Part shown: positions 1 through 64,000 of the stretch, piece by piece
Numbering within the stretch: the first letter of the stretch is position 1
How the letters are laid out: the number at the start of each line of letters is the position of its first letter
Program-made: the position numbers and the translations under genes
Notes under the pieces: generated by a model
The model's database searches: none
What the model saw: only the letters and a program-made list of their open reading frames with translations
Told to the model about the DNA's origin: nothing
Assembly: GCA_041662745.1 (NCBI GenBank)
Contig: JBAZRV010000004.1
Coordinates: forward strand, 6,315 to 70,314
Origin: Patescibacteria group bacterium
Lineage (GTDB): Bacteria > Patescibacteriota > Patescibacteriia > 2-01-FULL-39-33
Direction of reading: 5' to 3'
Length of the DNA stretch: 64,000 nt

Positions 1-168
1 TGTTGTAATTTAATACAAATAGCATAAAATTATTATCAAAAAACTCTAATTTTAGATAAAATTTACATTTTCCTCAATAACTATCGATTTTCAGCTCTTG
101 ACAAAATTTTGACGATATGCTATAATTACCTATTAAAATAGTTCATTAAAGCAGTGTAAATTAATATG

Positions 169-292
169 AGGCGAGCGCTTTGCAGGCCATAAATAATGGT
201 TTTCAGAGCGCTCGCCTCATTCCGGGGCAAAAGCCGCCAGTCCGAGCGATTCGGGCAAGTCAGCAGTACCAATCAAGAAAGGAAGGTATGCC
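169..292 (+). promoter_or_regulatory. Conserved 5' leader hairpin of DGR target gene A (GAGGCGAGCGCTTT...AGAGCGCTCGCCTCATTCCGGGGCAA). A paralogous leader precedes gene B at 1227-1290. A candidate -10 CTATAATTACC lies at about 120.
   Basis: A 14-bp stem followed by the conserved single-stranded tail TCATTCCGRGRCAA is present upstream of both paralogs. The stem sequences differ but the structure is kept, which looks like compensatory change. Confidence 0.35.
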
Positions 293-1066
293 ATGGGTAA
301 TCCCACGGTGAGCCGTACCCTGTCGGTACACAAGGAACACGAAGTATTATTGAAACTGGAAGCCGCCGGCCTCGATGACGATCTGGCCCAAAAAGTCATT
401 GACTCCAAAGACAACGACTTGGCCATGAAAGTCATCCGGCTGATTCAGAACGGCGGATTCGAAGCGACCACGAGCCAGAAACGCGCCCGCGAAATCATGG
501 GCACGAACATGTTCGGCGTCGAGGAAGCTATCCTCCATTTCGGCGTCAATCCCAGCAAAGCGCAACTGGCCGCTCTCTCCGAGATTCCGTTCTCCGAGGC
601 GGTACTCGCTCAATGCAAAGACACGCACGTTTTGGTGGCAATCTTCCCGCTGTCCATCCTGGAGATCCGCGGCAAGGTAAAGCGCGGTCTGTTCTACAGC
701 TACGAGGACTCCTGGTATAACAAACAGTCGTTCGCGAAAGACCGCGGCGAAGTGGGTTGGCAACTCGTGCGCAAAACGCCGGTTGACAACTCAACGGCGA
801 AGAACTGGACGGAACAGCAAGCGTTGCTGGGCAAGGAAGACGAGACGCCGACCGCCCAGGTTCTGGCCTACACCATCATCGGGCATTTCCTGGCCACAGG
901 CGAACGGCTGTTCGAAAAGATCTACGTCCGTACGTCCACTGTGGTTTTGGTCGGCGGCCGCGTCCACCTCGGCTTCTTCGATGCTGCCGGCCTCGGGGTC
1001 TACGGCCGCTGGGCTGACGATCGCCATGGCGCTCTGGCCGTCTCCTCCGCCCGGAAGTCCAACTGA
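293..1066 (+). CDS. DGR target protein A, 257 aa, of unknown fold. Its C-terminal 38 codons are the variable repeat VR1a.
   Basis: Complete ORF whose 3' end (940-1054) aligns with TR1 (2522-2636). Every mismatch falls at a TR adenine. It is a paralog of the 1370-2149 ORF, sharing the REIMGTNMFGVEEA...GWQLVRKTPV core. Confidence 0.75.
   Translation: MGNPTVSRTLSVHKEHEVLLKLEAAGLDDDLAQKVIDSKDNDLAMKVIRLIQNGGFEATTSQKRAREIMGTNMFGVEEAILHFGVNPSKAQLAALSEIPFSEAVLAQCKDTHVLVAIFPLSILEIRGKVKRGLFYSYEDSWYNKQSFAKDRGEVGWQLVRKTPVDNSTAKNWTEQQALLGKEDETPTAQVLAYTIIGHFLATGERLFEKIYVRTSTVVLVGGRVHLGFFDAAGLGVYGRWADDRHGALAVSSARKSN
940..1054 (+). repeat. DGR variable repeat VR1a
   Basis: 115-bp near-copy of TR1. Differences occur only where TR1 has A, for example TR AAC vs VR GGC/CAC/TTC. 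The 3' GC-rich end GGCCGTCTCCTCCGCCCGG is identical in TR1 and both VRs, consistent with an IMH-like element. Confidence 0.8.
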
Positions 1067-1078
1067 ACCTTGAATCTT

Positions 1079-1140
1079 TGAGGGCTTGACCCTCTTGATT
1101 CCTTGAGCCTTCGGCGCGAATTTTTTTCGTCGCCGAAGGC
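1079..1140 (+). promoter_or_regulatory. Hairpin pair downstream of VR1a: GAGGG-CTTGA-CCCTC and GCCTTCGGCG...CGCCGAAGGC. It may be a DGR-associated stem-loop and/or a terminator. The same pair recurs at 2162-2222 after VR1b.
   Basis: Inverted repeats read directly from the sequence. The same structure occurs after both VR-bearing genes. Confidence 0.4.
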
Positions 1141-1369
1141 TCACTTCTTTCCTACTATAACCATTGATAGTTTAATAATATTAGTAATTGTCCCTTAAAA
1201 TAAATGTGATAAAAAAATAGATTGAAATGAGCGTTTTGGATGCCAAAGAATTTTGGTTTCTAAAACGCTCGTCTCATTCCGAGACAAGACGTAACAACGG
1301 GATCGTATTCCCATTTCTAGTCGCCCCAAACAAAAAAAACAAGGGGCTAACAGAAAAGGAGCACATACC

Positions 1370-2149
1370 ATGAAGTGGACAGAAATCCTTGCAGGAGAAT
1401 TGCATGCAGCCGAGCAACGCCTCAGGGTCGCCTTGGGCGACAAGGCCAGCGAAGTTGTCGAGAAAATCAACAGCGATGCCGCTTTTGCGGACTCGGTCGC
1501 CGCGCAAATCATTATGATGGCGGGCGAGGCTGACAAAAGTTCCACCAGCTTGAACCCGCAATGGTTGCGCGCCCGCGAAATCATGGGCACGAATATGTTC
1601 GGCGTCGAAGAAGCCATGAAGCATTTCGGCGTCAATCCCAGCAAAGCACAGCTCGCCGCTCTCGCCGAGATTCCCTTCTCGGAGGCAGTGCTCGAACAGT
1701 GCAAGAACACGCATGTCCTGGTTGCGGTCTTTCCGCTGTCGATTCTCGACATCCGGAGCAAGGCCAATGTCAAGAAGCTGTTCTACGACCAGTCGTGGTA
1801 CAATGGCGAGTCCTTCGCCAAAAGCCGCGGCAAGATCGGCTGGCAACTCGTGCGCAAAACGCCGGTTAGCAACTCAACGTCAAAGAATTGGAGCGAACAG
1901 CAAGCTCTGATCAGTCAAGACGATGAAACGCCGACCGCCCAGGTTCTGGCCTACACCATCATCGGGCATTTCCTGGCCACGGGTGAACGGCTGTTCGAAC
2001 GCATTTACGTCCGTACATCGTCTGTGGGTTCGGGCGGCAGCCGCGTCCCCCTCGGCGACTTCGCTGCTGCCGGCCTCCGGGTCTACGGCAGCTGGGATGA
2101 CCATCGCGATGGCGATCTGGCCGTCTCCTCCGCCCGGAAGTCCAACTGA
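1370..2149 (+). CDS. DGR target protein B, 259 aa, a tandem paralog of target A. Its C-terminal VR1b spans 2023-2137.
   Basis: The core is about 80% identical to ORF 293-1066, with a divergent N-terminal 65 aa. The 3' 115 bp match TR1 with about 16 substitutions, all at TR adenines. Confidence 0.75.
   Translation: MKWTEILAGELHAAEQRLRVALGDKASEVVEKINSDAAFADSVAAQIIMMAGEADKSSTSLNPQWLRAREIMGTNMFGVEEAMKHFGVNPSKAQLAALAEIPFSEAVLEQCKNTHVLVAVFPLSILDIRSKANVKKLFYDQSWYNGESFAKSRGKIGWQLVRKTPVSNSTSKNWSEQQALISQDDETPTAQVLAYTIIGHFLATGERLFERIYVRTSSVGSGGSRVPLGDFAAAGLRVYGSWDDHRDGDLAVSSARKSN
2023..2137 (+). repeat. DGR variable repeat VR1b
   Basis: Same structure as VR1a. All mismatches against TR1 are at A positions: AAC-AAC-AAC in TR1 becomes TAC-GGC-AGC. 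Confidence 0.8.
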
Positions 2150-2521
2150 ACCTTGAATCTTTGAGGGCTTGACCCTCTTGATTCCTTGAGCCTTCGGCGC
2201 GAATTTTTTCGCAATGCCGGAGGCTTATTTTCTTTTTAAACTATTTTTTGCTATAATTATTTTGTTCGCTAATGCAGGCGCGGTTACGGCTTCGCCTCGC
2301 GGACAGCTCATCTTTTTGAGACGTCACCAGAGTATCGCCGTCCACGGATTGCGATAGCGTGTGATAAAAAGATTGAGATGGAACTTCTTGCCCGCTCTTA
2401 GTGGAGGTGATCTTACGCTATCTGCTCCCGAATAAAATACAGGAGAGAAAGGACATAGGCCTGTTTTTTAATAGGCAGTAAACCTTAATTTCCAGTGATC
2501 CTGGCGAGAGCTGGCAAATAA

Positions 2522-2636
2522 TGTGGATTCGGACGGCAACCGCGTCAACCTCGGCAACTTCGATGCTACCGGCCTCAAGGTCAACAACAACTGGGATGAC
2601 AATCGCAATGGCGATCTGGCCGTCTCCTCCGCCCGG
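2522..2636 (+). repeat. DGR template repeat TR1, the 3' remnant of a third copy of the target gene. It is noncoding and asparagine(AAC)-rich in the target reading frame.
   Basis: Translates as DSDGNRVNLGNFDATGLKVNNNWDDNRNGDLAVSSAR, with AAC codons at every position that varies in VR1a and VR1b. The upstream gene body is degraded and no start codon remains. A hairpin AACACCCTCCTG-TTAC-AGGAGGGTGTT follows at 2659-2686. Confidence 0.8.
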
Positions 2637-2700
2637 CACTTCCATCTTTTCTTACTAAAACACCCTCCTGTTACAGGAGGGTGTTTCCATTTATTATGGC

Positions 2701-3348
2701 CTACAATTCCTTAGTTGACTTAATCCAGCCGCCGAGCATTCGGCCGACTTCATCGACATCCTGTTGCAATGTCACGTACTTATTAGCCGCTAAGGATTTA
2801 GTTTCTTTCATCAGCCGCAAGAATATCCTGAGGAAATTCAGCTTTAAGCTGGCTTTTTGCAAAACCGGCAGCTTGTCTGTTTTGGACAGCTGGCTGGCCA
2901 GCAATATGCTTTCCAAAATATCCAACAGGACATTTTCACAGCGCTGCCACAAAGTGTAGCGGTCTTGCTTAGCCACGCTTTTCCTGAGGATATAAAATTG
3001 CTTGTAGAGATCATAGATTTTTTTAAAGATCGGTATGTCAAAATCTTCCATATAATTATGAAAATTTATAAAGATATTTATAATGAGATGATTTCCCTGG
3101 AGAATTTGTTTTCCGCCTGGGATAAGTTCAAGATTGGCAATTTTTGCTGGAGTTGGATTTTCCTGATCAATGCTATAATAATTATTATATGCGATTAAAA
3201 CTAAACGCCCATCATCACCCCTTAATATTTTTAAAAGACCCAACTCTTGGTCAAGAATAATCTGACCTACAAGATTAAATTCAGTTATTTCGAATGATAC
3301 AAATTCATCCATATAATTATAATTAATACCTGTATTGAATATTACCAA
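2701..3348 (-). CDS. avd: Avd-like four-helix-bundle protein (23S rRNA IVS protein family) with an in-frame 99-aa N-terminal extension. The Avd module probably starts at the internal Met (2701-3051).
   Basis: The C-terminal 116 aa (IFKKIYDLYKQFYILRKS...DEVGRMLGGWIKS) resemble the four-helix-bundle/Avd family. It is paralogous to ORF 52348-52869 (NEIGRMLGGWRKR). It lies convergent with and immediately downstream of TR1. Confidence 0.6.
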   Translation of the reverse strand: MVIFNTGINYNYMDEFVSFEITEFNLVGQIILDQELGLLKILRGDDGRLVLIAYNNYYSIDQENPTPAKIANLELIPGGKQILQGNHLIINIFINFHNYMEDFDIPIFKKIYDLYKQFYILRKSVAKQDRYTLWQRCENVLLDILESILLASQLSKTDKLPVLQKASLKLNFLRIFLRLMKETKSLAANKYVTLQQDVDEVGRMLGGWIKSTKEL

Positions 3349-3460
3349 AAAATCGCCATTTAGGCGATTTTATTTAGCTAACAAAATAATATACATATAC
3401 TATTTGAGTCGCCCCACCATCATAGGACGGTGAGTCGGCTCCGATACTTAGTTCTACTAC

Positions 3461-3562
3461 CGGTGTGTTTACAAAAAAATTCGAACCGATTTCACCCCCA
3501 AAAATTGATGAGCGGGCGGATTTCCTCCCCCAACCCCTCCATCCGCCCGCCCTTTCGGATTT
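3461..3562. repeat. Inverted repeat IR-A, left arm of a perfect 102-bp pair. The right arm is 5069-5174.
   Basis: An exact reverse-complement match of about 102 bp (GGTGTGTTTACAAAAAAATTCGAACCGATTTCACCCCCAAAAATTGATGAGCGGGCGGATTTCC...) flanks the HTH and 378-aa genes. Confidence 0.85.
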
Positions 3563-3569
3563 GCGATTT

Positions 3570-4706
3570 TCAGTTTTTCTTTGGCGACAAATTCTTTTTT
3601 TCTAGCATTCTTACCACCTTAAAATCCGTAGTGATTATTGGAATATTACTTGGTATGACATCTAATATTTCTTGTGGTATCTGCTCAATATCTTTGTTGA
3701 TAACAACCGCTACAAAATCTTTCGGTGATATATTACCAATTACTCCCATATCACCCTCACTATTTTCTAATGGCCCTAGAGTATGATGTTTGTTTGGGAC
3801 TTTAAATAAAATTGATAAATCATCCCAAAAGTATTTTTTCATCTCACCGGTTTGTTCATAATCGCTTTTTACTAACTCTGGTGGATAGGTTGAAATCATG
3901 TTGGTTCCAAAAAGTAAATCCGCCATATTCCTAAAGGGGTCATCATATATTTCGAAATCCTCTTTATTTTTAGGCTCCCATCGGCTTCTCCAATTTTCCT
4001 TTTTCAAACGTTCAAATGCAAACTTAGCTAGAGGTGAACTAAAAAAATATGTCTTTATAGACTGATACACCTTATCAGTTGTTTCTTTTTTTCTTTCATC
4101 TCTTATTTCTGGCGTAACCAATAACCAGTCTTGAGCGTAATCTTCTTGTATCGTTTCAATCAAGATATTTGAAAATTCATCGCTGTTTACCATTTCGTCG
4201 TAACTTATGCTATCTAAATTAGCTCCATCGTGAACCCTTTTGTCTAAAAAGATCGACATTGCGCGAATCATCGATTTGCCAAGCTTTCCCCGCTCATGTT
4301 GTACTTCTGGACCATAGCCACCAATAGGAAAATTAACAGCATAACCCTCTTTTTGTAATCGAATTTTCCGATGGCTCAAAATTCCTTGCCCAAAATAACT
4401 TTTTAATTTATTTAAAAGTTCCTCTATTCGCACAATATCTTTTTCATTACGATCTTCAGGCGCTGCATTCAACATCTTAATTAGTCCTCCTACGAATCTA
4501 TAGCCACTGTGCTGAGCAACCTTCCTATCGGAAATTAATTGTTTAATTTCTTCAATTAATATTCTCTCATTTTCTTCTCTTTCATTATTATTTAAATCAG
4601 GACTTTCTCCGCTCATTAGCCCATCAAAACCCGCCTCATTTTCAGTTGGATACTCAAGGCCTTGAATAAAATCTTCTTCTTGTTTTGGTTGCTCGAGTTT
4701 TGGCAT
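3570..4706 (-). CDS. Hypothetical protein, 378 aa, acidic, with no recognisable motifs. It is cargo of the IR-A cassette.
   Basis: Complete ORF directly downstream of the HTH gene, with a 5-bp gap between them. It has no RT or nuclease signature I can recognise. Confidence 0.5.
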   Translation of the reverse strand: MPKLEQPKQEEDFIQGLEYPTENEAGFDGLMSGESPDLNNNEREENERILIEEIKQLISDRKVAQHSGYRFVGGLIKMLNAAPEDRNEKDIVRIEELLNKLKSYFGQGILSHRKIRLQKEGYAVNFPIGGYGPEVQHERGKLGKSMIRAMSIFLDKRVHDGANLDSISYDEMVNSDEFSNILIETIQEDYAQDWLLVTPEIRDERKKETTDKVYQSIKTYFFSSPLAKFAFERLKKENWRSRWEPKNKEDFEIYDDPFRNMADLLFGTNMISTYPPELVKSDYEQTGEMKKYFWDDLSILFKVPNKHHTLGPLENSEGDMGVIGNISPKDFVAVVINKDIEQIPQEILDVIPSNIPIITTDFKVVRMLEKKNLSPKKN

Positions 4707-4711
4707 ATTTG

Positions 4712-4924
4712 TTATTTTATTAAATCATCAACCGTAACCCCTAACCCTTTGGCAATTTTTGCCATAGTTTCAATCGTGGGATTGGGCGTAGCCCCCGATT
4801 CAATTTTAATTATTACATTATAAGCAATATCAGCCCTTTTCGAAAGTCCATCTTGAGAAATACCTAGTTTATCTCGGCATTTTTTAATATTCCTGGCTAT
4901 TGTTGGCAATTCACTTTGTTTCAT
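4712..4924 (-). CDS. XRE-family helix-turn-helix transcriptional regulator, 70 aa
   Basis: ARNIKKCRDKLGISQDGLSKRADIAYNVIIKIESG is a typical HTH_XRE (Cro/C1) motif. It sits upstream of and is co-oriented with the 378-aa ORF. Confidence 0.7.
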   Translation of the reverse strand: MKQSELPTIARNIKKCRDKLGISQDGLSKRADIAYNVIIKIESGATPNPTIETMAKIAKGLGVTVDDLIK

Positions 4925-5068
4925 AGTATAATTATACTAGTATAGTAGTTAAACAAGTTTTACTACTATAACTTTATCAAAATTCATGGATTTTATCAAT
5001 AATTTTTTTAAGCCCGCTTTTGGCCAAAATGAAGTTCGAGCCGATATTTTTTCCAGGTTCTTTGGCGG

Positions 5069-5174
5069 TTTTCAATCCGAAAGGGCGGGCGGATGGAGGG
5101 GTTGGGGGAGGAAATCCGCCCGCTCATCAATTTTTGGGGGTGAAATCGGTTCGAATTTTTTTGTAAACACACCG
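5069..5174. repeat. Inverted repeat IR-A, right arm
   Basis: Reverse complement of 3461-3562. It abuts and overlaps by 3 nt the left arm of IR-B. Confidence 0.85.
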
Positions 5175-5258
5175 CCAATCGGTATTTGCCCAATTTTCGG
5201 GCAGAAGTTTCAGAATTCGCCAACCAGTTTTGGCCTGAAATTCAAATTTTTTGGCTTC
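5172..5258. repeat. Inverted repeat IR-B, left arm of a perfect 87-bp pair. The right arm is 6683-6769.
   Basis: CCGCCAATCGGTATTTGCCCAATTTTCGGGCAGAAGTTTCAGAATTCGCC...GGCTTC matches the reverse complement exactly at 6683-6769. Confidence 0.85.
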
Positions 5259-5320
5259 TGATTCTTAAAGAATTGCCAAAAGCGGGCTTTAAAAAAATTA
5301 TTAGTTTTAATCTTAAATAT

Positions 5321-6823
5321 ATGAAGTACTTTATTTACGCTCGCAAGTCCACTGACAGCGAAGAACGGCAGATCTTAAGCATTGAATCCCAGATTGCTGA
5401 GTTGTATGAATTTGCCGCCAAAGAAAAACTGGAAATCGCCGCTTCGCTGTGCGAAGCGAAAACCGCCAAAGAACCTGGCCGAACTGTGTTCGGAGAAATG
5501 CTGGATCGGATTTGCGCCGGCGAAGCCGGAGGAATTTTGGCTTGGCACCCGGATCGGCTGGCTAGAAATTCAATTGACGGAGGCAAAATCATTTATCTTT
5601 TGGACACAGGCCAGATCAAAGACCTAAAGTTTCCCACATTTTGGTTTGACAGCACACCGCAAGGAAAATTCATGATGAACATTGCCTTTGGCCAAAGCAA
5701 GTATTACATCGACAATTTAAGCGAGAATATACGGCGAGGCCATCGGGCTAAACTAAGAAAAGGGATTTGGCCAGTCTTTGCCCCGCTTGGCTATCTAAAT
5801 AATCACAGGACCAAAGGCATAGAATTAGACAGGGAAAGGGCGCCTTTGGTCAAAAAATGCTTTGAGCTATACGCTACGGGCGAATATACCCTCAAAGCCC
5901 TAAGAGATGTAATCAGCCAAGCGGGGCTAAGAAGCTACCGAGGCAATGTTCTGGCCGTGGCCTGTGTCCAAAGAATGCTCAAGAACTCGATCTACTATGG
6001 CCTATTCAAATTTAACGACGAATTGCATGAGGGAACGCACGAGCCGATTATTTCCAAGAAACTTTTTGATGAAGCTCAACAAGTAATGAGTAATCGAGGC
6101 AAGAAGAAACGAAAGCGAAAACACGAATTTGCTTTTTCTGGATTAATGAAATGTGGGGTCTGCGATTGCCTCATAACGGCGGAAAAACAAAAAGGCCATA
6201 ATTACTATCGTTGCACCAAGAAAAAACAAACCTGCGACGAAAAATGTCTGCGCGAAGAATTACTTGTTGAACAGATGAAAGAGATAATTCAAAAAGTTTC
6301 TTTGCCTGACGATTGGGCAAAAAATATGCTCGCCGAGATTGAGTTGGAACGAGAACAAGCAAGAAAAGACGGCATGATTTTTGGGCAAAAACTGGAAGTG
6401 AGAAAAACAGAAATCGAGCAAACCATGGAACGACTGCTTGATTTGTTTATTGAAGGCAAGCATATCGAGCCAGAGGAATATCACGCTAAAAAACAAAAAC
6501 TTCTCATCGAGAAGTGTGAGCTTAATCAACAAATCAAGGATTTTGCCCAAAAAGGAAATAATTGGCTCGAACCCATGAAAGAAATGATTTTAGCCAGCAG
6601 CCAAGCCAAAATTCTATTGTCGCGAGGCGACAATTCGCAAATCCGAGCATTTCTAAAAAATATCGGCTCGAACTTCATTTTGGAAGCCAAAAAATTTGAA
6701 TTTCAGGCCAAAACTGGTTGGCGAATTCTGAAACTTCTGCCCGAAAATTGGGCAAATACCGATTGGCGGAGAGAGAGGGATTCGAACCCTCGGTACGCCC
6801 ATAATAGACGTACAACGGTTTAG
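5321..6823 (+). CDS. Large serine recombinase: resolvase/invertase catalytic domain, recombinase domain and zinc ribbon. The C-terminus is encoded within IR-B and the tRNA-Ser 3' end.
   Basis: N-terminal YARKSTDSEERQILSIESQ...HPDRLARN is a serine-recombinase catalytic motif. CGVCDC...YYRCTKKK is a Zn ribbon. The ORF reads through the IR-B right arm into the tRNA. Confidence 0.8.
   Translation: MKYFIYARKSTDSEERQILSIESQIAELYEFAAKEKLEIAASLCEAKTAKEPGRTVFGEMLDRICAGEAGGILAWHPDRLARNSIDGGKIIYLLDTGQIKDLKFPTFWFDSTPQGKFMMNIAFGQSKYYIDNLSENIRRGHRAKLRKGIWPVFAPLGYLNNHRTKGIELDRERAPLVKKCFELYATGEYTLKALRDVISQAGLRSYRGNVLAVACVQRMLKNSIYYGLFKFNDELHEGTHEPIISKKLFDEAQQVMSNRGKKKRKRKHEFAFSGLMKCGVCDCLITAEKQKGHNYYRCTKKKQTCDEKCLREELLVEQMKEIIQKVSLPDDWAKNMLAEIELEREQARKDGMIFGQKLEVRKTEIEQTMERLLDLFIEGKHIEPEEYHAKKQKLLIEKCELNQQIKDFAQKGNNWLEPMKEMILASSQAKILLSRGDNSQIRAFLKNIGSNFILEAKKFEFQAKTGWRILKLLPENWANTDWRRERDSNPRYAHNRRTTV
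6683..6769. repeat. Inverted repeat IR-B, right arm. It overlaps the 3' end of tRNA-Ser by 6 nt.
   Basis: Exact reverse complement of 5172-5258. Confidence 0.85.
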
Positions 6824-6858
6824 CAAACCGCCGCCTTCAGCCACTCGGCCATCTCTCC
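6764..6858 (-). tRNA. tRNA-Ser (anticodon GCU) with a long variable arm
   Basis: The reverse complement reads GGAGAGATGGCCGAGTGGCTGAAGGCGGCGGTTTGCTAAACCG...GGGTTCGAATCCCTCTCTCTCCGCCA. The anticodon loop is TT-GCT-AA, and CCA is encoded. Confidence 0.8.
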
Positions 6859-6917
6859 AAACAACACGACTTGCTTATTCTATCATAAAACCATACTTAT
6901 TGTAAAGCCCTCCCGAA

Positions 6918-7577
6918 CTACGCAGCTAAGACAAAACCGCTAATTTCAGCAAATCCTGCGGTTTTTAATGTGTCGGCGCATTCACGTAAGGTTGAGCCGG
7001 TAGTCAAAACATCATCAACTAAGATTATCCTTTTACCCCAGTTATCGCTTAAACAATCCAAATTGACTTGAAATGCCCCAATTACATTCTGCTCCCTGTT
7101 TTCTTGCGTCTGGCCGACTTGCGGCTTATGATAAACGACTCGCCGAAGCAAATCCGGACAAACCAATAAAGAAGAATTGGTAGCGGCTAAAGCCCTGGCG
7201 ATTACTTCCGCCTGATTGAACCCCCGCCAGAGATACCGACGGCGATGCAAAGGCACCGGGACCAAAACGGCCGGAAGATCATCTGTTTGTACTGATATTT
7301 TTTCTTTCTTTATTAACTGATGAACAGTGCGGGACAAGTCAAAGGCAAAATTATATTTTAAAGCGGCAATAATCCTGTCAATAAGCGGCTGTTCATAATC
7401 AAATAAAGCCTTAACCTTGATAAAATTAGCGCCAACAGGCAGAATCAATTGCCTTTCCCTGCTTGGCAATGTTGCTAAGCATTTTTCACACAGCCACTCA
7501 CCTTCCTGATGGCAATTCAAACAATAACGCGGGAACAGCAAGTCAACGATTTGCTCTTTAAAACCGCTTATTGCCAT
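6918..7577 (-). CDS. comFC: ComF family protein (ComFC, phosphoribosyltransferase-like)
   Basis: An N-terminal CxxC...CxxC zinc finger is followed by the PRTase signature ILVDDVLTTGST. Confidence 0.75.
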   Translation of the reverse strand: MAISGFKEQIVDLLFPRYCLNCHQEGEWLCEKCLATLPSRERQLILPVGANFIKVKALFDYEQPLIDRIIAALKYNFAFDLSRTVHQLIKKEKISVQTDDLPAVLVPVPLHRRRYLWRGFNQAEVIARALAATNSSLLVCPDLLRRVVYHKPQVGQTQENREQNVIGAFQVNLDCLSDNWGKRIILVDDVLTTGSTLRECADTLKTAGFAEISGFVLAA

Positions 7578-8137
7578 TTAGCTTGGTTTACCAACCATTC
7601 CGTGCCCGATTTGATGAAATTAAGCTGTAAATTACGATAATAAACATTAGGCGTAATGCCATCGCCGCTGGTCTGTGAAACTTGAGTTTTCACTACTACC
7701 GTCGCCGAGTCTGTTTTGACGCTTTGCAAATCGGCAGAAAGCGCCTTAACCGAGTAACCGGAAAAACCGGCAGCGCCGATAACCGGAGATTGAGCTAAAG
7801 ACGCCTTATACATTGTCGGGGTCATTAACGATTCCAAATCCTTGATATTCTTTTGCGGTTCATCAGTGGAATAACTGCCATAACGTTCGGCAAAAGACAT
7901 GGCTAACTGCTTTAGTCCGATAGGATATTGGTTTTCCTGCTCCAATCGCTCCGGTGGCGTAGCCGGCAGACCGAAGGCGGCGGCGTTACCGCTCGTTTCT
8001 ACCTGCGGCGTAGATCCGGGCTGTTGATTTACCGGCGTTTTTTGCGGTCTGAAGACTAACCACAAAACTATAATTAATGCTACCGCTATGGCAACAGCCA
8101 AAATAATTAACACTACTCGTCGTCGATCTTCAAACAT
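7568..8137 (-). CDS. Hypothetical single-pass membrane protein, 189 aa. It may be a VirB8-like T4SS component.
   Basis: An N-terminal TM helix is followed by a 150-aa extracytoplasmic domain. It sits inside the T4SS-like operon. There is no sequence-level proof of VirB8. Confidence 0.3.
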   Translation of the reverse strand: MFEDRRRVVLIILAVAIAVALIIVLWLVFRPQKTPVNQQPGSTPQVETSGNAAAFGLPATPPERLEQENQYPIGLKQLAMSFAERYGSYSTDEPQKNIKDLESLMTPTMYKASLAQSPVIGAAGFSGYSVKALSADLQSVKTDSATVVVKTQVSQTSGDGITPNVYYRNLQLNFIKSGTEWLVNQAKWQ

Positions 8138-8181
8138 ATGGAAAATTAGATTATTTTATCTATAATAATAATTGAATATCG

Positions 8182-10086
8182 CTAATTGTTCTGCGATAGC
8201 ATTGCCTCAGCAAATTCCTTCTTGGCCGCTTCAATTTCCAACAACTGCCGCGGATCGGAAGTAATCAACTGATCTTCAGAATATGAGGCCACCACTTTAA
8301 CGGCCACGTGTTTGGCGCCGGCAAAGAAAATACCTTCGCCCACCGCGCTTTCCAACAACAAATATTTTTCTCCTTCAGTCAATAAAAAGGTCTTTTGCAC
8401 CAAATCAATGGCCGCCGGAGACTGCTTAAGCAATAATTGAAGGGCGGAATTATTGACAATGGCCTGGCCATAAGGAGAGGTCAAAAAATCATTAACATCC
8501 TGAGTGATGGTCGTAACGCCCAAATAATATTTGCGGCAACGTTTGACCAGAGCAAAAATGAATTTGGCTGAATCTTCGCGCTGCATCAGCCACCAAGCTT
8601 CATCTACCACTAAAATCCTCTTTTTCATTTCGGAACGGACAATATTCCAAATATAATTGACAATAGTATAGATTGCCAGCGGCTTAAGCTCATCTTCCAA
8701 ATCACGGACGGAAAAAACCACCAGCTGATTATTTAATTGGACGTTTGTCGGATGATTAAGCAGGCCGGAAAAAGTGCCTTCAGTATATTTTTTAAGGCGC
8801 AAAACAATACTGCTGCCGCCCTCCATACCTTCCAAAATATCCTGAAAATCCTGCATGATAGGCGGTTCCACCGAACGCAAATCAGCATCGGGAGTGATGT
8901 CTTTCTTGGCATAAGTTTCCAACAATGCGCGATCAATAATGGAATCCTCCTCCGGCGTAACATCGCCGATCATTAATCGCACTAACCCCTTAACGGTAAT
9001 AACGGCATTGCGGATAATATCTGCCGGTTTGGCGTCTTCACCGATAGCCCGAGGCAAGTCAAAGGGATTGATTTTGCCCTCAGAATTAAGCGAAATATCG
9101 ATGTAAGTGCCGCCAACGGCTTCACACAGGTGATTATACTCCCGTTCCGGATCAATAATGATCACATCGGTTCCAAACATCATGCTGCGCAAAACTTCCA
9201 ATTTGATCGTATATGACTTGCCGGCGCCGGAAGTGGCAAACACCACGGAATTGGCATTCTGCAAGGAGAAACGATCAAACAGGATTAAACTGTTATTGTG
9301 GCGGTTAATGCCATACAAGATGCCGTGATCGGAAGTCAAATCCGAGGATACGAACGGAAAAGAAGACGCGGCCGGCGAAGAGTTTAGATTGATATAGACT
9401 TGAAGTTCATCATACGCCATGGGCAAGGTAGAATTAAATCCTTGCTCAGCCTGATAAAACACTCGGCGAGAAAAAATCAGAGTGCCGCCGAAAAAGTTCT
9501 CAATGCGTTCCGAAGTTTTGTCCAATTCCTCCAATGTCTTGGCATATAAAGTCACATACAAAGAAAATTGAAAAAAATGCTCAATACCTTGAGTCAGATC
9601 ATCGCGCAATTTCTCCATATCGCGCAAAGCGGTTTCAGACAAAGGATCGCGGGGCGCTCCCTTTTCCGCCGCGCCGATAATCGTCGCTTCCAACACGCCG
9701 ACTTTTTTCTTTAATTGCTTCAAAATGACCGCGGCTTTAACCGGAAAAAAATACATGGCCATGTCCGCCTCAATATCCATATTGATAATCGGCGCAAACC
9801 AGCCGACGGCGATATAGCGAGGATATTCAAAAACAAAAATCGTCCGAATATAAAGCTCGCCCAACCTGATATGATCGGAATTAACCTCCAAGGCGGCCGG
9901 AGCAATCAAATCCCGGACAGAAACGACGCCGCGCCGATAAATTCTCTCCTCCTCCAACACTTCGCGCGCCGTTTGCAACTCCTTAACTTCCGCTTGTTTC
10001 TTCTGCTGTTGCGTTGGCGGCGGCGGCGGAGCATAACCGACTGAAGCCGGGGTTGTTTGCTTATTGATATCTTCTGGAGTAAACAT
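8182..10086 (-). CDS. virB4: VirB4/TrbE-family T4SS ATPase, C-terminal ATPase portion of a split gene
   Basis: Walker A VFATSGAGKSYT and Walker B ILVVDEAWWL are present, at a size and arrangement typical of VirB4. Confidence 0.75.
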   Translation of the reverse strand: MFTPEDINKQTTPASVGYAPPPPPTQQQKKQAEVKELQTAREVLEEERIYRRGVVSVRDLIAPAALEVNSDHIRLGELYIRTIFVFEYPRYIAVGWFAPIINMDIEADMAMYFFPVKAAVILKQLKKKVGVLEATIIGAAEKGAPRDPLSETALRDMEKLRDDLTQGIEHFFQFSLYVTLYAKTLEELDKTSERIENFFGGTLIFSRRVFYQAEQGFNSTLPMAYDELQVYINLNSSPAASSFPFVSSDLTSDHGILYGINRHNNSLILFDRFSLQNANSVVFATSGAGKSYTIKLEVLRSMMFGTDVIIIDPEREYNHLCEAVGGTYIDISLNSEGKINPFDLPRAIGEDAKPADIIRNAVITVKGLVRLMIGDVTPEEDSIIDRALLETYAKKDITPDADLRSVEPPIMQDFQDILEGMEGGSSIVLRLKKYTEGTFSGLLNHPTNVQLNNQLVVFSVRDLEDELKPLAIYTIVNYIWNIVRSEMKKRILVVDEAWWLMQREDSAKFIFALVKRCRKYYLGVTTITQDVNDFLTSPYGQAIVNNSALQLLLKQSPAAIDLVQKTFLLTEGEKYLLLESAVGEGIFFAGAKHVAVKVVASYSEDQLITSDPRQLLEIEAAKKEFAEAMLSQNN

Positions 10087-10090
10087 AAAG

Positions 10091-10774
10091 TTAAACGAAA
10101 TCCTCGGTTCTTAATTTGTTAACATCGACCAATTTCTCACTGCGGGAAACCGTCGGATTATAAGTATTATAAAAAACCTCAATTAACGACTGGGTGTCTA
10201 AAACTTGGGCTCGCAAACCGATACTGGCCAAACCCGTTAAAACTTTATCCACGATAGTCAACAGTTCCCGCTGTCTTTGCATGAATTGTTTCTGTCCCAA
10301 AGATAGGATCTTGGTCGGCGACAGAACATCACCGCCCCTTTGCCAGAAGCTCCTGGTTTTTGAACGGAAGGGTTCATAAGGAACTACGACCAAAAAACGC
10401 TTTGTCATAATATTTCCCAATTCTACCAATTCGGTGACATATTGCCGATACTCGGCCATTTGCATCTTTAATAAGTCATTGGTCTGTTTGACCTCGGCGT
10501 CTTTCAAAAATTCCAAATACGATTCCAAATCCAATTGCCGTGACTGGATAATGATCTGCAATGGCATATCCAAAGAATTCAAGAAACTGACATAACCGGA
10601 AATAATGGCGTTCTGTTCATCCTCGGACTTAAGCGCGAAATTAATTGAAGACACCAAAATCACCGATCGCAAAGTGCCGTTTTTCATAACAATGGTATCA
10701 TCCCTGATCTCCGCTATCTGTAAATATTTCTGAGTTGAGGGAGTGGCTTTTGTGGCTTGCCGATTTTTAGCCAT
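10091..10774 (-). CDS. VirB4 N-terminal domain protein, the split partner of 8182-10086. The ORF track extends the start to 10873.
   Basis: LQIAEIRDDTIVMKNGTLRSVILVSSINFALKSEDEQNAIISGYVSFLNSL matches the conserved start of the VirB4 N-terminal domain. Its stop lies 4 bp upstream of the ATPase ORF. Confidence 0.55.
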   Translation of the reverse strand: MAKNRQATKATPSTQKYLQIAEIRDDTIVMKNGTLRSVILVSSINFALKSEDEQNAIISGYVSFLNSLDMPLQIIIQSRQLDLESYLEFLKDAEVKQTNDLLKMQMAEYRQYVTELVELGNIMTKRFLVVVPYEPFRSKTRSFWQRGGDVLSPTKILSLGQKQFMQRQRELLTIVDKVLTGLASIGLRAQVLDTQSLIEVFYNTYNPTVSRSEKLVDVNKLRTEDFV

Positions 10775-10820
10775 AAGATAAAATCTTCTATTTATGGTCC
10801 ATCGGTTGACGGACTTATTC

Positions 10821-11270
10821 TTAACTTTGATTATTGATCCCATTCTCCCCTTGGTACACGCCTCCGGTATCAATGACCAAGGCGATTTCTGACAAGCGGG
10901 ACTTGCTGACGGGTTGACGCGCCGCCATTCTAACTGCCGGCTTTTCTTCTTTAGGCTTGGCCAAATCAGCCCTTATTTCATCTAAGGTAAAAAATTTACG
11001 CCAAACCTTGAGTTTAGGATTCTTTAAAGTTTGAAAAAAGTTAAGCAAAAATAAATGAAAGGGTTGGCCGTTTATCTTGGCAAAAGCGATAATCAGGGTT
11101 AGAGCCAAAACCGCCAAGCCGGAAACGGCGAATAAAGAAAAATCAAATATCCTATAAAAAATCACGATGATCAATCCGCCGACAATAAGTTCAATGAACT
11201 GACGGACGGAAACCGGTCCGATAATCTTATCTTCAACATCCAAAAATTGTGGCACTACCACCTGTTGCAT
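10821..11270 (-). CDS. PrgI/VirB3-like small T4SS membrane protein
   Basis: QFLDVEDKIIGPVSVRQFIELIVGGLIIVIFY followed by two TM helices resembles the PrgI family. Confidence 0.5.
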   Translation of the reverse strand: MQQVVVPQFLDVEDKIIGPVSVRQFIELIVGGLIIVIFYRIFDFSLFAVSGLAVLALTLIIAFAKINGQPFHLFLLNFFQTLKNPKLKVWRKFFTLDEIRADLAKPKEEKPAVRMAARQPVSKSRLSEIALVIDTGGVYQGENGINNQS

Positions 11271-11272
11271 AA

Positions 11273-12685
11273 TTAGTAGCGTAAATTGCGATTAAGTTCC
11301 ATAACGGCATGGAATTCGTCAAGCGACAAGGTCGGCTTGCCGGCGGTTAAGCGTTCTTTGATTACCATTTCTATATCTTTGCCCTCAGCCATGGCCGCTT
11401 GCCCCAACAAACGATAAAACTTACTGACTTCATTTTTGTGCCAAGCCGCTATGCCCTCAATTTTCTTGCCAAAATATTCTTTCTCCAACAAGTCAATTTT
11501 TTCTTTAAGCTTGGCTGTTACGACCTTCGGATCGGGAGACAGGCGTCGAAAATCAATCAAGGTCATATTCTCCAACTCCTCAATCGGTCCCATTAGTTTT
11601 TTATTGAACTTTACATCGTCCAAATTCGGTCGGCTGGTCGGTCGTGGCAGAGCCAAATTGCCAGCCAAAGTTTCTTTCGTTGCAAACGGCTGAGGTTGCG
11701 GCAAAGGCAAATCCTTAACTACCTTAAGTTTAACATCTTGCGCGCTTGGGGGCAATTGTGTTTCTTTTTTTATCGTCTTAGACAGAGGCGTTAAACCGAT
11801 TTTTTTCTCTAAAATTTCAGAATCATCGCGCGGTTTGACCATCAAATCATCAGGTATCCGGATTACCGGCAAACCGTCTTCCATTTCTATGGTCAGGGCG
11901 GAACTGTTAGCTTGCGGCTTAGCGGTAACCGTCATGACCGCTTCGTTTTCCCCGTCTTCCGTCAAATCATCCGGTGATTCTCCGGAGGCGGGCGCGGGAC
12001 TAACCGGCCCTGCTGGTCCGGCGGCAACCGCTTTAATGATCTTTAACATCCGATCAGCATCGGCTTCCGAAAAATCCATTCCCCCGACTTTGCGGCTCTT
12101 CATCAAGTTCTCCTTGGTTTCCATTTCGTCTCGAACATCTTTTAGCCGAGCGATAATAATTGAGCCCAAACGCTTAACCATTACCTCGTCAGCGGCCGGG
12201 TAACCGAATGACAAAACAATAGAAGTGGCGGCTTCAGTATAATCAATAGTCCTCGGCGACGCCTTGACTGCTTGAGTGTATTTTTTAATTTCCTCTTCAT
12301 CCTCGCGGGAAAAAGTTATAACGGTGGAATTCTTTGGTTTATTTAACGCTTCAGGCTGAAACTTTCTATCAACATCCATTAAAGAAGGAGCGACTGGGGC
12401 CTTCCCGGCCGGCCGGCCGTAATATCCGACTTCATTCACTACCTCCCTAACGCCGTTAGCTACCTGATGCGCCAAAAAATCATTAAAACCGTAATCGATT
12501 TTTAGTTTGTCCGCCAGGACATCGGTCGTCACTTCGCCCAAAAAAATACTGACCACTAAAGACGTGGATTTAATGCCGAATTTTTCATCCAAAGCATCCA
12601 GCTTATCCAATATCTCGTCCGTGGATAACTTATCCTTGACTGTCGGCGGCAATGATTTAAGTTTATTTAAATATTCTTGAGGCAT
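11273..12685 (-). CDS. Hypothetical protein, 470 aa, in the T4SS-like operon
   Basis: Complete ORF with a proline-rich linker. No motifs recognised. Confidence 0.4.
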   Translation of the reverse strand: MPQEYLNKLKSLPPTVKDKLSTDEILDKLDALDEKFGIKSTSLVVSIFLGEVTTDVLADKLKIDYGFNDFLAHQVANGVREVVNEVGYYGRPAGKAPVAPSLMDVDRKFQPEALNKPKNSTVITFSREDEEEIKKYTQAVKASPRTIDYTEAATSIVLSFGYPAADEVMVKRLGSIIIARLKDVRDEMETKENLMKSRKVGGMDFSEADADRMLKIIKAVAAGPAGPVSPAPASGESPDDLTEDGENEAVMTVTAKPQANSSALTIEMEDGLPVIRIPDDLMVKPRDDSEILEKKIGLTPLSKTIKKETQLPPSAQDVKLKVVKDLPLPQPQPFATKETLAGNLALPRPTSRPNLDDVKFNKKLMGPIEELENMTLIDFRRLSPDPKVVTAKLKEKIDLLEKEYFGKKIEGIAAWHKNEVSKFYRLLGQAAMAEGKDIEMVIKERLTAGKPTLSLDEFHAVMELNRNLRY

Positions 12686-12692
12686 AATAATT

Positions 12693-13217
12693 TTAATTTC
12701 CTGCTAACTGTTGGCTCTTTAGGTATTCGTCCAACTCCTGCCGGCTAACGCCCAATTCTTCCAACAGCAGACGGCGCTCCAAGCCGGAAATAGTTGACCA
12801 ATCATACCTGCTTAACATATCGCTCCGACTATTAACCGATTCAACCGGAGCAGGTATAACCGATACTGCCGAATCATTCTCAATTTCTCTGGAAGTGTCA
12901 TTATCCGCAGTTAAAAAATCCTTGGATTGCAACCCCTCAATAAAGGCGTCAATATCGCCAAGATCATCCTGAAAATCCCTAAAACGATTTTTGGCTATTT
13001 CCAAAGCCAAACGCCGCTTAGTGCCATTACTTTGGATAACTGCCTTTTGTAATGCCAACCAAAATTCATTCAAATCAATATCACCCCAAATAACTTGGCC
13101 GATTAAATCCATAACCGCATAAATCTCAGAATCAGATAACTGAAAAGAGCCAAGCCAAGGATTTAACTGCTTTAACTCGTTAATTGTGCCCAGTTCATTT
13201 ACCTGTTGGGTAACCAT
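12693..13217 (-). CDS. Hypothetical protein, 174 aa
   Basis: Complete ORF within the operon. Confidence 0.4.
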   Translation of the reverse strand: MVTQQVNELGTINELKQLNPWLGSFQLSDSEIYAVMDLIGQVIWGDIDLNEFWLALQKAVIQSNGTKRRLALEIAKNRFRDFQDDLGDIDAFIEGLQSKDFLTADNDTSREIENDSAVSVIPAPVESVNSRSDMLSRYDWSTISGLERRLLLEELGVSRQELDEYLKSQQLAGN

Positions 13218-13220
13218 ATT

Positions 13221-16200
13221 TTATATTTCCTCCTCAAAATTTCCACCCTTTTTACCGCCTTTAATCGCCCGGGCCTTTTTGTCCCAATCGGTCGGCTTAA
13301 ATTTCGGACGGTCTTCGTTAATATCCACAAAATAATTCTCATTCTGCTTCAAAAAATCTTCAATCGCATCATTTATTTTCTTTCTTTCTCCTACCCTACC
13401 GCTAACCTGATCGCCTCTCAATTCCAGCTGTCTCTGCATCAACGTATTAATTTCATTTTGCGATGTTGGATCTCTTTTTGCTCGCAGACTTGCCAAATTT
13501 TTCTCTATTTGCTCATCTTCGGATCTTAATTTTTTAGCTTGATCAATCAAATCCTTATATCCGATTTTCACCGGATCATTCTCCGCTTCGTCAAGAATCC
13601 TTTGTTTAACTCCTTTTATCAACTCATTATTATTGCCTCTTGCGCCAATTACCCGCAAAGTATTAACATCCATGCCGCGCGCCACCGCTTTCTGATCAAC
13701 GTCTGACAAACTGCCCCACTTGATTTTTTCCGCGTCTTCTGCCTTAAGCGATCCGATAACATTTGATTTATTTTCCGCATTAACTCGGTCAGAAATACCC
13801 TCAAAAGAACCCTTGGACAACACATATTTTTTTATCATTTCCTCGGCATCCCTCAGATTCTTTGATGCTTGGTCAACAGCCTGCTGAGCGGCGCCCCTAT
13901 TCTCCTCAGTGGCATCATTTAATCCTTTTCTAGCATCCGCCAATTCAGAGTTCAATCGGCTAAAATCATAAGGATCAACGCTGCTGCCATTGCCAATAAT
14001 CGCTTCTTTAAGAGCATTATCAATTTTATCTTTATGCTCCTTACTGCGATCACCGAATTTTTCCTGCAGCTCCTTGGGCGAAGCCAGATCGCCAAAATCA
14101 CGCATAAAGTCTGCTGTCATGCCATCAACATGCATATTCTCCAAAACCTTATTGCGATTTTCGCTGAAATATTTACGAGCCTTTTCTTTTTGTTCCGGAT
14201 CGCTGCGATCATAGGCTTTGGCCACGTCATATTTCGTTGATAAATATTCTTTACGCGAATCTTCATCATAAATAACCTTACCGCTGGCATCAGTAATATT
14301 ATTGCCCTGCGCATCTTTTTTAGCAAAAGACATATGAGAAACTCCAGACCAAATATCCTTCTTGATCTCTGAAGACATGGCCTTGTCTAATTTAGATAAA
14401 TCACCGGCACCATGCTTCATTAAGAACTTAGCCAACGTATCGTCAAATCCTCCGGCACTATCTTTTTTACCGCCTAATGCTTCATTAAGATTAGTTAAGG
14501 TGGCTGAATCCATACTGCCCATGATCTTGTTTAAGTCAATCTTATCGGTCTTAAGATCCGACTCCAGTTTTTCAAGATTAATCTTGCCCTCCTTGGCGTA
14601 CATGGTATTCATGGCCAAATTGGGATTATATTTTCTCAGATTATCATCAAATTCCTTACCTAATTCTGTTCCGGTCAAAGCGGTGCGCGCCTGATTAATC
14701 AAATCAATATTATTACGCTTTTTACTTTCATCAATTTCATCATCCCTAATTAGACCCTTCTTCATCAAGGTTTGAGTAGCGGCAATTTTTTCATATTTAG
14801 TACCGCCGGAAGCCAAATTACGCAATTGATTCTCATTCTTCTTATCAATCTTAGCTCCTCCCGCCACCGCCCTGATGCTTTCATTAAATCTTTTGGTCGT
14901 ACCCGCTTCCAGAGACGCCATTTTGCCGCCTAAAGCTTCGCGCGCAAAGGGTATATTCTTGCCACCGGCTTGATAAAGTCCAGAATATAACCTTTGTCTA
15001 ACGCCTAATCTATCGTCAACGGCCGTGCCGATTGCTCCCGGAGCTTTTTTAGCTGCGGTTTTAGCCAAATTAAGGCCGCTGAAACGTTTGCCCTGCTTAG
15101 TCAAAAATTTCATGCCCGCACCGGCCCAGGAACTGCCGGCCGTGCCGAGTTTTTGACCGATAATGAGAGAGCCGACGAGCAAACCGATCAGCAAACCGAA
15201 GTTAATTATTTTTTCTACCGTACCCATTTTTGACAAGGCAAGAACAGTGGACTCATTACTGGCGCTACTGGCGCTTAGTCCGGCGGCCGCAGTCCCTTCT
15301 TGTTGTAATGCCGCACTGCCGCCGACGCCGGTAGTCTGTAAATCATAAGAAATCGTATCATCAAAACGCCCGTCATTCCCAAGGTCTTTAAGCGTAGTCA
15401 AAGAGACATAAATAAAAAACATCATAGCCGGGCCAACGATCAAATATTTTACCAAATCGCCAAGAACCTGGCCGGTATATTTGCTAGCGGCCGGAAAGGC
15501 CAAGCCAAAAAAATATAAAGGCGATAAGACCACCAAAAACAGCATATAAACTATGCGGTACATCAAAACGGCGGTAATGCAAAAGATTACGACCAAAGCG
15601 ACAAAAGTAAAAATAGTCGCAAACAGCATAGCCGCAACCAAGTTCCAAGTGCTGAACCCGGTGTCAGTCAGCTGGTCAGCTACGCCGTTCAAAGACATTA
15701 AATCAGGCAAACCTAAAGCGTTTAAAATCACGTTATAGCCGGTGCTTTGCGCCAGTGGCGCGGCAAAAGTCAACATCAGAATCTGCGAGGCGTCAATCAT
15801 TAAGCCGAAAAACATCTTAGAAAAGTTTATCAGTATCGCCGCCACCAGAATCTTAGGCATCATAGTGCGGAAATCATAATTTTTCTGATGTAAAATCGTA
15901 CCGACCGCCGAGACTAAAAGCAAAATAATGAAAAAATTATTACAAACATCCCTGATAACGGTCCAACCGATAGTAACCACTTTGTGATTGGTAAAATTAT
16001 TGAAAGTGGCAACAGCCAGCATGGCTTTAGTAACCAAAATCAAAATCCAACCCAAGCCGTAAGTCAAACCATAAAGTATCCAAGTCAACATGCGGGCGAT
16101 GACGTCAGAAAGAGTGGATTGAGCCTCTGTCCTTCTCCCTGCAGTTGCTTGCGTTACAGATTCGCCAGATTCAGGATTAACTAAATTACCATTCTCATCG

Positions 16201-16463
16201 GCGGGCATAGCCGTATCTTCGCCTTTCCCGGCAGGATTTACTAAATAATATTCGGGCGGATTACCAAACTGCCAGACTTGATATTCTATGTTTTCACTGT
16301 CAGTCAGTCGTATTCTTTTATCTGTTAATTGTCCTCCACTTGTTATATAACTATTAGTATATGCATAAGAATAATTAGCAGAAATGCCTAAAACTCCGCC
16401 ACCTACTAAGGCGGCTAACAATAAAGTTACAATTATTCTTTTGTACTTTTGATAAAACATCAC
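13221..16463 (-). CDS. VirB6/TrbL-like polytopic membrane protein, 1080 aa, with a long charged C-terminal extension
   Basis: A signal/TM segment, a secreted 100-aa region, a cluster of at least 6 TM helices, then about 600 aa rich in K, D and E that looks coiled-coil. Confidence 0.45.
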   Translation of the reverse strand: MMFYQKYKRIIVTLLLAALVGGGVLGISANYSYAYTNSYITSGGQLTDKRIRLTDSENIEYQVWQFGNPPEYYLVNPAGKGEDTAMPADENGNLVNPESGESVTQATAGRRTEAQSTLSDVIARMLTWILYGLTYGLGWILILVTKAMLAVATFNNFTNHKVVTIGWTVIRDVCNNFFIILLLVSAVGTILHQKNYDFRTMMPKILVAAILINFSKMFFGLMIDASQILMLTFAAPLAQSTGYNVILNALGLPDLMSLNGVADQLTDTGFSTWNLVAAMLFATIFTFVALVVIFCITAVLMYRIVYMLFLVVLSPLYFFGLAFPAASKYTGQVLGDLVKYLIVGPAMMFFIYVSLTTLKDLGNDGRFDDTISYDLQTTGVGGSAALQQEGTAAAGLSASSASNESTVLALSKMGTVEKIINFGLLIGLLVGSLIIGQKLGTAGSSWAGAGMKFLTKQGKRFSGLNLAKTAAKKAPGAIGTAVDDRLGVRQRLYSGLYQAGGKNIPFAREALGGKMASLEAGTTKRFNESIRAVAGGAKIDKKNENQLRNLASGGTKYEKIAATQTLMKKGLIRDDEIDESKKRNNIDLINQARTALTGTELGKEFDDNLRKYNPNLAMNTMYAKEGKINLEKLESDLKTDKIDLNKIMGSMDSATLTNLNEALGGKKDSAGGFDDTLAKFLMKHGAGDLSKLDKAMSSEIKKDIWSGVSHMSFAKKDAQGNNITDASGKVIYDEDSRKEYLSTKYDVAKAYDRSDPEQKEKARKYFSENRNKVLENMHVDGMTADFMRDFGDLASPKELQEKFGDRSKEHKDKIDNALKEAIIGNGSSVDPYDFSRLNSELADARKGLNDATEENRGAAQQAVDQASKNLRDAEEMIKKYVLSKGSFEGISDRVNAENKSNVIGSLKAEDAEKIKWGSLSDVDQKAVARGMDVNTLRVIGARGNNNELIKGVKQRILDEAENDPVKIGYKDLIDQAKKLRSEDEQIEKNLASLRAKRDPTSQNEINTLMQRQLELRGDQVSGRVGERKKINDAIEDFLKQNENYFVDINEDRPKFKPTDWDKKARAIKGGKKGGNFEEEI

Positions 16464-16490
16464 AAAAATCTAATGAATAAAATGGATAAG

Positions 16491-19400
16491 TTAGTATCCG
16501 CAGTTGCCATAACGGTTGCAGAGACGAAAATTCAAGGACGGCGAAACATTCACCTGGGCCGCCTTATAAGGACGGGACGCATCTTCTTCGGTATTCAAGA
16601 AAGTCGGCGACTGGTCTTCTCCTCCCGCATACAGGGTCACATCGTACAAGCTCGCCTCAATCGGACTGCCGGCTTGCGCTGAATTGGTTACCACTCTTAA
16701 AACCACTCGATCGCCGATTCCCACTTTATCAGCCGGACCATCACAACTTTGATTCTGACAAACCTTAAAATAAACATCGCCGTCCGCGCCACAGGCATCC
16801 AAATAAGCCTTCCAATCGCTCGGATCAGCGCCAAATAATTGTTGCAACCAAGTCGGCTGTGTCTTATAAATATTCAACTTGATCGGACTAACCACGGGAA
16901 TTGACGCGGCATCAGCCGGTTTGACCGCTGATGTTGCCGGACAACTATTTGAACCGGAACCGTAAGAATCCTTAAAACACGGCACTAAGCGGAAAATGTC
17001 GCCGTAACGCAATTGCTTATCACTCTCGGCGTCATTAGGCGCATAAACCAAATCAAGAAAATACTCAATGCTACTGCTAACGGCATAGCCGGCAAAAGTG
17101 CTGGCATCAGCATTAAAATTAAAATTGCCCTTGCTTTCGCCCCGCTCATCATTGTATTCCCCTTCTTCTCCGGTTCCGGGAGCTCCGCCGCAACCGCCAC
17201 CCACCGTGTTTATCGCCATAAACGCCTTCCAGTCATAACTGTCATGGGCCAGCGTAATCAGACTGCCTTGGCCCAAAGGACAATCAATATCATCATCCAA
17301 TGACTTGGTTTCCGGACAAACGCCATCAGCGTAATCAATGGGAGCAACATCGGCCACGACATTGCCACAATCATCCGGACTGTAATTATCAGTATTGGGA
17401 TCAATGGCTTGTTCGCCGATATCGCAATAACCGTCGCCTATCTCTCGACAGCGGCGCCAACCGCCGGTATAAGTGGCGCAACATGTTTTCTGAGTGGAAT
17501 CAGTGGGGTCAATATTAAGATTGACCTCGTTTTCCGGCAACCAATAACAAGTGGCCGAGCAACAGGGGTTGCCACTGGAGCATTGTTGGCCCAAAGCCGA
17601 GCTGTAACTGGCCGGTTTGCATTCGGCCAAAGCATCCTGCTGTTCCGCATCATAAGTATCCCGCCTTAAGACAATCAAATCCTTAATCGTTATGGAATTA
17701 ACCGAAGCCCAATTATCCCGTACCGTTAATTTAATCGGCACGTGGAAAGCAGCGGGATTGGAAGTTGATCTTACCGGTTCTTGGCAAGCGCCTTTGGTCA
17801 AGTCGTCATTGTATTCTTCAACTGTTTCCGTGGTGCCATCGCCCAAAGGCAAGATGCCGACTTTTGTCTCGCATTCCCGTAAATTCTTATTGGCTAAGCT
17901 GTCATAGTTATAAAAATGATACAGATTAAAAGCGTTAGAGGAAGTGGGGCGGCTAGCCAGAGACAAGCCGGCGTAAGATGATACGTTGCCATCGCCCCAA
18001 TCAATATCATAAGAACGAATAGGCACCTGATCCGGATCAATCTTGGAATTAAAGCTTACTTTAACCGCGCCGATACTGTTAACAATAGTGGGGTTGACCT
18101 GGGCTAAAGTGAATTCCGGCCTAACCAAGCAGAATGACAAATAAGTATTGGCGGGACGGGAGTTATTGGGACAATACAACGTCGGCAAACTCCAAACCGA
18201 GTTATTAGAGCTGATGGCGCCGGAAATATCAGTATAATGCCCTATCAAGGGATCGCTGGATTTATCCGCCTGCCATTGCCATAAACTGTAAGAACGCCCG
18301 AATAATTGCAACAAGTCCGGCTTGCTGACGGAGAAATTGTCAACATAGTATAGGGAATTATCTGATTTCTGACCGGCGCGCGCTTGGTAGGGTGGCGCAC
18401 TGCCGCCGGGGAATTCATAAAAAATCGGTTGATTACCGCCGGAGTCGGGACGAGTATCCCATTCATTGGGGTATTGGCCGTTTTCCGGCGCCACCGTAGA
18501 GCCGAAAGGTTTGTAATCGGTAGCGTAATTGTAGCCGACGGCCGCATAAATGCGGCGATAAATCAGCTTTTTATCCCTCAAAATGCCGATTGCTCCGAAA
18601 TTCCTATCATTGACGCAAAAATATTTATAATTAATCCGACAATCATTTATGGCAATAGAGGGGGTATCTTTGGCAAAACTATGAACTTGAAAATAATTAT
18701 TATCCGCTGATTCTCCGATGGGACGAGAGTTATAAGCAATCTCGCAGTTCAGGGCATTAGCCTGATTAAGATAAGCGGTGCGTTGTCTTCCCTCCAAGGA
18801 TATACCTTCAGCGCAATATAATTTGCGCGTCGGATCATCGGGATCGTTGACTCCCTGACCATTATCAATGCCAATAAAATTCTGGCATAAATTCAAGGGA
18901 TAAAAACCTAATAAAGCGCCATCAGCATCATAGAGGCGACGGCTTTCAGCCAAACAATAAGCGGAACTGTAGAAACAGCCATCAGAAAACAACTCGGCAT
19001 TGCTTGGCGTAACAATGCCCACACCGGAAGGAATAGCATCTCCGGAAATTGAACTGTCTTTAACGCAATCTTTGCCCAAATAATCCAAATATTGCGAACC
19101 GGACGATAAACGACTGGCCCAAGCTTTGTTCTCATTGCCGGAATTAACCACTTGAACCAACTTGTAGCAATACTCCACCACCTGTTTGCCGGCAAAATTA
19201 CCCACAACGGCTATACCGCCCATTTTATCGCCCATGCCGGCCGGCTTATTGAAATCCAAGAACTTGGCAAACCCCAGAACATCTCCGGTTACTGCGGGAT
19301 TGGGGTCGGTCAGATCCTTGCCGAACTCCGAATCTTCATCAGTAATAATCCTTAAGCCGAAAGTGGAAATTCCCAAGTCTACACCGGCCGCCTGGATAAG

Positions 19401-22400
19401 CATGCCAGCCAAATTGCCCAAAACTCCTCCGGAAGTGTCAAACTTCTTAGCGGTATGCCAAGGCAGTTCAACATGCAAGACAATATTAACCGGAACAAAA
19501 CTCAATAGCTGTCCGTAACCGGCGACAGCCACCGCCCCCCAACCGCCCCAAGAATCTTCATCAGCCAAGTTAAGCGAATTGGGAGCAAAAACTATGTCCA
19601 GCAAATTGCCCAGACTGCCGAAAATAGAATTGAAAAATTGACTAATGCCTGACCAAGTATTGGTCCAGAAACTGGAAGTTTGTCCTTCACAATCTTCAGT
19701 TGAACCCCTGCAACCTCCATAAAGGTCATTCAAAGATTGATTTTGCTGAGAAATCGTTTGCGCCACTCCGACTGCTCCGGCTGAAGCGCCGCTGTCAACA
19801 AACACTTTGGCGCATTTATTGGTGCCGGGATTAGAGCAGTGGACTGAGTCTTCACAATTCGCGATACCGCCGGTACAAGAACACGGCTCAGCCGTTGTCT
19901 CGCAAAAATAAGTATAATCGCTGATCGGCTTGGCGTACTTTTCGGCTAAGTCTGCAGTAATACAATTATTATTGGAAGAGAAAGCTTCTGTGGAGTTAAC
20001 GCAATTGGCAGTATTAACGACGCTCTGACAAGTGCTATTGGCATTGTCTTCCGGATTATCGCACGAGCAAGGCTTTAATCCTCCGCCAGATGAGTCATTA
20101 AGCGTGGCTAAAACGGAATATTCGCAAACCCTGCCACTGGGATTGCTTTGCACCCAGGATTGCACTTCCTCTTGAGCCGGAGTGGTCACGGAGCTTGTGT
20201 CCGAAACGGTAATTAACCCGTTGCCGGCCGGAACATAACAAATAGGCAAAGGAATGATGCCTAACGGTTTGGCGCAAACTAAATTCTTCCACATGCCGAC
20301 TGACAGGGCTCCGCCAAACAGGGTGTGACTGGCCGTATCGCCGATAGCGATAAAAATGCCGTCAAATTGGAATTTATAAATAAACGGATAACGGAAGAGC
20401 GGCGACCAAGTCGGACTGATTCTAAACGAGGTAGCTTTGGTTTGTTTGGCATTAGTGTCAAATTTCAACGCCTCCATGCCGGAATCATTCACGCCTTCGC
20501 CGAACAAGCCGAAATTACTCGTGTATTGCGACACGTCAAGAACCATAGTTCTCTTTTCCAAGCAATAATACAAAGGATAGCGCTCGCTGTAATAACCGGA
20601 AAAATCGCTTAAAGTCTCACCGCGAATGGAATCAACCGGCCACCATTGCAAACACTGCTGATTATTGGCCGGGTCCGGCGTCAAACAATAGCCGTATTGG
20701 CCATAAAAATAATTATTACCGTCATTATACTTGCAAGCCGGAGCATTCAGGCTGGGATAAACGCGACAAGTGCGATCAACATAGCCATTGGCGCTGGATT
20801 TAAGCAACGGCTTAAGATTGACGTTATCCCACAAGGTATAACCGCCGAGTTTGGAGTTATCTATGCCTTTGCTGCCGTCGGGATTCATATTGAATAAGGC
20901 GAGTTGCACTCCGGAAACATTGTCTCCCGTACGGAAATGCACTATTACCTGCCTCCAGGGCAAGCCGGTAGGAATCTGCATTATCTCGCCTTTGACCCAG
21001 TCGCCTTCATAAACCCCGCCATCAACAATGGCTAAGCCGGGACGCGGCTGACTCTTGGAATTAAGAAAGCGCAAACGCAATTCCGCATAAGGCAAGCGAC
21101 CGCCGGAACCCGGACCTTGTAAATCCTTGGTATGAACCCAGGCGGACAAAAAATATTCCTGATTGGGCAGTATATCAACCGACTCGGAAATAACGCCCCA
21201 ACCCGAATTAACTTTTAAATAACCTACGCCATCTTTGGCCTTGGCGCCGTCACGGCTGATATTGACATAGCTTGATTGCCAATTCCTGTAGACGATATCA
21301 GGATTGCCGCTGGCGCAATCAGAATTGCTGGCGCAATAATAAACGGCCAAACGCCAGCCCAACGGCTGAGTCGTAGCGCCGAAAGTCTCTTCAAAATTAC
21401 CATTAACCACATTAGACGACTGGCCGACTTGCGTCATGGCATCAAAAGAATAATAGCCAACGCGTGAAAAACCGGATTTATTGGCATCCAACGAGGGAGA
21501 ATAGTCATCGTTGCTAACAGCATCATTAGTCAGATAATTATTGCAAATACCGTTATCGCCCAAAGAATTGCAAGCGCTGACCTCCAAGCAAGAATCCTGA
21601 TCGCTGAAAAAATACGGAGCTAAAGTGGATGACTGCCCCTCTTCTTTCTTCTCAAAAGTAGAGCAAGTCAGCCAATTGGCGCAGGCGCGGTTGGGTTGCG
21701 ATTTCAAAATAACATTAGCGTCTTTGGGTTTGCCTTCAGCGGTCGCGGCTGTCGGCGGAACCGAGCGGGATAAACCGTTAATGCCTTGCGGATAATTATT
21801 ATCCCGAGTCAAACGGCTGGAAAAAGCCAACGAGGTGGTGGCGCTATTAATCAGATTGCTGTAATCAAGCTGACTGCGATCATTGAATAAAACACAGCCT
21901 TTATGATAATCAACTTGACCGTTGCAATCGCCGCCGCTAACCTTGGAATTCAAAATATAAGAAACGCTGGCCAAGCCCACTTTATCCCTGACTAAATCTA
22001 TCGGTGATCCGTCTTTGGTCTTGAAAGCCACGCGACAAGTCAATGATTTGGGGTTATCCACGGCTAAATAAAGATAATGGCCAAAATTATCGGAGAGATT
22101 ATTACTTACGTTTTGGACATCGCTGCAAATTATATCGCCGACTTGCAGATTGTCGGACAGGACATACAAAATATTTTTCTTAATAGACACATCTGCGCAG
22201 ACATCCTTGCCCTCACAGCGTTGCGGGATAAGATTGGACGCTAAATTTTCTAATGGATCAATATATTCGCTGCAACCGGATTGTTCGGCTGAACAGGACC
22301 CGACCCAGCCGCTGTAAGCCGGATCAGACGATTCTTGCAGAGTCACTGAGTTGATCGGGCCGAGCGGTTGCAATTTGTCCGTCGCCGCCTTATAGCTTAA

Positions 22401-25400
22401 GCCCAGCGTTTGCTGGTAAGTGGTAGGACAAGTCTCGGTGGTGCCGGATTTAACCCATTTATCCAAATTATTGGTATTATCAGCGGAAGTAAACTGGCAA
22501 ACCTTGCCGTGCGGATCCTTGAAGTAAGCCAAGGTGTTATTCCCGACCCACTCTTCGCACCATAAATTTTCGGCTGAGCATAGATCAGTGGAATAACGAT
22601 CCGGATCGTTTTTAATATAGATATCCCGATAACCGGTAATCTCATCCCATTTGTCTATCAAAGGCAAACCATAGCGAGTGCAACCCTTATCATTCTTGGC
22701 GCAGGCATATTTATCGTCATTGACCAAATAAACCAAGGTATCAGTTGCCACAAAAATATCATCATGATTAACGCTATTGGCGATATTAAACGATTGCGCC
22801 TGAGGCGCGCTGGAATTAAAGGTATCAATCAAGGCCTCGCAACCGGCCGCTTCGGGGCGACACAAGGAAGCAAAGGATCTTAAGTAAGCTGTTTTATTCT
22901 TACGATCCGAGTAACCGGCGCAACCCAGCATTTCTCCGACGGAGCAACGTCCGGACTGGGTATCCTGGCAAACACCCTCAGCTTTGGCCTTGCTGCCGTC
23001 AGGATCATCCAATTTATTGTCGCAAGAAAGCGGAGTGAACCAAGAATTTTCTATGGCGTAAACTTGGTTAGTGATTTCCTTAAGAATAACATTATCCAAA
23101 TAAACGATCTGGCCGTTGGGCATGGAAAATTCCAAGTAATTGCCGTCGCCCGGTTCCCAGGTTACGAATAACGGCCCCAGTTCATAACGCTTCCAGTCTG
23201 CCGTCAACTGCGTCCGCGGACTGATTAGATTTTCTCCGAATAAACGGCTGGCAGAAAAATAATTATTGCCGGCGGCGGCAGAGTTGTCATTCCAATTAAC
23301 ACCGCTCTTTTCGGCAAATCTGATATTGTCAAAATAATAAGAAGCATTGCCTTTAGCCCAGAATGACAGGGTATAGGCCTTGCCCTTGTTAATTGTTATC
23401 GGATAATGAATGGTGGAATTATCAACCTTATTAGATAAAGAATTACCGCCGGGGAAGGTTGACTCGGAAGAAATGAATAAGCCGTTTTTGCCGCCATTGG
23501 CATCCTCCCATAAATCCAAAGCGGTGCTGCTGGCGGTAAAATTAACCACGCTAATGGCATTTTTGACGTTATTACCCCGGTTGCCGGTGTAAGCGCGGCA
23601 GCCCTGAGCGGCGGCAGGACAAGTTTTTCCCTGTCCGGGGATAGCCATATAAATACATTCACTGCTATCATTCCACCAACCGCTATGGCTTTCGCAATTG
23701 GCCTTGGCCTCGGTAAACGAGGTTTCGGTCATGGTGCGGCGATACGGGTGGCAATTATCGGAAACGGAAACAGTGCGGGATAATAAACGATAATGAATAT
23801 TGCCGTTTACATCATACAATTCGCGGCAATCCGGGTTGCTAACCATATCATCCTTGGTACAGACGCCAAAATCATAACGATCGCGATCCGCACCGCGAGC
23901 GCTCGTTGGATCATTGCAAACGGCATTGCCCGAAGCGTTATAAGCCAAATTAACGCAAGGAGCGCTGCCATTGCCAACGCCGGCCGTTTCTGGGTCGCTG
24001 GCGATCTGTGATTTCTTTAAGCTGAACGCCACCAGCTGGTAACCGGTGATATCGGAACCCTCCCAAGTATAATAAGCGCCGTCATCAACCGATGGTTTCT
24101 GGCAGGCCTGGATTTGACTATAATATTCTTTCTGCTCCCCGCCCTGGCCGGCAACGTCAAGATTGGTGAATTCATCGCAACCGGCATAACTGGCAGAACA
24201 AGTCTTGAGTTTGTTGTCGGCGATGAACTGCCTGAAAGCTTGATTGATAAAACTGGTCTCTTCTTGATTGTATAACTGATAGCCGGCGCATTCCTTAGGA
24301 CAAGCATCAAAATCCTGCGCCACACCCGGTATTGACGGGTCACCATTAAGGGGGCGATATAATTCACAACCGACTTCTTGCGGCGTACAAACACCGGAAT
24401 ACAGGGCGCAATTGGCATTCTTATTCTTTAAGACGCCAGTTAGCTCCTGTTGATTTTGGGGCCATTGCAAGCCGGCAAGATCCGGATAAGCATCATAACA
24501 ACTAAAGTAACTGGGGGCCTTCTTAAGGTAAGCCACTTGTTCAATCGGCCGGGTTGAAGGATTATAATCGCTATAATTACTGGGATAAGTAGCATTAAAA
24601 GAAATCGCCTCAACCTTGGCATTATCAATAATCGCCTCCTGGCCGGCCGATCCGGTGGAGAACCACAATTCCAGTTTAGCGGCGTTATCCGGCGCCTTAA
24701 ATTTACAGAAAAACCGACTGGAAGTGGCAAAGGAAGTCGGAGTAAACTTCAAAGCCAATGTTTGCGGGACACTGCCATCCTTGTCTCTGGCCCAGTCGCA
24801 AGTCGCCGAAGAAGTGGCTACCTGCAAAACGGCTCCGGCCTTGGATTTGAATCTCAAAAAAGTCTCAATCGGAACTGCCTGGTCAACGGAAGCTTGATAA
24901 CCGTCAATAGCCAAAAAATAATATTGGCCGGGAGTAACTTGGATTGCCTTATTAACATTAGCGCTATCCAAACCACTTAAATAGCCGATCTTGGCTCTGG
25001 TGTTATCTGCCAAGGTCAGATTGCTCCAATCATATAAAGTGCCGTCAAAGCCGCCGTTAATGACAACATTACCGCCCAAATTTGATTTAGTGCGGATGAA
25101 TTGGCTGCAGCCGTCGCTTAAAGACGAGCAAGTCTGAGCATCACGATCAAAATACATTTCAGTTGCGCCCTCGCGCGAAGAAACAAGGACTGATACGGCG
25201 CCGACGCCGCAAGCAGTACTGATGGGATAAAATTCAAAATCATCAAGATATAAATCGGCGTAAACCCCGGCAGGATTGCGCGCCACCAAAATCACCCGTT
25301 CATTGTCGCCGGAATTAAAATTCAAATTAGCTTCGCGCCAACCGGAGGAACCGCTGGTCAATTGCAAATTATTCAATAAGGAAGGCCATAATGAGCTGTC

Positions 25401-28109
25401 TTGATCAAAAGACGTAAAGTCTTTGCTATCGGCCCGCACTTCCACATTAACATTGCCGTTAATAGACCCTTTATAATAAAATCTAACATTATAATTGGTG
25501 TTCTTCTCTACCGGTATAGCCGGCTCGTAACTGATCAGATCGGCCGGAGCATAAAGCGTCTTAATAAAAAGCGCGGCGGCGCCACTGTGTTTTTCGGTGG
25601 TAACGCGAAGATGGCGATTGTTGTTGTCAATAAACGCCAAAGTCCAAGAAGCGGCTTTCCAGCTTTCCTGGCTGTTAAGCAACGCTTCCAAACCGAGATT
25701 CGGCTTGTTTATCACTTCGGCAGTATAGACATCGGGGAATAATTTAGCGTCATTGCATAACCGCAATTGGCAAGACACGCCATTGTCCGGAACATTGCAG
25801 AAAGGATTCTGAGGGATATAACTGGCCTGATCTGCGGCTTCGGAATACTGGAAACTGCAATAATTGCCGCCGGTAGTCTGATGGAAAACGCAACCTTTGC
25901 CCGTGACATCCAATTTACACATGTCCGAGGAGCAGGGCGAAGCCAATCGCAAACGCGAATTGGCGCTGACTTGATGGCCGGCCTGCACCCACCAATCCTT
26001 ATCGCTTCTGTTGAAAGTTATTATTTGATTGATAGTCTCAGGCGGAGCAAGTTGCGTACCGCTGCCCAAATTAGTCCAAGTCTGACTGGACGGATTGTAA
26101 TTGATGGCATACCAACGACAACCGGCCACTTGCGCATTGCAATTTCTAAAATCCAAGGTATTGGTTAAATAAGAAGAGGCATTGCCGGCGCGCGAAGCGT
26201 AGGTCTGGCAGGAATTGACTCTGGCCGGACAAGTCTTCCCCAAATCCCAAACGCGACGCTCTTCATTGCAATAGCCATAAGCCAAGCAAGCGCCGTTCTC
26301 ATCCTCTTGCAGACATTGTTGCTCGTCGGAACAGTATTCCAAGCGGCCGATGGTTCCGCTTTGATCGTCTTTATTCAGATTAAGAGCGCCGTAACCTTGG
26401 CGGCGACAACTGGTTTCATACGCTTTCAGCGTCCAGTAAGGGTCAACCATCCCCTTAAAGTTATTGGTGGTGCAACCGTTTTTGCCTATGCCTTCATAAC
26501 AATTGATCAATTCGCCCAGAGTATATTCGCGATTACTGTTAGAATTCTTAATAAAATTAGCGGCTTCTTCCCAACCCACCGGTACGATGCGGTATTGGCG
26601 TAAAACCAAAATAGAACGGTAAGGAATGGCTGTCTGCAAGGAGTTGGACTGTTCTGATCGAGGAGAAAAAACCCGGTTCTTGATTTGATCAGGCAGATCA
26701 ATCACATAGGTTTTGCTTTTAACCGCTTGGGCCAAAGAATCATCCATGACGCAGTCCATTGGTCCGGGATTAGTTTTGGCTGAGTCATCGCAAGAAGAAA
26801 GCTCAACTATTAAATCAACCTTCCCGCCTTGCTGGCCCTGGCTGCCGGAAATGGCGTTATTTATTCTTTCTTCAGCCCCCTTAGTGCCTTCAGTAATTAT
26901 CGGACTGGCCGAAGGATTAAACAAAGCGGTCAAGGCGCCGGAAAGTATGCTGGAACCTTGACTGGCCAGAGAATTGGAACTACCGCCGGATGAACCGCCG
27001 GATGATGATTGCGTCAAAGAAAACAAGCCCTCTTTTAATAACCCTAACGATTCGGCTACGACCGTATCCATGAATTCAAACGGCACAGCCATAGCTGTTT
27101 CCGTCCAAGTAATAGCGTATTGCGAGTTGCCTTTTTTCAACATGGCATCAGCCATCATTTCATGAAGCATGGTGCCGGGAGTAAGGATTTTACCATTAAA
27201 GGTTGCCTTGCTCAGCCAACCCTGATTGGTGCTGGCTTCATAAGTTTTGGCTTTGATCTGCTGATTAACCGCCGCATCGCGCAAATCCAAAGCTAACAAT
27301 GAAGCGGTGATATCATTTTCTCCGGGGCGCAAGGCCAAGGTGTACTCTAAGGGAAAATTTAGATTAGTTACGGCCTCTTGCCAATTGGTCATGATTTCGG
27401 AAAAAGTACACCTGACACGGGGAGTCGTCTGGCCTAATTGAATATTAATCAATAGCCGTACCTGCAAATCAGGCTGGCAGATATCCACGCCGTAATGCTG
27501 GCTGAAGTTATCAATAAAATCACCCAAAGCCGAGTCGGCGGCATTAAGCAGATAGGCATTCCATCCTTCGGTAATATAGGCCGGCTTCTGACCCTTAAGC
27601 GCGGTAAAAGCGATCTTGGTGGCTTCACGCGTCACGCTTCTAAGCAAGGTATCCAAGGCTTTAGAGGCGGAACTACTCAGGGCGGATAAAAATTTCCTCC
27701 GCCTTTCATCGTTCTTCACTTTTCTAATTTCTGACTTCAAATCGGCTTCAATTTGGTCTCCCGTGCTGGCATCGGAAATATACTTATTACAAACGGTCTG
27801 AGCTTCAGTTAAAGCGCTAAGTTTGGCGCCGCATTCAAATGCCGTACAAGGTATGGCCAATGCTGCTGTTTTCAATTCTTGGCACATTGCTAAAGCTGTC
27901 TTGGCAGGAACACCGGCTTCCGCTTCAGCTTCCGCTTCAGCTAAATCTATTTTTGATTGAGCTAATTGTTCATCAAAAGCCGCCTGGGGATCAACTTGAG
28001 CTAAGACATTTAAAGGGTAAAGAATCCACAAGCAACAAAAAACTACTCCCAATAAAACCATCGGGCCATAAAATCTTACACGATTATACTTATTCAGATT
28101 TAAAAGCAT
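16491..28109 (-). CDS. Giant cysteine-rich secreted or surface protein, 3872 aa, probably an adhesin or effector of the T4SS-like system
   Basis: A single 11.6-kb ORF with an N-terminal signal/TM segment (MVLLGVVFCCLWILYPLNVLAQV). It has very many Cys residues and repeated lectin/CBM-like segments (NGNFEE...GW...). No stop codon occurs across 11.6 kb. Confidence 0.7.
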   Translation of the reverse strand: MLLNLNKYNRVRFYGPMVLLGVVFCCLWILYPLNVLAQVDPQAAFDEQLAQSKIDLAEAEAEAEAGVPAKTALAMCQELKTAALAIPCTAFECGAKLSALTEAQTVCNKYISDASTGDQIEADLKSEIRKVKNDERRRKFLSALSSSASKALDTLLRSVTREATKIAFTALKGQKPAYITEGWNAYLLNAADSALGDFIDNFSQHYGVDICQPDLQVRLLINIQLGQTTPRVRCTFSEIMTNWQEAVTNLNFPLEYTLALRPGENDITASLLALDLRDAAVNQQIKAKTYEASTNQGWLSKATFNGKILTPGTMLHEMMADAMLKKGNSQYAITWTETAMAVPFEFMDTVVAESLGLLKEGLFSLTQSSSGGSSGGSSNSLASQGSSILSGALTALFNPSASPIITEGTKGAEERINNAISGSQGQQGGKVDLIVELSSCDDSAKTNPGPMDCVMDDSLAQAVKSKTYVIDLPDQIKNRVFSPRSEQSNSLQTAIPYRSILVLRQYRIVPVGWEEAANFIKNSNSNREYTLGELINCYEGIGKNGCTTNNFKGMVDPYWTLKAYETSCRRQGYGALNLNKDDQSGTIGRLEYCSDEQQCLQEDENGACLAYGYCNEERRVWDLGKTCPARVNSCQTYASRAGNASSYLTNTLDFRNCNAQVAGCRWYAINYNPSSQTWTNLGSGTQLAPPETINQIITFNRSDKDWWVQAGHQVSANSRLRLASPCSSDMCKLDVTGKGCVFHQTTGGNYCSFQYSEAADQASYIPQNPFCNVPDNGVSCQLRLCNDAKLFPDVYTAEVINKPNLGLEALLNSQESWKAASWTLAFIDNNNRHLRVTTEKHSGAAALFIKTLYAPADLISYEPAIPVEKNTNYNVRFYYKGSINGNVNVEVRADSKDFTSFDQDSSLWPSLLNNLQLTSGSSGWREANLNFNSGDNERVILVARNPAGVYADLYLDDFEFYPISTACGVGAVSVLVSSREGATEMYFDRDAQTCSSLSDGCSQFIRTKSNLGGNVVINGGFDGTLYDWSNLTLADNTRAKIGYLSGLDSANVNKAIQVTPGQYYFLAIDGYQASVDQAVPIETFLRFKSKAGAVLQVATSSATCDWARDKDGSVPQTLALKFTPTSFATSSRFFCKFKAPDNAAKLELWFSTGSAGQEAIIDNAKVEAISFNATYPSNYSDYNPSTRPIEQVAYLKKAPSYFSCYDAYPDLAGLQWPQNQQELTGVLKNKNANCALYSGVCTPQEVGCELYRPLNGDPSIPGVAQDFDACPKECAGYQLYNQEETSFINQAFRQFIADNKLKTCSASYAGCDEFTNLDVAGQGGEQKEYYSQIQACQKPSVDDGAYYTWEGSDITGYQLVAFSLKKSQIASDPETAGVGNGSAPCVNLAYNASGNAVCNDPTSARGADRDRYDFGVCTKDDMVSNPDCRELYDVNGNIHYRLLSRTVSVSDNCHPYRRTMTETSFTEAKANCESHSGWWNDSSECIYMAIPGQGKTCPAAAQGCRAYTGNRGNNVKNAISVVNFTASSTALDLWEDANGGKNGLFISSESTFPGGNSLSNKVDNSTIHYPITINKGKAYTLSFWAKGNASYYFDNIRFAEKSGVNWNDNSAAAGNNYFSASRLFGENLISPRTQLTADWKRYELGPLFVTWEPGDGNYLEFSMPNGQIVYLDNVILKEITNQVYAIENSWFTPLSCDNKLDDPDGSKAKAEGVCQDTQSGRCSVGEMLGCAGYSDRKNKTAYLRSFASLCRPEAAGCEALIDTFNSSAPQAQSFNIANSVNHDDIFVATDTLVYLVNDDKYACAKNDKGCTRYGLPLIDKWDEITGYRDIYIKNDPDRYSTDLCSAENLWCEEWVGNNTLAYFKDPHGKVCQFTSADNTNNLDKWVKSGTTETCPTTYQQTLGLSYKAATDKLQPLGPINSVTLQESSDPAYSGWVGSCSAEQSGCSEYIDPLENLASNLIPQRCEGKDVCADVSIKKNILYVLSDNLQVGDIICSDVQNVSNNLSDNFGHYLYLAVDNPKSLTCRVAFKTKDGSPIDLVRDKVGLASVSYILNSKVSGGDCNGQVDYHKGCVLFNDRSQLDYSNLINSATTSLAFSSRLTRDNNYPQGINGLSRSVPPTAATAEGKPKDANVILKSQPNRACANWLTCSTFEKKEEGQSSTLAPYFFSDQDSCLEVSACNSLGDNGICNNYLTNDAVSNDDYSPSLDANKSGFSRVGYYSFDAMTQVGQSSNVVNGNFEETFGATTQPLGWRLAVYYCASNSDCASGNPDIVYRNWQSSYVNISRDGAKAKDGVGYLKVNSGWGVISESVDILPNQEYFLSAWVHTKDLQGPGSGGRLPYAELRLRFLNSKSQPRPGLAIVDGGVYEGDWVKGEIMQIPTGLPWRQVIVHFRTGDNVSGVQLALFNMNPDGSKGIDNSKLGGYTLWDNVNLKPLLKSSANGYVDRTCRVYPSLNAPACKYNDGNNYFYGQYGYCLTPDPANNQQCLQWWPVDSIRGETLSDFSGYYSERYPLYYCLEKRTMVLDVSQYTSNFGLFGEGVNDSGMEALKFDTNAKQTKATSFRISPTWSPLFRYPFIYKFQFDGIFIAIGDTASHTLFGGALSVGMWKNLVCAKPLGIIPLPICYVPAGNGLITVSDTSSVTTPAQEEVQSWVQSNPSGRVCEYSVLATLNDSSGGGLKPCSCDNPEDNANSTCQSVVNTANCVNSTEAFSSNNNCITADLAEKYAKPISDYTYFCETTAEPCSCTGGIANCEDSVHCSNPGTNKCAKVFVDSGASAGAVGVAQTISQQNQSLNDLYGGCRGSTEDCEGQTSSFWTNTWSGISQFFNSIFGSLGNLLDIVFAPNSLNLADEDSWGGWGAVAVAGYGQLLSFVPVNIVLHVELPWHTAKKFDTSGGVLGNLAGMLIQAAGVDLGISTFGLRIITDEDSEFGKDLTDPNPAVTGDVLGFAKFLDFNKPAGMGDKMGGIAVVGNFAGKQVVEYCYKLVQVVNSGNENKAWASRLSSGSQYLDYLGKDCVKDSSISGDAIPSGVGIVTPSNAELFSDGCFYSSAYCLAESRRLYDADGALLGFYPLNLCQNFIGIDNGQGVNDPDDPTRKLYCAEGISLEGRQRTAYLNQANALNCEIAYNSRPIGESADNNYFQVHSFAKDTPSIAINDCRINYKYFCVNDRNFGAIGILRDKKLIYRRIYAAVGYNYATDYKPFGSTVAPENGQYPNEWDTRPDSGGNQPIFYEFPGGSAPPYQARAGQKSDNSLYYVDNFSVSKPDLLQLFGRSYSLWQWQADKSSDPLIGHYTDISGAISSNNSVWSLPTLYCPNNSRPANTYLSFCLVRPEFTLAQVNPTIVNSIGAVKVSFNSKIDPDQVPIRSYDIDWGDGNVSSYAGLSLASRPTSSNAFNLYHFYNYDSLANKNLRECETKVGILPLGDGTTETVEEYNDDLTKGACQEPVRSTSNPAAFHVPIKLTVRDNWASVNSITIKDLIVLRRDTYDAEQQDALAECKPASYSSALGQQCSSGNPCCSATCYWLPENEVNLNIDPTDSTQKTCCATYTGGWRRCREIGDGYCDIGEQAIDPNTDNYSPDDCGNVVADVAPIDYADGVCPETKSLDDDIDCPLGQGSLITLAHDSYDWKAFMAINTVGGGCGGAPGTGEEGEYNDERGESKGNFNFNADASTFAGYAVSSSIEYFLDLVYAPNDAESDKQLRYGDIFRLVPCFKDSYGSGSNSCPATSAVKPADAASIPVVSPIKLNIYKTQPTWLQQLFGADPSDWKAYLDACGADGDVYFKVCQNQSCDGPADKVGIGDRVVLRVVTNSAQAGSPIEASLYDVTLYAGGEDQSPTFLNTEEDASRPYKAAQVNVSPSLNFRLCNRYGNCGY

Positions 28110-28116
28110 AATTATT

Positions 28117-29163
28117 TTAAGTTGAAGTTGCTGTTGAAGAAACTATGCGCTTTTCTAATTGGCTGATGAACACCTGTTTCAATTCATCATCGCCAATGGT
28201 GTCCAAAATAACGCTATCACCGCCGGATTTAATCAGGATCTGCCTGATTTGCGCGCCGGACAGCTGTTTAAAATCAGCCATAGTGGTAACGCCGAATGAC
28301 TCCAAATTAACATTGGCCCAACCGCTCGTAGCGGTAGCTAAAGCATCAACGGTCAAATCTGTTTGGTTAACTAAAGCATCATCAACGCCCAAATCTCCGC
28401 CAATGGCGTAAGAAGAAAAAACTGTCGGATCAATCAGGCCGTATTGCTGCAATTGTTGCGCCATAGTCGGATTATTCTGCAAATATTGAGCAAAAGTCTG
28501 CATTAATTCATCATCGGTGGTATCGGCCAGATCCTGATCGCTAATGCCGCTGCTTTTTAGCATCTGTCTGATAATATCCGGAGTCAAAGCCGAATAATTG
28601 TTGGTCTGGCCGGCAGTTGCCGTTAGGGGCGCCGAATCAGTGGAACCGGATGGCAAGACGCCGGTATCGGAAGGGCTGGCAGTAGAATCCATGGTAGGCA
28701 ATCCCGTACATTTTTGGCCTTGCGGACAGTTCGGATCAGTCCCCCTATCCACCTCAATTTTATCGTTAAGGCCGTCGGAATCGCTGTCTTTAAGATAGGG
28801 ACTGGTATGATAAACGCTTAATTCAAGATTATCAGCCAGGCCATCGGCGTCGGTATCGCGGGTCATCATGTCCCTTATTTGCGCTTGTTGCAAAGCTAAC
28901 CTCTCCGCGCGGGATTTATTACCGGCCTTAACTATATCTTGAAAAGGATTTTGGCTGGCGAAAAAAAACTGCCAAAAACCAAAAACAAGGGCCATTAACC
29001 CGATTGCCGCGATTAAAACTGTATGCATTTTTTCCTTGCCGGTAAGCGATTTACCTAAGCTTGAGTCATTGCCTGAAGCGGGGGTATCGCCCACTTCCAG
29101 ATTCTTCAAGTAATCAGCTTCTTTATCTTCACTTATCGGCCGGGGTTGTTCACTACCTTCCAT
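28117..29163 (-). CDS. Membrane-anchored protein with thrombospondin-type-3-like Ca-binding repeats, 348 aa
   Basis: A TM helix (LIAAIGLMALVFGFWQFFF) is followed by the DTDADGLAD and DSDSDGLND repeats. Confidence 0.45.
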   Translation of the reverse strand: MEGSEQPRPISEDKEADYLKNLEVGDTPASGNDSSLGKSLTGKEKMHTVLIAAIGLMALVFGFWQFFFASQNPFQDIVKAGNKSRAERLALQQAQIRDMMTRDTDADGLADNLELSVYHTSPYLKDSDSDGLNDKIEVDRGTDPNCPQGQKCTGLPTMDSTASPSDTGVLPSGSTDSAPLTATAGQTNNYSALTPDIIRQMLKSSGISDQDLADTTDDELMQTFAQYLQNNPTMAQQLQQYGLIDPTVFSSYAIGGDLGVDDALVNQTDLTVDALATATSGWANVNLESFGVTTMADFKQLSGAQIRQILIKSGGDSVILDTIGDDELKQVFISQLEKRIVSSTATST

Positions 29164-29318
29164 TAGAGGTGTGGATAAGTTATGTATTAATTATACCACA
29201 AAATCGTTTTCGTAAAAAGATTTATACTAGAACATTTAAAGAATGAATAAATCAAGGAAACGAAAAAACAACAATCACCCGTTTTGTTGCCTTACTGTTT
29301 GAGCATTATCTCGTTTGG

Positions 29319-30119
29319 TTATTTGATTGCTTCCGCCAATTCAAGCCAGTCATCAACGCTTAAATCTTGGGCGCGGATTTTCTCATCCAATCCCAGTCCG
29401 ATCAAAATTGAACGCACCTGCTTTTCCGGCAAAGGCAATCCCCCGGCTAAGTTATTCTTCATTTGTTTTCTTTTGGCGGCGAAACCGATGCGCGCCAAAC
29501 GAAAAACCTGTTTAGCTTGAGCCGGCGTTTGTCGCTTTAATTTTATCCGGACCACCGCCGAATCCACTGCCGGCACGGGCCAGAAACATCCGCGGCCGAC
29601 TTCAAACAATATTTGCGGTTCGCCAAAAAGCTGAGCCGATAAACTTAATAAAGACATTTCTCCCGGCTTGGCTATCAGCCTTTTCGCCACTTCTTTCTGC
29701 AACATCAGGATCATTTCCGTCGGCTTTGGCCCGGTTTCCAAAAATAACCTCAAAAATGCCGCCGTAATGGAGTATGGCAAATTGGCAACGATACGATAAG
29801 AAAAATCCGTAAATCCTTCAGCCGCCAAATTGACCCGCAGGATATCGCCGGCAATCAAATCAACTTGAGGAAAATTAGTTTTTATATAAGAAATAATCTT
29901 CTGATCTAACTCTACTGCGACCAGGTTGTCAGTGGCTTTGGCCAACTCTTCGGTCAGAACGCCCAAGCCCGGCCCAACCTCTAAAATTCTTTCTTTCGGC
30001 TTAATGGCGGCGGCGGCGATGATTTTTTTAACAATATTGGCATCAATTAAAAAATTCTGCCCCTTGGATTTGGACGGCTTGATATCATACTGCCGGCACA
30101 AAGATTTAACATCAATCAT
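29319..30119 (-). CDS. rsmA: 16S rRNA (adenine1518/1519-N6)-dimethyltransferase
   Basis: KGQNFLIDANIVKKI...ILEVGPGLGVLTEEL is a KsgA signature. The start is chosen at the internal Met abutting the MFS stop. Confidence 0.8.
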   Translation of the reverse strand: MIDVKSLCRQYDIKPSKSKGQNFLIDANIVKKIIAAAAIKPKERILEVGPGLGVLTEELAKATDNLVAVELDQKIISYIKTNFPQVDLIAGDILRVNLAAEGFTDFSYRIVANLPYSITAAFLRLFLETGPKPTEMILMLQKEVAKRLIAKPGEMSLLSLSAQLFGEPQILFEVGRGCFWPVPAVDSAVVRIKLKRQTPAQAKQVFRLARIGFAAKRKQMKNNLAGGLPLPEKQVRSILIGLGLDEKIRAQDLSVDDWLELAEAIK

Positions 30120-31303
30120 AAACGATAAAACAAATAGAATAAAGTAAACATCGCGCCGACAATAAACATCGTATTCCAGCCCGGCGCCACCAATTGCAGG
30201 GCCAGGAAACAAATAATCATGGCCGCTATCTTGCCTAAAACCAAAGTCATCTCAAAAAACACAATGGAGTTCATCACCGAACCGTCCCTGGCATCCTTAT
30301 AAACAAAAGCGGTAATCGGCACGGCCAAAGAATCCTTGGAGATGCGGGAAAAAACATCCAAAAGCAACACTCCCCAGGGCAAGCGCGTTACTAACTTAAG
30401 CAACCAGCTAAAAAAATAAAAGACGATGCCGTAGCCTAAAATTTGCTGGCGAGGACTTTTGTCCGTCCAACGGCCGATAAACAATAAAACAACCAAAGAA
30501 ATCAAAGTTGAAATCGCTGAGAAAATGCCAAGATTAAGATAGGTGCCGACTACCAAAAAAACAAAAATCGGCCAAATCGTCAAAATTATCCATTCCTCGC
30601 CAAAACCCAAATTAGCCCAAAGCCTAAGCCGGTTTTCTTTGGCAAAAATACGCTTAAAAGCTTCGCGATAGCTGAACGGCTTAGGATCAAACTTCTCCTT
30701 GGTAATCAGCATGGGGACATTAGAAACCAGGATGAGTATGGCGGTAACTACAAACAACACTTTAAAACCATAAAATTGCACGATCAAACCGCCAACTAAA
30801 GGAGAGATAACATAAACAATATTCAAAATAACGTACAAATTGCTGATTGCCCTGCCCTGTTCGCCGTCGGAAGAGAATTTGGCAAAATTGGAATGGTAAG
30901 ACGGCCAATAAAGCGCTTTAAAAATAATATAGGGTATGGTCGCCAGCCAAACCGCCGGCGCAAAACGATTGGCGGAAAACAACAAAAAATACATTAACAC
31001 GATGAAGGGCGTAGACAAAGCAATGGAATTTTCATAGCCGAAACGACGGGCAAATTTGGCGCCGAAAGGCACCAGGAAAAAGTACGGGATATAAACCAAG
31101 AGATAAAAAAAGATAATTAACTCTAATGTCTTCTGCAAGTTATGGGTCTGTGAGAAAAAAATATACAAAAATACCGGTTCAAAAATACTGACCATGCAAG
31201 CGGCGAAATCCAAAATAATGGAAGAAGCGTAAAGTTCCTTCACCTGGCGGGTCAACCGATGGGCAAAAAATGATGACAGGACGTTGAGCGGATTACGGCT
31301 CAT
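30116..31303 (-). CDS. MFS-type transporter
   Basis: About 12 predicted TM helices across 395 aa. Confidence 0.5.
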   Translation of the reverse strand: MSRNPLNVLSSFFAHRLTRQVKELYASSIILDFAACMVSIFEPVFLYIFFSQTHNLQKTLELIIFFYLLVYIPYFFLVPFGAKFARRFGYENSIALSTPFIVLMYFLLFSANRFAPAVWLATIPYIIFKALYWPSYHSNFAKFSSDGEQGRAISNLYVILNIVYVISPLVGGLIVQFYGFKVLFVVTAILILVSNVPMLITKEKFDPKPFSYREAFKRIFAKENRLRLWANLGFGEEWIILTIWPIFVFLVVGTYLNLGIFSAISTLISLVVLLFIGRWTDKSPRQQILGYGIVFYFFSWLLKLVTRLPWGVLLLDVFSRISKDSLAVPITAFVYKDARDGSVMNSIVFFEMTLVLGKIAAMIICFLALQLVAPGWNTMFIVGAMFTLFYLFYRL

Positions 31304-32307
31304 GATCTTCTGATTAGTTTATAAAAAAAATATAATAACGGATTGACAATCAAGTCATAAGCTCCGACATATTGAGTTAAAGGACGCTGAGGGGCGAAGC
31401 CGACTTTGAATCTGGTTACGCCGGGCCAACGGTCGGGATCGGCGCCGAAAAAATCATAATATTTGCAACCGCGATTCTGCGCTTCTTTGATCATTTCCCA
31501 TTGCAACAAATACGGCGCCATTTTTTCTCGGGCCTCATAAGCTGAAGCGCCGTGCAAGTAATAGCACCAATCGCCATAAAACGCCATAATGGCGGCGGCC
31601 ACGGCTTGGCCTTCGGCTCGAGCAAAAACTAATGTTATTTCCGGCCGTTCCAGCATTCTGCGATAATAATTTTCCGAGTGCGCGGCAATATTATCGCGTT
31701 TGGCCGTTTGTTTCATTAAGGCCATAAACTCGCCTAAGTCTTCCTGCGGTTTGGCGCCGGTTGCTATTTTTATGCCATGCTTCTGCGCCACTTTTATATT
31801 GTAACGCGTCTTGGGCTTCATGGCCTTAAGCAAATTCTCTGCGGCTTCGGTTAAATCCAAAACCAAAGTGCTGCGCGGCTGGACTTGTCCGCCAAACCTT
31901 AATTTATTAGCCGCCAAGACATCCGCCTCTTCCCAGGCCGGGTCCATTCTGATAAAAATCGCTTTTTCCGTTTCGGCTAATTCTTTCAAGCCCGATAAAA
32001 CATTGGCAAAAATTTGCGGCTTAAGGCCGGTCGTCTGTCCGACTGCTAAGCAAGCTTTAGCTTCTATTATCGGCCCCCGAGGCAGATAAAAATAATTAAA
32101 ACCGCCGGGCAATGGCTGGCGGACAACCAAAGCCACGGCCCTGATTTCAGTCCCGTCCATCCAGGCCAAACGCCAAATTTTTCGGCCGTAAGATTGTTGG
32201 AATTCTCCCCAACCCCAGGATTGCAATAAACCGCCGTCACCGGCGTTGGCTGAGACGAATTTTTCCCAAGAATTACGATTGAGATTGAAATTTTTTTCTA
32301 ATTTCAT
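31300..32307 (-). CDS. FemAB-family peptidoglycan interpeptide-bridge aminoacyltransferase
   Basis: The pattern resembles the FemAB family (WGWGEF...YFYLPRGP). Confidence 0.5.
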   Translation of the reverse strand: MKLEKNFNLNRNSWEKFVSANAGDGGLLQSWGWGEFQQSYGRKIWRLAWMDGTEIRAVALVVRQPLPGGFNYFYLPRGPIIEAKACLAVGQTTGLKPQIFANVLSGLKELAETEKAIFIRMDPAWEEADVLAANKLRFGGQVQPRSTLVLDLTEAAENLLKAMKPKTRYNIKVAQKHGIKIATGAKPQEDLGEFMALMKQTAKRDNIAAHSENYYRRMLERPEITLVFARAEGQAVAAAIMAFYGDWCYYLHGASAYEAREKMAPYLLQWEMIKEAQNRGCKYYDFFGADPDRWPGVTRFKVGFAPQRPLTQYVGAYDLIVNPLLYFFYKLIRRS

Positions 32308-32438
32308 TACTTATATAATAACATAAAAATTAAAAAGCTGCGAAACGCAGCCGAATATAAAATCATTTTGTCTTGACAAAGCGACTAAAAATGTTATATG
32401 ATGTTGTTTTGTCCCTAAATAACTGCTACCATATTAAT

Positions 32439-33803
32439 ATGTCTGATAAATTACCGCGAGTAGCGATCGTTGGACGGGCCAACGTCGGCAAATCAACTTT
32501 ATTTAATCGCCTGATTGAACAGAATAAGGCGTTAGTTTCTTCTATTGCCGGCACCACGCGCGACCGCAACATTGGCGTAGCCGAGTGGCGCGGTATCAAA
32601 TTCACCCTGGTTGACACCGGCGGCTTGGATGTGGATTTGATTGAGGGGGCGCCGGAAGAAATCGCGCTCGGTATCATTAAGCAGGCCCGACAAGCCATCA
32701 AAACCGCCAAGGTAATCGTCTTTGTCGTTGACTTAAAAACCGGCATCCTAACCTCGGACAGGGAATTAGCCAAAGCCCTGCTTCAACAGGGTCTGCGCTC
32801 AAAAATCCTGGTGGTCGGCAATAAGGCGGAAACAGCCCGCTACGAGAAACATTCAGCGGGTGTGGAAAAATTAGGCCTGGGCGAGCCATTATTTGTTTCT
32901 GCCGCTTCCGGTTCCGGCACCGGCGACCTGTTGGATGAAATTGTTAAAAAACTTCCGCCGCAAAAAATCGCCAAGCCGGATGAACGAAAACCGATCCGCG
33001 TCGCTTTATTGGGCAAACCCAATGTCGGCAAATCTTCTTTGCTCAATTCCATTTTGGGCGAAGAAAGAGTCATTGTCAGTCCTCTGCCCCACACTACCCG
33101 CGAAGCGCACGATACTGAATTTGAATACCATGATCACAAATTCGTCATCATTGACACTGCCGGATTGCGAAAAAAGGCCAGGGTAGAAGGCGGACTGGAA
33201 AGAAAATCGGTTGATAAATCGCTTAAAGCGCTGGCCGAATGCGATGTGGCCGTCCTGGTTACCGAAGCGGACAAAAAAATAGACGTGCAGGATAAAAAAA
33301 TAACCCAGGCCATCTTAGAGTCCGGCAAATCGGTGATTATCGTAGCCAATAAATGGGATCTGATCGGCGACAAGGACACGGCGACAATTGATAAATTCGT
33401 GGATTACTATCATTTGTCTTTTCCTTACCTGTGGTGGGCGCCCTTGATTTTCGTTTCCGCCAAAGAACACCTGCGCAGCAAAAAAATCTTGGATGTCATC
33501 CTGGAAATAATCGCCTCGCGCTCCGTGGAGATTTCCGATTCGCGCCTGGATAAATTTTTAAAATCCAAAATCAAACAACATCGGCCGAGCCGCGGCAAAG
33601 GATTGAAAAACCCCTACATCTACAGCATTCGCCAAAGCGGAGTCAACCCGCCGCGCTTTATTATCAATGTCAACGACCCGGCAACTCTGCACTTCTCTTA
33701 TTTGCGCTTCCTGCAAAATAACTTGCGCGACACCTTCAAAATCATCGGCACGCCGATTCAAATTGAAATGAGAAAGTGGCAGGGCGGCAAAATTAAAAGT
33801 TAA
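32439..33803 (+). CDS. der: GTPase Der (EngA) with two GTP-binding domains and a KH-like domain
   Basis: Two G1 motifs: GRANVGKST and GKPNVGKSS. Confidence 0.85.
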   Translation: MSDKLPRVAIVGRANVGKSTLFNRLIEQNKALVSSIAGTTRDRNIGVAEWRGIKFTLVDTGGLDVDLIEGAPEEIALGIIKQARQAIKTAKVIVFVVDLKTGILTSDRELAKALLQQGLRSKILVVGNKAETARYEKHSAGVEKLGLGEPLFVSAASGSGTGDLLDEIVKKLPPQKIAKPDERKPIRVALLGKPNVGKSSLLNSILGEERVIVSPLPHTTREAHDTEFEYHDHKFVIIDTAGLRKKARVEGGLERKSVDKSLKALAECDVAVLVTEADKKIDVQDKKITQAILESGKSVIIVANKWDLIGDKDTATIDKFVDYYHLSFPYLWWAPLIFVSAKEHLRSKKILDVILEIIASRSVEISDSRLDKFLKSKIKQHRPSRGKGLKNPYIYSIRQSGVNPPRFIINVNDPATLHFSYLRFLQNNLRDTFKIIGTPIQIEMRKWQGGKIKS

Positions 33804-33832
33804 TTGATGCTATCGCCTCTTACCAATTATTT

Positions 33833-34399
33833 ATGAAACTAATAGTCGGCCTGGGCAATCCCGGCAAAAAATACGAGTCTACCTGGCATAATCTGGGCTG
33901 GTTGGCTGTTGAAAATTTTCGACAGTTAACGGATCTGCCGAAACTGAAAAAATCAACCAAATTCCAAGCGGAAATCAGCGCCGGTGAGATCAATGGCGAA
34001 AAGGCCGTCTTGGCCCGGCCGCTGACCTACATGAATAATTCCGGAATCAGCGTGAGCGCTCTGGCCAAATTCTATAAAATAAAAATTGAAGACATTATCG
34101 TTATCCACGATGATAAAGACTTAGCTTTGGGCCGGTTGCGCTTATCGCAAGACTCTTCAGCCGGAGGCCATAACGGCGTCAAATCAATCATTGAACGCTT
34201 AGGCGGCCAGAAATTCTTGCGCGTCCGCTTAGGCGTCAAAACGCCGCTTCTGGACCGAGTTTCCACCGCCGATTATGTCTTGATGAAATGGGCTAAAGAT
34301 GAAAAAACGGCGGTTAAAGAACAAACAAAAAAAGCCGCGACTGCGACTCTAAGCATTCTTACCGACGGCTTAACCAAAGCGATGAATCAATATAATTAA
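33833..34399 (+). CDS. pth: Peptidyl-tRNA hydrolase
   Basis: MKLIVGLGNPGKKYESTWHNLGW. Confidence 0.85.
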   Translation: MKLIVGLGNPGKKYESTWHNLGWLAVENFRQLTDLPKLKKSTKFQAEISAGEINGEKAVLARPLTYMNNSGISVSALAKFYKIKIEDIIVIHDDKDLALGRLRLSQDSSAGGHNGVKSIIERLGGQKFLRVRLGVKTPLLDRVSTADYVLMKWAKDEKTAVKEQTKKAATATLSILTDGLTKAMNQYN

Positions 34400-34622
34400 A
34401 TGACGGCCATGATACTGTCTGCCAATAAGCGAGAATTATCAGGAGGGGGACAATAATCGCTAGTTAACAGACAGGATTATAACCGTCATTCGCTGTTTTG
34501 GGCCCAAATAACGGCCAACTGTTTTACGACCCCATCTTAACAAATAACTCCGAACCCGTCAAGGCTTTGGGGTAAAAATTAATAAGCCGTTATTTTTTTA
34601 ATTTTAACTTTCTTTATCAGCC

Positions 34623-35711
34623 ATGATTAACGCGCCCTATTTAATAGCTCTGTCACAAATAAGCTTCTTAGGCCCCTCGCGCCTAAAACGGCTGATTGAA
34701 TTCTTCCCCGATCTTAAGGACGCCTGGATCGCCAAATTCCCTGAACTTTTAGCCGCGGGATTTAACGAAAAGGAAGCGACGGATATAATTTTAAAACGCC
34801 AAGAAATAAATCCGGAACAGGAGCTAAAACAATTAGAACGGGCCGGCATTAAATTCATAACCTCTGCTGAGGCCAATTACCCAAGGCTTCTGAAGGAAAT
34901 TTATAATGCTCCGCCGCTGCTATACTATCGCGGTAATATTGAGTGCCTTGGCGCCTCTTGCTTGGGCGTGGTCGGCGCCAGAAAACATACGGCCTATGGC
35001 CAGCAAGCGACAGAAAAAATAGTCGCCGGCATTGCTCAGGCCGGAATCACGGTGATCTCCGGCTTAGCCTTGGGAATTGACGCTTTGGCGCATAAAATAA
35101 CTTTAGATCAAGGAGGACTGACAGCGGCCGTATTGGGATCGGATTTAAGCTGGGATAATATCGGACCTAAAGCCAACTTTCATTTAGCTGAAAAAATCTT
35201 GGCCTCCGCCGGCTGTTTGGTTTCGGAGTTTCCTTTGGGCGTCAGCGCCAACCGCACAACCTTTCCTCAACGCAACCGCCTGATTTCCGGCTTGTCTTCC
35301 GGCGTATTGGTTATTGAAGCGGGCGAAAGTTCCGGCTCGCTGATTACCGCCAATTACGCCTTGGAACAAAACCGCGACGTTTTTGCCGTGCCCGGAAGCA
35401 TCTTCAGTCCCTGTTCCGCGGGCACCAACAATCTAATCAAAAAGGGAGCCAAATCAATAACTGAACCCGCTGAAATAATTGAGGAGTACGGCTGGCAAAA
35501 ATTGCCTAAAATAACAGTAATCGCCCCGGAAAACAAACCGACTGAAGCGGAAAAAGAAATCCTGGAATACCTCTCGGCTGAACCGCTCCACCTTGACAAA
35601 ATCGTCCAAGTGTGTAATATTAGGGTTAATACTCTCTCATCCTTGCTTATGATAATGTCAATAAAAGGACTAGTGAAAGACCTTGGCGGGGGTAATTATA
35701 TCAGGATATAG
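34623..35711 (+). CDS. dprA: DNA processing protein DprA (Smf)
   Basis: Rossmann-like core GVVGARKHTAYG...GLALGIDALAHK. Confidence 0.8.
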   Translation: MINAPYLIALSQISFLGPSRLKRLIEFFPDLKDAWIAKFPELLAAGFNEKEATDIILKRQEINPEQELKQLERAGIKFITSAEANYPRLLKEIYNAPPLLYYRGNIECLGASCLGVVGARKHTAYGQQATEKIVAGIAQAGITVISGLALGIDALAHKITLDQGGLTAAVLGSDLSWDNIGPKANFHLAEKILASAGCLVSEFPLGVSANRTTFPQRNRLISGLSSGVLVIEAGESSGSLITANYALEQNRDVFAVPGSIFSPCSAGTNNLIKKGAKSITEPAEIIEEYGWQKLPKITVIAPENKPTEAEKEILEYLSAEPLHLDKIVQVCNIRVNTLSSLLMIMSIKGLVKDLGGGNYIRI

Positions 35712-35836
35712 GTTATGAATTCCGTAAAGCCGAAAATTAAAAAATTATTTTTAATGACTCCGGGCCTTAATGACTTTCTAAACTTATAATTTTTATCTTT
35801 TAACTTAATCAATCCGCGCCACCATTAATTTCTCTT

Positions 35837-38023
35837 ATGCCTCATAAACTTCTCATCGTTGAGTCCCCGGCCAAAGCCAAAACCATTGCCAAGTATCTGA
35901 ATAACGAATACACGGTCAAGGCCTCGGTCGGACACATTCGCGATCTGCCGAAATCAAATAAAAACGCCATTGATATCAAGGGCGGATTCGTGCCGCATTA
36001 CGAGGTTGTTCCCGGCAAAGAAAAAATTGTCAGCGAATTGAAAAGCTTGGCGCATAAAGCCGACGAAGTGGTATTGGCTACCGATCCGGACCGCGAAGGA
36101 GAAGCGATCGCCTGGCATATCAAGGAGGCTATCGGCTTAAAGCACCCCAAAAGAATCGTCTTTCATGAGATTACCAAAGAAGCCGTACAGGAAGCCATCA
36201 AGCACCCGCGCGAGATTGACGAGAACCTAAAAGAGGCGCAAGAGGCGCGCCGCGTCCTTGATCGCTTGTTCGGTTACGATCTCAGCGCCCTAATCTGGCA
36301 AAAAGTCCGCTACGGCTTATCCGCCGGCCGCGTGCAATCCCCGGCTCTGCGTATCCTAACGGAAAAAGAAAAAGAAATCCGCGCTTTCGTGCCGGAAACC
36401 TATTTTGTTTTGGAAGCTGATTTTGAAACGCCGCAAAATGACAAGCTAAAATTCAAATGCAGCGAACAGCCCAAAACAGCCGAGGACTCGGAAGACATCC
36501 TGGCTAAAGCCAAAAAAGCGGATTGGCAAGTCAAAGCCGTGGAAGAAAACGAGGCCACCCGCCGCGCCAAAGCGCCGTTTACCACCTCAACATTGCAACA
36601 ATCATCCTCTTCGCGCCTGGGCTATTCGCCCAGCCAGACCATGCGTTTGGCGCAGAAACTCTACGAAGCCGGCCATATTACTTACATGCGTACCGATTCC
36701 ACCACTTTGAGCGGCCAGGCCATGAAAGAAATCAATAGTTTTATTATAGAAAAATTCGGCAAGGAATACGCTAAACCGCAAAAATTCTTAGCTAAAAGCA
36801 AAAACGCGCAAGAAGCGCACGAGGCTGTCCGTCCGACGCATTTTTCGGTCACCGAAGCCGGACATACGCCGCAAGAGAAGCGACTCTATCAATTGATTTG
36901 GCAAAGGACTGTCGCCTGCCAAATGGCCGACGCCAAAACCCTGAAAACCAAAGCTATTGCCAGCGCTAAAAACGAAACGGAAATGCCGGAATTTGTCGCC
37001 GAAGGCAGCCGTATTACTTTTGCCGGCTGGCTGAAGGCCGATCCCAAGGCCCGAGGCGAAGAAGTGGAATTGCCCAAAATGACCGCCGGCGAAAAATTAA
37101 AGCTGTTGGATATCCTGGCCGAAGAAAAGCAAACCGAACCGCCGCATCGCTACACCGAGGCCGGCTTAGTCAAGGAATTGGAAAAACGCGGCATCGGCCG
37201 TCCTTCCACCTATGCCTCCATTATTGACACCGTTATCAAGCGCGGTTACGTCACCAAAGAGCAAAAATCGCTCAAGGTAACCGAGATCGGCGAACTGGTT
37301 GATGATTTTCTGGAAAAATATTTCGGCGATTATATCTCCGACACTTTTACCGCGGAAATGGAAAATCAACTGGATGAAATCGCCCGAGGCCAGGACACTT
37401 ACATCAAAACCTTGAAAGATTTTTACGGCCCCTTTACTGAAGCGGTCAAGAGCAAAAAGTCCATTCCCAAGATTACCGACTTAGGCGATGCGCCGGCCGA
37501 TATCAAATGCCCGGAATGCGGAGCAAAAATGAAAATCAAACTGGGACGCGGCGGCAAATTCTATTCCTGCGAACGGTTCCCCGATTGCCAGGGCGCCTTG
37601 ACTATGGAGGGAAAAGTATTGGAACCGCCCAAAGATACGGGTGAAATCTGCCCCAAATGCGGCAAAGGCAAACTGATTGAACGCGAAGGCAAATACGGCA
37701 AATTCATCGCTTGCTCCAATTATCCCAAATGCAAATTCATCAAAAAAGACGAGGCAGCCGAAGCGGAACGAATGAAGGCCGCCGATACCGGCGTGCAATG
37801 CCCGGAATGCAAAAAAGGCACGATGATAGAAAAACGCGGACGCTACGGAGTTTTCTACGGTTGCAGCAATTATCCCGACTGCAAAAACATCGTCAAAGCC
37901 AAGCCCACGGGCGAACTCTGCCCGCAATGCGGTAAACTGATGATGGCGGGAACCAAAACGATCCCCGAAAGGTGCTCGGACAAGAACTGCCCCAACCATA
38001 ATCCGCAAAAACTCAAAAAATAA
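35837..38023 (+). CDS. topA: DNA topoisomerase I with a C-terminal tandem Zn-ribbon
   Basis: A TOPRIM N-terminus (LLIVESPAKAKTI) and at least four C4 zinc ribbons at the C-terminus. Confidence 0.9.
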   Translation: MPHKLLIVESPAKAKTIAKYLNNEYTVKASVGHIRDLPKSNKNAIDIKGGFVPHYEVVPGKEKIVSELKSLAHKADEVVLATDPDREGEAIAWHIKEAIGLKHPKRIVFHEITKEAVQEAIKHPREIDENLKEAQEARRVLDRLFGYDLSALIWQKVRYGLSAGRVQSPALRILTEKEKEIRAFVPETYFVLEADFETPQNDKLKFKCSEQPKTAEDSEDILAKAKKADWQVKAVEENEATRRAKAPFTTSTLQQSSSSRLGYSPSQTMRLAQKLYEAGHITYMRTDSTTLSGQAMKEINSFIIEKFGKEYAKPQKFLAKSKNAQEAHEAVRPTHFSVTEAGHTPQEKRLYQLIWQRTVACQMADAKTLKTKAIASAKNETEMPEFVAEGSRITFAGWLKADPKARGEEVELPKMTAGEKLKLLDILAEEKQTEPPHRYTEAGLVKELEKRGIGRPSTYASIIDTVIKRGYVTKEQKSLKVTEIGELVDDFLEKYFGDYISDTFTAEMENQLDEIARGQDTYIKTLKDFYGPFTEAVKSKKSIPKITDLGDAPADIKCPECGAKMKIKLGRGGKFYSCERFPDCQGALTMEGKVLEPPKDTGEICPKCGKGKLIEREGKYGKFIACSNYPKCKFIKKDEAAEAERMKAADTGVQCPECKKGTMIEKRGRYGVFYGCSNYPDCKNIVKAKPTGELCPQCGKLMMAGTKTIPERCSDKNCPNHNPQKLKK

Positions 38024-38057
38024 TATTTGTTACGTAGCCTGCTACGTAGCAAGCAGA

Positions 38058-38083
38058 ATCCCGCCGGACGGCGGGATTTTTTA
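38058..38083 (+). terminator. Rho-independent terminator after topA
   Basis: ATCCCGCCGGACGGCGGGAT followed by TTTTTT. Confidence 0.7.
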
Positions 38084-38250
38084 AAAAAGACGCGCCAAAA
38101 TTTAAGGCGACTTTACCTAATTTATGGAATACGTACTATCATCACCTTGGGGATGACGATGAATAAAAGCTCATTTTAGGTGATTATTTACAATCGCCAA
38201 TACCCGTTAGACAGCCGACTATTTATTGTTTATAATAAGTCTACACCAAT

Positions 38251-39714
38251 ATGGCCATTCTTAATCCGCAAAAAGAGTTTGATAAACTGCTAAAAACCGT
38301 TCAAGAAAAACAAATCGGCGGGGATTTGGATATGTTAAAGCTGGCTTATGATTTCGCCTTTGAGGCCCATAAAGGACAAGTGCGCGCCTCCGGCAATCCT
38401 TACATTATCCATCCGCTGGCAACCGCCCAAAAATTAGCGGAGATGAATTTTGATTTGACGACGATTATTGCCGGCCTGCTTCATGACGTTCCCGAAGATA
38501 CCGAGGTGACGCTTTCAGAAATAGAAAAAAATTTCGGCCCGGAAGTCTCCCGATTGGTTGAGGGCATCACCAAATTGGGCAAACTCAAATACCGCGGCAT
38601 GGAACGCTACGCCGAGAATCTGCGCAAGATGTTCGTAGCCATGTCTGACGACATCAGGGTCATCCTGATCAAATTCGCCGATCGGTTGCATAACCTGAAG
38701 ACCTTGGACGCTCTGCCGCCGGACAAACGCTTCCGCATCGCCAAAGAAACCCTGGAAATTTACGCGCCGATTGCCGATCGCCTGGCGATCGGACAAATCA
38801 AAGGCGAATTGGAGGATCTGTCTTTCCCTTATGTTTATCCTGAAGACTACAAATGGATTACTGCGATCATTCCGCGCGAATACAAAATCAAAGAAAAATA
38901 CTTGCAAGAGGTCAAAGACAAGGTTAGGAAAAAATTAGCGGAAGAGGGCATCACGATTGATGAGATTTCCATTCAGGGCCGTACCAAGCATCTTTACTCG
39001 CTGTACAAGAAACTTTTACGGCCGCATATTAATCGCGACCTGTCCAAAATCTACGATCTGATCGCTTTGCGTTTGATTGTGCCGACAGTTACCGATTGTT
39101 ACAGCGCTTTGGGAGTCCTGCACAGCATTTACCGACCCATGCCCGGACGCATCAAGGATTACATCGCCAATCCCAAACCCAACGGCTACCAATCATTGCA
39201 CACCACCGTCTTCACTGATGACGGAGAAATCGTAGAATTCCAAATCCGCACCAGAAAAATGCACGAGCAGGCTGAATACGGAATCGCCGCTCACTGGAGT
39301 TACAAAGAAAGCGGGGGCAAAACCGCGAACACTAATTTAAAATGGCTGAACGAACTGGTGGAGTGGCAAAAAAAGGTCAAAGATAACGATCAATTCCTGC
39401 AAACCGTCAAACTGGATGTCTTTCAAAACCGCATTTTCGTTTTCACGCCTCACGGCGATGTCATTGATTTGCCGGAAGGCGCTACGCCGGTTGATTTTGC
39501 TTATCACGTCCACAGCTCCCTGGGCGACAAATGCGTCGGCGCCAGGGTCAATGACCAATTGGTCAGCTTGGGGCATCAGCTCAAATCCGGCGATATCGTA
39601 GAAATCATTACCGACAAAAACCGCAAAACCCCCAACGCCGACTGGATGGAAACAGTCAAGACCTCCATGGCCAAAGGCAAAATCAGGGCGGCCATCAATA
39701 AGCTAAAAAAATAA
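38251..39714 (+). CDS. rel: Bifunctional (p)ppGpp synthetase/hydrolase (HD + RelA/SpoT + TGS domains), short form
   Basis: An HD motif (HDVPED), synthetase domain and TGS domain are present. At 487 aa there is no room for the usual C-terminal regulatory domains (ACT/RRM). Confidence 0.8.
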   Translation: MAILNPQKEFDKLLKTVQEKQIGGDLDMLKLAYDFAFEAHKGQVRASGNPYIIHPLATAQKLAEMNFDLTTIIAGLLHDVPEDTEVTLSEIEKNFGPEVSRLVEGITKLGKLKYRGMERYAENLRKMFVAMSDDIRVILIKFADRLHNLKTLDALPPDKRFRIAKETLEIYAPIADRLAIGQIKGELEDLSFPYVYPEDYKWITAIIPREYKIKEKYLQEVKDKVRKKLAEEGITIDEISIQGRTKHLYSLYKKLLRPHINRDLSKIYDLIALRLIVPTVTDCYSALGVLHSIYRPMPGRIKDYIANPKPNGYQSLHTTVFTDDGEIVEFQIRTRKMHEQAEYGIAAHWSYKESGGKTANTNLKWLNELVEWQKKVKDNDQFLQTVKLDVFQNRIFVFTPHGDVIDLPEGATPVDFAYHVHSSLGDKCVGARVNDQLVSLGHQLKSGDIVEIITDKNRKTPNADWMETVKTSMAKGKIRAAINKLKK

Positions 39715-39766
39715 AAGACCGCGGAAGCGGCCTTTTATGATATTGAAATCTTTTATGCCATTAAAA

Positions 39767-40648
39767 TCAAGAGATCTTGTTGACCAAGCTGCGCAATTCT
39801 TCATTGGAAAAAAATTTAATGGTGATCTGGCCCACCCCGCCGTGGCGCCTAATCTCTACCTTGGTGCCCAAAGCCGAAGCCACATCTTCCTCCATTTGCT
39901 TTGCCTCCGGATCAAATGATATTTTGCGCAAATTCCTCTTGACGACAATCACCTTCGCCGCTCTTTCGGCTTCGCGCACGCTCATCTTGTTCTCCAATAT
40001 TCGCTGTAAGCCGTCAAATTGCTCGTCTTGAGGCAGGCCGGCCAAGGTGCGCGCATGCCCTTCGGACAAACGGCCGTCAACGATCGCTTCTTTGACTTCC
40101 GGTATCAGATTCAACAAACGCAAACTGTTAGCCACCGCTGAAGTGCTTTTGCCGACTTTTTTGGCCAACTCCACCCGGCTGAGATTAAATTCATCCTCTA
40201 ATTTCTTATAGGCCATGGCCACCTCCAACGAATTCAAATCTTCGCGTTGCAAGTTCTCAATCAAAGCCAGCTCCATTTTCTTCTGTTCGCTTACCTCCCT
40301 GATGATTGACGGCACGGTTTTTAATCCGGCCAGCTTGGCGGCTTTAAGGCGGCGTTCGCCGGCAATCAGTTCGTAATCATCGCCCTTCTTGGTTACGATC
40401 AACGGTTGGATGATACCATGTTCCCTGATGGACTCGGCTAAATCGTTTAAAGCATCAACATCAAAGCTTTGCCGCGGTTGATGCGGATTAGGCAGTATTT
40501 TCTCTACCAGCAACTGATTGATTCGCTCGTGGCTTTCAATCACCTCTTTAATTGTCGGATCAATCAAGCCGATGTTATTGTCGATCTTTTTGCCGGCGGG
40601 TATGAGCGAACCCAAGCCGCGGCCTAAGCCGGAAGGACGGGTGGACAT
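39767..40648 (-). CDS. parB: ParB/Spo0J partition protein
   Basis: GLGRGLGSLIP motif and an HTH. Confidence 0.85.
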   Translation of the reverse strand: MSTRPSGLGRGLGSLIPAGKKIDNNIGLIDPTIKEVIESHERINQLLVEKILPNPHQPRQSFDVDALNDLAESIREHGIIQPLIVTKKGDDYELIAGERRLKAAKLAGLKTVPSIIREVSEQKKMELALIENLQREDLNSLEVAMAYKKLEDEFNLSRVELAKKVGKSTSAVANSLRLLNLIPEVKEAIVDGRLSEGHARTLAGLPQDEQFDGLQRILENKMSVREAERAAKVIVVKRNLRKISFDPEAKQMEEDVASALGTKVEIRRHGGVGQITIKFFSNEELRSLVNKIS

Positions 40649-40654
40649 ATATAT

Positions 40655-40990
40655 TTTTATTTTATTTTATATTGTCATTCCCGCGTACCTTGCCTACCGA
40701 CAGGCAGGGGCGGGAATCCAGGTTTTCTTGTCGTCCTGATCGTAATGAGGGATCTAAAGTTAAATTCAAATTTATTTCTGATACCTTTCTCTATGAGAAA
40801 GGTATCTCCAAAGAGTCGCGAGCGAAGCATAAATCATGGCCTCTTGTCATTCTGAGCAAAGCGAAGAATCTCAGGTTTAAACTTTAGATCCTTCGTTTTC
40901 GCTCCCGCCTCGCTTCCGCTTCACTCGGGATGACGAAAAGGAAACTGAATCTAATTCTTGAATTCTCTGGTCGTTCCCGCATAAAGTCGC
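40655..40990. repeat. Cluster of MITE-like palindromic elements in the parB-parA spacer
   Basis: GTCATTCCCGCG...GGCGGGAATCCAGGTT at about 40676-40726. GTCATTCTGAGCAAAGCGAAGAATCTCAGGTTT at about 40826-40860. An inverted partner CCTTCGTTTTCGCTCCCGCCTCGCTTCCGCTTCACTCGGGATGAC at about 40883-40932. The family also has a copy at 51886-51925. Confidence 0.6.
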
Positions 40991-41037
40991 GCAAGATTTT
41001 GTTATGCTCGCACATTGGAAACAAATTTGAAACAACT

Positions 41038-41805
41038 TCAATTATTCTCGGTCAAATACACAAATTCGCGCGCCAAACGCTCGTAAGCCTTAGCGCCCTT
41101 GGACTTGGGATCATAGCTCAAGATGGTTTTGCCATGGCTCGGCGCCTCCGACAAACGCACGCTGCGCGGAATGACCGTACGGAAAATCTGGTTGGGAAAA
41201 TAATTGTACAGCTCGCTCAGCACATCATTGGCCAGTTTGAAACGGCTGTCATACATGGTTAGGACTACGCCTAAGATATCCAATTCCGGTTTGAGATTTT
41301 CGCGGATCAAGCCGATGGTATCAACCAATTGGCCCAATCCCTCCAAGGCAAAATATTCCGCCTGCACCGGAATCATCAATTTATCAGCGGCGGTCAAGCC
41401 GTTTAAGGTCAGAAGTCCCAAAGAAGGGGGGCAATCTATGATGATATAATCGTAGTTGTTTTTGACCTCCAATAGATTATCATACAAGCGGAATTCGCGG
41501 CGATCCAAATTGACAAACTCCACATTGGCGCCGGCCAGCGAGGTGGTGGAAGGAGCCAAATGATAATTATCATGGCCGGTCTCTACGGCCACATCGGAGA
41601 AAGAATACGGCCCGGTCAAAACTTCATACACGCCGCGGTCTAAATTTTTGGCCACGCCCAAATGCGAAGTGGCATTGGATTGAGGATCAAGATCAACCAA
41701 AAGCACGCGTTTGCCCAAATGGCTTAAAAACGCGGCTAAATTAACGGAGGTGGTGGTCTTTCCGACTCCGCCTTTTTGATTGACAACGGAAATTACTTGT
41801 CCCAT
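41038..41805 (-). CDS. parA: ParA/Soj partition ATPase
   Basis: NQKGGVGKTTT deviant Walker A motif. Confidence 0.85.
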   Translation of the reverse strand: MGQVISVVNQKGGVGKTTTSVNLAAFLSHLGKRVLLVDLDPQSNATSHLGVAKNLDRGVYEVLTGPYSFSDVAVETGHDNYHLAPSTTSLAGANVEFVNLDRREFRLYDNLLEVKNNYDYIIIDCPPSLGLLTLNGLTAADKLMIPVQAEYFALEGLGQLVDTIGLIRENLKPELDILGVVLTMYDSRFKLANDVLSELYNYFPNQIFRTVIPRSVRLSEAPSHGKTILSYDPKSKGAKAYERLAREFVYLTENN

Positions 41806-41890
41806 AACGGATTAATTATAACATAAAATTATCAACGAAGCAAAATCAAACAAAAATAAAAGCCAGCCTAACGCTGACGTTTCATTTCAG

Positions 41891-41962
<72 letters not shown>

Positions 41963-42425
41963 AAAACATGGCATATGGCTAATGGCATATAACTTATGGT
42001 TTAATTATTAACTATAAGCTATGTGCCATTTGCTATGCGCTATCTGTTGACTGGCTCGGTTGTGAACCAGCCAATATCAAGTATTATAAGGTATTTTGAG
42101 GAATTTGTCAAAGGCCGGTTTGAGGCCTCTTGGTCTAGGGGAAAATGCGACAAATGCGACAGTACTTTGGCACTTCCAATTTTATAATTCTGAAGGGTTA
42201 AATGAGACAAATGAGACACCTATAGTGTGTTTTGAAAATAGTATCAAAAGCACGTTTTATGTTTAATTTTAGATTAAAATTTGATGAGACAGCCCGATGA
42301 TGATTGTCTCATTTGCTAAATGCGATTTTTGCCAGCTCTTGACAGAATTTGAGCTTACATTTATGATTAAACATCTAGTTGTATTTGCGCTACTACCAAA
42401 TTATTTGTTATAATATAGTCAACCT

Positions 42426-42962
42426 ATGAATATTCCCCTAGTAAAATTAAAAGCAATCCTTTTGTACTTCGGGACATTTACTGAACAACGTTTTCTCGGC
42501 AAGGTAAAACTCATGAAGTTATTCTACTTCTTGGATTTTATGCATGTCAAAAAATTCGGTTCTCCGGTAACTTACGATAATTATATCAAACTAGAGCATG
42601 GGCCCATTCCCTCTGCAATAAAGAACATGGTAGACACTGCGGAGGATGATGTGGATAATTCAGTCTTGTCTGATACTATAAAAATTGAAATGGCTGACGG
42701 AGAAGGAATCCATAGAATTGTCGCTCTAAGAAAGTTCACTGAAAATGACAAAAAATATTTCACGCCGACAGAAATTAATATACTGGAAACCGTAGTAGAA
42801 AGATTTGGTAGCAAGAATACGAAGTTCATCGAAGACGCCTCTCACAATGAAGCCCCCTGGAAAGAGACTTCATTTATGGATTCAATTCCGTATTGGCTGG
42901 CTACGCATGATAATGACTGCCAGGTAAGCAGGGAGGAAATTGAGTTAATGTTGTCAATCTAG
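42426..42962 (+). CDS. Panacea-domain (DUF4065, SocA-like) protein, a putative antitoxin
   Basis: KLMKLFYFLDFMHVKKFGSPVTYDNYIKLEHGPIPS matches the DUF4065/Panacea core. Confidence 0.55.
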   Translation: MNIPLVKLKAILLYFGTFTEQRFLGKVKLMKLFYFLDFMHVKKFGSPVTYDNYIKLEHGPIPSAIKNMVDTAEDDVDNSVLSDTIKIEMADGEGIHRIVALRKFTENDKKYFTPTEINILETVVERFGSKNTKFIEDASHNEAPWKETSFMDSIPYWLATHDNDCQVSREEIELMLSI

Positions 42963-42966
42963 CCAT

Positions 42967-43359
42967 ATGGATGCTTTACTATTCGGCGATATATTTAGAT
43001 TTAGGGAGGAAGAATATGTCTACCTGGCTTCAGGCGACGGAGTCGATTTTGCGGCCAGAATCCTCAATACTTTTAATACCAACCAAATAGTGGAGTTGGA
43101 TAACCGAAAGGCAATGGGCCATGGCGCAAACAGGACTAATAGCAATCCGCTTTATTGCTATGTTATTTTGCAGACGGATGAATATAAGAATCAAGCAGCG
43201 CACTTCAAGGATAGCCAATATGATTCCGGCCGGCTAATGTTCGAAAAAACCGGTTCGTTATGCGCTGAAGACCAACAGGAAATCAAGAAGAAAATAATTG
43301 ATCCAGCCAGTCCGATCCCATTGGGTCTTAGAGATATAATTTTAAACATGGATATATAG
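42967..43359 (+). CDS. Hypothetical 130-aa protein, a candidate toxin partner of the Panacea-domain protein
   Basis: It starts 4 bp after the Panacea ORF stop and is co-oriented with it. No recognised domain. Confidence 0.4.
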   Translation: MDALLFGDIFRFREEEYVYLASGDGVDFAARILNTFNTNQIVELDNRKAMGHGANRTNSNPLYCYVILQTDEYKNQAAHFKDSQYDSGRLMFEKTGSLCAEDQQEIKKKIIDPASPIPLGLRDIILNMDI

Positions 43360-43458
43360 AAACAGATAAAAAAAGACATCCTGCGAGGGATGTTTTTTGA
43401 TTAATTGACCGATAGTTAGCCATCATATATAATTAAGCTATCACCATGAAAGAAACCC

Positions 43459-43674
43459 TTATGCAGATCCGTCTGCCTCGGGGGTTTTTTCTTTTTGGCC
43501 GATAAACAGGTAAATATAGGCGGCTTGGAATTTTTGGCTGAGCCAGCCGTGGAATTTTTTGTAATCAATGGCAAATCCCAGCTCCTGGGCGCTGCGGTAA
43601 AGGTTATTGCCGTCGATGTAAATGTTGATTTTGGACATGAGATTATGATATCGGGCTATAAACATGACAATCAA
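43459..43674 (-). pseudogene. N-terminal fragment of a NYN/LabA-like domain gene
   Basis: INIYIDGNNLYRSAQ...YIYLFIG aligns with the N-terminus of the full NYN protein at 50866-51402 (AFIDSNNLYQS...FLFIGF). The fragment breaks off after 71 aa. Confidence 0.5.
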
Positions 43675-43680
43675 ACTAAT

Positions 43681-45690
43681 TTATTTAACTTTAAATTCCC
43701 TAGCTTGTTCTTTTTCTGTCCTTTGCCATTTTTCAAATTCAACTGGAATACCATTTTCTCTCCAAAACTCAGCCCAATCTTTATACGCCTCAATTAGATA
43801 GGGAAATCTTCCAATTTTTCTTGCTGCACTCCTTGCATAACCATCGCTTAAATAAAAATCTCTAACCAACTTTTTTTGTGACGCCACGATTTCGCCAACA
43901 TCCACGGAGGATTCAATTGTCGGCGCCTCTTGGTCTAACACCTCCCATTCATCCCATCCCTCGCTTATCAATTCATCAAGTGTTTTATCAGTATCAATAA
44001 TTTCACCATTAGCATCATTATATTTTAATTTTGCAGTCCTTCCTAGAGCTGTTTCTGGGTATGGCGTTTCTGGGGCGACTCTTATATGATCAATTTCTAA
44101 AAATCTCTCTCTTTCTCCATCTCTTAATCCAAATCTTTCTGCAACTAAATCAGATAGCTCTGTTGCCGTATAAGTATTGGCATTTTCTCCCTCTTGTGAC
44201 GATTCAGCTTGTCTATCAAAAATAAATTCCACTGCCTGGCGGAGAAGTTCATAATCAGAAAAAAGCTGTTTTGGAATCTCCAGTTCTAACAATACTCTTG
44301 CCTTTTGCTCGAATAATTCGTCCTGGTTTTCTCTGCCCCAAACAAAATATCCTCTAGTAAACATTCCAAGGTCGCTTGATCGTTTTAATGACCAAACAGC
44401 ATTAGTATATTTTTTTATACCCTCCTGCATTAACTTCTCTCTATCAGCTTCTCCAGTCGGCCTTTTAAGGTTAACCACGTCAATGGGATTAAATGCTTCT
44501 ATTCCTATTCCAATTTTAGAACAACCAGATTTTTTCATAAGCTCCAAAACCTTCTCCGCTTTTCCGCTTACTATTTCCTTTTCGTCGAAAGCTCTTGCCA
44601 GACAAAACCAGTGCACCAATTCTTTATCCTCATCGCTGAATACGCCACTTTTAATCATTTTCAAGCATAGGTCTTCGACATGCTGAATATTTTCGTTAAA
44701 AGTCAAATCTGCAAAATATACAAAATTTGTCCTATATTCAGGATCATCATGATATTTCTTTATTTCAGTGACTATCGATTTCGGATCCCTATACTTTACT
44801 GGCGTTCTATACCTACCACTGCCAGTATCCTCGCCCCAAACCATGGGAGAACTGCAAAACTCACAATTACCTGGGCAACCGCGACAGGAAGAAATCTGAA
44901 TTTCACCTCTTATCTCCTTATGAGAAGGAAAACTACCAAATTGAGTACAGTCTACACTTGAAGGCACCTCCTTAACACCTTCAACCACCCCGTCATTATT
45001 TTTGACGGGAACAACGATCCTCCTATACGCTTCAGGCAATACTTCGAGTTCCTTGTTGGTCATCCTTTTTCTCGGTCTGAATTCATTTACGGCCCCATCC
45101 TCTCTATAAATAATTCCCTCAACTCCAGAAAAATCAGCTTGCCCTTCTTCAACTTTTTTCGCTAATTCTAAAATAGTTTCCTCACCCTCTCCAATAACAA
45201 AAAAATCGACTAAACTAATATTGTCTCCTAATTCTTTTTTCAATTCCTCTTCCCAGGCATTATATTTTTTACTTAAATAAACTTTATCTTTCATGGCAGA
45301 TATATGATAGCCGCCGATTACAATCTTTATTTCTGGATCAGCTTCTTTAATTTTTTTAGCGATCTGCAATGCGCGGTTAAACAGCGGAGTAATAGCACTA
45401 ATTCCAACCATCATACAATCTCCCTGCCTTTTAATGACTTCAGCAATATCTTCGTCAGTTATGTTTATGGGTTCTTCGCCCTCGGGAGTTCCGTCTAACG
45501 CAATCTCGATGTGTTTTCTTTTTACTGGCCTTTGATGAATTAGAGAAACATCAAAACCTCCTCGATCTTTCAAAAATCCTCCTAGTGTTTCTATGGCATA
45601 TGGAGGAGCCTGATTGCCCCTTTTTGCTGGTTCTGGTGTAAAATTCATGCCACCTATGGGCTCAATTAAAATAACTCTTGATTTTGGCAT
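43681..45690 (-). CDS. B12-binding-domain radical SAM protein with a 200-aa C-terminal extension
   Basis: An N-terminal B12-binding-like region is followed by CPGNCEFC (CxxxCxxC). The C-terminal 200 aa has no match I can recognise. Confidence 0.65.
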   Translation of the reverse strand: MPKSRVILIEPIGGMNFTPEPAKRGNQAPPYAIETLGGFLKDRGGFDVSLIHQRPVKRKHIEIALDGTPEGEEPINITDEDIAEVIKRQGDCMMVGISAITPLFNRALQIAKKIKEADPEIKIVIGGYHISAMKDKVYLSKKYNAWEEELKKELGDNISLVDFFVIGEGEETILELAKKVEEGQADFSGVEGIIYREDGAVNEFRPRKRMTNKELEVLPEAYRRIVVPVKNNDGVVEGVKEVPSSVDCTQFGSFPSHKEIRGEIQISSCRGCPGNCEFCSSPMVWGEDTGSGRYRTPVKYRDPKSIVTEIKKYHDDPEYRTNFVYFADLTFNENIQHVEDLCLKMIKSGVFSDEDKELVHWFCLARAFDEKEIVSGKAEKVLELMKKSGCSKIGIGIEAFNPIDVVNLKRPTGEADREKLMQEGIKKYTNAVWSLKRSSDLGMFTRGYFVWGRENQDELFEQKARVLLELEIPKQLFSDYELLRQAVEFIFDRQAESSQEGENANTYTATELSDLVAERFGLRDGERERFLEIDHIRVAPETPYPETALGRTAKLKYNDANGEIIDTDKTLDELISEGWDEWEVLDQEAPTIESSVDVGEIVASQKKLVRDFYLSDGYARSAARKIGRFPYLIEAYKDWAEFWRENGIPVEFEKWQRTEKEQAREFKVK

Positions 45691-45888
45691 ATGAGAAATT
45701 AACTATTATTTCCTATATTTTACTACCTTTTAAGTCCTATTGCAAACTTAAAACTTATCAACTCTTTACCTACTCCAACCATCCTGGACTCCTCAAGAGG
45801 GTTGCGTCATCAATGTCCATAGTAATAACCAAAAACTATAGACAACAACCAAAAATCAAGGGTTTCAAGTGATTTTCAAGGCGATTTA

Positions 45889-47151
45889 GTGCCACTTAAG
45901 TACTGCCTTTATGCCAGAAAATCGACCGAGGCCGATGACAAGCAAGTGTTATCCATCGAATCCCAAGTCAAAGAGATGCTGGCTCTGGCTAGCAAGGATT
46001 CCTTAGATGTAGTAGAAATCAAGCGGGAAGCCCACTCATCTAAGGATGTTGGCCAAAGGCCGATTTACAACGAAATGATTTCTGAAATCAGAGCGGGCAA
46101 GTTTAACGGCATTCTGACCTGGGCGCCGGATCGGCTCAGCCGCAATGCCGGAGATTTGGGCTCAGTTGTGGATTTGATGGATCAGAAACTACTTTTGGAA
46201 ATCAGGACGTATGGCCAGAAGTTCAGCAATAATCCCAATGAGAAATTCCTGTTAATGATTTTAGGCAGCCAAGCCAAGCTGGAAAATGACAATAAAGCGA
46301 TTAACATTAAAAGAGGACTCCGAACCAGGTGCGAAATGGGCTGGCGGCCGGGCGTGGCTCCGACCGGATACTTAAATGAAAAACACGCCGACAAAAAGTG
46401 CCAATCCCGATTAGATCCCAAGAGAGCTGTCATTATCAAAAATATGTTCGAGAAATCGGCTAATGATAATTGGAGTGGCCGAAAAATCTACAGATGGCTT
46501 CGCGAGATTGACTTTAGAACTAAGACCGGCAAGCGATTAGTTTTGGCCAATGTCTATCTGATTTTAAGAAATCCATATTACTACGGTGAATTTGAATTCC
46601 CGGTGGGTAGTGGTAATTGGTACAGTGGCAAACATACGCCGATTATCACTAAGGAACTATTCGACAAAACGCAATTAGCCCTTAACGACCACAATCTACC
46701 TAAGACCGAGAGCAAGGAATTCGCCTTCACTAAACTAATTAAATGCGGCTATTGCGGTTCGGGCATTTCGGCTGATGAGAAATTCAAGAAGCTTAAAAAC
46801 GGCGGCACTAACCGCCATGTCTATTATTTTTGCTCCAAGGCCAGAAATATAGATTGCAAAAATCAACCGATTAATGAAACCAACTTAATCACTGAACTGG
46901 CCGGCTTAATCGATCGGATCAGCTTGGATGAACTGGGCGTCCAGCAGAAAATTGAGGATGAATTCAAAAGATACAACAAATTCAGAATCAGCGTGCTGGG
47001 TAAAAAGAATGAGGAATGCAATAGCGAAGTGGACATCAAGAATTTCGTCAAATACCTACTTAAAGACGGCACGATTCTGGAAAAACGAGAATTGCTTGCT
47101 TGCCTTAAAAGCAGATTGATCCTAAAAGACAGGCAAATCAGTTTGGAATAA
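45889..47151 (+). CDS. Large serine recombinase, 420 aa
   Basis: YARKSTEADDKQVLSIESQ...APDRLSRN catalytic motif and a C-terminal CGYCG...YYFCSK Zn ribbon. Confidence 0.8.
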   Translation: MPLKYCLYARKSTEADDKQVLSIESQVKEMLALASKDSLDVVEIKREAHSSKDVGQRPIYNEMISEIRAGKFNGILTWAPDRLSRNAGDLGSVVDLMDQKLLLEIRTYGQKFSNNPNEKFLLMILGSQAKLENDNKAINIKRGLRTRCEMGWRPGVAPTGYLNEKHADKKCQSRLDPKRAVIIKNMFEKSANDNWSGRKIYRWLREIDFRTKTGKRLVLANVYLILRNPYYYGEFEFPVGSGNWYSGKHTPIITKELFDKTQLALNDHNLPKTESKEFAFTKLIKCGYCGSGISADEKFKKLKNGGTNRHVYYFCSKARNIDCKNQPINETNLITELAGLIDRISLDELGVQQKIEDEFKRYNKFRISVLGKKNEECNSEVDIKNFVKYLLKDGTILEKRELLACLKSRLILKDRQISLE

Positions 47152-47164
47152 ATCTAAAACTAAA

Positions 47165-47192
47165 AATACCGCGGAAAAACCGCGGTATTTTG
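47165..47192 (+). terminator. Rho-independent terminator after the recombinase gene
   Basis: AATACCGCGGAAAAACCGCGGTATTTT. Confidence 0.65.
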
Positions 47193-47241
47193 TGGCTAAA
47201 TCAGTGATACCTCTCGGTCATTTGACTTAGCATAAGCGTGT

Positions 47242-47314
47242 TGCGGGGGGCGGATTCGAACCGCCGACCTCTTGGTTATGAGCCAAGCGAGCTGCCGGAC
47301 TGCTCTACCCCGCG
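47242..47314 (-). tRNA. Initiator tRNA-fMet (CAU)
   Basis: The reverse complement reads CGCGGGGTAGAGCAG...GGCTCATAACCAAG...GGTTCGAATCCGCCCCCCGCA, with the C1:A72 mismatch typical of bacterial initiator tRNA. Confidence 0.8.
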
Positions 47315-47359
47315 ATAATATTTTATTTTCCCTCTCTCCTTAAAAAGATGAGACTGGTG

Positions 47360-47441
47360 TGCCCGAGGAGAGACTCGAACTCTCACATATTGCTATACAC
47401 GATTTTGAGTCGTGCGCGTCTACCAGTTCCGCCACTCGGGC
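47360..47441 (-). tRNA. tRNA-Leu (CAA)
   Basis: The reverse complement reads GCCCGAGTGGCGGAACTGGTAGACGCGCACGACTCAAAATCGTG, followed by a long variable arm and GAGAGTTCGAGTCTCTCCTCGGGCA. Confidence 0.8.
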
Positions 47442-47446
47442 CTGAG

Positions 47447-47685
47447 TTATAACAAACTTTTTAACCATTCTTTACCACAACCTGACTTTAAATATTTTTC
47501 TCTTTGTCTTGCATCTATTCTCGTACTATACTTTTCTGTTATAATCATTTTAAATGGTCGATAAAATCTTGTTGTCCTCTCTCGTCCATTATTGTGGCGA
47601 CTAAATCTGTCATCAAAATCAGAGGTTTGACCGACATAAATATAATTATGTTTTATACTTTGCAAGGCATAAACAGTATACTCCA
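47447..47685 (-). CDS. GIY-YIG nuclease-superfamily protein (YhbQ/UPF0213-like), about 79 aa from the internal Met
   Basis: MEYTVYALQSIKHNYIYVGQTSDFDDRFSRHNNG...REKYLKSGCGKEW. The ORF-track start at 47749 lies inside the tRNA-derived sequence. Confidence 0.6.
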
Positions 47686-47699
47686 TAAGAAAAATATTT

Positions 47700-47755
47700 A
47701 AAGTCGTGCGCGCCTGCCTGCCGGCAGGCAGGTCTACCAGTTCCGCCACTCGGGC
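47700..47755 (-). other. Duplicated 5' half of tRNA-Leu (pseudo-tRNA or att-like remnant) carrying a 19-nt palindromic insertion
   Basis: The reverse complement reads GCCCGAGTGGCGGAACTGGTAGAC[CTGCCTGCCGGCAGGCAGG]CGCGCACGACTT. Outside the insertion it is identical to tRNA-Leu positions 1-37, and it ends inside the anticodon loop. Confidence 0.7.
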
Positions 47756-47883
47756 AATTTAGACTTTATTTATTTTATACTATTTTTTGAAAATTGTCAA
47801 ATATTTCAGAGTTTGATATAATTAAAACATTGTAAATCTGCCTATTTGAGCCTATTGTCATTCAAATAGCAGACCAAAACCAT

Positions 47884-48369
47884 ATGTTTATAACCGTACA
47901 TGCGGCCGCTTCAGCCGTTATCGGCAAGGAAATCGCCAACCCCTTTATTGCCTTCATTATCAGTTTTATCCTGCATTTTATTTTTGATATCATCCCGCAC
48001 GGCGATCGCGATTACTGCAAAAGATTTTTCGGCCTGCAATTCAAGCGCCTGAACGAGGAAGAAAAATTCAAATCCATGGCCTTATACAGTTTGATTGATA
48101 CCGTGGTTCTGGTTTTTTTCTTGCTCTTTTTATTTAAGAACTTCACTTGGGCCAAGGACGACAGTGTTATCTGGGCGATTATCGGCGGCATTATTCCCGA
48201 TTTTATCGTAGCGCTTTATATGCTGACCAAGTCCCGCTGGCTCAAAGGCTTTTTCATTTTCCATCATGAAAACCATAGCTTGATCAAACGCGATTTTCCG
48301 CTTTACGCCGGCATGATTTTCCAAATCGTAATTCTTTTTGGCCTGATCTCCTTGCTTTACCTGCTGTAA
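47884..48369 (+). CDS. Membrane-bound metal-dependent hydrolase-like protein (DUF457-like)
   Basis: Four TM helices and the H...D..PH pattern. Confidence 0.35.
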   Translation: MFITVHAAASAVIGKEIANPFIAFIISFILHFIFDIIPHGDRDYCKRFFGLQFKRLNEEEKFKSMALYSLIDTVVLVFFLLFLFKNFTWAKDDSVIWAIIGGIIPDFIVALYMLTKSRWLKGFFIFHHENHSLIKRDFPLYAGMIFQIVILFGLISLLYLL

Positions 48370-49463
48370 CTTTCCAATAATTCCCTTGTTTGCCGCGCGC
48401 ATTTGTCCCAAGTGAATTCTTGGGATTTTTGTTTTCCTTTTTCCGCCAGTTGCCGTCTAAGGTTTTCGTCAGTAACCGCCTTTTTAATCGCTAAACCTAT
48501 CTCTTCTTCTTGCAGGGGATTCACATAAAGCACGGCTTCACCGCCGATTTCCGGCAAAGAACCGGCATTAGAGGTTACAACCGGCACGCCGCAGGCCAGC
48601 GCTTCCGCCACCGGCAAGCCGAACCCTTCATACAGGCTCGGAAAGACAAAAACCTCGGCGTGACTTAACAACTCGCGCTTTCTGGCTGCCGTAACATAGC
48701 CCAAGTACTTTATTGCTTCTTCTTGCAACTCGGCATTAGCTTGTCTTAATCCTTTGAATATCTCCTTATTCTTCCAGCCGTCTTTTCCGGCCAAGATTAA
48801 TTTAAAATCGCGCGCCGCCGGTTCTTCCTGTTTAAATTTTTTAAACGCTCCGATCAATCGGATCAGATTTTTTCGCGGTTCAATGGTACCCAAATATAAA
48901 ATATACTTCTCCTTGTTTTTTTGCCGATTTATTCCCCTGTCCGCCACACCCTCATAGATTACCTCGATCTTTTCCGGCGCAATGCCGAATAATTTGATAA
49001 TATCCTGTTTGGTGCTGTTAGAAACGGCGATAATTTTATCCGCTCGCCTTAACGATCGCGGCACCAGATAGCGCCGATCAAAGTTAATCAACCGATCGGG
49101 AAATAACTCCGGATAAAGATAAACTGCCAAATCATGGATTGTTACCACGGCTCGGCCGCCATAGCCCAAGGGAATGATATTGGCGGGAAACAGGCAAACG
49201 TCAAGCTTCTGCCGATTAATGAGCCGACCGACCGCCAATTGGGAATAAAAAAACGGCAAATAACGGCGATAACGCGACAAGGACAAATGCTTTATTTCAT
49301 AATCGCCCATTACTATCTCCGACGGCAACTTTTCACCTTCATTTAAAAACAGGACATAATGATTATGCCTGTCTTGGATTAATAAATTTTTAACCACTTG
49401 TCTGCCATACTCCCCGATTCCCGCCGAGGCGGCCAGAGTCCGGCAATCAATTCCGATTCTCAT
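48357..49463 (-). CDS. Glycosyltransferase family 4 (GT1 group)
   Basis: EGFGLPVAEALACGVPVV motif. Confidence 0.75.
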   Translation of the reverse strand: MRIGIDCRTLAASAGIGEYGRQVVKNLLIQDRHNHYVLFLNEGEKLPSEIVMGDYEIKHLSLSRYRRYLPFFYSQLAVGRLINRQKLDVCLFPANIIPLGYGGRAVVTIHDLAVYLYPELFPDRLINFDRRYLVPRSLRRADKIIAVSNSTKQDIIKLFGIAPEKIEVIYEGVADRGINRQKNKEKYILYLGTIEPRKNLIRLIGAFKKFKQEEPAARDFKLILAGKDGWKNKEIFKGLRQANAELQEEAIKYLGYVTAARKRELLSHAEVFVFPSLYEGFGLPVAEALACGVPVVTSNAGSLPEIGGEAVLYVNPLQEEEIGLAIKKAVTDENLRRQLAEKGKQKSQEFTWDKCARQTRELLESYSR

Positions 49464-49466
49464 AGG

Positions 49467-50729
49467 CTATTTGATTAGGCGTCGCAGTTTATCGGCATTC
49501 AAACCCGGTCCGATCAGGGCCAAATTGGCCCGATTAAAATCAAAAATATCCTTAGCCGTCTGTTGCACTTCCTTGGCTGATACCGCGAAAATCTTTTTTA
49601 ATTTCTGTTCCGGCGTCATCAACGGTTTATTCATCAGTTCTTGATTGACGTAAAACTGGGCAATAGACATGGAATCTTCCAAATCCAAAGCGGTTTTGCC
49701 GGCAATGAATTCTTTGGCCCGATTCAGTTCCTCGGCGGTCACGCCGCCAGCCAAAATATTTTTGATTTCCAAAATTATCGTTTCTAAGGCCAACTCCAGT
49801 CGCGCCTTATCCAAGCCCGCCTGAATCACCAAAGATCCGGCATCCTCATACAAATTAGGCCAAGAACGGATAAAATAGGCCAGGCCTTTTTGTTCCCGTA
49901 TATTGATAGACAAACGCGAACTCATGTTGCCTCCCAAAATAATCGCCAAAAGATTCAAAGCATAAACGCGCTTGTCATAAGTGGGAAAAGCGTTAAAACC
50001 CAAAGCCAACTGCACCTGTTCCGTTGCCTTGTTTTTGATTTTTATCCTGGGTTTCTGTTGTCTGACGACCGATCGCCTGATGGCTGATTTCTTGCCCTTG
50101 GGCAAAGAAAACTTAGCCGAGATATCCTTGATCTGCTTGTCGCTGAATTTTCCGGCCAAGCCGATAACGACATTGGCGCCGTTATAATAATTACGCTTGT
50201 AAGCCAGGAGTTTCTTCCTGTCCAACCCCTTGACCGTTTCCTTGCTGCCGGCGATCATGTGGCCCAATTGTCCGCCATCAAACATCAGTTCCTCCAGCAT
50301 TTCTTCCACATGCATCAAGGGATTGTCTTCATACATATTGATCTCTTCTGTAATCACGCCCTTTTCCTTTTCCAGCTCAACAGCATCAAATTTAGAGTTA
50401 ATAACCATGTCCGACAGCATGTCAATCGCCAGCGGCAAATGCCGAGCATCGGATTTGATATAATAGCCGGTCATATCCTTGCCGGTAAAAGCGTTGTATT
50501 CCGCGCCGATGCCGTCTAACTCTTTGGCTAAATCCAAGGTTGTCGGGCGTTTGTTCGTGCCCTTGAACATCATATGCTCAATAAAATGGGAACTGCCGTA
50601 AATTGACGGCGATTCCTGACGGCTACCCACCTTGAACAGGACCAATAAGCTGGCGGTCTGCGTATCATGAAGCGGAGCCGTAATCAACCTAATGCCGTTT
50701 TTTAAGGTTTGTTTTTTATACATAATCAT
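49467..50729 (-). CDS. M16-family zinc peptidase (insulinase-like)
   Basis: HFIEHMMFKGT, the inverted HxxEH zinc-binding motif. Confidence 0.75.
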   Translation of the reverse strand: MIMYKKQTLKNGIRLITAPLHDTQTASLLVLFKVGSRQESPSIYGSSHFIEHMMFKGTNKRPTTLDLAKELDGIGAEYNAFTGKDMTGYYIKSDARHLPLAIDMLSDMVINSKFDAVELEKEKGVITEEINMYEDNPLMHVEEMLEELMFDGGQLGHMIAGSKETVKGLDRKKLLAYKRNYYNGANVVIGLAGKFSDKQIKDISAKFSLPKGKKSAIRRSVVRQQKPRIKIKNKATEQVQLALGFNAFPTYDKRVYALNLLAIILGGNMSSRLSINIREQKGLAYFIRSWPNLYEDAGSLVIQAGLDKARLELALETIILEIKNILAGGVTAEELNRAKEFIAGKTALDLEDSMSIAQFYVNQELMNKPLMTPEQKLKKIFAVSAKEVQQTAKDIFDFNRANLALIGPGLNADKLRRLIK

Positions 50730-50865
50730 TATTTTTGTTAAATTTACAGGGCATTTTAATACTTTCGCTATTTTCCTATTGACAAATAATACGGATATGC
50801 TATAATTACGATAGAATCACGACGAGAAAGGTTCTCTAAGGGTTTCGTCCCGACGAGAGCCTTTT

Positions 50866-51402
50866 TCATTTGTGTTTATTTTTATACTCCAACTTACCTT
50901 TCAAAACATTCAAAAAAATCAAGATATTATTTGCCGGAGAACTTAAGCGATCCAAAAGACAAGAATAATTATTTTGATTCGGAATTAACACTCTCTTGAG
51001 TTTTGCGTTATTGATCAGATATTCTACCAAACAATAAAAATCACCATCACCGGAGACAATAATGGCCTTGTCATAATTAGAGTGTTCAATCATAGTATGC
51101 AATACCAATTCGGCATCTACATTACCCTTAACCGTACCATCGGCTAATTCCAGCGTCGGTTTAAACACGCAAATATAGCCATACTCCTGTAATTTTGTAT
51201 ACATCGCTTGATTGCCGGGTTTAAAGCCAATGAACAGGAAGGCCTTTTCAATGCCATATTTATCCTTAAGATAAACCCTGAATCTTCTATAATCAAGTTG
51301 CCAGCCGGAATAAATTTTCCGGTCTTTTTTATAAATGTCTTTTGACAAGCTTTGATATAAATTATTGCTGTCAATAAAAGCGTAATTTTTTTCTTGCGGC
51401 AT
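50866..51402 (-). CDS. NYN (LabA-like) domain protein
   Basis: YAFIDSNNLY...IIVSGDGDF, an NYN/PIN-like core. Confidence 0.55.
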   Translation of the reverse strand: MPQEKNYAFIDSNNLYQSLSKDIYKKDRKIYSGWQLDYRRFRVYLKDKYGIEKAFLFIGFKPGNQAMYTKLQEYGYICVFKPTLELADGTVKGNVDAELVLHTMIEHSNYDKAIIVSGDGDFYCLVEYLINNAKLKRVLIPNQNNYSCLLDRLSSPANNILIFLNVLKGKLEYKNKHK

Positions 51403-51422
51403 ATTATTTTATATAGATAATC

Positions 51423-52481
51423 TTAGCAAGTATAAGCCAAATTAGCAATTTTTCGTTGTAACTTATAGCTCTGGCCGTGACTCAATAAACCCAAATATGA
51501 ATTTATGGTCTCCAAACTATGGTTTCCTCTCACTCGCCTGAACATTCTTCTTTTACTCGTCGTCCGAAACACCCGATGGTCAAAAAAAGTCACCCAGCCA
51601 AGAAAGTCCAAACCGGAGTTCAGGGTTTTAATGAATAACTTATCAGGATGAAGCATCAGCTTCATTTTATCTCTCAAATATTCATCAATTATTGGAATAA
51701 TATTTTCCAAATATTCTTTATCGTCAGCCATAATCACGAAATCATCGGCATAACGGATATAATGCTTGACTTGCAATTTATGTTTGACGAATTGATCAAA
51801 CTTGTTCATGTAAATATTAACCAAGAGTTGTGAGGTCAGATTGCCTAATGGCAGACCCCTACCACCGCCATTATTCCCACTCTCCCTCTTGTCATTCCCG
51901 CGGAGACGGGAATCCAGGTTATCTTCAATATTATCAAAACTGTCAATTACTTCATCCAATAATCCTAAAATACTTTTATCCGGGATATACTCGGCCAGAA
52001 TCTCTTTCAATATCCTATGGTCAATATTGGCAAAAAATTTCCTGATGTCACCCTTCAAAATCCAGCAAGTGCGGGTATTATTTTTGCTGGCGGCATAAGC
52101 GAATTCCCTGAACCGAGCCAGGGCCTTGTGCGTGCCCTTGCCCAGTCGGCAAGAATAGGAATCGGCAATGAAAGTCCGATCAAAAAACGGATACAAAATC
52201 CGATAAATCGCATGGTGAACCAATCTATCGCGGACAGACGCCTTATGAATTTGCCGCGGTTTGGGATCGCAGATCTTAAAGGCCTGGTAGCCGCCGTGGC
52301 GATAAACACCGGTTGCCAAATACCGATGCAATGCGATAAGATTATCCATGAGGCGCAATTGGAATTCCTGCGCGTCTTTTCTGCCCCTTTTGCCCCTGAC
52401 AAATTCCTGCCAAGCCAATAATAAATTATCAAGACAAATAATATCTTCAAAAGTATGGCTCAATTTGATTTTCCCGTTCAT
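51423..52481 (-). CDS. Diversity-generating retroelement (DGR) reverse transcriptase. It contains an in-frame MITE-like insertion.
   Basis: YADD box (YIRYADDFVIM). Motif 4 is LGNLTSQ, the DGR-type I/LGxxxSQ rather than the group II QGxxxSP. SYSCRLGKGTHKAL motif. There is no room for intron domains V/VI. TR, avd and VR are adjacent. RBS AAAGGA precedes the ATG at 52481. Confidence 0.75.
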   Translation of the reverse strand: MNGKIKLSHTFEDIICLDNLLLAWQEFVRGKRGRKDAQEFQLRLMDNLIALHRYLATGVYRHGGYQAFKICDPKPRQIHKASVRDRLVHHAIYRILYPFFDRTFIADSYSCRLGKGTHKALARFREFAYAASKNNTRTCWILKGDIRKFFANIDHRILKEILAEYIPDKSILGLLDEVIDSFDNIEDNLDSRLRGNDKRESGNNGGGRGLPLGNLTSQLLVNIYMNKFDQFVKHKLQVKHYIRYADDFVIMADDKEYLENIIPIIDEYLRDKMKLMLHPDKLFIKTLNSGLDFLGWVTFFDHRVFRTTSKRRMFRRVRGNHSLETINSYLGLLSHGQSYKLQRKIANLAYTC

Positions 52482-52869
52482 AATAATTCCTTTAATTACC
52501 CCCCCCCCGACGGAAGATTTATCAATCATCAAAAAACTCGTTGAGACCTTTAAGCTCTGGCACGGCTATGTAAAGCATTTCCCCAAAACCTCCCGCTATT
52601 CGTTGGGCGGAAAAATAGACGGCCTGTTTTCTGATCTGATTGAATCGGCATACACCGCCGGCTATCTGCCCCAAACGGAAAAACTGCCGTTCATAGAAAA
52701 ATCCATCGACAAACTGAATTTGCTTAATTTTTTTATGCAAATCGCCTGGGAGCTGAAGGCGTTTGACAACAACAAATACAAAAATATTTCCTTATTGCTT
52801 AATGAAATCGGCCGAATGCTGGGCGGCTGGCGCAAACGGATAAAAAAAGAAACTTCCGCCCCAAAATAA
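52348..52869 (+). CDS. avd: Avd-like four-helix-bundle protein. The functional start is probably near 52515; no ATG is in frame there, so a non-canonical start or frameshift is possible.
   Basis: The C-terminal 115 aa (IKKLVETFKLWHGY...NEIGRMLGGWRKRIKK) resemble the four-helix-bundle/Avd family. It is located between the RT and TR2. Confidence 0.55.
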   Translation: MRRNWNSCASFLPLLPLTNSCQANNKLSRQIISSKVWLNLIFPFIIIPLITPPPTEDLSIIKKLVETFKLWHGYVKHFPKTSRYSLGGKIDGLFSDLIESAYTAGYLPQTEKLPFIEKSIDKLNLLNFFMQIAWELKAFDNNKYKNISLLLNEIGRMLGGWRKRIKKETSAPK

Positions 52870-52889
52870 CCGGGCGGAAGAATGGAGAG

Positions 52890-53020
52890 ATTTGCGGAAA
52901 CAAACGCGAAACGGTTGTCGCTATTGTAGAAATTGTCAGGCCTGCCATTGTTGGCATTAAGCCACGGCTCATCGTCATTACGTTTGACGTTGAACACATT
53001 CGGGTTGCCGTCCGAGTCGG
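52890..53020 (-). repeat. DGR template repeat TR2
   Basis: 131 bp, about 80% identical to 53352-53482. In the target frame it encodes NDDEPWLNANNGRPDNFYNSDNRFAFVSAN, rich in AAC codons. About 25 mismatches to the VR, all at TR adenines on the minus strand. Confidence 0.85.
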
Positions 53021-53342
53021 TTAAATGTCCAAAACGCCGCCAAAACCACCGCCCCTTGATCCGCCGGCTGACGGACTCTCGGGACTGAATCTTATCCGTG
53101 AGCTAAACTCACTTAGCGCCTTAGACCAAGTATCTTCATTTTTAGCAATTATAATTGATACTGGCAAAAGGCGTGCCCGTTGCCACTCCGCAAATTATAA
53201 TTGCAGAATTCGATCATCCGAAGCCGTAACCGCAGATATGTCAATCTACTATCCTAAATATATTTTAACAAACAAAAATAAAAATAAAAAGGAATTAAGG
53301 GTTTAAGGATTAAAGAATAACAATACTTAAGATTTTAAGGAT

Positions 53343-55238
53343 TTAAGTGTTACTTGCGGAAACAAACGCGAAACGGCTGACGCCATAGTAGAAACGGCCA
53401 GGCCCGCCACAGTAGGCACCAAGCCACGGCTCACCGCCACTACGCTCGACGTCGAACACACTCGGGTCGCCGCCCGAGCCGGAAATTGGTTCCATACCGA
53501 TTAAAATCCATTCGCCCAGCGGTTGGTCAGTATATTGTAAACGAAGCTGGGGGCCGGTTTCCGGCGGGCAGAATTCTAAGCCGAGTTTCTTGGCTTGTTC
53601 GTAAATATCCTTGAGCTTGGCGCCGCCTTTGAAACCCAAATCCGCAACAGCCAAGATAATTAACTTTTCTTTGGTTTCTTTTTTGGCCACGGCAAATTCC
53701 GGCTTGCCCATTATGTCTTTGGCCCAATCACTGGTCTGCCCGCCTTTTTTCTCTATGGCTTTAATGAAATCATCTTTGGTTTTTAGTCCGGTGCCCAGTT
53801 CAATGGTTTTCTGTTTGATTCGGCCCTCGGGGAATTCAGTGTAAATATGTTCCAGGTTTGAGGGCAATAGTTTGAAGATGTTGAGGAATAATTCGCCGAC
53901 ATAGACCTTAATGTCTTTTTCTTGTTTAAGCGCTTGCTCTAATTCCTGTTTGTTGTGGATAATCTGGCTCGGTTTGCAGTCAAAAATTACGAGCATGTCG
54001 GCATTCTTGTCCCGTTGACCCCGCAGTTCTTTGATGCGCGGATCTTTCTGGTAGCCAAAGCCCTCAATCGGCGAATTTATTTCGTAAAGGAAGATGAGAT
54101 CTTCTTTGTCTAATGACTTACCTTGCCGGATTTTCTTATCCAGAGCGGTTAAGCGGCTCATGTCCTGCGATTTCTTCTCGTAGCTCTCATGTCCGGGCAG
54201 AGTTCTGGCTTTATCTTGGGCGATATCCACTAAAGCCGGTTCAAGATTTTGTTCCGCATTAATACCCCCAATTTCAGCTATTTGATCATTCTGCATTCTG
54301 ATGGCGATGCGGGGAATCTTAGGTTGGCCTTGATCATTATTGCTGTAATACACATAAAAATCGCCTTCTTTTAATTGCGCCTGGGCCGTGCTTTCTCCGG
54401 CCGTGCACCAGCCCGTGCCGTGGCCTTGGAGTGACTGGCATAGTTTTTGGTAGTCGTCGCCTTGATCGTATTTGACCCATTGGCCCTGGATATTTTCCTT
54501 TTGCTCTTGGCTGGCGGGGGTAACTTTTTCAATGGCATAGGCGTAAAGCTTGGCGAAATTGGCGCCTTCCAGTATTTTGCCCAGTTCTGCATTGATTGGC
54601 GAAGACGCGTTATCCACACCATGCCGTTTATTGACAATATCCAAAACCAAAGCCAAGGCCTCGCGGTTAAGATCGGGAAAAACGCCCCGAGTGAATTGGC
54701 TGCGTTTTTTGAATTCGTGCTTCTGCTTATCAAATTCAGCCAGGCCAGTCACGGAACGAAGGGCAAAATACTTGAGCCAAGTCGGATACATGGCATCTTC
54801 CGACGACAGGTAATCAAACCAGTTGCTTAAGCCGGCCTCCTGGTCTTTGACCGCGGATTCCAAAATCTGCTCCTGCATTTCCCGGGTTACTTCAATATCG
54901 CCATGGCCTTGTTCGCGGGCGACGCGCTTGTCCAAATCAAAAAAATTACCCGGTAAATCGTCAATGGTTTTATGGCGCAAGGGAATGGCCGAATCTAGGA
55001 TTTTATTCTTAAGGTAATCCAACCTGAATTCCCTAAGATTTTGGCCCTTGAGATATTCCTCTTCCGGCGTAGAAAAAATTTCCTCCAAACGATCCAGGTA
55101 AGTGCCAAGTCGGCCTTCCGGAGTATTAGCGACTTTTTCGCCGACACGGATTTTTTTGCGCGCTGAAGCAGACGCCACTTCTGGAGTTTTTTGCAGATCT
55201 TCAAATTTATTATGGAGAAAACGTTCTGGGGAGGGCAT
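53343..55238 (-). CDS. DGR target protein, 631 aa, with a C-terminal C-type-lectin/FGE-like variable domain and no signal peptide
   Basis: Complete ORF. The last 45 codons are the VR. The C-terminal ...GxxRxxxGxSRFAFV pattern is typical of DGR CLec-fold targets. Confidence 0.7.
   Translation of the reverse strand: MPSPERFLHNKFEDLQKTPEVASASARKKIRVGEKVANTPEGRLGTYLDRLEEIFSTPEEEYLKGQNLREFRLDYLKNKILDSAIPLRHKTIDDLPGNFFDLDKRVAREQGHGDIEVTREMQEQILESAVKDQEAGLSNWFDYLSSEDAMYPTWLKYFALRSVTGLAEFDKQKHEFKKRSQFTRGVFPDLNREALALVLDIVNKRHGVDNASSPINAELGKILEGANFAKLYAYAIEKVTPASQEQKENIQGQWVKYDQGDDYQKLCQSLQGHGTGWCTAGESTAQAQLKEGDFYVYYSNNDQGQPKIPRIAIRMQNDQIAEIGGINAEQNLEPALVDIAQDKARTLPGHESYEKKSQDMSRLTALDKKIRQGKSLDKEDLIFLYEINSPIEGFGYQKDPRIKELRGQRDKNADMLVIFDCKPSQIIHNKQELEQALKQEKDIKVYVGELFLNIFKLLPSNLEHIYTEFPEGRIKQKTIELGTGLKTKDDFIKAIEKKGGQTSDWAKDIMGKPEFAVAKKETKEKLIILAVADLGFKGGAKLKDIYEQAKKLGLEFCPPETGPQLRLQYTDQPLGEWILIGMEPISGSGGDPSVFDVERSGGEPWLGAYCGGPGRFYYGVSRFAFVSASNT
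53352..53482 (-). repeat. DGR variable repeat VR2 at the 3' end of the 631-aa target gene
   Basis: Encodes SGGEPWLGAYCGGPGRFYYGVSRFAFVSAS. Every difference from TR2 is at an adenine-templated position. The 3' 23 nt (TTGCGGAAACAAACGCGAAACGG on the plus strand) are identical in TR and VR, consistent with an IMH. Confidence 0.85.
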
Positions 55239-55244
55239 ACGGAT

Positions 55245-56624
55245 TTAACTAATTTTCTCTTTAACCCACTCCTTCAACTCCTCTACTTTAATAAGTTCTT
55301 GCTTCATGGTGTCGCGGTTACGGACAGTAACAGTACCTTTTTCCAAAGTGTCAAAATCAACCGTAATGCAGTAAGGCGTGCCGATTTCATCCTGCCGGCG
55401 ATAGCGTTTGCCCACATTGCCGTTATCGTCAAACTCGCATTTGAATTCGCTTTTCAGGCTAGCAAAAATCTCCCGCGCCTTGGCCACCAATTCCGACTTA
55501 TTCTTAAGCAAGGGAAAAATCGCCACCTTAACCGGCGCGATCCTGGCCGGAAACTTCAACACCACGCGGACATCATCGCCTTCAAGTTTTTCTTCGGTAT
55601 AAGCGGCAGAGAGAGCTACGAGCACTGAGCGATCCAAACCGAAAGTCGGTTCCAAAACATGAGGCAAATATTTCCGGCCGGCCTGCTGATCAAAATATTC
55701 CAAATTAGTGCCGGAAAATTTCTGATGCTGACTCAAGTCAAAATCACCGCGATGCGCCAGCCCGAACAACTCGGCGAAACCAAAAGGAAAGTTATATTCA
55801 ATGTCCACGGTTTTGCGGGAGTAATGCGACAATTTCTCTTTGGGATGCTCGTAATGCTTCAAATCCTCTTTTTTGGCTCCCAGCTCAAGAGCAAATTCCT
55901 CCTGAGCCTTCAGCCACCCCTTGAACAACGGTTCCCATCTCTCTTCGGGAGAAATAAAATATTCTATTTCCATCTGCTCAAATTCGCGCACGCGAAAGAT
56001 AAAATTACGCGCCACAATCTCATTGCGAAAGGCCTTGCCTATTTGGCCGATGCCAAACGGCACCTTCACTCGGCAAGAATCAACCACATTCTTAAAGTCG
56101 GAAAAGATTGCGCCGGCCGTTTCCGGACGCAAGTAAACCGGCTCATCAATGCCGTTCATTTCCGTCTTAAACATCATATTGAAAAATCGGGCTTCGGTCC
56201 AATCTTTCTTGCCGCAATTGGGACAGTTGATCTTTTCTTGGATGACCTTGGTCATTTCCTCCAGCTTGCCCTCTAAATCCTCCCCCAGGACTTCGCTGAT
56301 TAAATTATCGGCCCGATAACGCATCTGGCAATTCTTGCAATCAACCATAGCGTCGTTAAAACCGCTCAAATGGCCGGACGCCTCCCAAAGCTTGGGGTGC
56401 AGCAGGATGGGCCCGTCAATACCCACCATATCCTCGCGTTCGGTAATAAATATTTTCCACCACAAAGCCTTAATGTTATTCTTAAGTTCCACGCCGTATG
56501 GCCCATAGGAGTAAGCGTTGGAAAAACCGCCGTAAATTTCGCACGCCGGAAAAATAAATCCCTTGCGCTTGCATAAAGACACGATTTTCTCCATTTTGTC
56601 GTTCTGTTGCTGTTTATTAGCCAT
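55245..56624 (-). CDS. glyQS: Glycine--tRNA ligase (alpha2 dimeric type)
   Basis: MEKIVSLCKRKGFIFPACEIYGG...YGPYGVELKNNIK matches the GlyQS N-terminus. The length fits. Confidence 0.8.
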   Translation of the reverse strand: MANKQQQNDKMEKIVSLCKRKGFIFPACEIYGGFSNAYSYGPYGVELKNNIKALWWKIFITEREDMVGIDGPILLHPKLWEASGHLSGFNDAMVDCKNCQMRYRADNLISEVLGEDLEGKLEEMTKVIQEKINCPNCGKKDWTEARFFNMMFKTEMNGIDEPVYLRPETAGAIFSDFKNVVDSCRVKVPFGIGQIGKAFRNEIVARNFIFRVREFEQMEIEYFISPEERWEPLFKGWLKAQEEFALELGAKKEDLKHYEHPKEKLSHYSRKTVDIEYNFPFGFAELFGLAHRGDFDLSQHQKFSGTNLEYFDQQAGRKYLPHVLEPTFGLDRSVLVALSAAYTEEKLEGDDVRVVLKFPARIAPVKVAIFPLLKNKSELVAKAREIFASLKSEFKCEFDDNGNVGKRYRRQDEIGTPYCITVDFDTLEKGTVTVRNRDTMKQELIKVEELKEWVKEKIS

Positions 56625-56724
56625 AAAAAAATTATTTCGTAACTTACCCTGTTAAATCGGGTAAAACCAAAGCGCTAATCGCGCCCCTTAACCTGGTAAA
56701 TCTTAACTAAAATCGCCGGTTTAG

Positions 56725-57330
56725 TCAAAAACCGGCTCGATCAGTTCCCCCGGCCACCCGGCCTCGCCGTTTCATAAGGTTATACTTGATCAACCACTCT
56801 ATTTTGCGGGTTATAATTTCATCATCAATCTTCGCCAAGATTGTCTGGCCTACCAAATCCACCGGTGCCTGATAAACCGCTTGAGCGGCCGGAATAAAAG
56901 TATAATTCAAAAAATACTTGGAACAATAAACCAACAAATAAGAGTTGCGCGGCATAAAACTGATGATTAATCCGACTCCTACCGCCGCCGTTACCGTCGC
57001 CAAAGCCGCCTCGCCGGCCAAGTGCCGCCAAAAAAAACTTTTCTTGCTAACCGGCTTCACGCGCCTGGTCTGCACCCAAACCGAGGGACGCGTTGGCAGA
57101 TGATTCTCCAATTCTTTGTCCAGATGCTGATGAAGGCCGGACAAAAACTCGGCCAAACGCTTGGGTTCGGCATACCATTCTTCACCGACTTTAAAAGCTT
57201 TGAGTTTGCCTTTTACCGCCAAATTCACCAAATACTGCCGGCGAACATTAAACTTTTTAGCGGCCTCCGACAGAGCCACTAATTCGGTCTGCAATGAATC
57301 AGTTAACTGTTGTTTTAATTCTTCAGTCAT
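56725..57330 (-). CDS. HTH (excisionase/MerR-like) DNA-binding protein with a C-terminal TM segment
   Basis: ELVALSEAAKKFNVRRQYLVNLAVKGKLKAFKVGEEWY looks like an HTH_17. A C-terminal hydrophobic helix follows. Confidence 0.4.
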   Translation of the reverse strand: MTEELKQQLTDSLQTELVALSEAAKKFNVRRQYLVNLAVKGKLKAFKVGEEWYAEPKRLAEFLSGLHQHLDKELENHLPTRPSVWVQTRRVKPVSKKSFFWRHLAGEAALATVTAAVGVGLIISFMPRNSYLLVYCSKYFLNYTFIPAAQAVYQAPVDLVGQTILAKIDDEIITRKIEWLIKYNLMKRRGRVAGGTDRAGF

Positions 57331-57407
57331 GGCTGTATTATAGCATAAACAATCCGACGCTGACAAAACAAAAAGCCGCCCGGCAAGGGACGGCTTAAAC
57401 ACAAAAA

Positions 57408-57950
57408 TTATTTGGTTGCTGTTTTTTGATCGCTGATGTATTTGCTGATAGCCTGAACCACGCGCGAATCCTTCTTCAGTTTTTCTGTTAAGAGAATCAT
57501 GTCGCGGTTGATAACCATGCGATCGGAGGGCCCGTGGATTTCATTGCCTAATTTTATCAGGGTTAACTCCTGTTGCGATTGATCGCTGGCAGCGGTGGCG
57601 CTCTGTTGGGTTTGTTGCAACGGCTTGGTAACAACCTGCAGATAATAAATATCGGTCAGGGTCAAAGTCTTTCTGCCGACGGCGGTAACTTTGCCGAAGT
57701 AAACTTGACCGTTGCCTAAGAAGACCGCTTGCCAATCGGCTGACGAGACATGAGCAATGGGATCGCCGCCTAAAAGCGAACCGCCCCAACGCATAACCGC
57801 CCCGACCGCCAGAACCGCGATAATCAAAACAATGAGAATGCTGATGATTGATTTCCAAACGCCTCTTTTTCTGCGTCCGGCCATCGGCATTTCTGAGGGC
57901 AGACCCGCCTCAGGCATATCATCCATAGAACGAAATTTTGCGTAAGCCAT
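57408..57950 (-). CDS. Hypothetical single-pass membrane protein
   Basis: Complete ORF with one N-terminal TM helix. Confidence 0.4.
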   Translation of the reverse strand: MAYAKFRSMDDMPEAGLPSEMPMAGRRKRGVWKSIISILIVLIIAVLAVGAVMRWGGSLLGGDPIAHVSSADWQAVFLGNGQVYFGKVTAVGRKTLTLTDIYYLQVVTKPLQQTQQSATAASDQSQQELTLIKLGNEIHGPSDRMVINRDMILLTEKLKKDSRVVQAISKYISDQKTATK

Positions 57951-58059
57951 GTTATTTTCTCCTCAATGCGGCAAAATGGAGCCGCTTTAATTATTTATTA
58001 TTTGATTAACTATAATCAGTATAGCAAAAATCTTAGCTCAATCAAACTTAAACCGAATG

Positions 58060-59097
58060 TTATTTGATTCTCCGATGCTCCAGGTAATCACCCAAGCCCA
58101 CGCCGATCGCCGTGGCTACCGGTACGGATAGTATGATACCCATTAATCCGCTTAATTTGAAGCCGATCATCATGACGATGATAGTAATGACCGGATTAAG
58201 TCCGATCGCCTTGCGCATGATTTGCGGAGTAATAAAATAATTTTCTGCCTGCTGGACAATGATAAATAAAATCAAAACCGCTAATCCTAGCCAAGGCGAC
58301 TGGGTAAAACCGATAAACACCGCCGGGACGCCGGCCATGAAGGGGCCGAGGTAAGGAATGATTTCGGTTAGGCCGGCGATAAGCGCCAACACCCAGGCAT
58401 ACTTTACCCCCAAAACCAATAATCCGACTAAAGACATGATAAAAATAATCAAACACAACAGAAGCTGGCCGCGCAACCATAAGCCGATCTTCTCCTGCAT
58501 GCGATCAATGAGATGATCAAAATAATCGCGGTGCTTGGCGGGCAAAAGATTTCGAGCCACTGTTTTCATTTGCCGATCATAAACCGCCAGATAGAAAGTC
58601 ATGACCAGTATCACCAATAAGGAAAAAATTCCGCCAATAAAAGAAACAAGTCCGCCGACTAAGTTTGTCGCCAACGAGGTCAAGCCGGCCTGCATGGCCG
58701 ATAAAGCGTCTTCAATATTCTGCTTCAAGCCGTGGCTTTGAGAAAATGACTCTACATTACTCCAGCCGGAAGAAATATTCTGCCAATAAGTCGGAAAATC
58801 ATCGGATAAATTTTTGATTTCCGAACTGATGGGATTAACCAACAACAAGAAGGCCATAAACACTGCCCATAATCCGATCAAATAAATTATCAGGATCCCC
58901 AAAGAGCGCGGGACTTTATTTTTGGCAAACCAATCAACCCAGGGCTTGATGGCGGAAGCCAAGATTAAAGAAACGAAAACCATTAATAGAATATCGCGGA
59001 TATAAAATAGCAAAAGCAATGCCAAACAGACGACCGCTATTTTTAATAATGTGGACAGTTTAAAATCAATGCTGATTTTTTTGTTGCTGACTGGCAT
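58060..59097 (-). CDS. AI-2E family transporter (UPF0118/PerM-like)
   Basis: Polytopic membrane protein with the AI-2E-like pattern. Confidence 0.55.
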   Translation of the reverse strand: MPVSNKKISIDFKLSTLLKIAVVCLALLLLFYIRDILLMVFVSLILASAIKPWVDWFAKNKVPRSLGILIIYLIGLWAVFMAFLLLVNPISSEIKNLSDDFPTYWQNISSGWSNVESFSQSHGLKQNIEDALSAMQAGLTSLATNLVGGLVSFIGGIFSLLVILVMTFYLAVYDRQMKTVARNLLPAKHRDYFDHLIDRMQEKIGLWLRGQLLLCLIIFIMSLVGLLVLGVKYAWVLALIAGLTEIIPYLGPFMAGVPAVFIGFTQSPWLGLAVLILFIIVQQAENYFITPQIMRKAIGLNPVITIIVMMIGFKLSGLMGIILSVPVATAIGVGLGDYLEHRRIK

Positions 59098-59171
59098 GGG
59101 CGGGGTTGTAATATCCCTTGAATATATTATACTATGAAAGTACCAAGAGTGCAAAATTAATTATTTTAAAT

Positions 59172-59621
59172 ATGTCGGTGATCATCAAAAATAAAGAAGG
59201 ATTGTTCGGCTATGAGATTATTGACACTTGGCGGGCCGGGGTTGTTTTATCCGGACCGGAAGTCAAGGCGGTAAAGTTAGGGCAAATCAGCTTAAGGGGC
59301 AGTTTTGTTCAAATTGACAATAAAAACGAAGTTTGGTTGGTCAACTGCCATATTAGCCCTTACAAGCCGGCCAAAGGGCACCAAACCGGCTATAATCCCG
59401 ATAAAAGACGGAAACTTCTCTTAAATAAGAAGGAAATTGCCTCAATTATAGGCAAAAAAGCCCAAAAGGGGTTGACAATTATCCCCATTTCAGTATATAC
59501 TTATAAAAGATTAATCAAGGTGGAAATCGGACTGGCCCGCAGCCGAACCAAGTTGGACAAGCGAGAAGTCATCAAGAAACGCGAGCAAGAACGGGAAATT
59601 AGCAGAACGTTAAAAAAATAA
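59172..59621 (+). CDS. smpB: SsrA-binding protein SmpB
   Basis: GYEIIDTWRAGVVLSGPEVKAVK...VNCHISPY. Confidence 0.85.
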   Translation: MSVIIKNKEGLFGYEIIDTWRAGVVLSGPEVKAVKLGQISLRGSFVQIDNKNEVWLVNCHISPYKPAKGHQTGYNPDKRRKLLLNKKEIASIIGKKAQKGLTIIPISVYTYKRLIKVEIGLARSRTKLDKREVIKKREQEREISRTLKK

Positions 59622-60130
59622 ACTAAGTCAAAAGACTTTAGATTTAATTTTGGGGATGTTTTGCTTTGATAGAGATAATGTTTTCCTATTAGCAAACCGA
59701 GCATGACGGCAAACTCGTTAATCCGCCGTCACAGGCAAAATGCCAAAAACATCTTAGCTAAGGTCCAATCTGCTTTTAGCAGCCTGGCTTTGGCTCCTGT
59801 TCTCGCTTAATATCGAGAACCATCGCCGCGCCCATTCCCGGTAAGCGCCAAGCGGTGTTATATTATCGGGATCGCCAATGGCGTCGCCAGAGCGCTTTTG
59901 GTCAAACTTTTCTGGACCGCTTAAGAATTTTTTGCCGCTTTTTCAGTTCTTAAGTCAAAATTTAAAACGGCTAAGTTTGTATCACTTTAGGGGATAATTT
60001 ATTTCTAGACAGGGGCTCATTACCCCTCATCTCCACATACACAGCATATGGCTTATGGCATATGGCTTATGACAGTTTCTTCTGCTATTTGCTATATGCT
60101 ATATGCTATGTGCTATAAGCTAACAATACC

Positions 60131-60700
60131 ATGCGTAAATCATTCAGAGGACACCATCAAAAACCGGAAGGCCCCAAAGAATTCCGCATCAACGAAAAAA
60201 TCTTTTCTCCGGAACTGATGATCATTGATGAAAACGGAGCCAATCTCGGAGCCATGAGCCGCGACCGAGCGCTTAGCGAAGCGCGCGAACGCGAACTTGA
60301 TTTGGTTGAAGTTTCACCCAAAGCCAATCCGCCCATAGCAAAATTCATGGACTATGGCAGTTTCAAGTATCAACGGGAAAAACAAGAACGAAAGGCTAAG
60401 GCCAAACAAAAAACCACCGAAACCAAAACGGTCAAGATTTCACCGCGCATCGGCCAGCACGATCTGGAAGTCAGAGCGTCACAAGCCGCCGGGTTCCTAA
60501 CCGCCGGCGACAAAGTCAAGATAGAACTGCAGCTTCGCGGCCGGGAAAACCAGCATACCGACTTAGCCAAAGAGAATATCCGCGAACTGATTGAAGCCAT
60601 CAAAATAAAACTGATTGGGGAAAAGGAAGATCGGCCGATCAAAATTGAATCCGATATCACCAAGCAGGGCGGACGATTATCCATGACGATTACCTTGTAA
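60131..60700 (+). CDS. infC: Translation initiation factor IF-3. The start codon is uncertain and may be non-AUG.
   Basis: KEFRINEKIFSPELMIIDENGANLGAMSRDRALSEARERELDLVEVSPKANPPIAKFMDYG. Confidence 0.85.
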   Translation: MRKSFRGHHQKPEGPKEFRINEKIFSPELMIIDENGANLGAMSRDRALSEARERELDLVEVSPKANPPIAKFMDYGSFKYQREKQERKAKAKQKTTETKTVKISPRIGQHDLEVRASQAAGFLTAGDKVKIELQLRGRENQHTDLAKENIRELIEAIKIKLIGEKEDRPIKIESDITKQGGRLSMTITL

Positions 60701-60797
60701 GGAATAACCAATAATCAAGCTACAATAATCAAATAATAAAAATTCAATTGGATATTTTTTTGGAAATTGAAAATTGGAAATTGAAAATTATTTTTAT

Positions 60798-60998
60798 ATG
60801 CCTAAAATCAAGAGCAAGCAATCTATCGCTAAAAGATTTAAGATCACCAAAAAGAAAAAGGTCATTAAGCGCTCTACCGGCCAGGATCATTTCAATGCCA
60901 GAGAAACCGGCAAGGCCAAGCGCGCCAAAAGATCAGACATCTCCCTAAAAGACAAACAGACAGCGGCGAACATCCGCCGACTTTTGCCGTATAATTAA
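60798..60998 (+). CDS. rpmI: 50S ribosomal protein L35
   Basis: MPKIKSKQSIAKRFKITKKKKVIKRSTG. Confidence 0.85.
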   Translation: MPKIKSKQSIAKRFKITKKKKVIKRSTGQDHFNARETGKAKRAKRSDISLKDKQTAANIRRLLPYN

Positions 60999-61110
60999 TT
61001 AATAACTAACAGTCCGCAAAGCCAAAGGCCTGAAAAGTCCAAAGTTTAAAAATATTATTTTCAACTTTCAACCTTACAGGCTTTAGAGGCTTTCAACTTT
61101 ATATTACCAT

Positions 61111-61455
61111 ATGCCTAGAGTAAAACGCGGCGTCATGCATGCCAAAAGACGAAAAAACCTATTAAAAACCACCAAGGGTTTTGAACGTGGCCGCAAAAAA
61201 TTAATCAAACTGGCCAAAACCGCCTCCCTTAAAGCCGGAGCTAACGCTTTGCGCGACAGACGCGCCAAGAAACGCACGACTCGCGCCCTCTGGCAAATCC
61301 AACTTAACGCGGCTGTCCGGGAACACGGCTTGTCTTATTCCAAATTCATCGCCGGCCTCAAGAAAGCCAAGATTGACCTGGATCGCAAGGTGCTGGCTCA
61401 ACTGGCCCAGAAAAAACCTAAGATTTTTGCCAAGATTGTAGAAAAAGTTAAATAA
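61111..61455 (+). CDS. rplT: 50S ribosomal protein L20
   Basis: MPRVKRGVMHAKRRKNLLKTTKGF. Confidence 0.9.
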   Translation: MPRVKRGVMHAKRRKNLLKTTKGFERGRKKLIKLAKTASLKAGANALRDRRAKKRTTRALWQIQLNAAVREHGLSYSKFIAGLKKAKIDLDRKVLAQLAQKKPKIFAKIVEKVK

Positions 61456-61463
61456 AAAAATAA

Positions 61464-61497
61464 GTCGCTCCGATATTGTATCGGGGCGATTTTTTTA
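61464..61497 (+). terminator. Rho-independent terminator after rplT
   Basis: GTCGCTCCGATATTGTATCGGGGCGAT followed by TTTTTTT. Confidence 0.7.
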
Positions 61498-61765
61498 TTT
61501 TACTGTTTTTGGACTAAACTAAGCCGAATAATATAAAATTATTATCTAATTTTAGACAAAAATATCCATCTTGACATTCCTCAAATAATACTATATAATA
61601 CCAGCACAACTTAAACCTTTCCCATTCCCTTTTACGGGGCTCTTAAGCGCAAAACGATTTATCTCGCGACTTAAGAAAAGGCAGATAACCACGATTCTTT
61701 AGGGATCCCGGGCTTGCCTTGGGATTTTTTTAAACGGCAAAATATTAATATAATTAATCCATACT

Positions 61766-62239
61766 ATGAACAATTACGAATTGCTCTACATCATCCCCAA
61801 CCAGTACACTGATGATGAGGCCGCCAAGATCAAAGCCAAAATAGATGACATGCTTAAGGGCTTTGGCGCCATTATCGGACTGGAAGAAAACTTAGGCAAG
61901 AAAAAATTAGCCTATCCCATCAACCGCGTTGCCCATGGCTATTATTTACTAAACGAGTTTGAACTGGAAGACGCCGCCAAAATCAAAGAAATTAACAATT
62001 TCCTGCGCTTGGACAAAGAAATCCTGCGCGCGCAAATCGTCAGCAAAAAAAAGCTGACTCCCAAAGAAATTGAAAAACAAAAAAAGCGCGAGCAAGCGGC
62101 GGAAGCCAGACGCGCCGCCGGCGAAAAAAACGAGGAAAAAGCCAAACCGGCAGAAGCCAAAAAAGAAAGCAAGAAGGTGGACATTAAGAATTTGGACGAA
62201 AAATTGGATGAGATTTTAAAAACCGACGATTTAGTGTAA
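61766..62239 (+). CDS. rpsF: 30S ribosomal protein S6 with a K/E-rich C-terminal tail
   Basis: MNNYELLYIIPNQYTDDEAAKI. Confidence 0.85.
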   Translation: MNNYELLYIIPNQYTDDEAAKIKAKIDDMLKGFGAIIGLEENLGKKKLAYPINRVAHGYYLLNEFELEDAAKIKEINNFLRLDKEILRAQIVSKKKLTPKEIEKQKKREQAAEARRAAGEKNEEKAKPAEAKKESKKVDIKNLDEKLDEILKTDDLV

Positions 62240-62359
62240 ACTTATACCAGTTGATTAGTGATTAGCAGTTAGTTAGTAGTTGAATTAAACTATCAACTGA
62301 TAACTGGCTGAATTAAACTATCAACTGACAACTATTTAACTAACAACTAACTAAATAGT

Positions 62360-62836
62360 ATGAACCTAAACAAAGCCATTATCATTGGCAATCTCACCGC
62401 CAATCCCGAAGTCAAAAAAACCGCTTCGGGCCAAACCATTGCCAATTTCTCCATCGCCACCAACCGCGTCTGGACCAACCAGCAAGGCGTCAAACAAGAG
62501 CAAGCTGAATTTCATTCTATTGTCGCTTTCGGGCGTCTGGCTGAAATCGTCGGCCAATACCTGGCCAAAGGCCGCTTATGCATGGTAGAGGGTCGCATCC
62601 AAACCCGCAACTGGGTGGATACCAACAACGTCAAGCATTGGAAAACGGAGATTGTCGCCGAAAACATCCAGCTGGGACCGCGCAGCGCCGCTTCCGCTAA
62701 CGGCAGTTACAACCAAGAGAGACCCGGCAATTCCGGCTATGACGCCGCTCCGGCTTACGAGGTTGAACAAGTAACCGCCGCTCCCGTTGCCAACGACAAT
62801 GAAGAAGAAATAAAAGTTGAAGACATTCCCTTCTAA
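62360..62836 (+). CDS. ssb: Single-stranded DNA-binding protein
   Basis: An OB fold (IIGNLTANPEVKKTASGQTIANFSIATN) and the C-terminal DIPF tail. Confidence 0.85.
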   Translation: MNLNKAIIIGNLTANPEVKKTASGQTIANFSIATNRVWTNQQGVKQEQAEFHSIVAFGRLAEIVGQYLAKGRLCMVEGRIQTRNWVDTNNVKHWKTEIVAENIQLGPRSAASANGSYNQERPGNSGYDAAPAYEVEQVTAAPVANDNEEEIKVEDIPF

Positions 62837-62927
62837 ATAAAAACAGACAAAAATTCTAAAATCCTTAAAGCTGAGGCCGTCATGATGCTATGAATCTTGG
62901 GCTTCGGACTTTACAGGTTATAACACT

Positions 62928-63170
62928 ATGATCCAAAATAAAAAAACCACCGGCGCCGCAACGCCGCAGAAGCGCTATTGCCATTTTTGCGTCCACAACG
63001 TCCGCGACATTGATTACAAAAACATCAATTTGTTGCGCCGTTTCATCTCTTCTTATTCCAAAATCGTACCGCGCAAAAGAAGCGGTGTCTGCGCTTTCCA
63101 TCAACGCAAGTTGGCTAACGCCATCAAACGCGCCAGAATCATGGCCTTGTTGCCATTTGTTACAAAATAA
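62928..63170 (+). CDS. rpsR: 30S ribosomal protein S18
   Basis: KKRYCHFCVHNVRDIDYKNINLLRRFIS. Confidence 0.85.
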   Translation: MIQNKKTTGAATPQKRYCHFCVHNVRDIDYKNINLLRRFISSYSKIVPRKRSGVCAFHQRKLANAIKRARIMALLPFVTK

Positions 63171-63236
63171 GTTAATTAGTTATTAGTTAGTAGTTTAACT
63201 ATCAACTAACAACTAAAAACTATCTACTGAACCCCT

Positions 63237-63806
63237 ATGTCAATTTCCACCTTAAACGATATTAAAAAAGGCGTGAGCGTTATTTATAATGGCGAGCCCT
63301 ATGTCGTCGTTGAAGCCAATTTCGTCAGAATGCAACAACGCAAACCGGTCATGCAAACCAAACTGCGCAACCTGCTTAACGGCAAGGTAGCCGAATACAG
63401 TTTCCATCAGGGCGAACGAGTTGATGAAGCCGATATGACCAGAAAAAAAGTAGATTATTTGTATAACGACGGCACCAGCTATTACTTCATGTCACAGGAC
63501 GATTTTGAACAATTCGCCTTGTCCGGGGACAGCCTGAGCGATAAAATCGGCTATTTGAAAGAGGGCGACAAAGTAGACGCCCTGTACTGGAACAACAATC
63601 CCGTGTCCGTTTCCCTGCCGCCCAAAGTTGAGTTCAAGGTTATTTCCGCTCCGGAAGGCGTCAAAGGCAACTCGGCTCAAGGCCGCGTCACCAAAACCGC
63701 CGAAATAGAAACCGGCCTCTCCGTCCAAGTCCCCTTATTCGTCAAAGAAGGCGACATAATCAGAATCAGCACCGATACCGGCGAATACGTGGAGCGAGTC
63801 AACTAA
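63237..63806 (+). CDS. efp: Elongation factor P
   Basis: KKGVSVIYNGEPYVVVEANFVRMQQRKPVMQTKLRNLLNGK. Confidence 0.85.
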   Translation: MSISTLNDIKKGVSVIYNGEPYVVVEANFVRMQQRKPVMQTKLRNLLNGKVAEYSFHQGERVDEADMTRKKVDYLYNDGTSYYFMSQDDFEQFALSGDSLSDKIGYLKEGDKVDALYWNNNPVSVSLPPKVEFKVISAPEGVKGNSAQGRVTKTAEIETGLSVQVPLFVKEGDIIRISTDTGEYVERVN

Positions 63807-63827
63807 TTTAAAAATACTTAAAAAAAC

Positions 63828-63857
63828 AACCCCGAGATAATCGGGGCTGTTTTTTTA
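63828..63857 (+). terminator. Rho-independent terminator after efp
   Basis: CCCCGAGATAATCGGGG followed by TTTTTTT. Confidence 0.7.
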
Positions 63858-63862
63858 TAACT

Positions 63863-64000
63863 TCATTCTTTCATCGCCGGTTCGTCTTCATAGCCGTCGT
63901 TACCGGCCGGCGGCGGGGCAATACCCGCCTGCTCAGCTTCCCTGAGCTTTTTCACTTCTTCCAAAATCTGCTTCCTGATTATGGCTATCAGCTTGGGATT
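63863..64000 (-). CDS. 3' end (45 codons) of a minus-strand gene that continues past the window edge. Product unknown.
   Basis: Open frame from the window edge to TGA at 63863-63865: ...IRKQILEEVKKLREAEQAGIAPPPAGNDGYEDEPAMKE*. Confidence 0.3.
   Translation of the reverse strand, partial: NPKLIAIIRKQILEEVKKLREAEQAGIAPPPAGNDGYEDEPAMKE

Follow-up and report, generated by a model that had tools for sequence, protein, structure and literature searches.

The locus at positions 6918-29163 of a 64,000-nucleotide stretch of Patescibacteria DNA (the window) raised the question of which machine is encoded by a T4SS-like gene block that also carries a gene for a giant secreted protein, and what the giant does there. 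The closest VirB4 relative found came from a Candidatus Buchananbacteria MAG (class ABY1) and was 98% identical. To our knowledge, no ABY1 bacterium has been cultivated, hence the ways in which these cells find and exploit their hosts are obscure. In the sole genetically manipulable Patescibacterium, few machines are known to be essential for epibiotic growth, and the T4SS is among them. A conserved giant protein with glycan-binding modules within the T4SS cluster across the class would be a concrete candidate for the host-recognition part, its gene could serve as a marker, the variable regions of which might track host range, and the cluster connects secretion machinery with DNA-handling genes in a way that can be tested.

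The block is the chromosomal, non-conjugative T4SS cluster already described for ultra-small Patescibacteria (ABY1, Buchananbacteria). It was considered probable that it represents the class-ABY1 form of the Patescibacteria T4SS, derived from monoderm MPF-FATA conjugation machinery, vertically inherited and non-conjugative. A T4SS of this type, with TrsD adjoining VirB4, no relaxase and, in ABY1, linkage to comF, recG and radA, has been reported (Quinonero-Coronel et al. 2025, PMC12102498); the kind of system is therefore not new and its identification here is a re-identification. The sole addition to the published system is a secreted, Cys-rich CBM protein of 3,000-3,900 residues as a fixed member of the cluster.

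The block consisted of ten closely packed genes, all on the minus strand, with intergenic gaps of -10 to 44 nt, and lay exactly where the original prediction had placed it. Scans for promoters and terminators gave nothing above chance. The VirB4 ATPase (634 aa, 8182-10086) passed the cut-off of NF045971 conju_CD1110 (1.7e-106, 357 bits, cut-off 325) over profile positions 180-732 of 752 and matched Pfam P-loop_TraG at 3.5e-30. The Walker A (SGAGKS) and Walker B (ILVVDEAW) motifs, read from the translation, were intact, and the conjugative CD1110 and Mycoplasma ICE families were the closest in the profile search.

The 228-aa protein encoded immediately upstream (10091-10777, within an ORF that extends to 10873, with an ATG at 10777) had been regarded as one half of an unusual split VirB4. 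It was found instead to be a TrsD-family protein, homologous to the N-terminal domain of VirB4 from Firmicutes but encoded by a gene of its own. It matched NF041427 TrsD at 2.9e-10, under the 200-bit cut-off of that profile, and aligned to positions 2-119 of the CD1110 VirB4 profile (3.5e-8). The junction reads TAA-cttt-ATG, and a frameshift artefact would need both a stop loss and a frame change. Since TrsD, always of ~225-230 aa, adjoined VirB4 in 73/76 related loci, and since the arrangement has been published, two genes are the normal state; TrsD is the commonest T4SS component in Patescibacteria (PMC12102498).

The remaining core proteins were recognized with varying certainty. The PrgI/VirB3-like protein (149 aa, two hydrophobic helices, 10821-11270) matched Pfam PrgI at 5.8e-7 (30.4 bits, cut-off 27), and its gene was present in 72/80 related loci. 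The extended, polytopic 1080-aa protein (13221-16463) had ~6-7 TM segments at residues 126-437, followed by a ~640-aa coiled-coil-like C-terminal domain, a topology compatible with VirB6. It matched Pfam TrbL/VirB6 below the cut-off (E 0.0012, 19.1 bits, cut-off 25.9) and NF045890 pLS20_p028 at 2e-4; 15/41 members of its family matched TrbL at E<0.01, the best at 4.6e-5, and the C-terminal half matched coiled-coil proteins only. The putative VirB6 assignment, which never reached a curated cut-off, is thus weak. The VirB8-like protein p189 (189 aa, 7568-8137) was bitopic, with an N-terminal TM helix, a disordered linker and an NTF2-like domain, and was found in 77/80 loci.

Two soluble proteins of unknown function were also encoded. 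The first, p470 (470 aa, 11273-12685), was a conserved cluster member that sat between the VirB6-like gene and PrgI in 65/80 loci; it was conserved best in its C-terminal ~120 residues and had no Pfam, NCBIfam or PDB-profile match. The second (174 aa, 12693-13217), without a Pfam or NCBIfam match, was poorly conserved (61% identical in the related locus L001), and its N-terminal domain was fused to the p470 homologue in L003, L006, L012, L014, L090 and L093. No T4SS protein was matched among PDB sequences when p189, p470 or the VirB6-like protein was searched as a profile.

The last gene of the block (6918-7577) encoded ComFC, a 219-aa protein with a zinc ribbon and a phosphoribosyltransferase fold. 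It matched TIGR00201 comF at 6.5e-28, under the trusted cut-off, as well as Pfam Pribosyltran and DZR_2. Its 10-nt overlap with the VirB8-like gene makes co-transcription of the two genes probable and translational coupling between them possible. An adjacent ComFC gene on the same strand was recorded in 39/70 loci.

At least 551 VirB4 relatives of 70-98% identity were found, nearly all in MAGs titled as Patescibacteria group or untitled as to phylum. Many of the relatives carried the implausible MAG titles 'Gammaproteobacteria' or 'Nanoarchaeota'. Eighty loci from species-level MAGs and SAGs were kept, most of them titled Patescibacteria, Buchananbacteria, Falkowbacteria or Parcubacteria. In sister genomes, ComFC was followed by RecG, RadA and two VirB2-like pilin genes, one of which was fused to a lytic transglycosylase domain. 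RecG was present in 34/80 loci and RadA in 32/80; the VirB2-like pilin/SLT genes, 5-8 kb beyond ComFC in L001 and L085, were present in 22/80. No match to VirB2-like pilins or a VirB1-like hydrolase was obtained in the 64-kb window when the sister-genome pilin/SLT genes were used as tblastn queries.

To the left of the block, a tRNA-Ser(GCU) gene (6764-6858, minus strand, detected by ARAGORN and Rfam) was abutted by a large serine recombinase (5186-6823). The blastn alignment between L001 and the window ended at 6767, and a foreign element inserted at the tRNA-Ser occupied window positions 1-6767, continuing for at least 6.3 kb to the left of the window according to exact-protein look-ups. The locus is cut short here, the insertion having displaced RecG, RadA and the VirB2-like pilin genes.

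A recombinase and a tRNA gene beside ComFC, together with a VirB4 nearest to the conjugative CD1110 and Mycoplasma ICE families, could also mean that the block is a part or a decayed remnant of an ICE with its relaxase and coupling protein outside the window. Such an origin was judged extremely improbable. The synteny with the sister genome covers the block from end to end and breaks off precisely at the tRNA-Ser, therefore the recombinase belongs to a separate insertion. Further, KsgA adjoins the block in many species, where the same chromosomal position is kept, and VirB4 of 70-98% identity occupies that position in more than 80 species-level genomes. The block is flanked by the housekeeping genes KsgA, Der, Pth, DprA, TopA, RelA and ParAB. 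As originally predicted, VirD4 or relaxase domains were absent from the ~40 window ORFs that were scanned against Pfam (the largest ones and all those flanking the operon), and the prediction of a Gram-positive-type T4SS core with neither component in the window was supported; the core is chromosomal. A VirD4 homologue may be encoded elsewhere in the genome, distant from the block. In Patescibacteria, T4CP homologues are common but rarely lie next to virB4 (PMC12102498). The rarity of relaxases in the phylum (PMC12102498) also argues against an ICE.

The giant protein (3872 aa, 16491-28109) was encoded by a continuous ORF. Its signal peptide and Cys-richness had been predicted correctly: an N-terminal hydrophobic signal of the Sec type was located at residues 18-36 and 132 Cys (3.4%) were counted. 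A conserved helical N-terminal region was followed by CBM_4_9 jelly-roll modules between Cys-rich spacers, in which a C-x6-C-x-aromatic motif recurred. A PKD-like module ('DWGDG') was placed near residue 3370, and the C-terminal tail was variable. One CBM_4_9 module (PF02018, residues 836-896) was significant (29.8 bits, cut-off 25.9), and the domain was matched in 13/14 family members, with a best value of 1e-17. Three further modules were suggested by NGxF-type starts and by a weak match of CBM4 to solved structures; in the PDB, a profile of the C-terminal part matched CBM4 xylanases only, and these weakly. The lectin-like repeats that had been proposed were thus borne out only in part, since the modules are not sequence repeats: neither self-BLAST nor TRF detected internal repeats. 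No LPXTG motif was found, Pfam gave no PrgB-type adhesin domain and the PDB gave no match by sequence. The AlphaFold2 model of residues 60-700 was poor (pLDDT 50.7) and Foldseek returned nothing meaningful with it.

An exhaustive HMMER search recovered at least 476 cluster representatives of the giant family at E<=1e-3, mostly of 2400-3900 aa. The family was co-linear over giant residues ~100-2530 and 3200-3420 and shared ~70 invariant Cys. The concern that the giant might be an assembly artefact of collapsed repeats was dismissed, because full-length co-linear homologues of 3852-3885 aa were present in independent assemblies. Hypervariability between close relatives was considered and rejected, since the identity was fairly even (83-89%) and lower only over the first 100 residues, residues 2600-2800 and the tail. 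Two DGR-like cassettes were observed in the window, and no repeat pairs linked them to the giant gene.

The first gene of the block (28117-29163) encoded a single-pass membrane protein of 348 aa with thrombospondin type-3 Ca-binding repeats (Pfam TSP3_bac, 1.7e-6, 28.2 bits, cut-off 25) and a TM segment at residues 49-67. It is possibly a membrane partner or an anchor of the giant. The linkage of these genes to the T4SS was assessed in loci chosen by the giant alone, using a metagenome scan with a motif alignment of nine giant sequences. The VirB6-like gene directly followed the giant in 13/13 of these loci, a TSP3 homologue lay directly upstream of it in all ten that had sequence there, and KsgA preceded the TSP3 gene in nine. 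A TSP3 homologue was also upstream of the giant in L081 and L087 (63% identical in the latter). Among the VirB4-centred loci with enough upstream sequence, the giant was directly upstream of the VirB6-like gene in 26/47, and neither gene was present in 11/47; further, 10/36 loci positive for the VirB6-like gene had no giant within 10 kb. By the latter two counts, the giant is missing from part of the loci even in ABY1.

A Sec signal on the giant itself, together with the ten VirB6-like-positive loci that lack the giant, would fit an independent Sec-secreted adhesin module of giant and TSP3 protein, situated near KsgA and tied neither physically nor functionally to the T4SS. This was regarded as unlikely in view of the invariable VirB6-like neighbor in giant-chosen loci, the same-strand gap of 27 nt between the two genes, the gene order kept down to ~25-30% protein identity, and a divergence from L001 that was similar for the giant (81%) and for the VirB6-like protein (82%). 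It was concluded that the giant belongs to the cluster as a fixed member and that it is probably the part that contacts the host. In the literature searched, neither the family of at least 476 clusters nor its 13/13 linkage to the VirB6-like gene and 10/10 linkage to TSP3 was found, and the giant CBM and TSP3 proteins are unmentioned as cluster members in PMC12102498 (text search) and PMC10633639.

The original prediction had named the giant as a candidate substrate or adhesin. Only its position in the operon speaks for translocation by the T4SS, which was rated very improbable: a Sec-exported protein of a monoderm cell needs no second translocon, and a chain of 3872 aa with ~70 family-invariant Cys implies folding and disulfide bonding outside the cytoplasm. 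The signal and the invariant Cys indicate an exported, disulfide-bonded extracellular protein, therefore the second half of that suggestion, an adhesin or structural part, is the better reading. The sequence features make an extracellular host-binding part more likely than a substrate. We proposed that the giant would be exported by Sec and placed on the cell surface, perhaps held there by the TSP3 protein or by an external loop of the VirB6-like protein. Its predicted carbohydrate-binding modules would then bind host cell-wall glycans, so that the translocon meets the host cell, a role such as that of PrgB-type adhesins in Gram-positive conjugation. Adhesins such as PrgB were not detected in the surveyed Patescibacteria dataset (PMC12102498).

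The co-directional, nearly gapless block thus encodes a cytoplasmic-membrane translocon with its motor, made up of the putative VirB6-like, the PrgI/VirB3, TrsD, VirB4 and VirB8-like proteins. Two conserved extracellular proteins, the TSP3 membrane protein and the giant, are encoded at the head of the block; the two conserved soluble proteins (174 aa and p470) are encoded as well, with ComFC overlapped onto the tail. As to what is moved, contact-dependent DNA import was favored, tentatively, because a coupling protein and a relaxase were missing from the window ORFs scanned, ComFC overlapped the VirB8-like gene, RecG and RadA followed in relatives and DprA (34623-35711) was only 5.5 kb away; these are features of DNA-uptake T4SSs. 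ComFC is known to handle incoming ssDNA (PMC9005727). On the import reading, the system would be a functional counterpart of H. pylori ComB or archaeal Ced.

The less favored alternative, doubtful but possible, is that proteins or effectors are delivered by the machine into or onto the host cell to extract resources, as proposed for Saccharibacteria, with the giant serving adhesion only and ComFC being an unrelated passenger. A Saccharibacterium requires its T4SS for epibiotic growth (PMC10633639), and in Southlakia the T4SS is essential when comEC is not (PMC10633639, PMC12857230), which makes it less likely, at least for that class, that DNA uptake is what the system is essential for. Export also agrees with the absence of a relaxase or T4CP from the window ORFs scanned and with ComFC being adjacent in little more than half of the loci; that adjacency may reflect no more than the tight packing of operons when genomes are small. 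On the other hand, no candidate effector without a Sec signal was encoded in the block, effector T4SSs normally need a coupling protein (PMC12102498; Ptl and Brucella VirB are exceptions), and the comF/recG/radA linkage recurrent in the class (PMC12102498) would stay unexplained. The favored import reading was extended, as a speculative possibility, to the proposal that the giant and the TSP3 protein form a class-wide extracellular, wall-spanning, host-binding module of the T4SS which, with ComFC, RecG, RadA and DprA, serves contact import of host DNA. If so, a previously unrecognized module would do the job of pilins or PrgB-type adhesins elsewhere, and imported host DNA would be a source of nucleotides or genes for organisms unable to make nucleotides.

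Compared with known systems, H. pylori ComB and archaeal Ced/Ted share with this locus a T4SS without a coupling protein or relaxase that depends functionally on ComFC, DprA and recombination proteins or is genetically linked to them, and archaeal CedB is a weak match of VirB4 (2.4e-11, far under the cut-off). However, ComB belongs to the diderm MPF-T type, the membrane proteins of Ced are unrelated and none of these systems has a giant surface protein; DNA import here is a proposal. The extended VirB6 proteins (TcpH of pCW3 and the Rickettsiales paralogues, PMC12857230, PMC7648143) likewise combine a polytopic N-terminal half with a large hydrophilic C-terminal domain, whereas the similarity here is limited to sub-threshold TrbL matches and the C-terminal domain is coiled-coil-like.

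Among MPF-FATA conjugative T4SSs (pGO1/pSK41 trs, pCF10 prg, C. difficile CTn2 CD1110), the likeness extends to a VirB4 that passes the CD1110 equivalog cut-off, the pGO1-like order of TrsD before VirB4, PrgI, a protein with the VirB8 fold of PrgL and TcpC, a putative extended VirB6 and a surface protein upstream of the channel genes, as PrgA/B/C of pCF10. Unlike those systems, the block carries no relaxase, T4CP or VirB1-type hydrolase and does not lie on a mobile element. The giant differs from PrgB in having no LPXTG anchor and no detectable homology and in being three times larger; its homologues keep their domain order across ~2,500 residues and are not built of repeats.

The closest likeness was to the T4SS of the Patescibacteria clade (PMC12102498) and of Southlakia epibionticum (SEML1_0006-0019; Wang et al. 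2023, PMC10633639). Both are chromosomal with KsgA nearby, and an MPF-FATA-related VirB4 with a separate adjacent TrsD, PrgI/VirB3 and, putatively, a VirB6-like protein are shared, as is the lack of a relaxase and an adjacent T4CP. As in other ABY1 T4SSs, comF (and recG/radA) is co-located and VirB8 homologues are detectable. The saccharibacterial cluster itself contains an essential array of VirB2-like pilins and peptidoglycan hydrolases; the tblastn search revealed no counterparts in the 64-kb window, and in the sister genomes of this locus the pilin and hydrolase genes are placed beyond ComFC, RecG and RadA.

The ten ORFs proposed for the block at 6918-29163 were all present with exact coordinates, and all lay on the minus strand. 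The intergenic distances ranged from a 10-nt overlap of ComFC onto the 189-aa gene to gaps of 44 nt, and the GC content of the block was even (43-48%). The identities of ComFC and of the TSP3-repeat membrane protein (28117-29163(-)) were confirmed, and the PrgI protein scored above the Pfam cut-off. For the 470-aa and 174-aa proteins (p470 and p174), Pfam, NCBIfam and PDB gave no match. In the 1080-aa protein (13221-16463(-)), about seven hydrophobic segments were found ahead of a coiled-coil-like tail of 640 aa; its TrbL/VirB6 match was sub-threshold only, as it was for 15 of the 41 family members, and the protein is likely a VirB6. The VirB8-like protein was assigned at the fold level, and we count this fold, like the gene content, order and conservation of the block, as observed. 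As had been predicted, no T4CP (VirD4) or relaxase was detected among the approximately 40 window ORFs scanned against Pfam, a set made up of the largest ORFs and of every ORF that flanks the operon. The flanks carried housekeeping genes (KsgA, MFS transporter, FemAB, Der, Pth, DprA, TopA, RelA/SpoT, ParB and ParA) and also mobile or defence items.

The VirB4 protein (8182-10086) matched the NCBIfam equivalog CD1110, a family of VirB4-like conjugal ATPases, with 357 bits against a cut-off of 325; of the 752 profile positions, 180-732 were covered. A match to Pfam P-loop_TraG (3.5e-30) was obtained as well, and both Walker A and Walker B motifs were seen. The 228-aa protein matched NCBIfam TrsD (2.9e-10) as well as positions 2-119 of the CD1110 profile; the pair of genes, TrsD plus VirB4, thus corresponds to one Firmicute VirB4. 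The mechanically called ORF began with TTG at 10873 and encoded 260 aa, and the ATG at 10777 gave the 228-aa length, which agreed with that of the homologues (223-239 aa). The junction between the genes read TAA-cttt-ATG, so that the genes could be fused only if the stop codon were lost and the frame were shifted as well. The original prediction regarded this split as unusual; however, TrsD adjoined VirB4 in 73 of 76 loci, and the arrangement is the normal state of the published Patescibacteria T4SS, in which TrsD is the most abundant component and is usually found beside virB4 (PMC12102498). The TrsD homologues of two related loci (L081, 22404-23087; L085, 7321-8004) carried a precomputed annotation as Pfam PF26593 (TraC-like), and for the window TrsD the Pfam scan reported a weak TraC_F_IV match only, not PF26593.

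The VirB4 scan covered one genome per GTDB species and returned more than 551 relatives, from which 80 loci were fetched. The closest relative (98% identity) was a Candidatus Buchananbacteria MAG, and others were titled Buchananbacteria, Falkowbacteria, Parcubacteria or Patescibacteria. Of these groups, Buchananbacteria and Falkowbacteria are members of the GTDB class ABY1. Many loci with a 70-80% identical VirB4 (L006, L008 and L010 among them) were titled "uncultured Gammaproteobacteria bacterium" and one "Nanoarchaeota archaeon"; from their gene content, these MAGs are almost certainly mislabelled Patescibacteria. When the window proteins were compared with the 80 loci by tblastn, the order giant, VirB6-like, a variable gene, p470, PrgI, TrsD, VirB4, VirB8-like and ComFC was found to be kept. 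The VirB8-like gene was present in 77 of the 80 loci, and ComFC was adjacent to the block on the same strand in 39 of 70.

The variable position is that of p174. In six loci (L003, L006, L012, L014, L090 and L093) its N-terminal ~100 residues were fused to the p470 homologue (homologues of window 11273-13217), which points to a fission or fusion of genes or to an N-terminal domain in common; other relatives had unrelated genes of 290-470 aa at this place. Seven loci (L018, L020, L025, L030, L034, L057 and L063) kept p470, PrgI, TrsD, VirB4 and the VirB8-like gene and had no VirB6-like or giant gene detectable within 10 kb, with pairs of ~400-440-aa ORFs upstream of VirB4 instead. Such ABY1 loci are an alternative form of the cluster.

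The linkage of the giant to the T4SS was found from both sides. Of 47 VirB4-centred loci whose upstream sequence was long enough, 36 had the VirB6-like gene, and in 26 of those 36 a giant-family ORF lay directly upstream of it. Fifteen metagenome loci were picked solely by the giant motif QCLQWWPVD. Wherever sequence was available, the giant was directly followed by the VirB6-like gene (13/13) and preceded by the TSP3 gene (10/10), with KsgA before TSP3 in 9; the complete giants in these loci measured 3012-3885 aa. Two further loci, L081 and L087, agreed with this linkage. Cluster membership of the giant and of the TSP3 protein is therefore conserved in a large part of ABY1, not in all of it. 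In L081, 23S_rRNA_IVP and GIY-YIG genes were scattered within the T4SS block.

The giant (16491-28109(-)) was a continuous ORF of 3872 aa with a hydrophobic N-terminal signal and 132 cysteines (3.4%). No internal repeats were revealed by self-BLAST, TRF gave two trivial micro-repeats only, and co-linear homologues of 3852, 3861, 3872 and 3885 aa were present in independent assemblies; a collapsed-repeat assembly artefact was thereby ruled out. Residues 2400-3500, used as the query of an exhaustive HMMER search, defined a family of 476 cluster representatives at E<=1e-3 (374 at E<=1e-10), mostly of 2400-3870 aa and with matches in the same relative place. An alignment of 14 sequences and the BLAST coverage showed co-linear conservation at residues ~100-2530 and 3200-3420, where about 70 cysteines were invariant, and three variable regions at 700-1000, 2530-3200 and the C-terminal tail. 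Identity between close relatives was fairly even (83-89%). The only Pfam family was CBM_4_9, whose cut-off was exceeded by the window protein and which was matched by 13 of 14 members (best 1e-17). By eye, about four jelly-roll modules were recognized, and between them Cys-rich spacers in which a C-x6-C-x-aromatic motif recurs; close to residue 3370 there was also a PKD-like "DWGDG" module. An LPXTG motif was absent from the protein. The giant was divided into two adjacent ORFs in L081 (3167-14603; 2210 + 1595 aa), L097 (2-5855) and L023 (2-1957), either as real splits or through frameshift or assembly errors.

The sister-genome locus L001 was co-linear with the window by blastn from 19969 to 6767, the end point being at tRNA-Ser. 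Beyond ComFC, both L001 and L085 continued with a 166-aa protein and RecG, followed on the opposite strand by RadA, a pair of T4SS_pilin (VirB2-like) genes, of which one is fused in L001 to an SLT lytic transglycosylase domain, and a 412-aa protein. RecG was present in 34, RadA in 32 and pilins in 22 of the 80 loci, and none of the three was found in the 64-kb window. Window 1-6767 contained perfect inverted repeats, a gene for a large serine recombinase and a bAvd gene accompanied by DGR-like repeats, and protein look-ups extended this element 6.3 kb further to the left, with methyltransferase genes. Thus, an element inserted at tRNA-Ser parts the operon from its usual neighbours, which probably lie beyond the window.

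In the foreign region (window 1-6767; L083/L084), an HTH gene accompanied the recombinase and a DGR cassette. Two N6_N4 DNA methyltransferases and a 508-aa protein were encoded in the part beyond the window, and the region is probably a prophage or an integrated element with a length of at least 13 kb. Its DGR-like cassette (293-3348) comprised the bAvd gene (2701-3348(-)) and three copies of a 115-nt repeat (940-1054, 2023-2137 and 2522-2636; 86-88% identical), two of which lay at the 3' ends of paralogous ORFs (293-1066 and 1370-2149) that also shared repeats D1 and D3. No reverse transcriptase gene stood beside this cassette within the window. The perfect inverted repeats of 101 nt (3461-3561 / 5074-5174) and 87 nt (5172-5258 / 6683-6769) bracketed ORF 3570-4706 and the recombinase (5186-6823) and ended at tRNA-Ser; they could mark invertible segments or element ends, or could be an assembly artefact. 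A second DGR-like unit (51423-55238) had a reverse transcriptase gene (51423-52532(-)) and a 129-nt repeat pair (52892-53020 / 53354-53482, 82% identical); a 631-aa ORF (53343-55238) without a Pfam match carried one of the two copies at its 3' end. Another large serine recombinase (45889-47151) adjoined tRNA-Met and tRNA-Leu (47240-47441), and a low-GC stretch (38-39%) at 42-46 kb contained genes for a SocA/Panacea antitoxin-like protein and for a B12-binding radical SAM protein; this may be another island.

We infer that the T4SS of the block is not conjugative. Concerning its cargo, contact-dependent DNA import is tentatively favoured because T4CP and relaxase are missing, ComFC overlaps the adjacent gene by 10 nt, RecG, RadA and DprA belong to the neighbourhood, and ComFC is known to handle incoming ssDNA (PMC9005727). 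Export of effectors is considered somewhat less likely; it is supported by Southlakia, where the T4SS is essential to epibiotic growth (Wang et al. 2023, PMC10633639), an essentiality that a 2025 review stresses to be independent of ComEC (PMC12857230). The giant itself had been put forward as a substrate or adhesin candidate; a role as T4SS substrate is unlikely given its signal peptide and cysteine pattern. We propose that the giant would be exported by Sec and disulfide-bonded outside the cell, where it could be the part of the machine that binds the host or spans the wall, with the TSP3 membrane protein possibly holding it in place. What the original prediction observed stood, and its interpretation was supported in part only, support being lacking for the unusual VirB4 split and for the substrate role.

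As first stated, the finding is a further instance of a published kind of T4SS. The survey of Quinonero-Coronel et al. 2025 (PMC12102498) described a Patescibacteria VirB4 clade related to MPF-FATA, homologues of PrgI/VirB3 and VirB6, VirB8 homologues almost confined to ABY1, nearly absent relaxases and a rarely adjacent T4CP. KsgA was reported near these systems, and in ABY1 they were co-located with comF, recG and radA. The survey reports no PrgB-like adhesin, and no mention of a giant, CBM or carbohydrate-related protein was found in its text; nor was the giant found in the Southlakia paper or the 2025 review. The large proteins of Patescibacterium danicum differ in being of the FhaB type and are unrelated to the giant. 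Three things are added to the known system: a class-wide module of giant and TSP3 protein, the assignment of VirB8 at the fold level, and the insertion now recognized as truncating the locus.

What the first reader, a model, noticed from the sequence alone, without database searches (positions are those of the whole stretch)
16491..28109. Giant 3872-aa cysteine-rich extracellular protein
One uninterrupted ORF accounts for about 18% of the window. It has an N-terminal signal/TM segment and an EAEAEAEA tract near the N-terminus. Cys density is high throughout, which suggests disulfide-rich extracellular domains. NGxFEE...GW segments recur and resemble carbohydrate-binding or lectin modules. Its C-terminus ends in ...RYGNCGY. 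Proteins of this kind are likely determinants of host-cell interaction.
Basis: seen in the sequence. Interest (0 to 1): 0.6.

Follow-up and report, generated by a model that had tools for sequence, protein, structure and literature searches.

The report
Giant secreted protein in T4SS operon
This real 3872-residue gene from an ultrasmall Patescibacteria (candidate phyla radiation) bacterium encodes a secreted, disulfide-rich protein with four sugar-binding-type modules that belongs to a large unnamed family almost always encoded inside the type IV secretion gene cluster, so it is probably the part of that machine that grips the host cell.

Summary
ORF 16491-28109 (-) is intact, 3872 aa and 18% of the window. 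It has a cleavable-type signal peptide and no other membrane segment. Cys is 3.41% against 0.83% in the other 38 window ORFs.

It is a real gene. Independent assemblies carry 3852-3881 aa orthologues, and dN/dS against one of them is 0.09.

It belongs to an unnamed family: 1952 clusters at 50% identity match its N-terminal profile. The 124 full-length members have a median length of 2810 aa and a median Cys content of 3.5%.

The anatomy is a signal peptide, a family-defining N-terminal domain, conserved Cys-rich beta segments with a recurring C-x6-C hairpin, four mutually homologous CBM4/9-type jelly rolls, a conserved C-terminal WGDG domain, and a lineage-specific tail.

The gene lies in one co-directional cluster: TSP3 membrane protein, giant, VirB6-like, PrgI/VirB3, TrsD, VirB4. 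The TSP3 gene is directly upstream wherever upstream sequence exists. VirB6 follows immediately in 16 of 18 loci, even at 25-30% identity.

Best reading: the extracellular host-binding component of the Patescibacteria Gram-positive-type T4SS. Function is inferred, not shown. Most of the protein matches no known family or fold.

The parts
16491..28109 (-). Giant ORF, 3872 aa plus stop codon
   Evidence: an identical protein is called on ENA contig ERZ27249449:k141_530852; dN/dS 0.088 against the L002 orthologue
27996..28109 (-). Signal peptide, residues 1-38 (basic n-region, hydrophobic core, VLA|QV)
   Evidence: hydropathy; an N-terminal hydrophobic segment is present in 118/124 family members; AxA-type ends are seen in the homologues
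27675..27995 (-). Variable mature N-terminus, residues 39-145, including the AEAEAEAEA tract (57-65)
   Evidence: low conservation; the EA tract is absent from 124/124 relatives
26430..27674 (-). Family-defining N-terminal domain, residues 146-560 (GQKPxxITEGW, ILTPGT, RIVPVGWE motifs; two conserved Cys pairs at 211/234 and 440/453). No known family or fold.
   Evidence: alignments; 1952 clusters match its profile; no Pfam, NCBIfam or PDB match; the AF2 model is unreliable at pLDDT 41
25713..26429 (-). Cys-rich segment 1, residues 561-799, with C-x6-C hairpins at 627-634 and 657-664
   Evidence: invariant Cys
25212..25712 (-). CBM4/9-like jelly-roll module 1, residues 800-966; absent from most family members
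   Evidence: Pfam CBM_4_9 8.7e-7 (29.8 bits against cut-off 25.9) and Endotoxin_C 8.7e-5; hhalign 97-98% to modules 2 and 4; column occupancy about 0.25 in the family
24600..25082 (-). CBM4/9-like module 2, residues 1010-1170 (starts VVINGGFDG), preceded by C-x6-C at 994-1001
   Evidence: hhalign 97-98%; motif
23583..24599 (-). Cys-rich segment 2, residues 1171-1509. Most conserved part of the protein; beta-rich, with AF2 pLDDT about 85-95 over most of it.
   Evidence: no solved-structure match other than the adjacent CBM
23040..23582 (-). CBM4/9-like module 3, residues 1510-1690
   Evidence: Foldseek matches to CBM4-2, CBM16 and CBM22 (prob 1.0, TM-target 0.55-0.69); similar matches to phage receptor-binding and tail-fibre proteins; hhalign
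21417..23039 (-). Cys-rich segment 3, residues 1691-2231, with C-x6-C hairpins at 1750, 1803, 1844 and 1939
20775..21416 (-). CBM4/9-like module 4, residues 2232-2445 (starts VVNGNFEE...PLGW)
   Evidence: hhalign 90-98% to modules 1-3; motif
20520..20774 (-). Conserved Cys-rich segment, residues 2446-2530 (CRxYP...C...GYC...C..WWP)
18528..20519 (-). Variable region, residues 2531-3194, including a Cys cluster at 2680-2810 and a Gly-rich, mildly hydrophobic stretch at 2850-3060
   Evidence: low occupancy and conservation; dN/dS 0.05-0.14 against the close orthologue
17670..18527 (-). Conserved C-terminal domain, residues 3195-3480 (PFGS..P..WD; SY.IDWGDG; ends DNW). This is where most family members terminate.
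   Evidence: no Pfam or PDB match, so the PKD-like idea is not supported
16494..17669 (-). Lineage-specific C-terminal extension, residues 3481-3872, Cys/Asp-rich at 3497-3610
   Evidence: present only in the window protein, L002 and P0043; dN/dS 0.126
28117..29163 (-). Upstream partner gene: 348-aa single-pass membrane protein (TM 45-70) with thrombospondin-type-3 Ca-binding repeats; 7 nt from the giant's start codon
   Evidence: Pfam TSP3_bac 1.7e-6; TM; a homologue is directly upstream in every locus with upstream sequence
13221..16463 (-). Extended VirB6/TrbL-like polytopic membrane protein (1080 aa; TM region about 125-440, long hydrophilic C-terminus); 27 nt after the giant's stop codon
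   Evidence: weak TrbL hit 0.0012; pLS20_p028 2e-4; the L020 homologue carries TrbL_3; TM; synteny
12693..13217 (-). 174-aa cluster protein; no TM, no family match
11273..12685 (-). 470-aa cluster protein; no TM, no family match; conserved in distant T4SS loci
10821..11255 (-). PrgI/VirB3-like small membrane protein (144 aa)
   Evidence: PF12666 PrgI, weak here and unmarked in homologous loci; TM
10091..10774 (-). TrsD/TraC-like protein (227 aa), related to the VirB4 N-terminal region
   Evidence: PF26593 TraC-like; TraC_F_IV weak
8182..10086 (-). VirB4 ATPase (634 aa)
   Evidence: P-loop_TraG 3.5e-30, AAA_10, DUF87; 71-73% identical in distant loci
7568..8137 (-). 189-aa protein with an N-terminal TM and an ectodomain of about 150 aa. 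Placeholder candidate for VirB8; not tested.
   Evidence: a homologue sits in the same position in L022; the VirB8 assignment is inference only

Best explanation
The ORF encodes a Sec-exported giant surface protein stabilised by many disulfides. It is a conserved, operon-embedded accessory component of the Gram-positive-type (MPF-FATA-like) type IV secretion system of Parcubacteria-group Patescibacteria (Buchananbacteria, Falkowbacteria, Magasanikbacteria and relatives).

Proposed mechanism:
(1) The signal peptide is cleaved. This is inferred from the AxA motif.
(2) The conserved N-terminal domain (146-560) holds the mature protein at the cell surface. It would dock onto the co-conserved TSP3-repeat membrane protein encoded 7 nt upstream, and/or onto the extended VirB6 encoded 27 nt downstream. 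This is inferred, because there is no LPXTG motif, lipobox or second TM segment.
(3) The rest of the protein forms a long, rigid, Cys-cross-linked beta-rich array. It presents three to four CBM4/9-type jelly-roll modules that bind glycans of the host cell envelope.
(4) That contact positions the VirB4/VirB6 translocon against the host.

The role is analogous to the PrgB-type adhesins of Gram-positive conjugation systems, or to the VirB2/VirB5 pilus of Gram-negative and Saccharibacterial systems.

Shown: the gene is real and under purifying selection; the protein has export and disulfide signatures; the CBM modules are present; the family is large; the synteny with T4SS genes is conserved. Inferred: surface retention, glycan binding, and any role in T4SS function.
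For: Gene reality: full-length orthologues exist in independent assemblies, and dN/dS is 0.04-0.14 in every region alignable to the L002 orthologue (residues 140-3872).

Export: the window protein has a signal peptide and no other convincing TM segment, and 118/124 relatives have an N-terminal hydrophobic segment.

Disulfides: Cys is 3.41% against a 0.83% background. 73/132 Cys are conserved in at least 8/10 homologues. Many are invariant at about 28% identity. The C-x6-C motif occurs 15 times, and 10 of those are invariant.

Lectin modules: Pfam CBM_4_9 above gathering; four mutually homologous modules; Foldseek matches to CBM4/16/22 and to phage receptor-binding proteins.

T4SS linkage: gaps of 3-46 nt separate the genes from the TSP3 gene through to p189. 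Downstream lie VirB4, TrsD, PrgI and VirB6-like genes. The TSP3 gene is directly upstream in all loci with upstream sequence. VirB6 is directly downstream in 16/18 loci with downstream sequence, including relatives only 25-31% identical, although the genes flanking the block differ.

Relative rates: the giant is 26-31% identical where VirB4 is 71-73% identical, as expected for a host-facing surface component.

Literature: the Patescibacteria T4SS is of monoderm conjugation type, usually lacks a relaxase, and 'no adhesins, such as PrgB, were detected' (PMC12102498). The T4SS is essential for epibiotic growth in Saccharibacteria (PMC10633639).
Against: No experiment or expression data exist.

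The KsgA gene is also part of the conserved block, so conserved order alone does not prove a shared function.

In two relatives of about 2600 aa the T4SS genes are displaced by 4 kb (L019) or absent within 10 kb (L025), while the TSP3-giant pair persists. The giant can therefore be separated from the T4SS genes.

No anchoring motif was found, so the protein might simply be released.

Glycan binding by the CBM-like modules is untested, and such jelly rolls also serve as protein-binding or structural domains.

About 75% of the sequence, including the signature N-terminal domain, has no recognisable fold or family. A catalytic or pore-forming activity could be hidden there.
Confidence: 0.55

Rival explanations
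1. It is a general cell-envelope protein, such as an S-layer, coat or generic adhesin, that works with the upstream TSP3 membrane protein. It is only a neighbour of the T4SS genes and has no functional link to secretion.
For: The invariant unit is KsgA-TSP3-giant. In L019 and L025 the T4SS genes are displaced or absent nearby. Sec export suffices to reach the surface of a monoderm. Very large surface proteins with adhesion domains are common in Patescibacteria regardless of T4SS (PMC13059738).
Against: VirB6 follows immediately in 16/18 loci, across divergence at which the genes flanking the block have changed (LeuRS instead of FemAB-MFS upstream). Intergenic gaps are 7 and 27 nt with no terminator-like site between the genes.
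Confidence: 0.2
2. It is an offensive secreted effector or enzyme. The unannotated N-terminal domain or the Cys-rich segments would carry a cell-wall-degrading (VirB1-like), pore-forming or toxic activity, targeted to the host envelope by the CBM modules, to breach the host for the T4SS or for feeding.
For: CBM4/9 modules are usually appended to glycoside hydrolases. VirB1-type hydrolases are mostly missing near virB4 in Patescibacteria (PMC12102498). There is a weak Endotoxin_C hit. The N-terminal domain is predicted to be largely helical and carries invariant acidic residues. Giant proteins of predatory Omnitrophota are implicated in cell-wall degradation (bioRxiv 10.1101/2023.11.21.568195).
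Against: No hydrolase, peptidase or toxin family is detected in this protein or in three distant relatives. No solved-structure sequence match exists. Endotoxin_C is itself a CBM-like jelly roll, and Cry domains I and II are absent. The AF2 model of the N-terminal domain is too poor to support any fold.
Confidence: 0.15
3. It is an assembly artefact, chimera or decaying pseudogene that happens to stay open.
For: Metagenomic origin; the ORF is extremely long; a related long-read assembly (L017) shows the gene split into six pieces.
Against: The same protein is called on an independent ENA contig. Orthologues of 3852 and 3881 aa at 87-89% identity exist in other assemblies. There are 124 full-length relatives. 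dN/dS is 0.088 with dS 1.15. The L017 splits lie at adjacent or slightly overlapping ORFs in one 802-kb contig, consistent with frameshift errors.
Confidence: 0.01

Closest known systems
Patescibacteria MPF-FATA-like type IV secretion cluster (Quinonero-Coronel et al. 2025, PMC12102498; Wang et al. 2023, PMC10633639)
   Same: The window carries the published core in the published order: VirB6-like, PrgI/VirB3, TrsD (TraC-like), VirB4. comF lies next to it, as reported for class ABY1. There is no relaxase or coupling protein nearby, and the location is chromosomal.
   Different: The published repertoire contains no giant secreted protein and states that no adhesin was detected. The Saccharibacterial clusters instead carry arrays of small VirB2-like pilins. 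Here a gene of 2400-3900 aa and a TSP3 membrane-protein gene precede virB6.
PrgB / Antigen I/II-type adhesins of Gram-positive conjugative T4SS (pCF10)
   Same: Large Sec-exported surface protein encoded at the head of a monoderm T4SS operon; presumed to make the cell-cell contact.
   Different: No sequence similarity to PrgB domains. No LPXTG sortase signal in this protein or in any of 124 relatives. About three times larger, Cys-rich, and carries CBM4/9 modules.
CBM families 4, 9, 16 and 22 (Pfam CBM_4_9, galactose-binding-like jelly roll), including the same fold in phage receptor-binding proteins and Cry toxin domain III
   Same: Four modules of 160-210 aa. One scores above the Pfam gathering threshold. 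One was modelled and superposes on solved CBM4-2, CBM16-1 and CBM22-1.
   Different: The modules are not attached to any recognisable glycoside hydrolase. They are separated by conserved Cys-rich segments, and each of the last three is preceded by a disulfide-type Cys motif. The ligand is unknown.
Very large surface proteins of other Patescibacteria and DPANN (Absconditicoccaceae proteins over 1500 aa, PMC13059738; Omnitrophota giant genes, bioRxiv 10.1101/2023.11.21.568195)
   Same: Reduced-genome, host-dependent cells invest about 1% of the genome in one exported multi-domain protein with lectin or adhesion modules. The Omnitrophota giant genes are likewise next to a secretion system.
   Different: Different domain content (no FN3, Ca-adhesin repeats, ConA or peptidases detected). 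No tandem repeat architecture. High conserved Cys content. A specific, conserved position inside a T4SS operon.

Membership tests
CBM_4_9 / CBM4-9-16-22 jelly-roll modules | Sequence match to Pfam PF02018 at or above the gathering score | tested here: met
   29.8 bits against cut-off 25.9, E 8.7e-7, residues 836-896. Also found in distant relatives P0046 and P0084; P0073 is below cut-off.
CBM_4_9 / CBM4-9-16-22 jelly-roll modules | Beta-jelly-roll fold superposable on solved CBMs | tested here: met
   In the AF2 model of residues 1200-1950 (pLDDT 74.7), the module at about 1510-1690 matches 2y64, 2zex, 4xup and 8xmz with prob 1.0 and TM-target 0.55-0.69. Only module 3 was modelled.
CBM_4_9 / CBM4-9-16-22 jelly-roll modules | Carbohydrate binding (ligand-contacting residues, measured affinity) | not testable with these tools
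   No ligand information. Binding-site residues are not conserved across CBM families, so they cannot be read from sequence.
Patescibacteria MPF-FATA-like T4SS gene cluster | VirB4 ATPase with the TrsD/TraC-like gene immediately upstream | tested here: met
   P-loop_TraG 3.5e-30 at 8182-10086; PF26593 TraC-like for the 227-aa gene.
Patescibacteria MPF-FATA-like T4SS gene cluster | VirB3/PrgI and VirB6 membrane components near virB4 | tested here: inconclusive
   PrgI is weak here but unmarked in homologous loci. VirB6 is supported only by sub-threshold TrbL (0.0012) and pLS20_p028 (2e-4) hits, polytopic topology, and TrbL_3 on the L020 homologue.
Patescibacteria MPF-FATA-like T4SS gene cluster | The giant protein is a recognised component of the system | tested here: not met
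   It matches no T4SS profile in Pfam or NCBIfam. It is not mentioned in PMC12102498, PMC12857230 or PMC10633639. Its link to the system is synteny only.
Gram-positive T4SS adhesins (PrgB type) | C-terminal LPXTG sortase anchor | tested here: not met
   No LPxTG anywhere in the protein, and none in the last 60 residues of 124 relatives.
Gram-positive T4SS adhesins (PrgB type) | Homology to PrgB/AgI/II adhesin domains | tested here: not met
   No such Pfam family at E up to 1; no PDB sequence match.
Gram-positive T4SS adhesins (PrgB type) | Signal peptide and location in the T4SS operon | tested here: met
Cry delta-endotoxins | Three-domain architecture (Endotoxin_N helical bundle, Endotoxin_M, Endotoxin_C) | tested here: not met
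   Only Endotoxin_C, at 23.4 bits, overlapping CBM module 1. No Endotoxin_N or Endotoxin_M. The Cry structures align with rmsd above 20 A.
PKD domain (considered for residues 3320-3480 because of the IDWGDG motif) | Match to PKD profiles or solved PKD domains | tested here: not met
   No Pfam PKD hit in the protein or in 11 homologous segments at E up to 1. The profile search of PDB found nothing. The fold was not modelled.
Repeat-type giant adhesins (RTX/Bap/Ig-repeat) | Long arrays of near-identical tandem domains | tested here: not met
   Self-BLASTP finds no internal repeat at E up to 10. Only four divergent CBM modules and short C-x6-C motifs recur.

The most novel reading that the evidence does not exclude
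In this large branch of Patescibacteria the giant protein is the missing extracellular half of the type IV secretion machine. A single disulfide-stapled polypeptide of about 2400-3900 aa would replace the VirB2/VirB5 pilus. Docked on VirB6 and the TSP3 protein, it would bridge symbiont and host, recognise the host by its glycans, and possibly form or guard the conduit through which the symbiont takes up or delivers macromolecules. Its N-terminal domain and Cys-rich modules would then be new folds dedicated to this role.
Probability: 0.15. Interest if true: 0.85.

Novelty: new variant of a known kind. Interest (0 to 1): 0.6.

Why it matters
Patescibacteria are a large share of bacterial diversity. 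They live attached to other cells, and their T4SS is the only T4SS known to be essential for its owner's growth (PMC10633639, PMC12857230). What it transports, and how it touches the host, is unknown.

A published survey of the system found no adhesin (PMC12102498). Here a very large, unannotated family fills that position in the operon for one major branch. It has at least 1117 clusters at E<=1e-30, and every member looked up carried the name 'hypothetical protein' or no name. It brings four lectin-type modules and a dense conserved disulfide framework, at a cost of about 1.2% of a genome of 0.8-1 Mb.

This gives a concrete candidate for host recognition and specificity in uncultivated groundwater Parcubacteria-group lineages. 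It supplies defined fragments (CBM modules, N-terminal domain) for binding and structural work. It also offers a marker gene whose fast divergence could track host range.

Tried and rejected
- The full-length search of the 5.8-billion-protein index timed out. Searches with single segments were limited by the word index and first suggested a rare family of 3-34 fragmentary hits. The exhaustive profile search corrected this to 1952 clusters.
- Sequence searches of the PDB found nothing beyond E of about 1 CBM hits. Queries were the whole protein and profiles of the N-terminal, central and C-terminal regions.
- The AF2 model of the N-terminal domain from a 9-sequence alignment failed (pLDDT 41), and its Foldseek search was empty. 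No fold claim is made for residues 146-560.
- PKD-like reading of the C-terminal WGDG domain: not supported.
- A hidden VirB1-like hydrolase or other family in the N-terminal domain: no consistent weak Pfam hits in 11 homologues.
- DGR targeting of the giant: rejected. The window's DGR has a single VR, in another gene.
- VirB2-like pilins in the window: none seen among the ORFs inspected.
- Promoter and terminator scans were at or below chance and uninformative.
- Literature searches for a prior description of this family found none in the held library. This does not exclude a description elsewhere.
Full report
**1. The observation**

The window has one uninterrupted minus-strand ORF at 16491..28109, encoding 3872 aa. 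It covers 18.2% of the window.

- A hydrophobic N-terminal segment spans about residues 11-40 and ends in VLA|QV.
- An AEAEAEAEA tract lies at residues 57-65.
- The C-terminus is ...RLCNRYGNCGY.

Cys is 3.41% (132 residues). The other 38 ORFs of the window average 0.83%, giving a binomial P of about 2e-40. The only other Cys-rich ORFs are zinc-ribbon proteins.

Two qualifiers apply:
- Cys are clustered, not spread evenly. Four 100-residue blocks have none.
- The literal motif N[GP]xF[ED] occurs only twice, at 1018 and 2236.

**2. The gene is real**

- The identical protein is called on an independent ENA contig.
- A GTDB representative MAG of Candidatus Buchananbacteria (L002) carries a 3881-aa orthologue.
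- An NCBI MAG carries a 3852-aa orthologue (P0043) on a 958-kb contig.
- Against L002, dS is 1.15 and dN/dS is 0.088. Every region from residue 140 to the C-terminus lies between 0.04 and 0.14, including the lineage-specific tail.

Frameshift, chimera and pseudogene explanations are therefore rejected.

**3. Organism and family**

All named relatives are Patescibacteria of the Parcubacteria group: Buchananbacteria, Falkowbacteria and Magasanikbacteria. From my own knowledge, GTDB places these in class ABY1. I did not test that.

Word-index searches gave only a few fragments. An exhaustive profile search with the N-terminal region found 1952 clusters at 50% identity with E<=1e-3, and 1117 with E<=1e-30. 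Most of the top 150 are 2000-3900 aa, and the shorter ones appear to be fragments.

The 124 full-length members have these properties:
- Median length is 2810 aa.
- Cys ranges from 2.45% to 5.25%, with a median of 3.5%.
- 118 have an N-terminal hydrophobic segment.

None has an LPxTG motif near the C-terminus. Those with a source name are 'hypothetical protein'. NCBIfam has no model for the family. Pfam sees only CBM_4_9, plus one MopE motif in one relative.

**4. Anatomy (residue numbers)**

| Residues | Feature |
|---|---|
| 1-38 | Signal peptide |
| 39-145 | Variable; the EA tract is found in no relative |
| 146-560 | Family signature domain (GQKPxxITEGW, ILTPGT, RIVPVGWE; two conserved Cys pairs) |
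| 561-799, 1171-1509, 1691-2231, 2446-2530 | Cys-rich segments |
| 800-966, 1010-1170, 1510-1690, 2232-2445 | CBM modules 1-4 |
| 2531-3194 | Variable region |
| 3195-3480 | Conserved C-terminal domain (SYxIDWGDG ... DNW), where most relatives end |
| 3481-3872 | Extension shared only with the closest orthologues |

The N-terminal signature domain has no Pfam, NCBIfam or PDB match. Its AF2 model from only 9 sequences is unusable at pLDDT 41.

In the Cys-rich segments, 73 of 132 Cys are conserved in at least 8/10 homologues. Dozens are invariant in a 15-member alignment at about 28% identity. A short motif, consensus [KT]TC-x5-GC-x2-[YFW] (C-x6-C), occurs 15 times. Ten of these are invariant in the ten genome-derived homologues. 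Profile-profile comparison also detects the motif as a repeat (82-88%). One such Cys motif immediately precedes each of CBM modules 2, 3 and 4.

The AF2 model of residues 1200-1950, built from 35 sequences, has pLDDT 74.7 and pTM 0.63. The Cys-rich part from about 1240 to 1500 mostly reaches 85-95 and is beta-rich.

Evidence for the four CBM modules:
- They are homologous to each other at HH probability 90-98%.
- Module 1 passes the Pfam CBM_4_9 threshold and also hits Endotoxin_C, which is the CBM-like domain III of Cry toxins.
- Modelled module 3 superposes on CBM4-2, CBM16-1 and CBM22-1 with prob 1.0 and TM-target 0.55-0.69.
- It also matches the same fold in phage tail-fibre and receptor-binding proteins.
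- Module 1 is missing from most relatives.

I suspected that the C-terminal conserved domain was PKD-like. Neither Pfam nor a PDB profile search supports this.

There is no tandem-repeat architecture.

**5.

The gene sits in a co-directional block. Intergenic gaps from the TSP3 gene through to the 189-aa gene are 3-46 nt. The order on the minus strand is:
1. KsgA.
2. A 348-aa single-pass membrane protein with thrombospondin-type-3 Ca-binding repeats; its stop is 7 nt before the giant's start.
3. The giant.
4. After 27 nt, a 1080-aa polytopic VirB6/TrbL-like protein.
5. A 174-aa protein.
6. A 470-aa protein.
7. PrgI/VirB3.
8. TrsD (TraC-like).
9. VirB4.
10. A 189-aa membrane-anchored protein.
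11. ComF.

This matches the monoderm-conjugation-type T4SS described for Patescibacteria, including the ABY1-specific neighbourhood with comF and the absence of a relaxase or coupling protein (PMC12102498). The surrounding genes are chromosomal housekeeping genes: parAB, topA, dprA, der, pth, relA, tmRNA and tRNAs.

**6. Conservation of the linkage**

I examined 24 related loci and compared them by tblastn.

- A TSP3-protein homologue lies directly upstream of the giant in all 23 related loci that contain upstream sequence, and in the window itself.
- 18 loci, counting the window, have usable downstream sequence. A VirB6-like gene follows immediately in 16 of them. Four of the distant ones (L020-L023, 25-31% identical) also continue into PrgI-TraC-like, with VirB4 where the sequence reaches.
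- In those distant loci the upstream neighbourhood has changed, from FemAB-MFS to LeuRS.
- Two relatives of about 2600 aa are exceptions. In L019 a PKD-protein gene and aspS intervene, and VirB6 is 4 kb away. In L025 no T4SS gene lies within 10 kb.
- VirB4 is 71-73% identical where the giant is 26-31% identical. The giant therefore diverges much faster while staying under purifying selection.

**7. Interpretation**

Shown:
- It is an exported protein (signal peptide, no other convincing TM segment).
- It has a conserved framework of paired-looking Cys.
- It has three to four lectin-type jelly rolls.
- It is encoded within a T4SS operon of a lineage believed to live attached to host cells.

Inferred: it is the extracellular host-contacting component of that T4SS. 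I propose that the mature protein is held at the surface through its N-terminal signature domain, by the co-conserved TSP3 membrane protein and/or the extended VirB6. The CBM modules would bind host envelope glycans.

This would make it a functional counterpart of two known things. One is the PrgB-type adhesin, which a published survey did not find in Patescibacteria. The other is the VirB2 pilin array of Saccharibacteria.

It is not a member of the PrgB family: it has no LPXTG motif and no sequence similarity. My confidence in this specific mechanism is about 0.55. My confidence that it is a genuine exported surface protein genetically coupled to the T4SS is much higher.

**8. Rivals**

- **T4SS-independent envelope protein or adhesin paired with the TSP3 protein (0.2).** The two loci where the T4SS genes are displaced favour this, as does KsgA being part of the conserved block. 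The 16/18 immediate adjacency at low identity argues against it.
- **Secreted effector or enzyme with a hidden catalytic or pore-forming domain, targeted by the CBMs (0.15).** This cannot be excluded, because about 75% of the protein has no assignable fold. However, no hydrolase, peptidase or toxin signature appears in this protein or its relatives.
- **Artefact or pseudogene (about 0.01).** Refuted.

**9. Novelty**

The general idea is known: reduced, host-dependent cells carry very large lectin-bearing surface proteins (PMC13059738; bioRxiv 10.1101/2023.11.21.568195).

In the library searched I found no description of any of the following:
- this family;
- its signature N-terminal domain;
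- its conserved disulfide modules with the C-x6-C hairpin;
- its fixed position between a TSP3 membrane protein and VirB6 in a T4SS operon.

I therefore class it as a new variant of a known kind. The claim is limited to what that library holds.

**10. Limits**

- There are no expression, localisation or binding data.
- Disulfide pairing could not be read from the model, because its coordinates are not exposed.
- Only residues 1200-1950 have a usable structure prediction.
- Only the best 150 of the 1952 family hits were visible, so the outer limits of the family and its distribution by class are not established.

Noticed in passing
window 50866-55238 (- strand): A complete diversity-generating retroelement that is not linked to the giant gene. 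It has a reverse transcriptase gene at 51423-52532 (RVT_1, 4e-24) and an adjacent NYN-domain gene at 50866-51402. The template repeat is at 52892-53020. The variable repeat is at 53354-53482, at the 3' end of a 631-aa ORF (53343-55238) with no family match. Within the repeat, every TR/VR mismatch is an A in the TR.
   Followed up: partly
window 3461-6858: Two pairs of perfect inverted repeats: 3461-3561 with 5074-5174 (101 nt), and 5172-5258 with 6683-6769 (87 nt). They bracket ORF 3570-4706 and a large serine recombinase gene (5186-6823), next to tRNA-Ser (6764-6858). They could be invertible segments or an assembly artefact. A second large serine recombinase (45889-47151) lies next to tRNA-Met and tRNA-Leu (47240-47441).
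   Followed up: no
window 293-2636 (+ strand): Tandem paralogous genes at 293-1066 and 1370-2149 are 82-88% identical at the nucleotide level over about 600 nt. A third partial copy lies at 2522-2636. They have no family match and no TM segment, and local GC is higher (0.515) than in the rest of the window.
   Followed up: no
L018 6198-6548; L020 7721-8092 and 23031-23393: Small genes of the 23S_rRNA_IVP/bAvd family (the DGR accessory-protein fold) sit beside KsgA and even inside the T4SS cluster in related loci. Whether DGRs diversify T4SS-associated proteins in those genomes was not examined.
   Followed up: no
L019 592-1332; L020 2637-3368; L021 4404-5156: A DsbA/Thioredoxin_4-type gene lies 5-9 kb upstream of the giant gene in three distant relatives. 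It is a candidate oxidase for the many extracellular disulfides. No such gene was found among the ORFs of at least 150 aa in this window.
   Followed up: no
L021 1-2347: Two unusually long proteins (367 and 387 aa) with the T4SS_pilin (PF18895) domain lie about 8 kb upstream of the giant gene in one relative. No VirB2-like pilin was seen in the window.
   Followed up: no
L004, L005, L006, L010, L012, L015 (record titles): Six GTDB-representative MAGs carrying this Patescibacteria-type locus are titled 'uncultured Gammaproteobacteria bacterium'. The gene content (KsgA-TSP3-giant-VirB6, FemAB, MFS) matches the Buchananbacteria loci, so the record titles look wrong.
   Followed up: partly
L017 6316-17505: In an 802-kb contig (ERZ21878410 contig_4) the orthologous giant gene is called as six consecutive ORFs of 1232, 541, 581, 666, 512 and 190 aa. 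This pattern is typical of frameshift errors in long-read assemblies. Such splitting, together with the truncation of short contigs, explains why index searches returned only fragments of at most about 1470 aa.
   Followed up: partly
window 42426-42962 (+ strand): A SocA/Panacea-domain antitoxin-like gene (3e-19) lies in a low-GC stretch (0.385) between parA/tRNA-Met and a B12-binding radical SAM gene.
   Followed up: no

Follow-up and report, generated by a model that had tools for sequence, protein, structure and literature searches.

A mosaic island beside tRNA-fMet in a Patescibacteria genome, interpreted as an integrative element of a large serine recombinase

The presence of a serine recombinase gene, a toxin-antitoxin candidate and a radical SAM gene between two tRNA genes in the 64,000-nucleotide stretch of Patescibacteria DNA analysed here (the window) raises the question of whether this 5.3-kb block is a mobile element and, if so, by which enzyme and at which site it was inserted. 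The original prediction had described the block as an island bounded by tRNA(CAU) and tRNA-fMet. Both tRNA genes and the neighbouring tRNA-Leu(CAA) were recovered by ARAGORN and Rfam, and two initiator features, the C1xA72 mismatch and A11, mark the second tRNA(CAU). The order and positions of the genes between the tRNAs agree with the earlier description (Table 1), as does the terminator between recombinase and tRNA-fMet. The noncoding start of about 460 bp (41963–42425) is indeed repeat-rich: it harbors two copies each of AATGCGAC and AATGAGAC, arranged in tandem at 42144–42160 and 42201–42217 within the left-end block, together with a single inverted copy and a palindrome of 76 nt. Rfam searches of the whole block and of a related site (L179) at permissive thresholds returned no known RNA family apart from tRNAs; a weak rimP-leader match was rejected as merely the terminator.

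Table 1. Features of the island and its flanks (window coordinates)
Feature	Position	Strand	Remarks
tRNA(CAU)	41890–41962	-	left chromosomal flank; elongator Met or Ile2; ARAGORN, Rfam
Ancestral tRNA-tRNA spacer remnant (probable)	41963–42044		76-nt palindromic hairpin repeat
Left-end block	42045–42331		79% identical to L092 14914–14647
Putative outward consensus promoter	42083–42111	-	TTGACA-17-TATAAT, 12/12 matches; aimed at tRNA(CAU) and parAB
Toxin-antitoxin cassette, 1.1 kb	42332–43425	+	insertion relative to L092, bracketed by TTGAC; putative promoter 42339–42367, putative terminator 43376–43393
Panacea/SocA (PanA) gene	42426–42962	+	PF13274, E 3e-19
130-aa ORF (PanT candidate)	42967–43359	+	starts 4 nt past the Panacea gene
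Promoter-like site, then hairpin and T-run	43405–43495	+	antisense to NYN 3′ end
71-aa ORF	43459–43674	-	NYN nuclease gene remnant, 43459–43638
669-aa radical SAM protein	43681–45690	-	B12-binding and Radical_SAM domains; cobalamin-dependent (class B), rare subfamily
420-aa large serine recombinase (integrase)	45889–47151	+	Resolvase, Recombinase and Zn_ribbon_recom domains; YARKST intact
Putative bidirectional intrinsic terminator	47163–47191		12-bp stem; would end recombinase and tRNA-Leu/tRNA-fMet transcripts
Right-end motif	47205–47243		GATACCTCTCGGTCATTTGACTTAGCATAAGCG, then junction TGTTG, abutting tRNA-fMet 3′ end
tRNA-fMet	47240–47314	-	putative integration target; gene sequence identical to L087 copy
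tRNA-Leu(CAA)	47359–47441	-	ARAGORN, Rfam

A comparison with related genomes demonstrates that the block is an insertion. In a close relative (L087, ~86–88% DNA identity in the flanks), only an empty spacer of 87 bp separates the two tRNA genes. In a second relative (L092), other cargo of 2.9 kb occupies this position, and both end blocks are shared with the window. The empty site on which the original prediction hinged is thus present in L087. The distance between the two tRNA(CAU) genes is 10–577 bp in five relatives that are less close, and conservation of the left tRNA(CAU) with L087 and L092 (86%) reaches as far as 41962/41965. A ParA search of genome contigs yielded a best relative of only 61% identity and no close genome, the ParA protein being too conserved for this purpose. 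The predicted compositional deviation was found as well: the GC content of the block is 0.395 versus 0.452 (z −2.9), and its tetranucleotide distance (z +4.0) exceeds that of every other stretch of equal size, making it the most deviant of its size within the window. What does not hold is the idea of a uniform unit, as the block reads, in alignment with L092, as a mosaic with modular cargo that turns over. In the form first described, it is a real yet fairly ordinary small genomic island.

The limits of the insertion can be drawn more narrowly than the two tRNA genes. The 76-nt hairpin repeat next to the left tRNA has a second copy at 60044–60122, directly after the tmRNA; the 87-bp spacer of L087 is also a hairpin, and L092 has only ~12 nt at the corresponding position. 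This segment is probably an old spacer hairpin outside the element, which would then span approximately 42045–47238 (~5.2 kb). The L087 spacer has no clear sequence in common with the element ends of the window. The left-end block begins with the junction TGTTG (42045–49), followed by a T-arm-like hairpin with GAACC (42064–68) and by CCTCTTGGTC (42126–35). Its core is common to two elements located at other sites (L169 and L179), and the hexamers of the outward promoter are kept in L092. An nhmmer model of this block recovered only its own input sequences and was rejected as evidence; its E-values are therefore circular and were not used. The octamer TCTCrGTC is repeated ~85 nt inside the left end, a feature left unexplained by a simple att model.

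The right-end motif occurs once in the window, with 0 occurrences expected by chance. It adjoins a tRNA in the large serine recombinase loci L168–L177 and degenerate sequence without a tRNA in L179–187; it is also found in L092, which lacks the recombinase, and is absent from L087. In most recombinase loci, (G/A)GTC lies 18–23 nt from the tRNA end, and the sequence of the arm adjoining the tRNA tracks the recombinase clade, not tRNA identity. Two further loci (L200 and L209), in which the same arm type is followed by GCGG and non-tRNA sequence, represent candidate unintegrated attP sites. The exact motif had 0 matches in IMG/VR, where the close clade is hardly represented (the L177 version differs by two bases), and searches for a second copy or half-site in the window or related loci returned only matches with 3–4 mismatches, which were attributed to chance. 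In L171, two seeming matches were dismissed because they fall within coding sequence. The motif also holds a strong and complete palindrome, CTCGGTCA-TT-TGACTTAG, which the simple att model does not explain. A crossover at the palindrome centre would make the tRNA-side arm chromosomal; this position was dropped because that arm is absent from L087 and five other relatives and tracks the recombinase clade.

Of the att-like direct repeats expected at the two ends, only short candidates were found. Both ends carry the 5-mer TGTTG with a T-arm-like GAACC 20 nt away at equal offset (background frequency of GAACC, 7e-4 per position). Neither a second full att site nor a long direct repeat was found, and no repeat of at least 12 nt links the ends. 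When the left end was aligned globally with the tRNA half, the score was not significant against shuffled sequences (z ~1.6), and the in-register features alone were relied on.

In its domains, the recombinase bears out its earlier designation as a large serine recombinase. An N-terminal resolvase catalytic domain with the serine nucleophile (PF00239, 67.8 bits, cut-off 23.3) is followed by matches to PF07508 (51.4 bits) and PF13408 (31.2 bits), both above their cut-offs, and S12 of the YARKST motif is invariant across 17 homologues. The best PHROG match is PHROG 95, annotated as ‘integrase’ (E 1e-58), and SPbeta SprA is closest among solved structures. The best NCBIfam match, CcrB, reaches 123.9 bits, far under the equivalog cut-off of 900, which places the protein outside the SCCmec Ccr group. 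Homologues are exceedingly numerous (more than 8000 database matches at E<=1e-30); the best 120 of these are 72–80% identical, and those with a named source all stem from CPR lineages. Homologous genes lie tail-to-tail with tRNA-Gln(TTG), tRNA-Gln(CTG) and tRNA-fMet, the same arrangement holds for 17/17 tRNAs that lie downstream of the recombinase in IMG/VR contigs, several of them at the contig end, and a second large serine recombinase gene within the window likewise runs tail-to-tail into tRNA-Ser. The relatives reside in variable islands and predicted proviruses with defence-type cargo, including DNA methyltransferases, PIN_12 and Csx3. The gene is absent from both L087 and L092. No candidate for a recombination directionality factor was recognised among the ORFs of the element.

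It therefore seems probable (roughly 0.7) that the segment is an integrative element placed directly 3′ of tRNA-fMet by its own large serine recombinase. Insertion would have taken place inside the formerly short spacer between tRNA-fMet and tRNA(CAU). The recombinase would pair the attP of the element with a chromosomal attB that has the acceptor/T-arm end of the tRNA as its inner arm, and strand exchange at or beside the tRNA 3′ terminus would spare the tRNA and bring the recombinase gene into tail-to-tail orientation with it. Because the element would place a bidirectional terminator after tRNA-fMet and, before tRNA(CAU), a consensus promoter that faces outward, the split tRNA/parAB transcription unit could still be expressed. 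As interior cargo, the element would carry PanA and its MazF-fold toxin candidate, the decayed remains of an NYN nuclease gene and, as a single-gene module, a rare B12-dependent radical SAM enzyme.

Within this cargo, the toxin-antitoxin candidate gained support. The Panacea domain is confirmed (PF13274, also termed DUF4065; 70.4 bits, cut-off 25.7), and the bicistronic pairing is kept in a single extra locus (L191), where a 39%-identical homologue of the 130-aa protein follows a 61%-identical Panacea protein with the same spacing of 4 nt. A word-index search with the 130-aa protein found one homologue only; an exhaustive HMMER search expanded the family to 232 cluster representatives, and the family has no sequence match in Pfam or the PDB. 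The top 49 Foldseek matches of the predicted fold are all MazF-family toxin structures (E 0.03–0.8, probability up to 1.0), which, at these weak E-values, is suggestive of a MazF-like toxin candidate. PanA is known to neutralise PemK/MazF-like toxins, and PemK/MazF-like PanT toxins have been validated (PMC8832971).

The NYN identity of the gene fragment was confirmed through its homologue in L092, a full-length 173-aa NYN protein (PF01936, E 4e-15) that is 96% identical to the first 47 residues of the fragment. Its supposed truncation against the radical SAM gene was not borne out, since both termini persist (~47 aa at the N-terminal end, ~12 aa at the other) and the loss is an in-frame internal deletion of 337 bp. 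The fragment itself has no Pfam match and contains no complete PF01936 domain. The promoter-like site and hairpin opposite its 3′ end form the best-conserved stretch relative to L092 (93.5%), and the hairpin may double as a bidirectional terminator.

The radical SAM protein contains an N-terminal B12-binding Rossmann domain (PF02310, 47.1 bits, cut-off 32.1) and a Radical_SAM domain (PF04055, 49.8 bits, cut-off 29.5) whose CX3CX2C motif (C272, C276, C279) is invariant in the family. Foldseek matches to OxsB, AprD4, CysS, MgmA and TokK (E 2e-14 to 1e-7, identity 12–15%) indicate that it is most likely a methyltransferase-type class B enzyme, its chemistry being read from the fold only. Classification by HMM confirmed class B and gave no assignment to the named B12-dependent subfamilies considered (BchE, HpnJ, PhpK, MCR Gln methylase and others): the best NCBIfam match, BchE, scores 76.5 bits against a cut-off of 481, and all 16 matches fall far under their cut-offs. 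No SPASM Pfam match was found, and the family alignment has no conserved cysteines past residue 390, where a SPASM/twitch domain was sought. The family profile gave only short matches around the cluster motif in PDB sequences. The novel C-terminal domain, one selling point of the original prediction, falls. Pfam leaves the C-terminal ~200 aa without a domain assignment, yet BLASTP against a 473-aa relative (P0012) aligns residues 5–460 and also residues 531–641, the latter to P0012 369–462, that is, to the C-terminus of ordinary relatives. The extra length is accordingly placed by this alignment in family-specific insertions such as residues 461–530. The family is rare, with only 10 members found among 5.8 billion proteins. 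Its contexts comprise positions beside flavin reductase, NusA or AP endonuclease, flanking rve transposases and a plasmid-like contig; no such recombinase is found in the vicinity of the remaining nine members, which suggests that the radical SAM gene joined the element secondarily.

The mosaic structure invites a different explanation for the island as a whole, namely that the spacer between the tRNAs is a hot spot that collected unrelated pieces over time (the NYN gene with the left block, the Panacea cassette, the radical SAM and recombinase genes), with the recombinase as a passenger or as the mover of only the 3.55-kb segment that contains it and the radical SAM gene (43647–47198). Module boundaries relative to L092 are sharp, the GC content of individual modules ranges from 0.35 to 0.44, the Panacea cassette is a separate insertion, and the radical SAM-recombinase segment stands in place of the TrpR/GNAT/AstE genes of L092. 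The retention of both ends in L092 without any recombinase also runs against the preferred explanation. Such piecemeal accumulation is nevertheless judged unlikely: the left-end block, which is remote from the recombinase gene, is found again at the distal end of the recombinase-bearing elements L169 and L179 elsewhere, the right motif and the recombinase family go together, and the 3.55-kb segment on its own is not bracketed by end motifs. Still harder to reconcile with the data is the view that the enzyme is an invertase or resolvase, domesticated or of the host, that acts on the palindromic site in an island which arose otherwise. The complete palindrome in the right motif, the JGI label ‘DNA invertase Pin-like’ and the unusual conservation of the family across CPR lineages would fit this idea, which is rendered very improbable by the recombinase and zinc-ribbon domains of a full large serine recombinase, by the PHROG match, by the absence of the gene from L087 and L092 and by its variable genomic contexts. 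Moreover, each locus holds a single copy of the palindromic site and therefore offers no partner for inversion.

A further proposal concerns the function of the cargo: the radical SAM enzyme, the toxin-antitoxin pair and the NYN gene might constitute an anti-phage defence island in which the radical SAM enzyme modifies a nucleic acid or peptide, the role that the original prediction had suggested for this enzyme. Toxin-antitoxin systems with Panacea antitoxins have been tied to phage defence (PMC10440598), and the defence-type cargo of the recombinase relatives points in the same direction. In contrast, PADLOC gave no real match for any protein of the block (13.6 bits, E 0.005, for the radical SAM protein), the contexts of the radical SAM family are unrelated and offer no conserved partner, and the NYN gene is broken. 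The defence island is thus improbable, and the role suggested for the radical SAM enzyme finds no support in these data.

The island and its cargo share features with several known systems and differ from each. SPbeta SprA, Listeria A118/LI Int, Bxb1 and phiC31 have the same three-domain architecture, the catalytic serine motif and a gene at the edge of the insert; SprA is distant in sequence (E 2e-13), and the 420-aa enzyme described here is shorter than most. Well-studied serine integrases insert into protein-coding genes or intergenic sites, whereas the enzyme here apparently targets tRNA genes of many kinds at their 3′ ends. Islander tRNA islands (PMC4383910) also lie 3′ of a tRNA that stays functional and have tRNA-like sequence at the far end; unlike the element, they employ tyrosine integrases and carry an exact duplicated tRNA fragment, in place of which the element has no more than a 5-nt repeat and a hairpin resembling a T-arm. 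Prochlorococcus tycheposons (bioRxiv 10.1101/2020.12.28.424599), a minority of which (27/937) use a large serine recombinase, are likewise small cargo elements at tRNA genes of streamlined genomes, in a different phylum and with an apparently unrelated sequence family; the element described here lacks a replication module. SCCmec elements resemble the island as small cassettes beside a conserved housekeeping RNA-related gene, but target rlmH with a recombinase pair (CcrA/B/C) rather than a tRNA with one recombinase. The PanA-PanT systems (PMC8832971) similarly place a Panacea-domain protein upstream of a small unannotated protein, the gap here being 4 nt and the toxin-candidate family lacking Pfam and PDB sequence matches. 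The class B enzymes OxsB, TokK, CysS, MgmA and AprD4 share the Rossmann B12 domain, the CX3CX2C barrel and a helical C-terminal part with the radical SAM protein, from which they differ by low identity and by its family-specific insertions.

CPR/Patescibacteria genomes are tiny, and in the literature that could be searched no paper was found that connects the Candidate Phyla Radiation with large serine recombinases. If the family integrates at tRNA 3′ ends, this would explain local hypervariability beside tRNA clusters and provide compact (~420-aa) integrases with natural conserved targets, and the succession of recombinase, end motif and tRNA would be a simple guide to the limits of islands and proviruses across thousands of CPR genomes. 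A broader, tentative reading, possible as a whole, is that these recombinases represent very abundant and unusually conserved CPR-wide integrases for which the universally conserved T-arm/acceptor end of the tRNA is the inner arm of attB. The T-arm GGTTCGAACC would serve as distal half-site motif, mirrored by the element-side (G/A)GTC ~20 nt away, nearly any tRNA 3′ end would be usable as a landing site, and such elements, from islands of 5 kb up to proviruses of at least 50 kb, would be a main route by which accessory and defence genes spread among Patescibacteria. The block further yields two families worth testing, the ~130-aa Panacea-paired toxin candidate and the rare B12-dependent radical SAM enzyme, which appears to move between mobile elements as a single gene.

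The stretch between the two tRNA(CAU) genes is an acquired island and represents a real small integrative island, as the original prediction had claimed when it read this block as an integrated element. The accompanying description of tRNA flanks and gene content was correct, both being recovered (see table). The window derives from a Patescibacteria (CPR) metagenome-assembled genome, another assembly of which (L001) has an identical gene order. On the minus strand, tRNA-Leu(CAA) is followed by tRNA-fMet, the block, the second tRNA(CAU), parA, and parB, the tRNA next to tRNA-Leu being initiator-like because it combines a C1xA72 mismatch with A11. Scanning metagenomes with the adjacent glycosyltransferase as query gave two informative relatives. 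In L087 (a 958-kb contig with flanks approximately 86-88% identical to the window at the DNA level), tRNA-Leu, tRNA-fMet, an 87-bp spacer without genes, tRNA(CAU), and parA follow one another. In L092 (a 262-kb contig with flanks approximately 77-85% identical), the same site is occupied by a different 2.9-kb set comprising an AstE/AspA-like protein, GNAT, a TrpR-like protein, and an NYN gene of full length. In five more distant relatives, 10-577 bp separate the two tRNA(CAU) genes. Composition, for which a check had been proposed, deviates on both measures: GC amounts to 0.395 in the block vs 0.452 elsewhere in the window (z -2.9), and the tetranucleotide distance of the block from the remaining sequence is the largest among same-length stretches of the window (z +4.0). 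Since synteny at this site is not conserved throughout, one relative being empty and another carrying other cargo, and since the composition is deviant, the block is regarded as acquired.

Genes and flanking features of the block in the window
Feature	Position	Strand	Remarks
tRNA-Leu(CAA)	47359-47441	minus	
tRNA(CAU), initiator-like (tRNA-fMet)	47240-47314	minus	
tRNA(CAU), other flank of block	41890-41962	minus	
parA	41038-41805	minus	beyond tRNA(CAU) 41890-41962, then parB
Panacea/SocA protein	in block		PF13274
130-aa ORF	in block		starts 4 nt downstream of the Panacea/SocA gene
71-aa ORF	in block		
669-aa protein (rSAM)	in block		B12-binding and Radical_SAM domains
420-aa large serine recombinase (LSR)	in block		all three Pfam domains above cut-off

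Sequence comparison indicates that the block is a mosaic, with module boundaries set by BLASTN against L092 and by inspection of the junction sequences. The noncoding sequence adjoining tRNA(CAU) (42042-42331) is 79% identical to L092, and the Panacea pair, which has a promoter and a terminator of its own (42332-43425), constitutes a 1.1-kb insertion relative to L092, with TTGAC on both sides. The NYN gene is 91-94% identical between the two and lacks L092 positions 14207-14543 in the window, with a 5-bp overlap; because this 337-bp in-frame internal segment is missing, the gene is a deletion remnant rather than truncated against the rSAM gene, as had been thought. The segment encoding rSAM, LSR, and the terminator (43647-47198) takes the position of TrpR/GNAT/AstE in L092, and the final 41 bp before tRNA-fMet are 95% identical. 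The part of the island best conserved in L092 (93.5%) is 43405-43495, where transcription from a near-consensus promoter (TTGACC-17-TATAAT) would proceed into a hairpin and T-run overlapping the last 11 NYN codons on the opposite strand. This arrangement could yield an antisense RNA of approximately 50 nt from 43440-43495; a near-copy of the same promoter is predicted to drive the Panacea cassette.

The most interesting result, the link between the recombinase family and tRNAs, lies outside the original claim. The island LSR is a member of a very large and conserved family from CPR, whose genes lie consistently against the 3′ ends of tRNAs, with end motifs that can be recognised. Its catalytic motif, YARKST, is intact, and its best matches are PHROG 95 'integrase' (E 1e-58) and, among solved structures, SprA of SPbeta. 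A 5.8-billion-protein collection holds at least 8000 homologues, each of the 8000 candidates that were scored having E<=1e-30; the best 120 of these are 72-80% identical to the LSR, and those with a named source are all from CPR. For comparison, the housekeeping protein ParA is at most 61% identical to any protein of species-representative genomes. In several independent contexts, the LSR gene is placed tail-to-tail with a tRNA gene, namely with tRNA-Gln(TTG) in L168, L169, and L170 and with tRNA-Gln(CTG) in L171-175 and the IMG/VR contig L177, and the genes upstream of it vary by locus (Csx3, AAA proteins, DNA methyltransferases, rve, thioredoxin, PIN_12, ParB-methylase/VRR-NUC). A profile scan of IMG/VR recovered 57 loci with LSRs that are 43-75% identical. 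All 17 having a downstream tRNA carry it on the strand opposite to the LSR (Ser seven times, Gln five times, Asp, Glu, Asn, and Trp once each), several of these tRNAs being located at a contig end; an upstream tRNA occurs in one locus only. A literature search found no description of a tRNA-3′-end-associated CPR LSR family, the nearest published analogue being the tycheposons, a minority of which employ LSRs. Two copies of the LSR family are found on each of five predicted viral IMG/VR contigs (those behind L192/L213, L197/L209, L224/L227, L229/L231, and L249/L250), at distances ranging from a few kb to tens of kb.

The window itself encodes a second LSR (5186-6823, 545 aa, 34% identical to the island LSR), the ORF of which overruns into tRNA-Ser(GCT) (6764-6858) in the same tail-to-tail arrangement as that of the island LSR and tRNA-fMet. 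Upstream of this LSR, a stretch of low GC (0.34) encodes a 378-aa protein without assigned function and, at 2701-3348, a bAvd-like protein. The region 2701-6858 is thus probably another island, broadly similar in type to the first.

The interval from the LSR terminator to tRNA-fMet contains GATACCTCTCGGTCATTTGACTTAGCATAAGCG, which occurs once in the window, with zero occurrences expected by chance. Its core, GTCANNTGACTTAGCAT, is found in every close-clade LSR locus and in most of them touches the tRNA 3′ terminus, often right behind the encoded CCA; in L179-187 it is followed by degenerate sequence, and no adjoining tRNA was detected. The core is also present in L092, which is devoid of an LSR, and is missing from the empty L087 and the other relatives. 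In most loci of the wider LSR family, (G/A)GTC stands 18-23 nt from the tRNA end. The sequence in between tracks the LSR clade rather than the identity of the tRNA, which argues that this stretch is element-borne. At the left end, a block starting at 42045 is common to the window and L092; its core, GAGGCsTCTCrGTC, followed by tandem AATGmGAC, is also found in L169 and L179, elements residing at other chromosomal sites. Both ends are opened by the same 5-mer (TGTTG in L092 and in the window, at 42045 and 47239; GGCTG in L169), and GAACC is located exactly 20 nt beyond this junction 5-mer at both ends (background 7e-4 per position), within the tRNA T-arm at the right end and a T-arm-like hairpin at the left. 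Global alignment of the two ends was not significant in a shuffling test. On the IMG/VR contigs L200 and L209, an element-type arm precedes GCGG and non-tRNA sequence, making these sites candidates for the unintegrated element site, attP.

The right-end motif (window 47205-47238) also holds a strong palindrome, CTCrGTCA-NN-TGACTtAG, with NN reading TT in L092 and the window and CC in elements linked to tRNA-Gln. Approximately 85 nt inside the left end (window 42126-42135, L169 1047-1056, L179 2142-2150), the octamer TCTCrGTC occurs again, its A/G variant co-varying between both ends of each element. Palindrome and octamer repeat are left unexplained by a simple attL/attR model. Just inside the right-end motif of L092 (12036-12110), a tRNA-like fragment, GATTCGAACC, is followed by an anticodon-arm-like hairpin, TAGGATTAAAATCCTA; the fragment may be left over from a previous integration.

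In the integration model proposed here, the chromosomal site, attB, would consist of the tRNA 3′ end and its trailer, and crossover would occur at or beside the tRNA terminus. The element would then extend from approximately 42045 to 47238, and 41963-42044, a palindromic hairpin resembling the L087 spacer, would be the old spacer. We infer these assignments from sequence and keep them conditional, since the end alignment was not significant, palindrome and octamer are unaccounted for, and no recombination directionality factor was seen for the LSR element. The palindromic hairpin of approximately 76 nt, composed of GCTATATGC-like units, occurs in two window copies that are 75% identical, one just upstream of tRNA(CAU) (41966-42041) and one directly after the tmRNA gene (60044-60122; tmRNA 59652-60038); the tRNA(CAU) site of L092 is without it. 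The insertion would divide what was probably a single tRNA-Leu/tRNA-fMet/tRNA(CAU)/parAB transcription unit. A bidirectional terminator with a 12-bp stem is predicted right behind tRNA-fMet (47163-47191), and a perfect TTGACA-17-TATAAT promoter, both hexamers of which are preserved in L092, is predicted at 42111-42083, aimed at tRNA(CAU). Both signals would have been brought in by the element.

Among the cargo, the Panacea protein is a predicted PanA-type antitoxin. The 130-aa partner looked orphan in a word-indexed search; an exhaustive HMMER search yielded 232 cluster representatives, all between 104 and 147 aa long and for the most part aligned over almost their whole length, and the family has no sequence match in Pfam or PDB. 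A homologue with 39% identity is encoded, at the same 4-nt spacing, behind a Panacea protein that is 61% identical. The top 49 PDB matches of the AlphaFold model (pLDDT 89) are MazF-family toxin structures, with weak E values (0.03-0.8) and a probability of up to 1.0. PemK/MazF-like toxins are neutralised by PanA antitoxins, and antitoxin-first is the common PanAT gene order (PMC8832971). The two genes are filed as a putative new PanAT pair.

The rSAM is predicted to be a class B cobalamin-dependent enzyme, with an N-terminal B12 domain, a CX3CX2C motif (C272/C276/C279) invariant in the family, and a model (pLDDT 79, pTM 0.83) resembling OxsB, AprD4, CysS, MgmA, and TokK. It scores far below the cut-off of every named subfamily, and its full architecture is found in only ten proteins of the 5.8-billion-protein collection. 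Other members have an rve transposase on either side (L003), share a plasmid-like contig with Replic_Relax, PLDc_2, and another B12-rSAM (L005), or adjoin a flavin reductase (L167), NusA (L166), or an AP-endonuclease-fold gene (L006); these contexts share no conserved partner and no LSR link beyond the window block. The novel C-terminal domain initially assigned to the protein was not borne out, as residues 531-641 align with P0012, a 473-aa relative. This relative covers residues 5-460 and 531-641, including the PYPxT strand motif and the FY.S..Y...K....PYL helices, and the extra length of the rSAM therefore consists of an approximately 70-aa insertion (461-530) and smaller ones. Class B cobalamin-dependent enzymes most commonly transfer a methyl group to an unactivated carbon, and this chemistry would be a guess for the protein.

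Next to the island, a small GIY-YIG protein (ORF 47447-47749, PF01541, E 1e-16) is encoded by a 290-bp insertion (47442-47755) that immediately adjoins the 5′ end of tRNA-Leu(CAA); neither L087 nor L092 has this insertion. The tRNA's initial 24 nt occur in two exact copies (47418-47441 and 47732-47755), and the duplication extends to approximately 40 nt when a 20-nt GC hairpin within the displaced copy is disregarded. In L095, a homologue with 53% identity (13078-13362) likewise abuts tRNA-Leu(CAA), and the insertion has the appearance of a very small mobile gene that targets tRNA genes and is putatively co-transcribed with the tRNA operon. In other CPR genomes (L007, L008, L046, L051), tRNA-Leu(CAA) is located directly upstream of parA (approximately 100-140 nt), in the orientation opposite to that in the window. 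A low-GC patch (50866-52532) contains a reverse transcriptase gene (RVT_1, 51423-52532, minus) and, adjoining it, an NYN paralogue of full length (50866-51402); considered with the bAvd-like gene 48 kb away, the reverse transcriptase hints at parts of a diversity-generating retroelement. A single 3872-aa ORF (16491-28109, minus), with weak matches to CBM_4_9 and Endotoxin_C and nothing else, probably encodes a giant surface protein of a type common in CPR.
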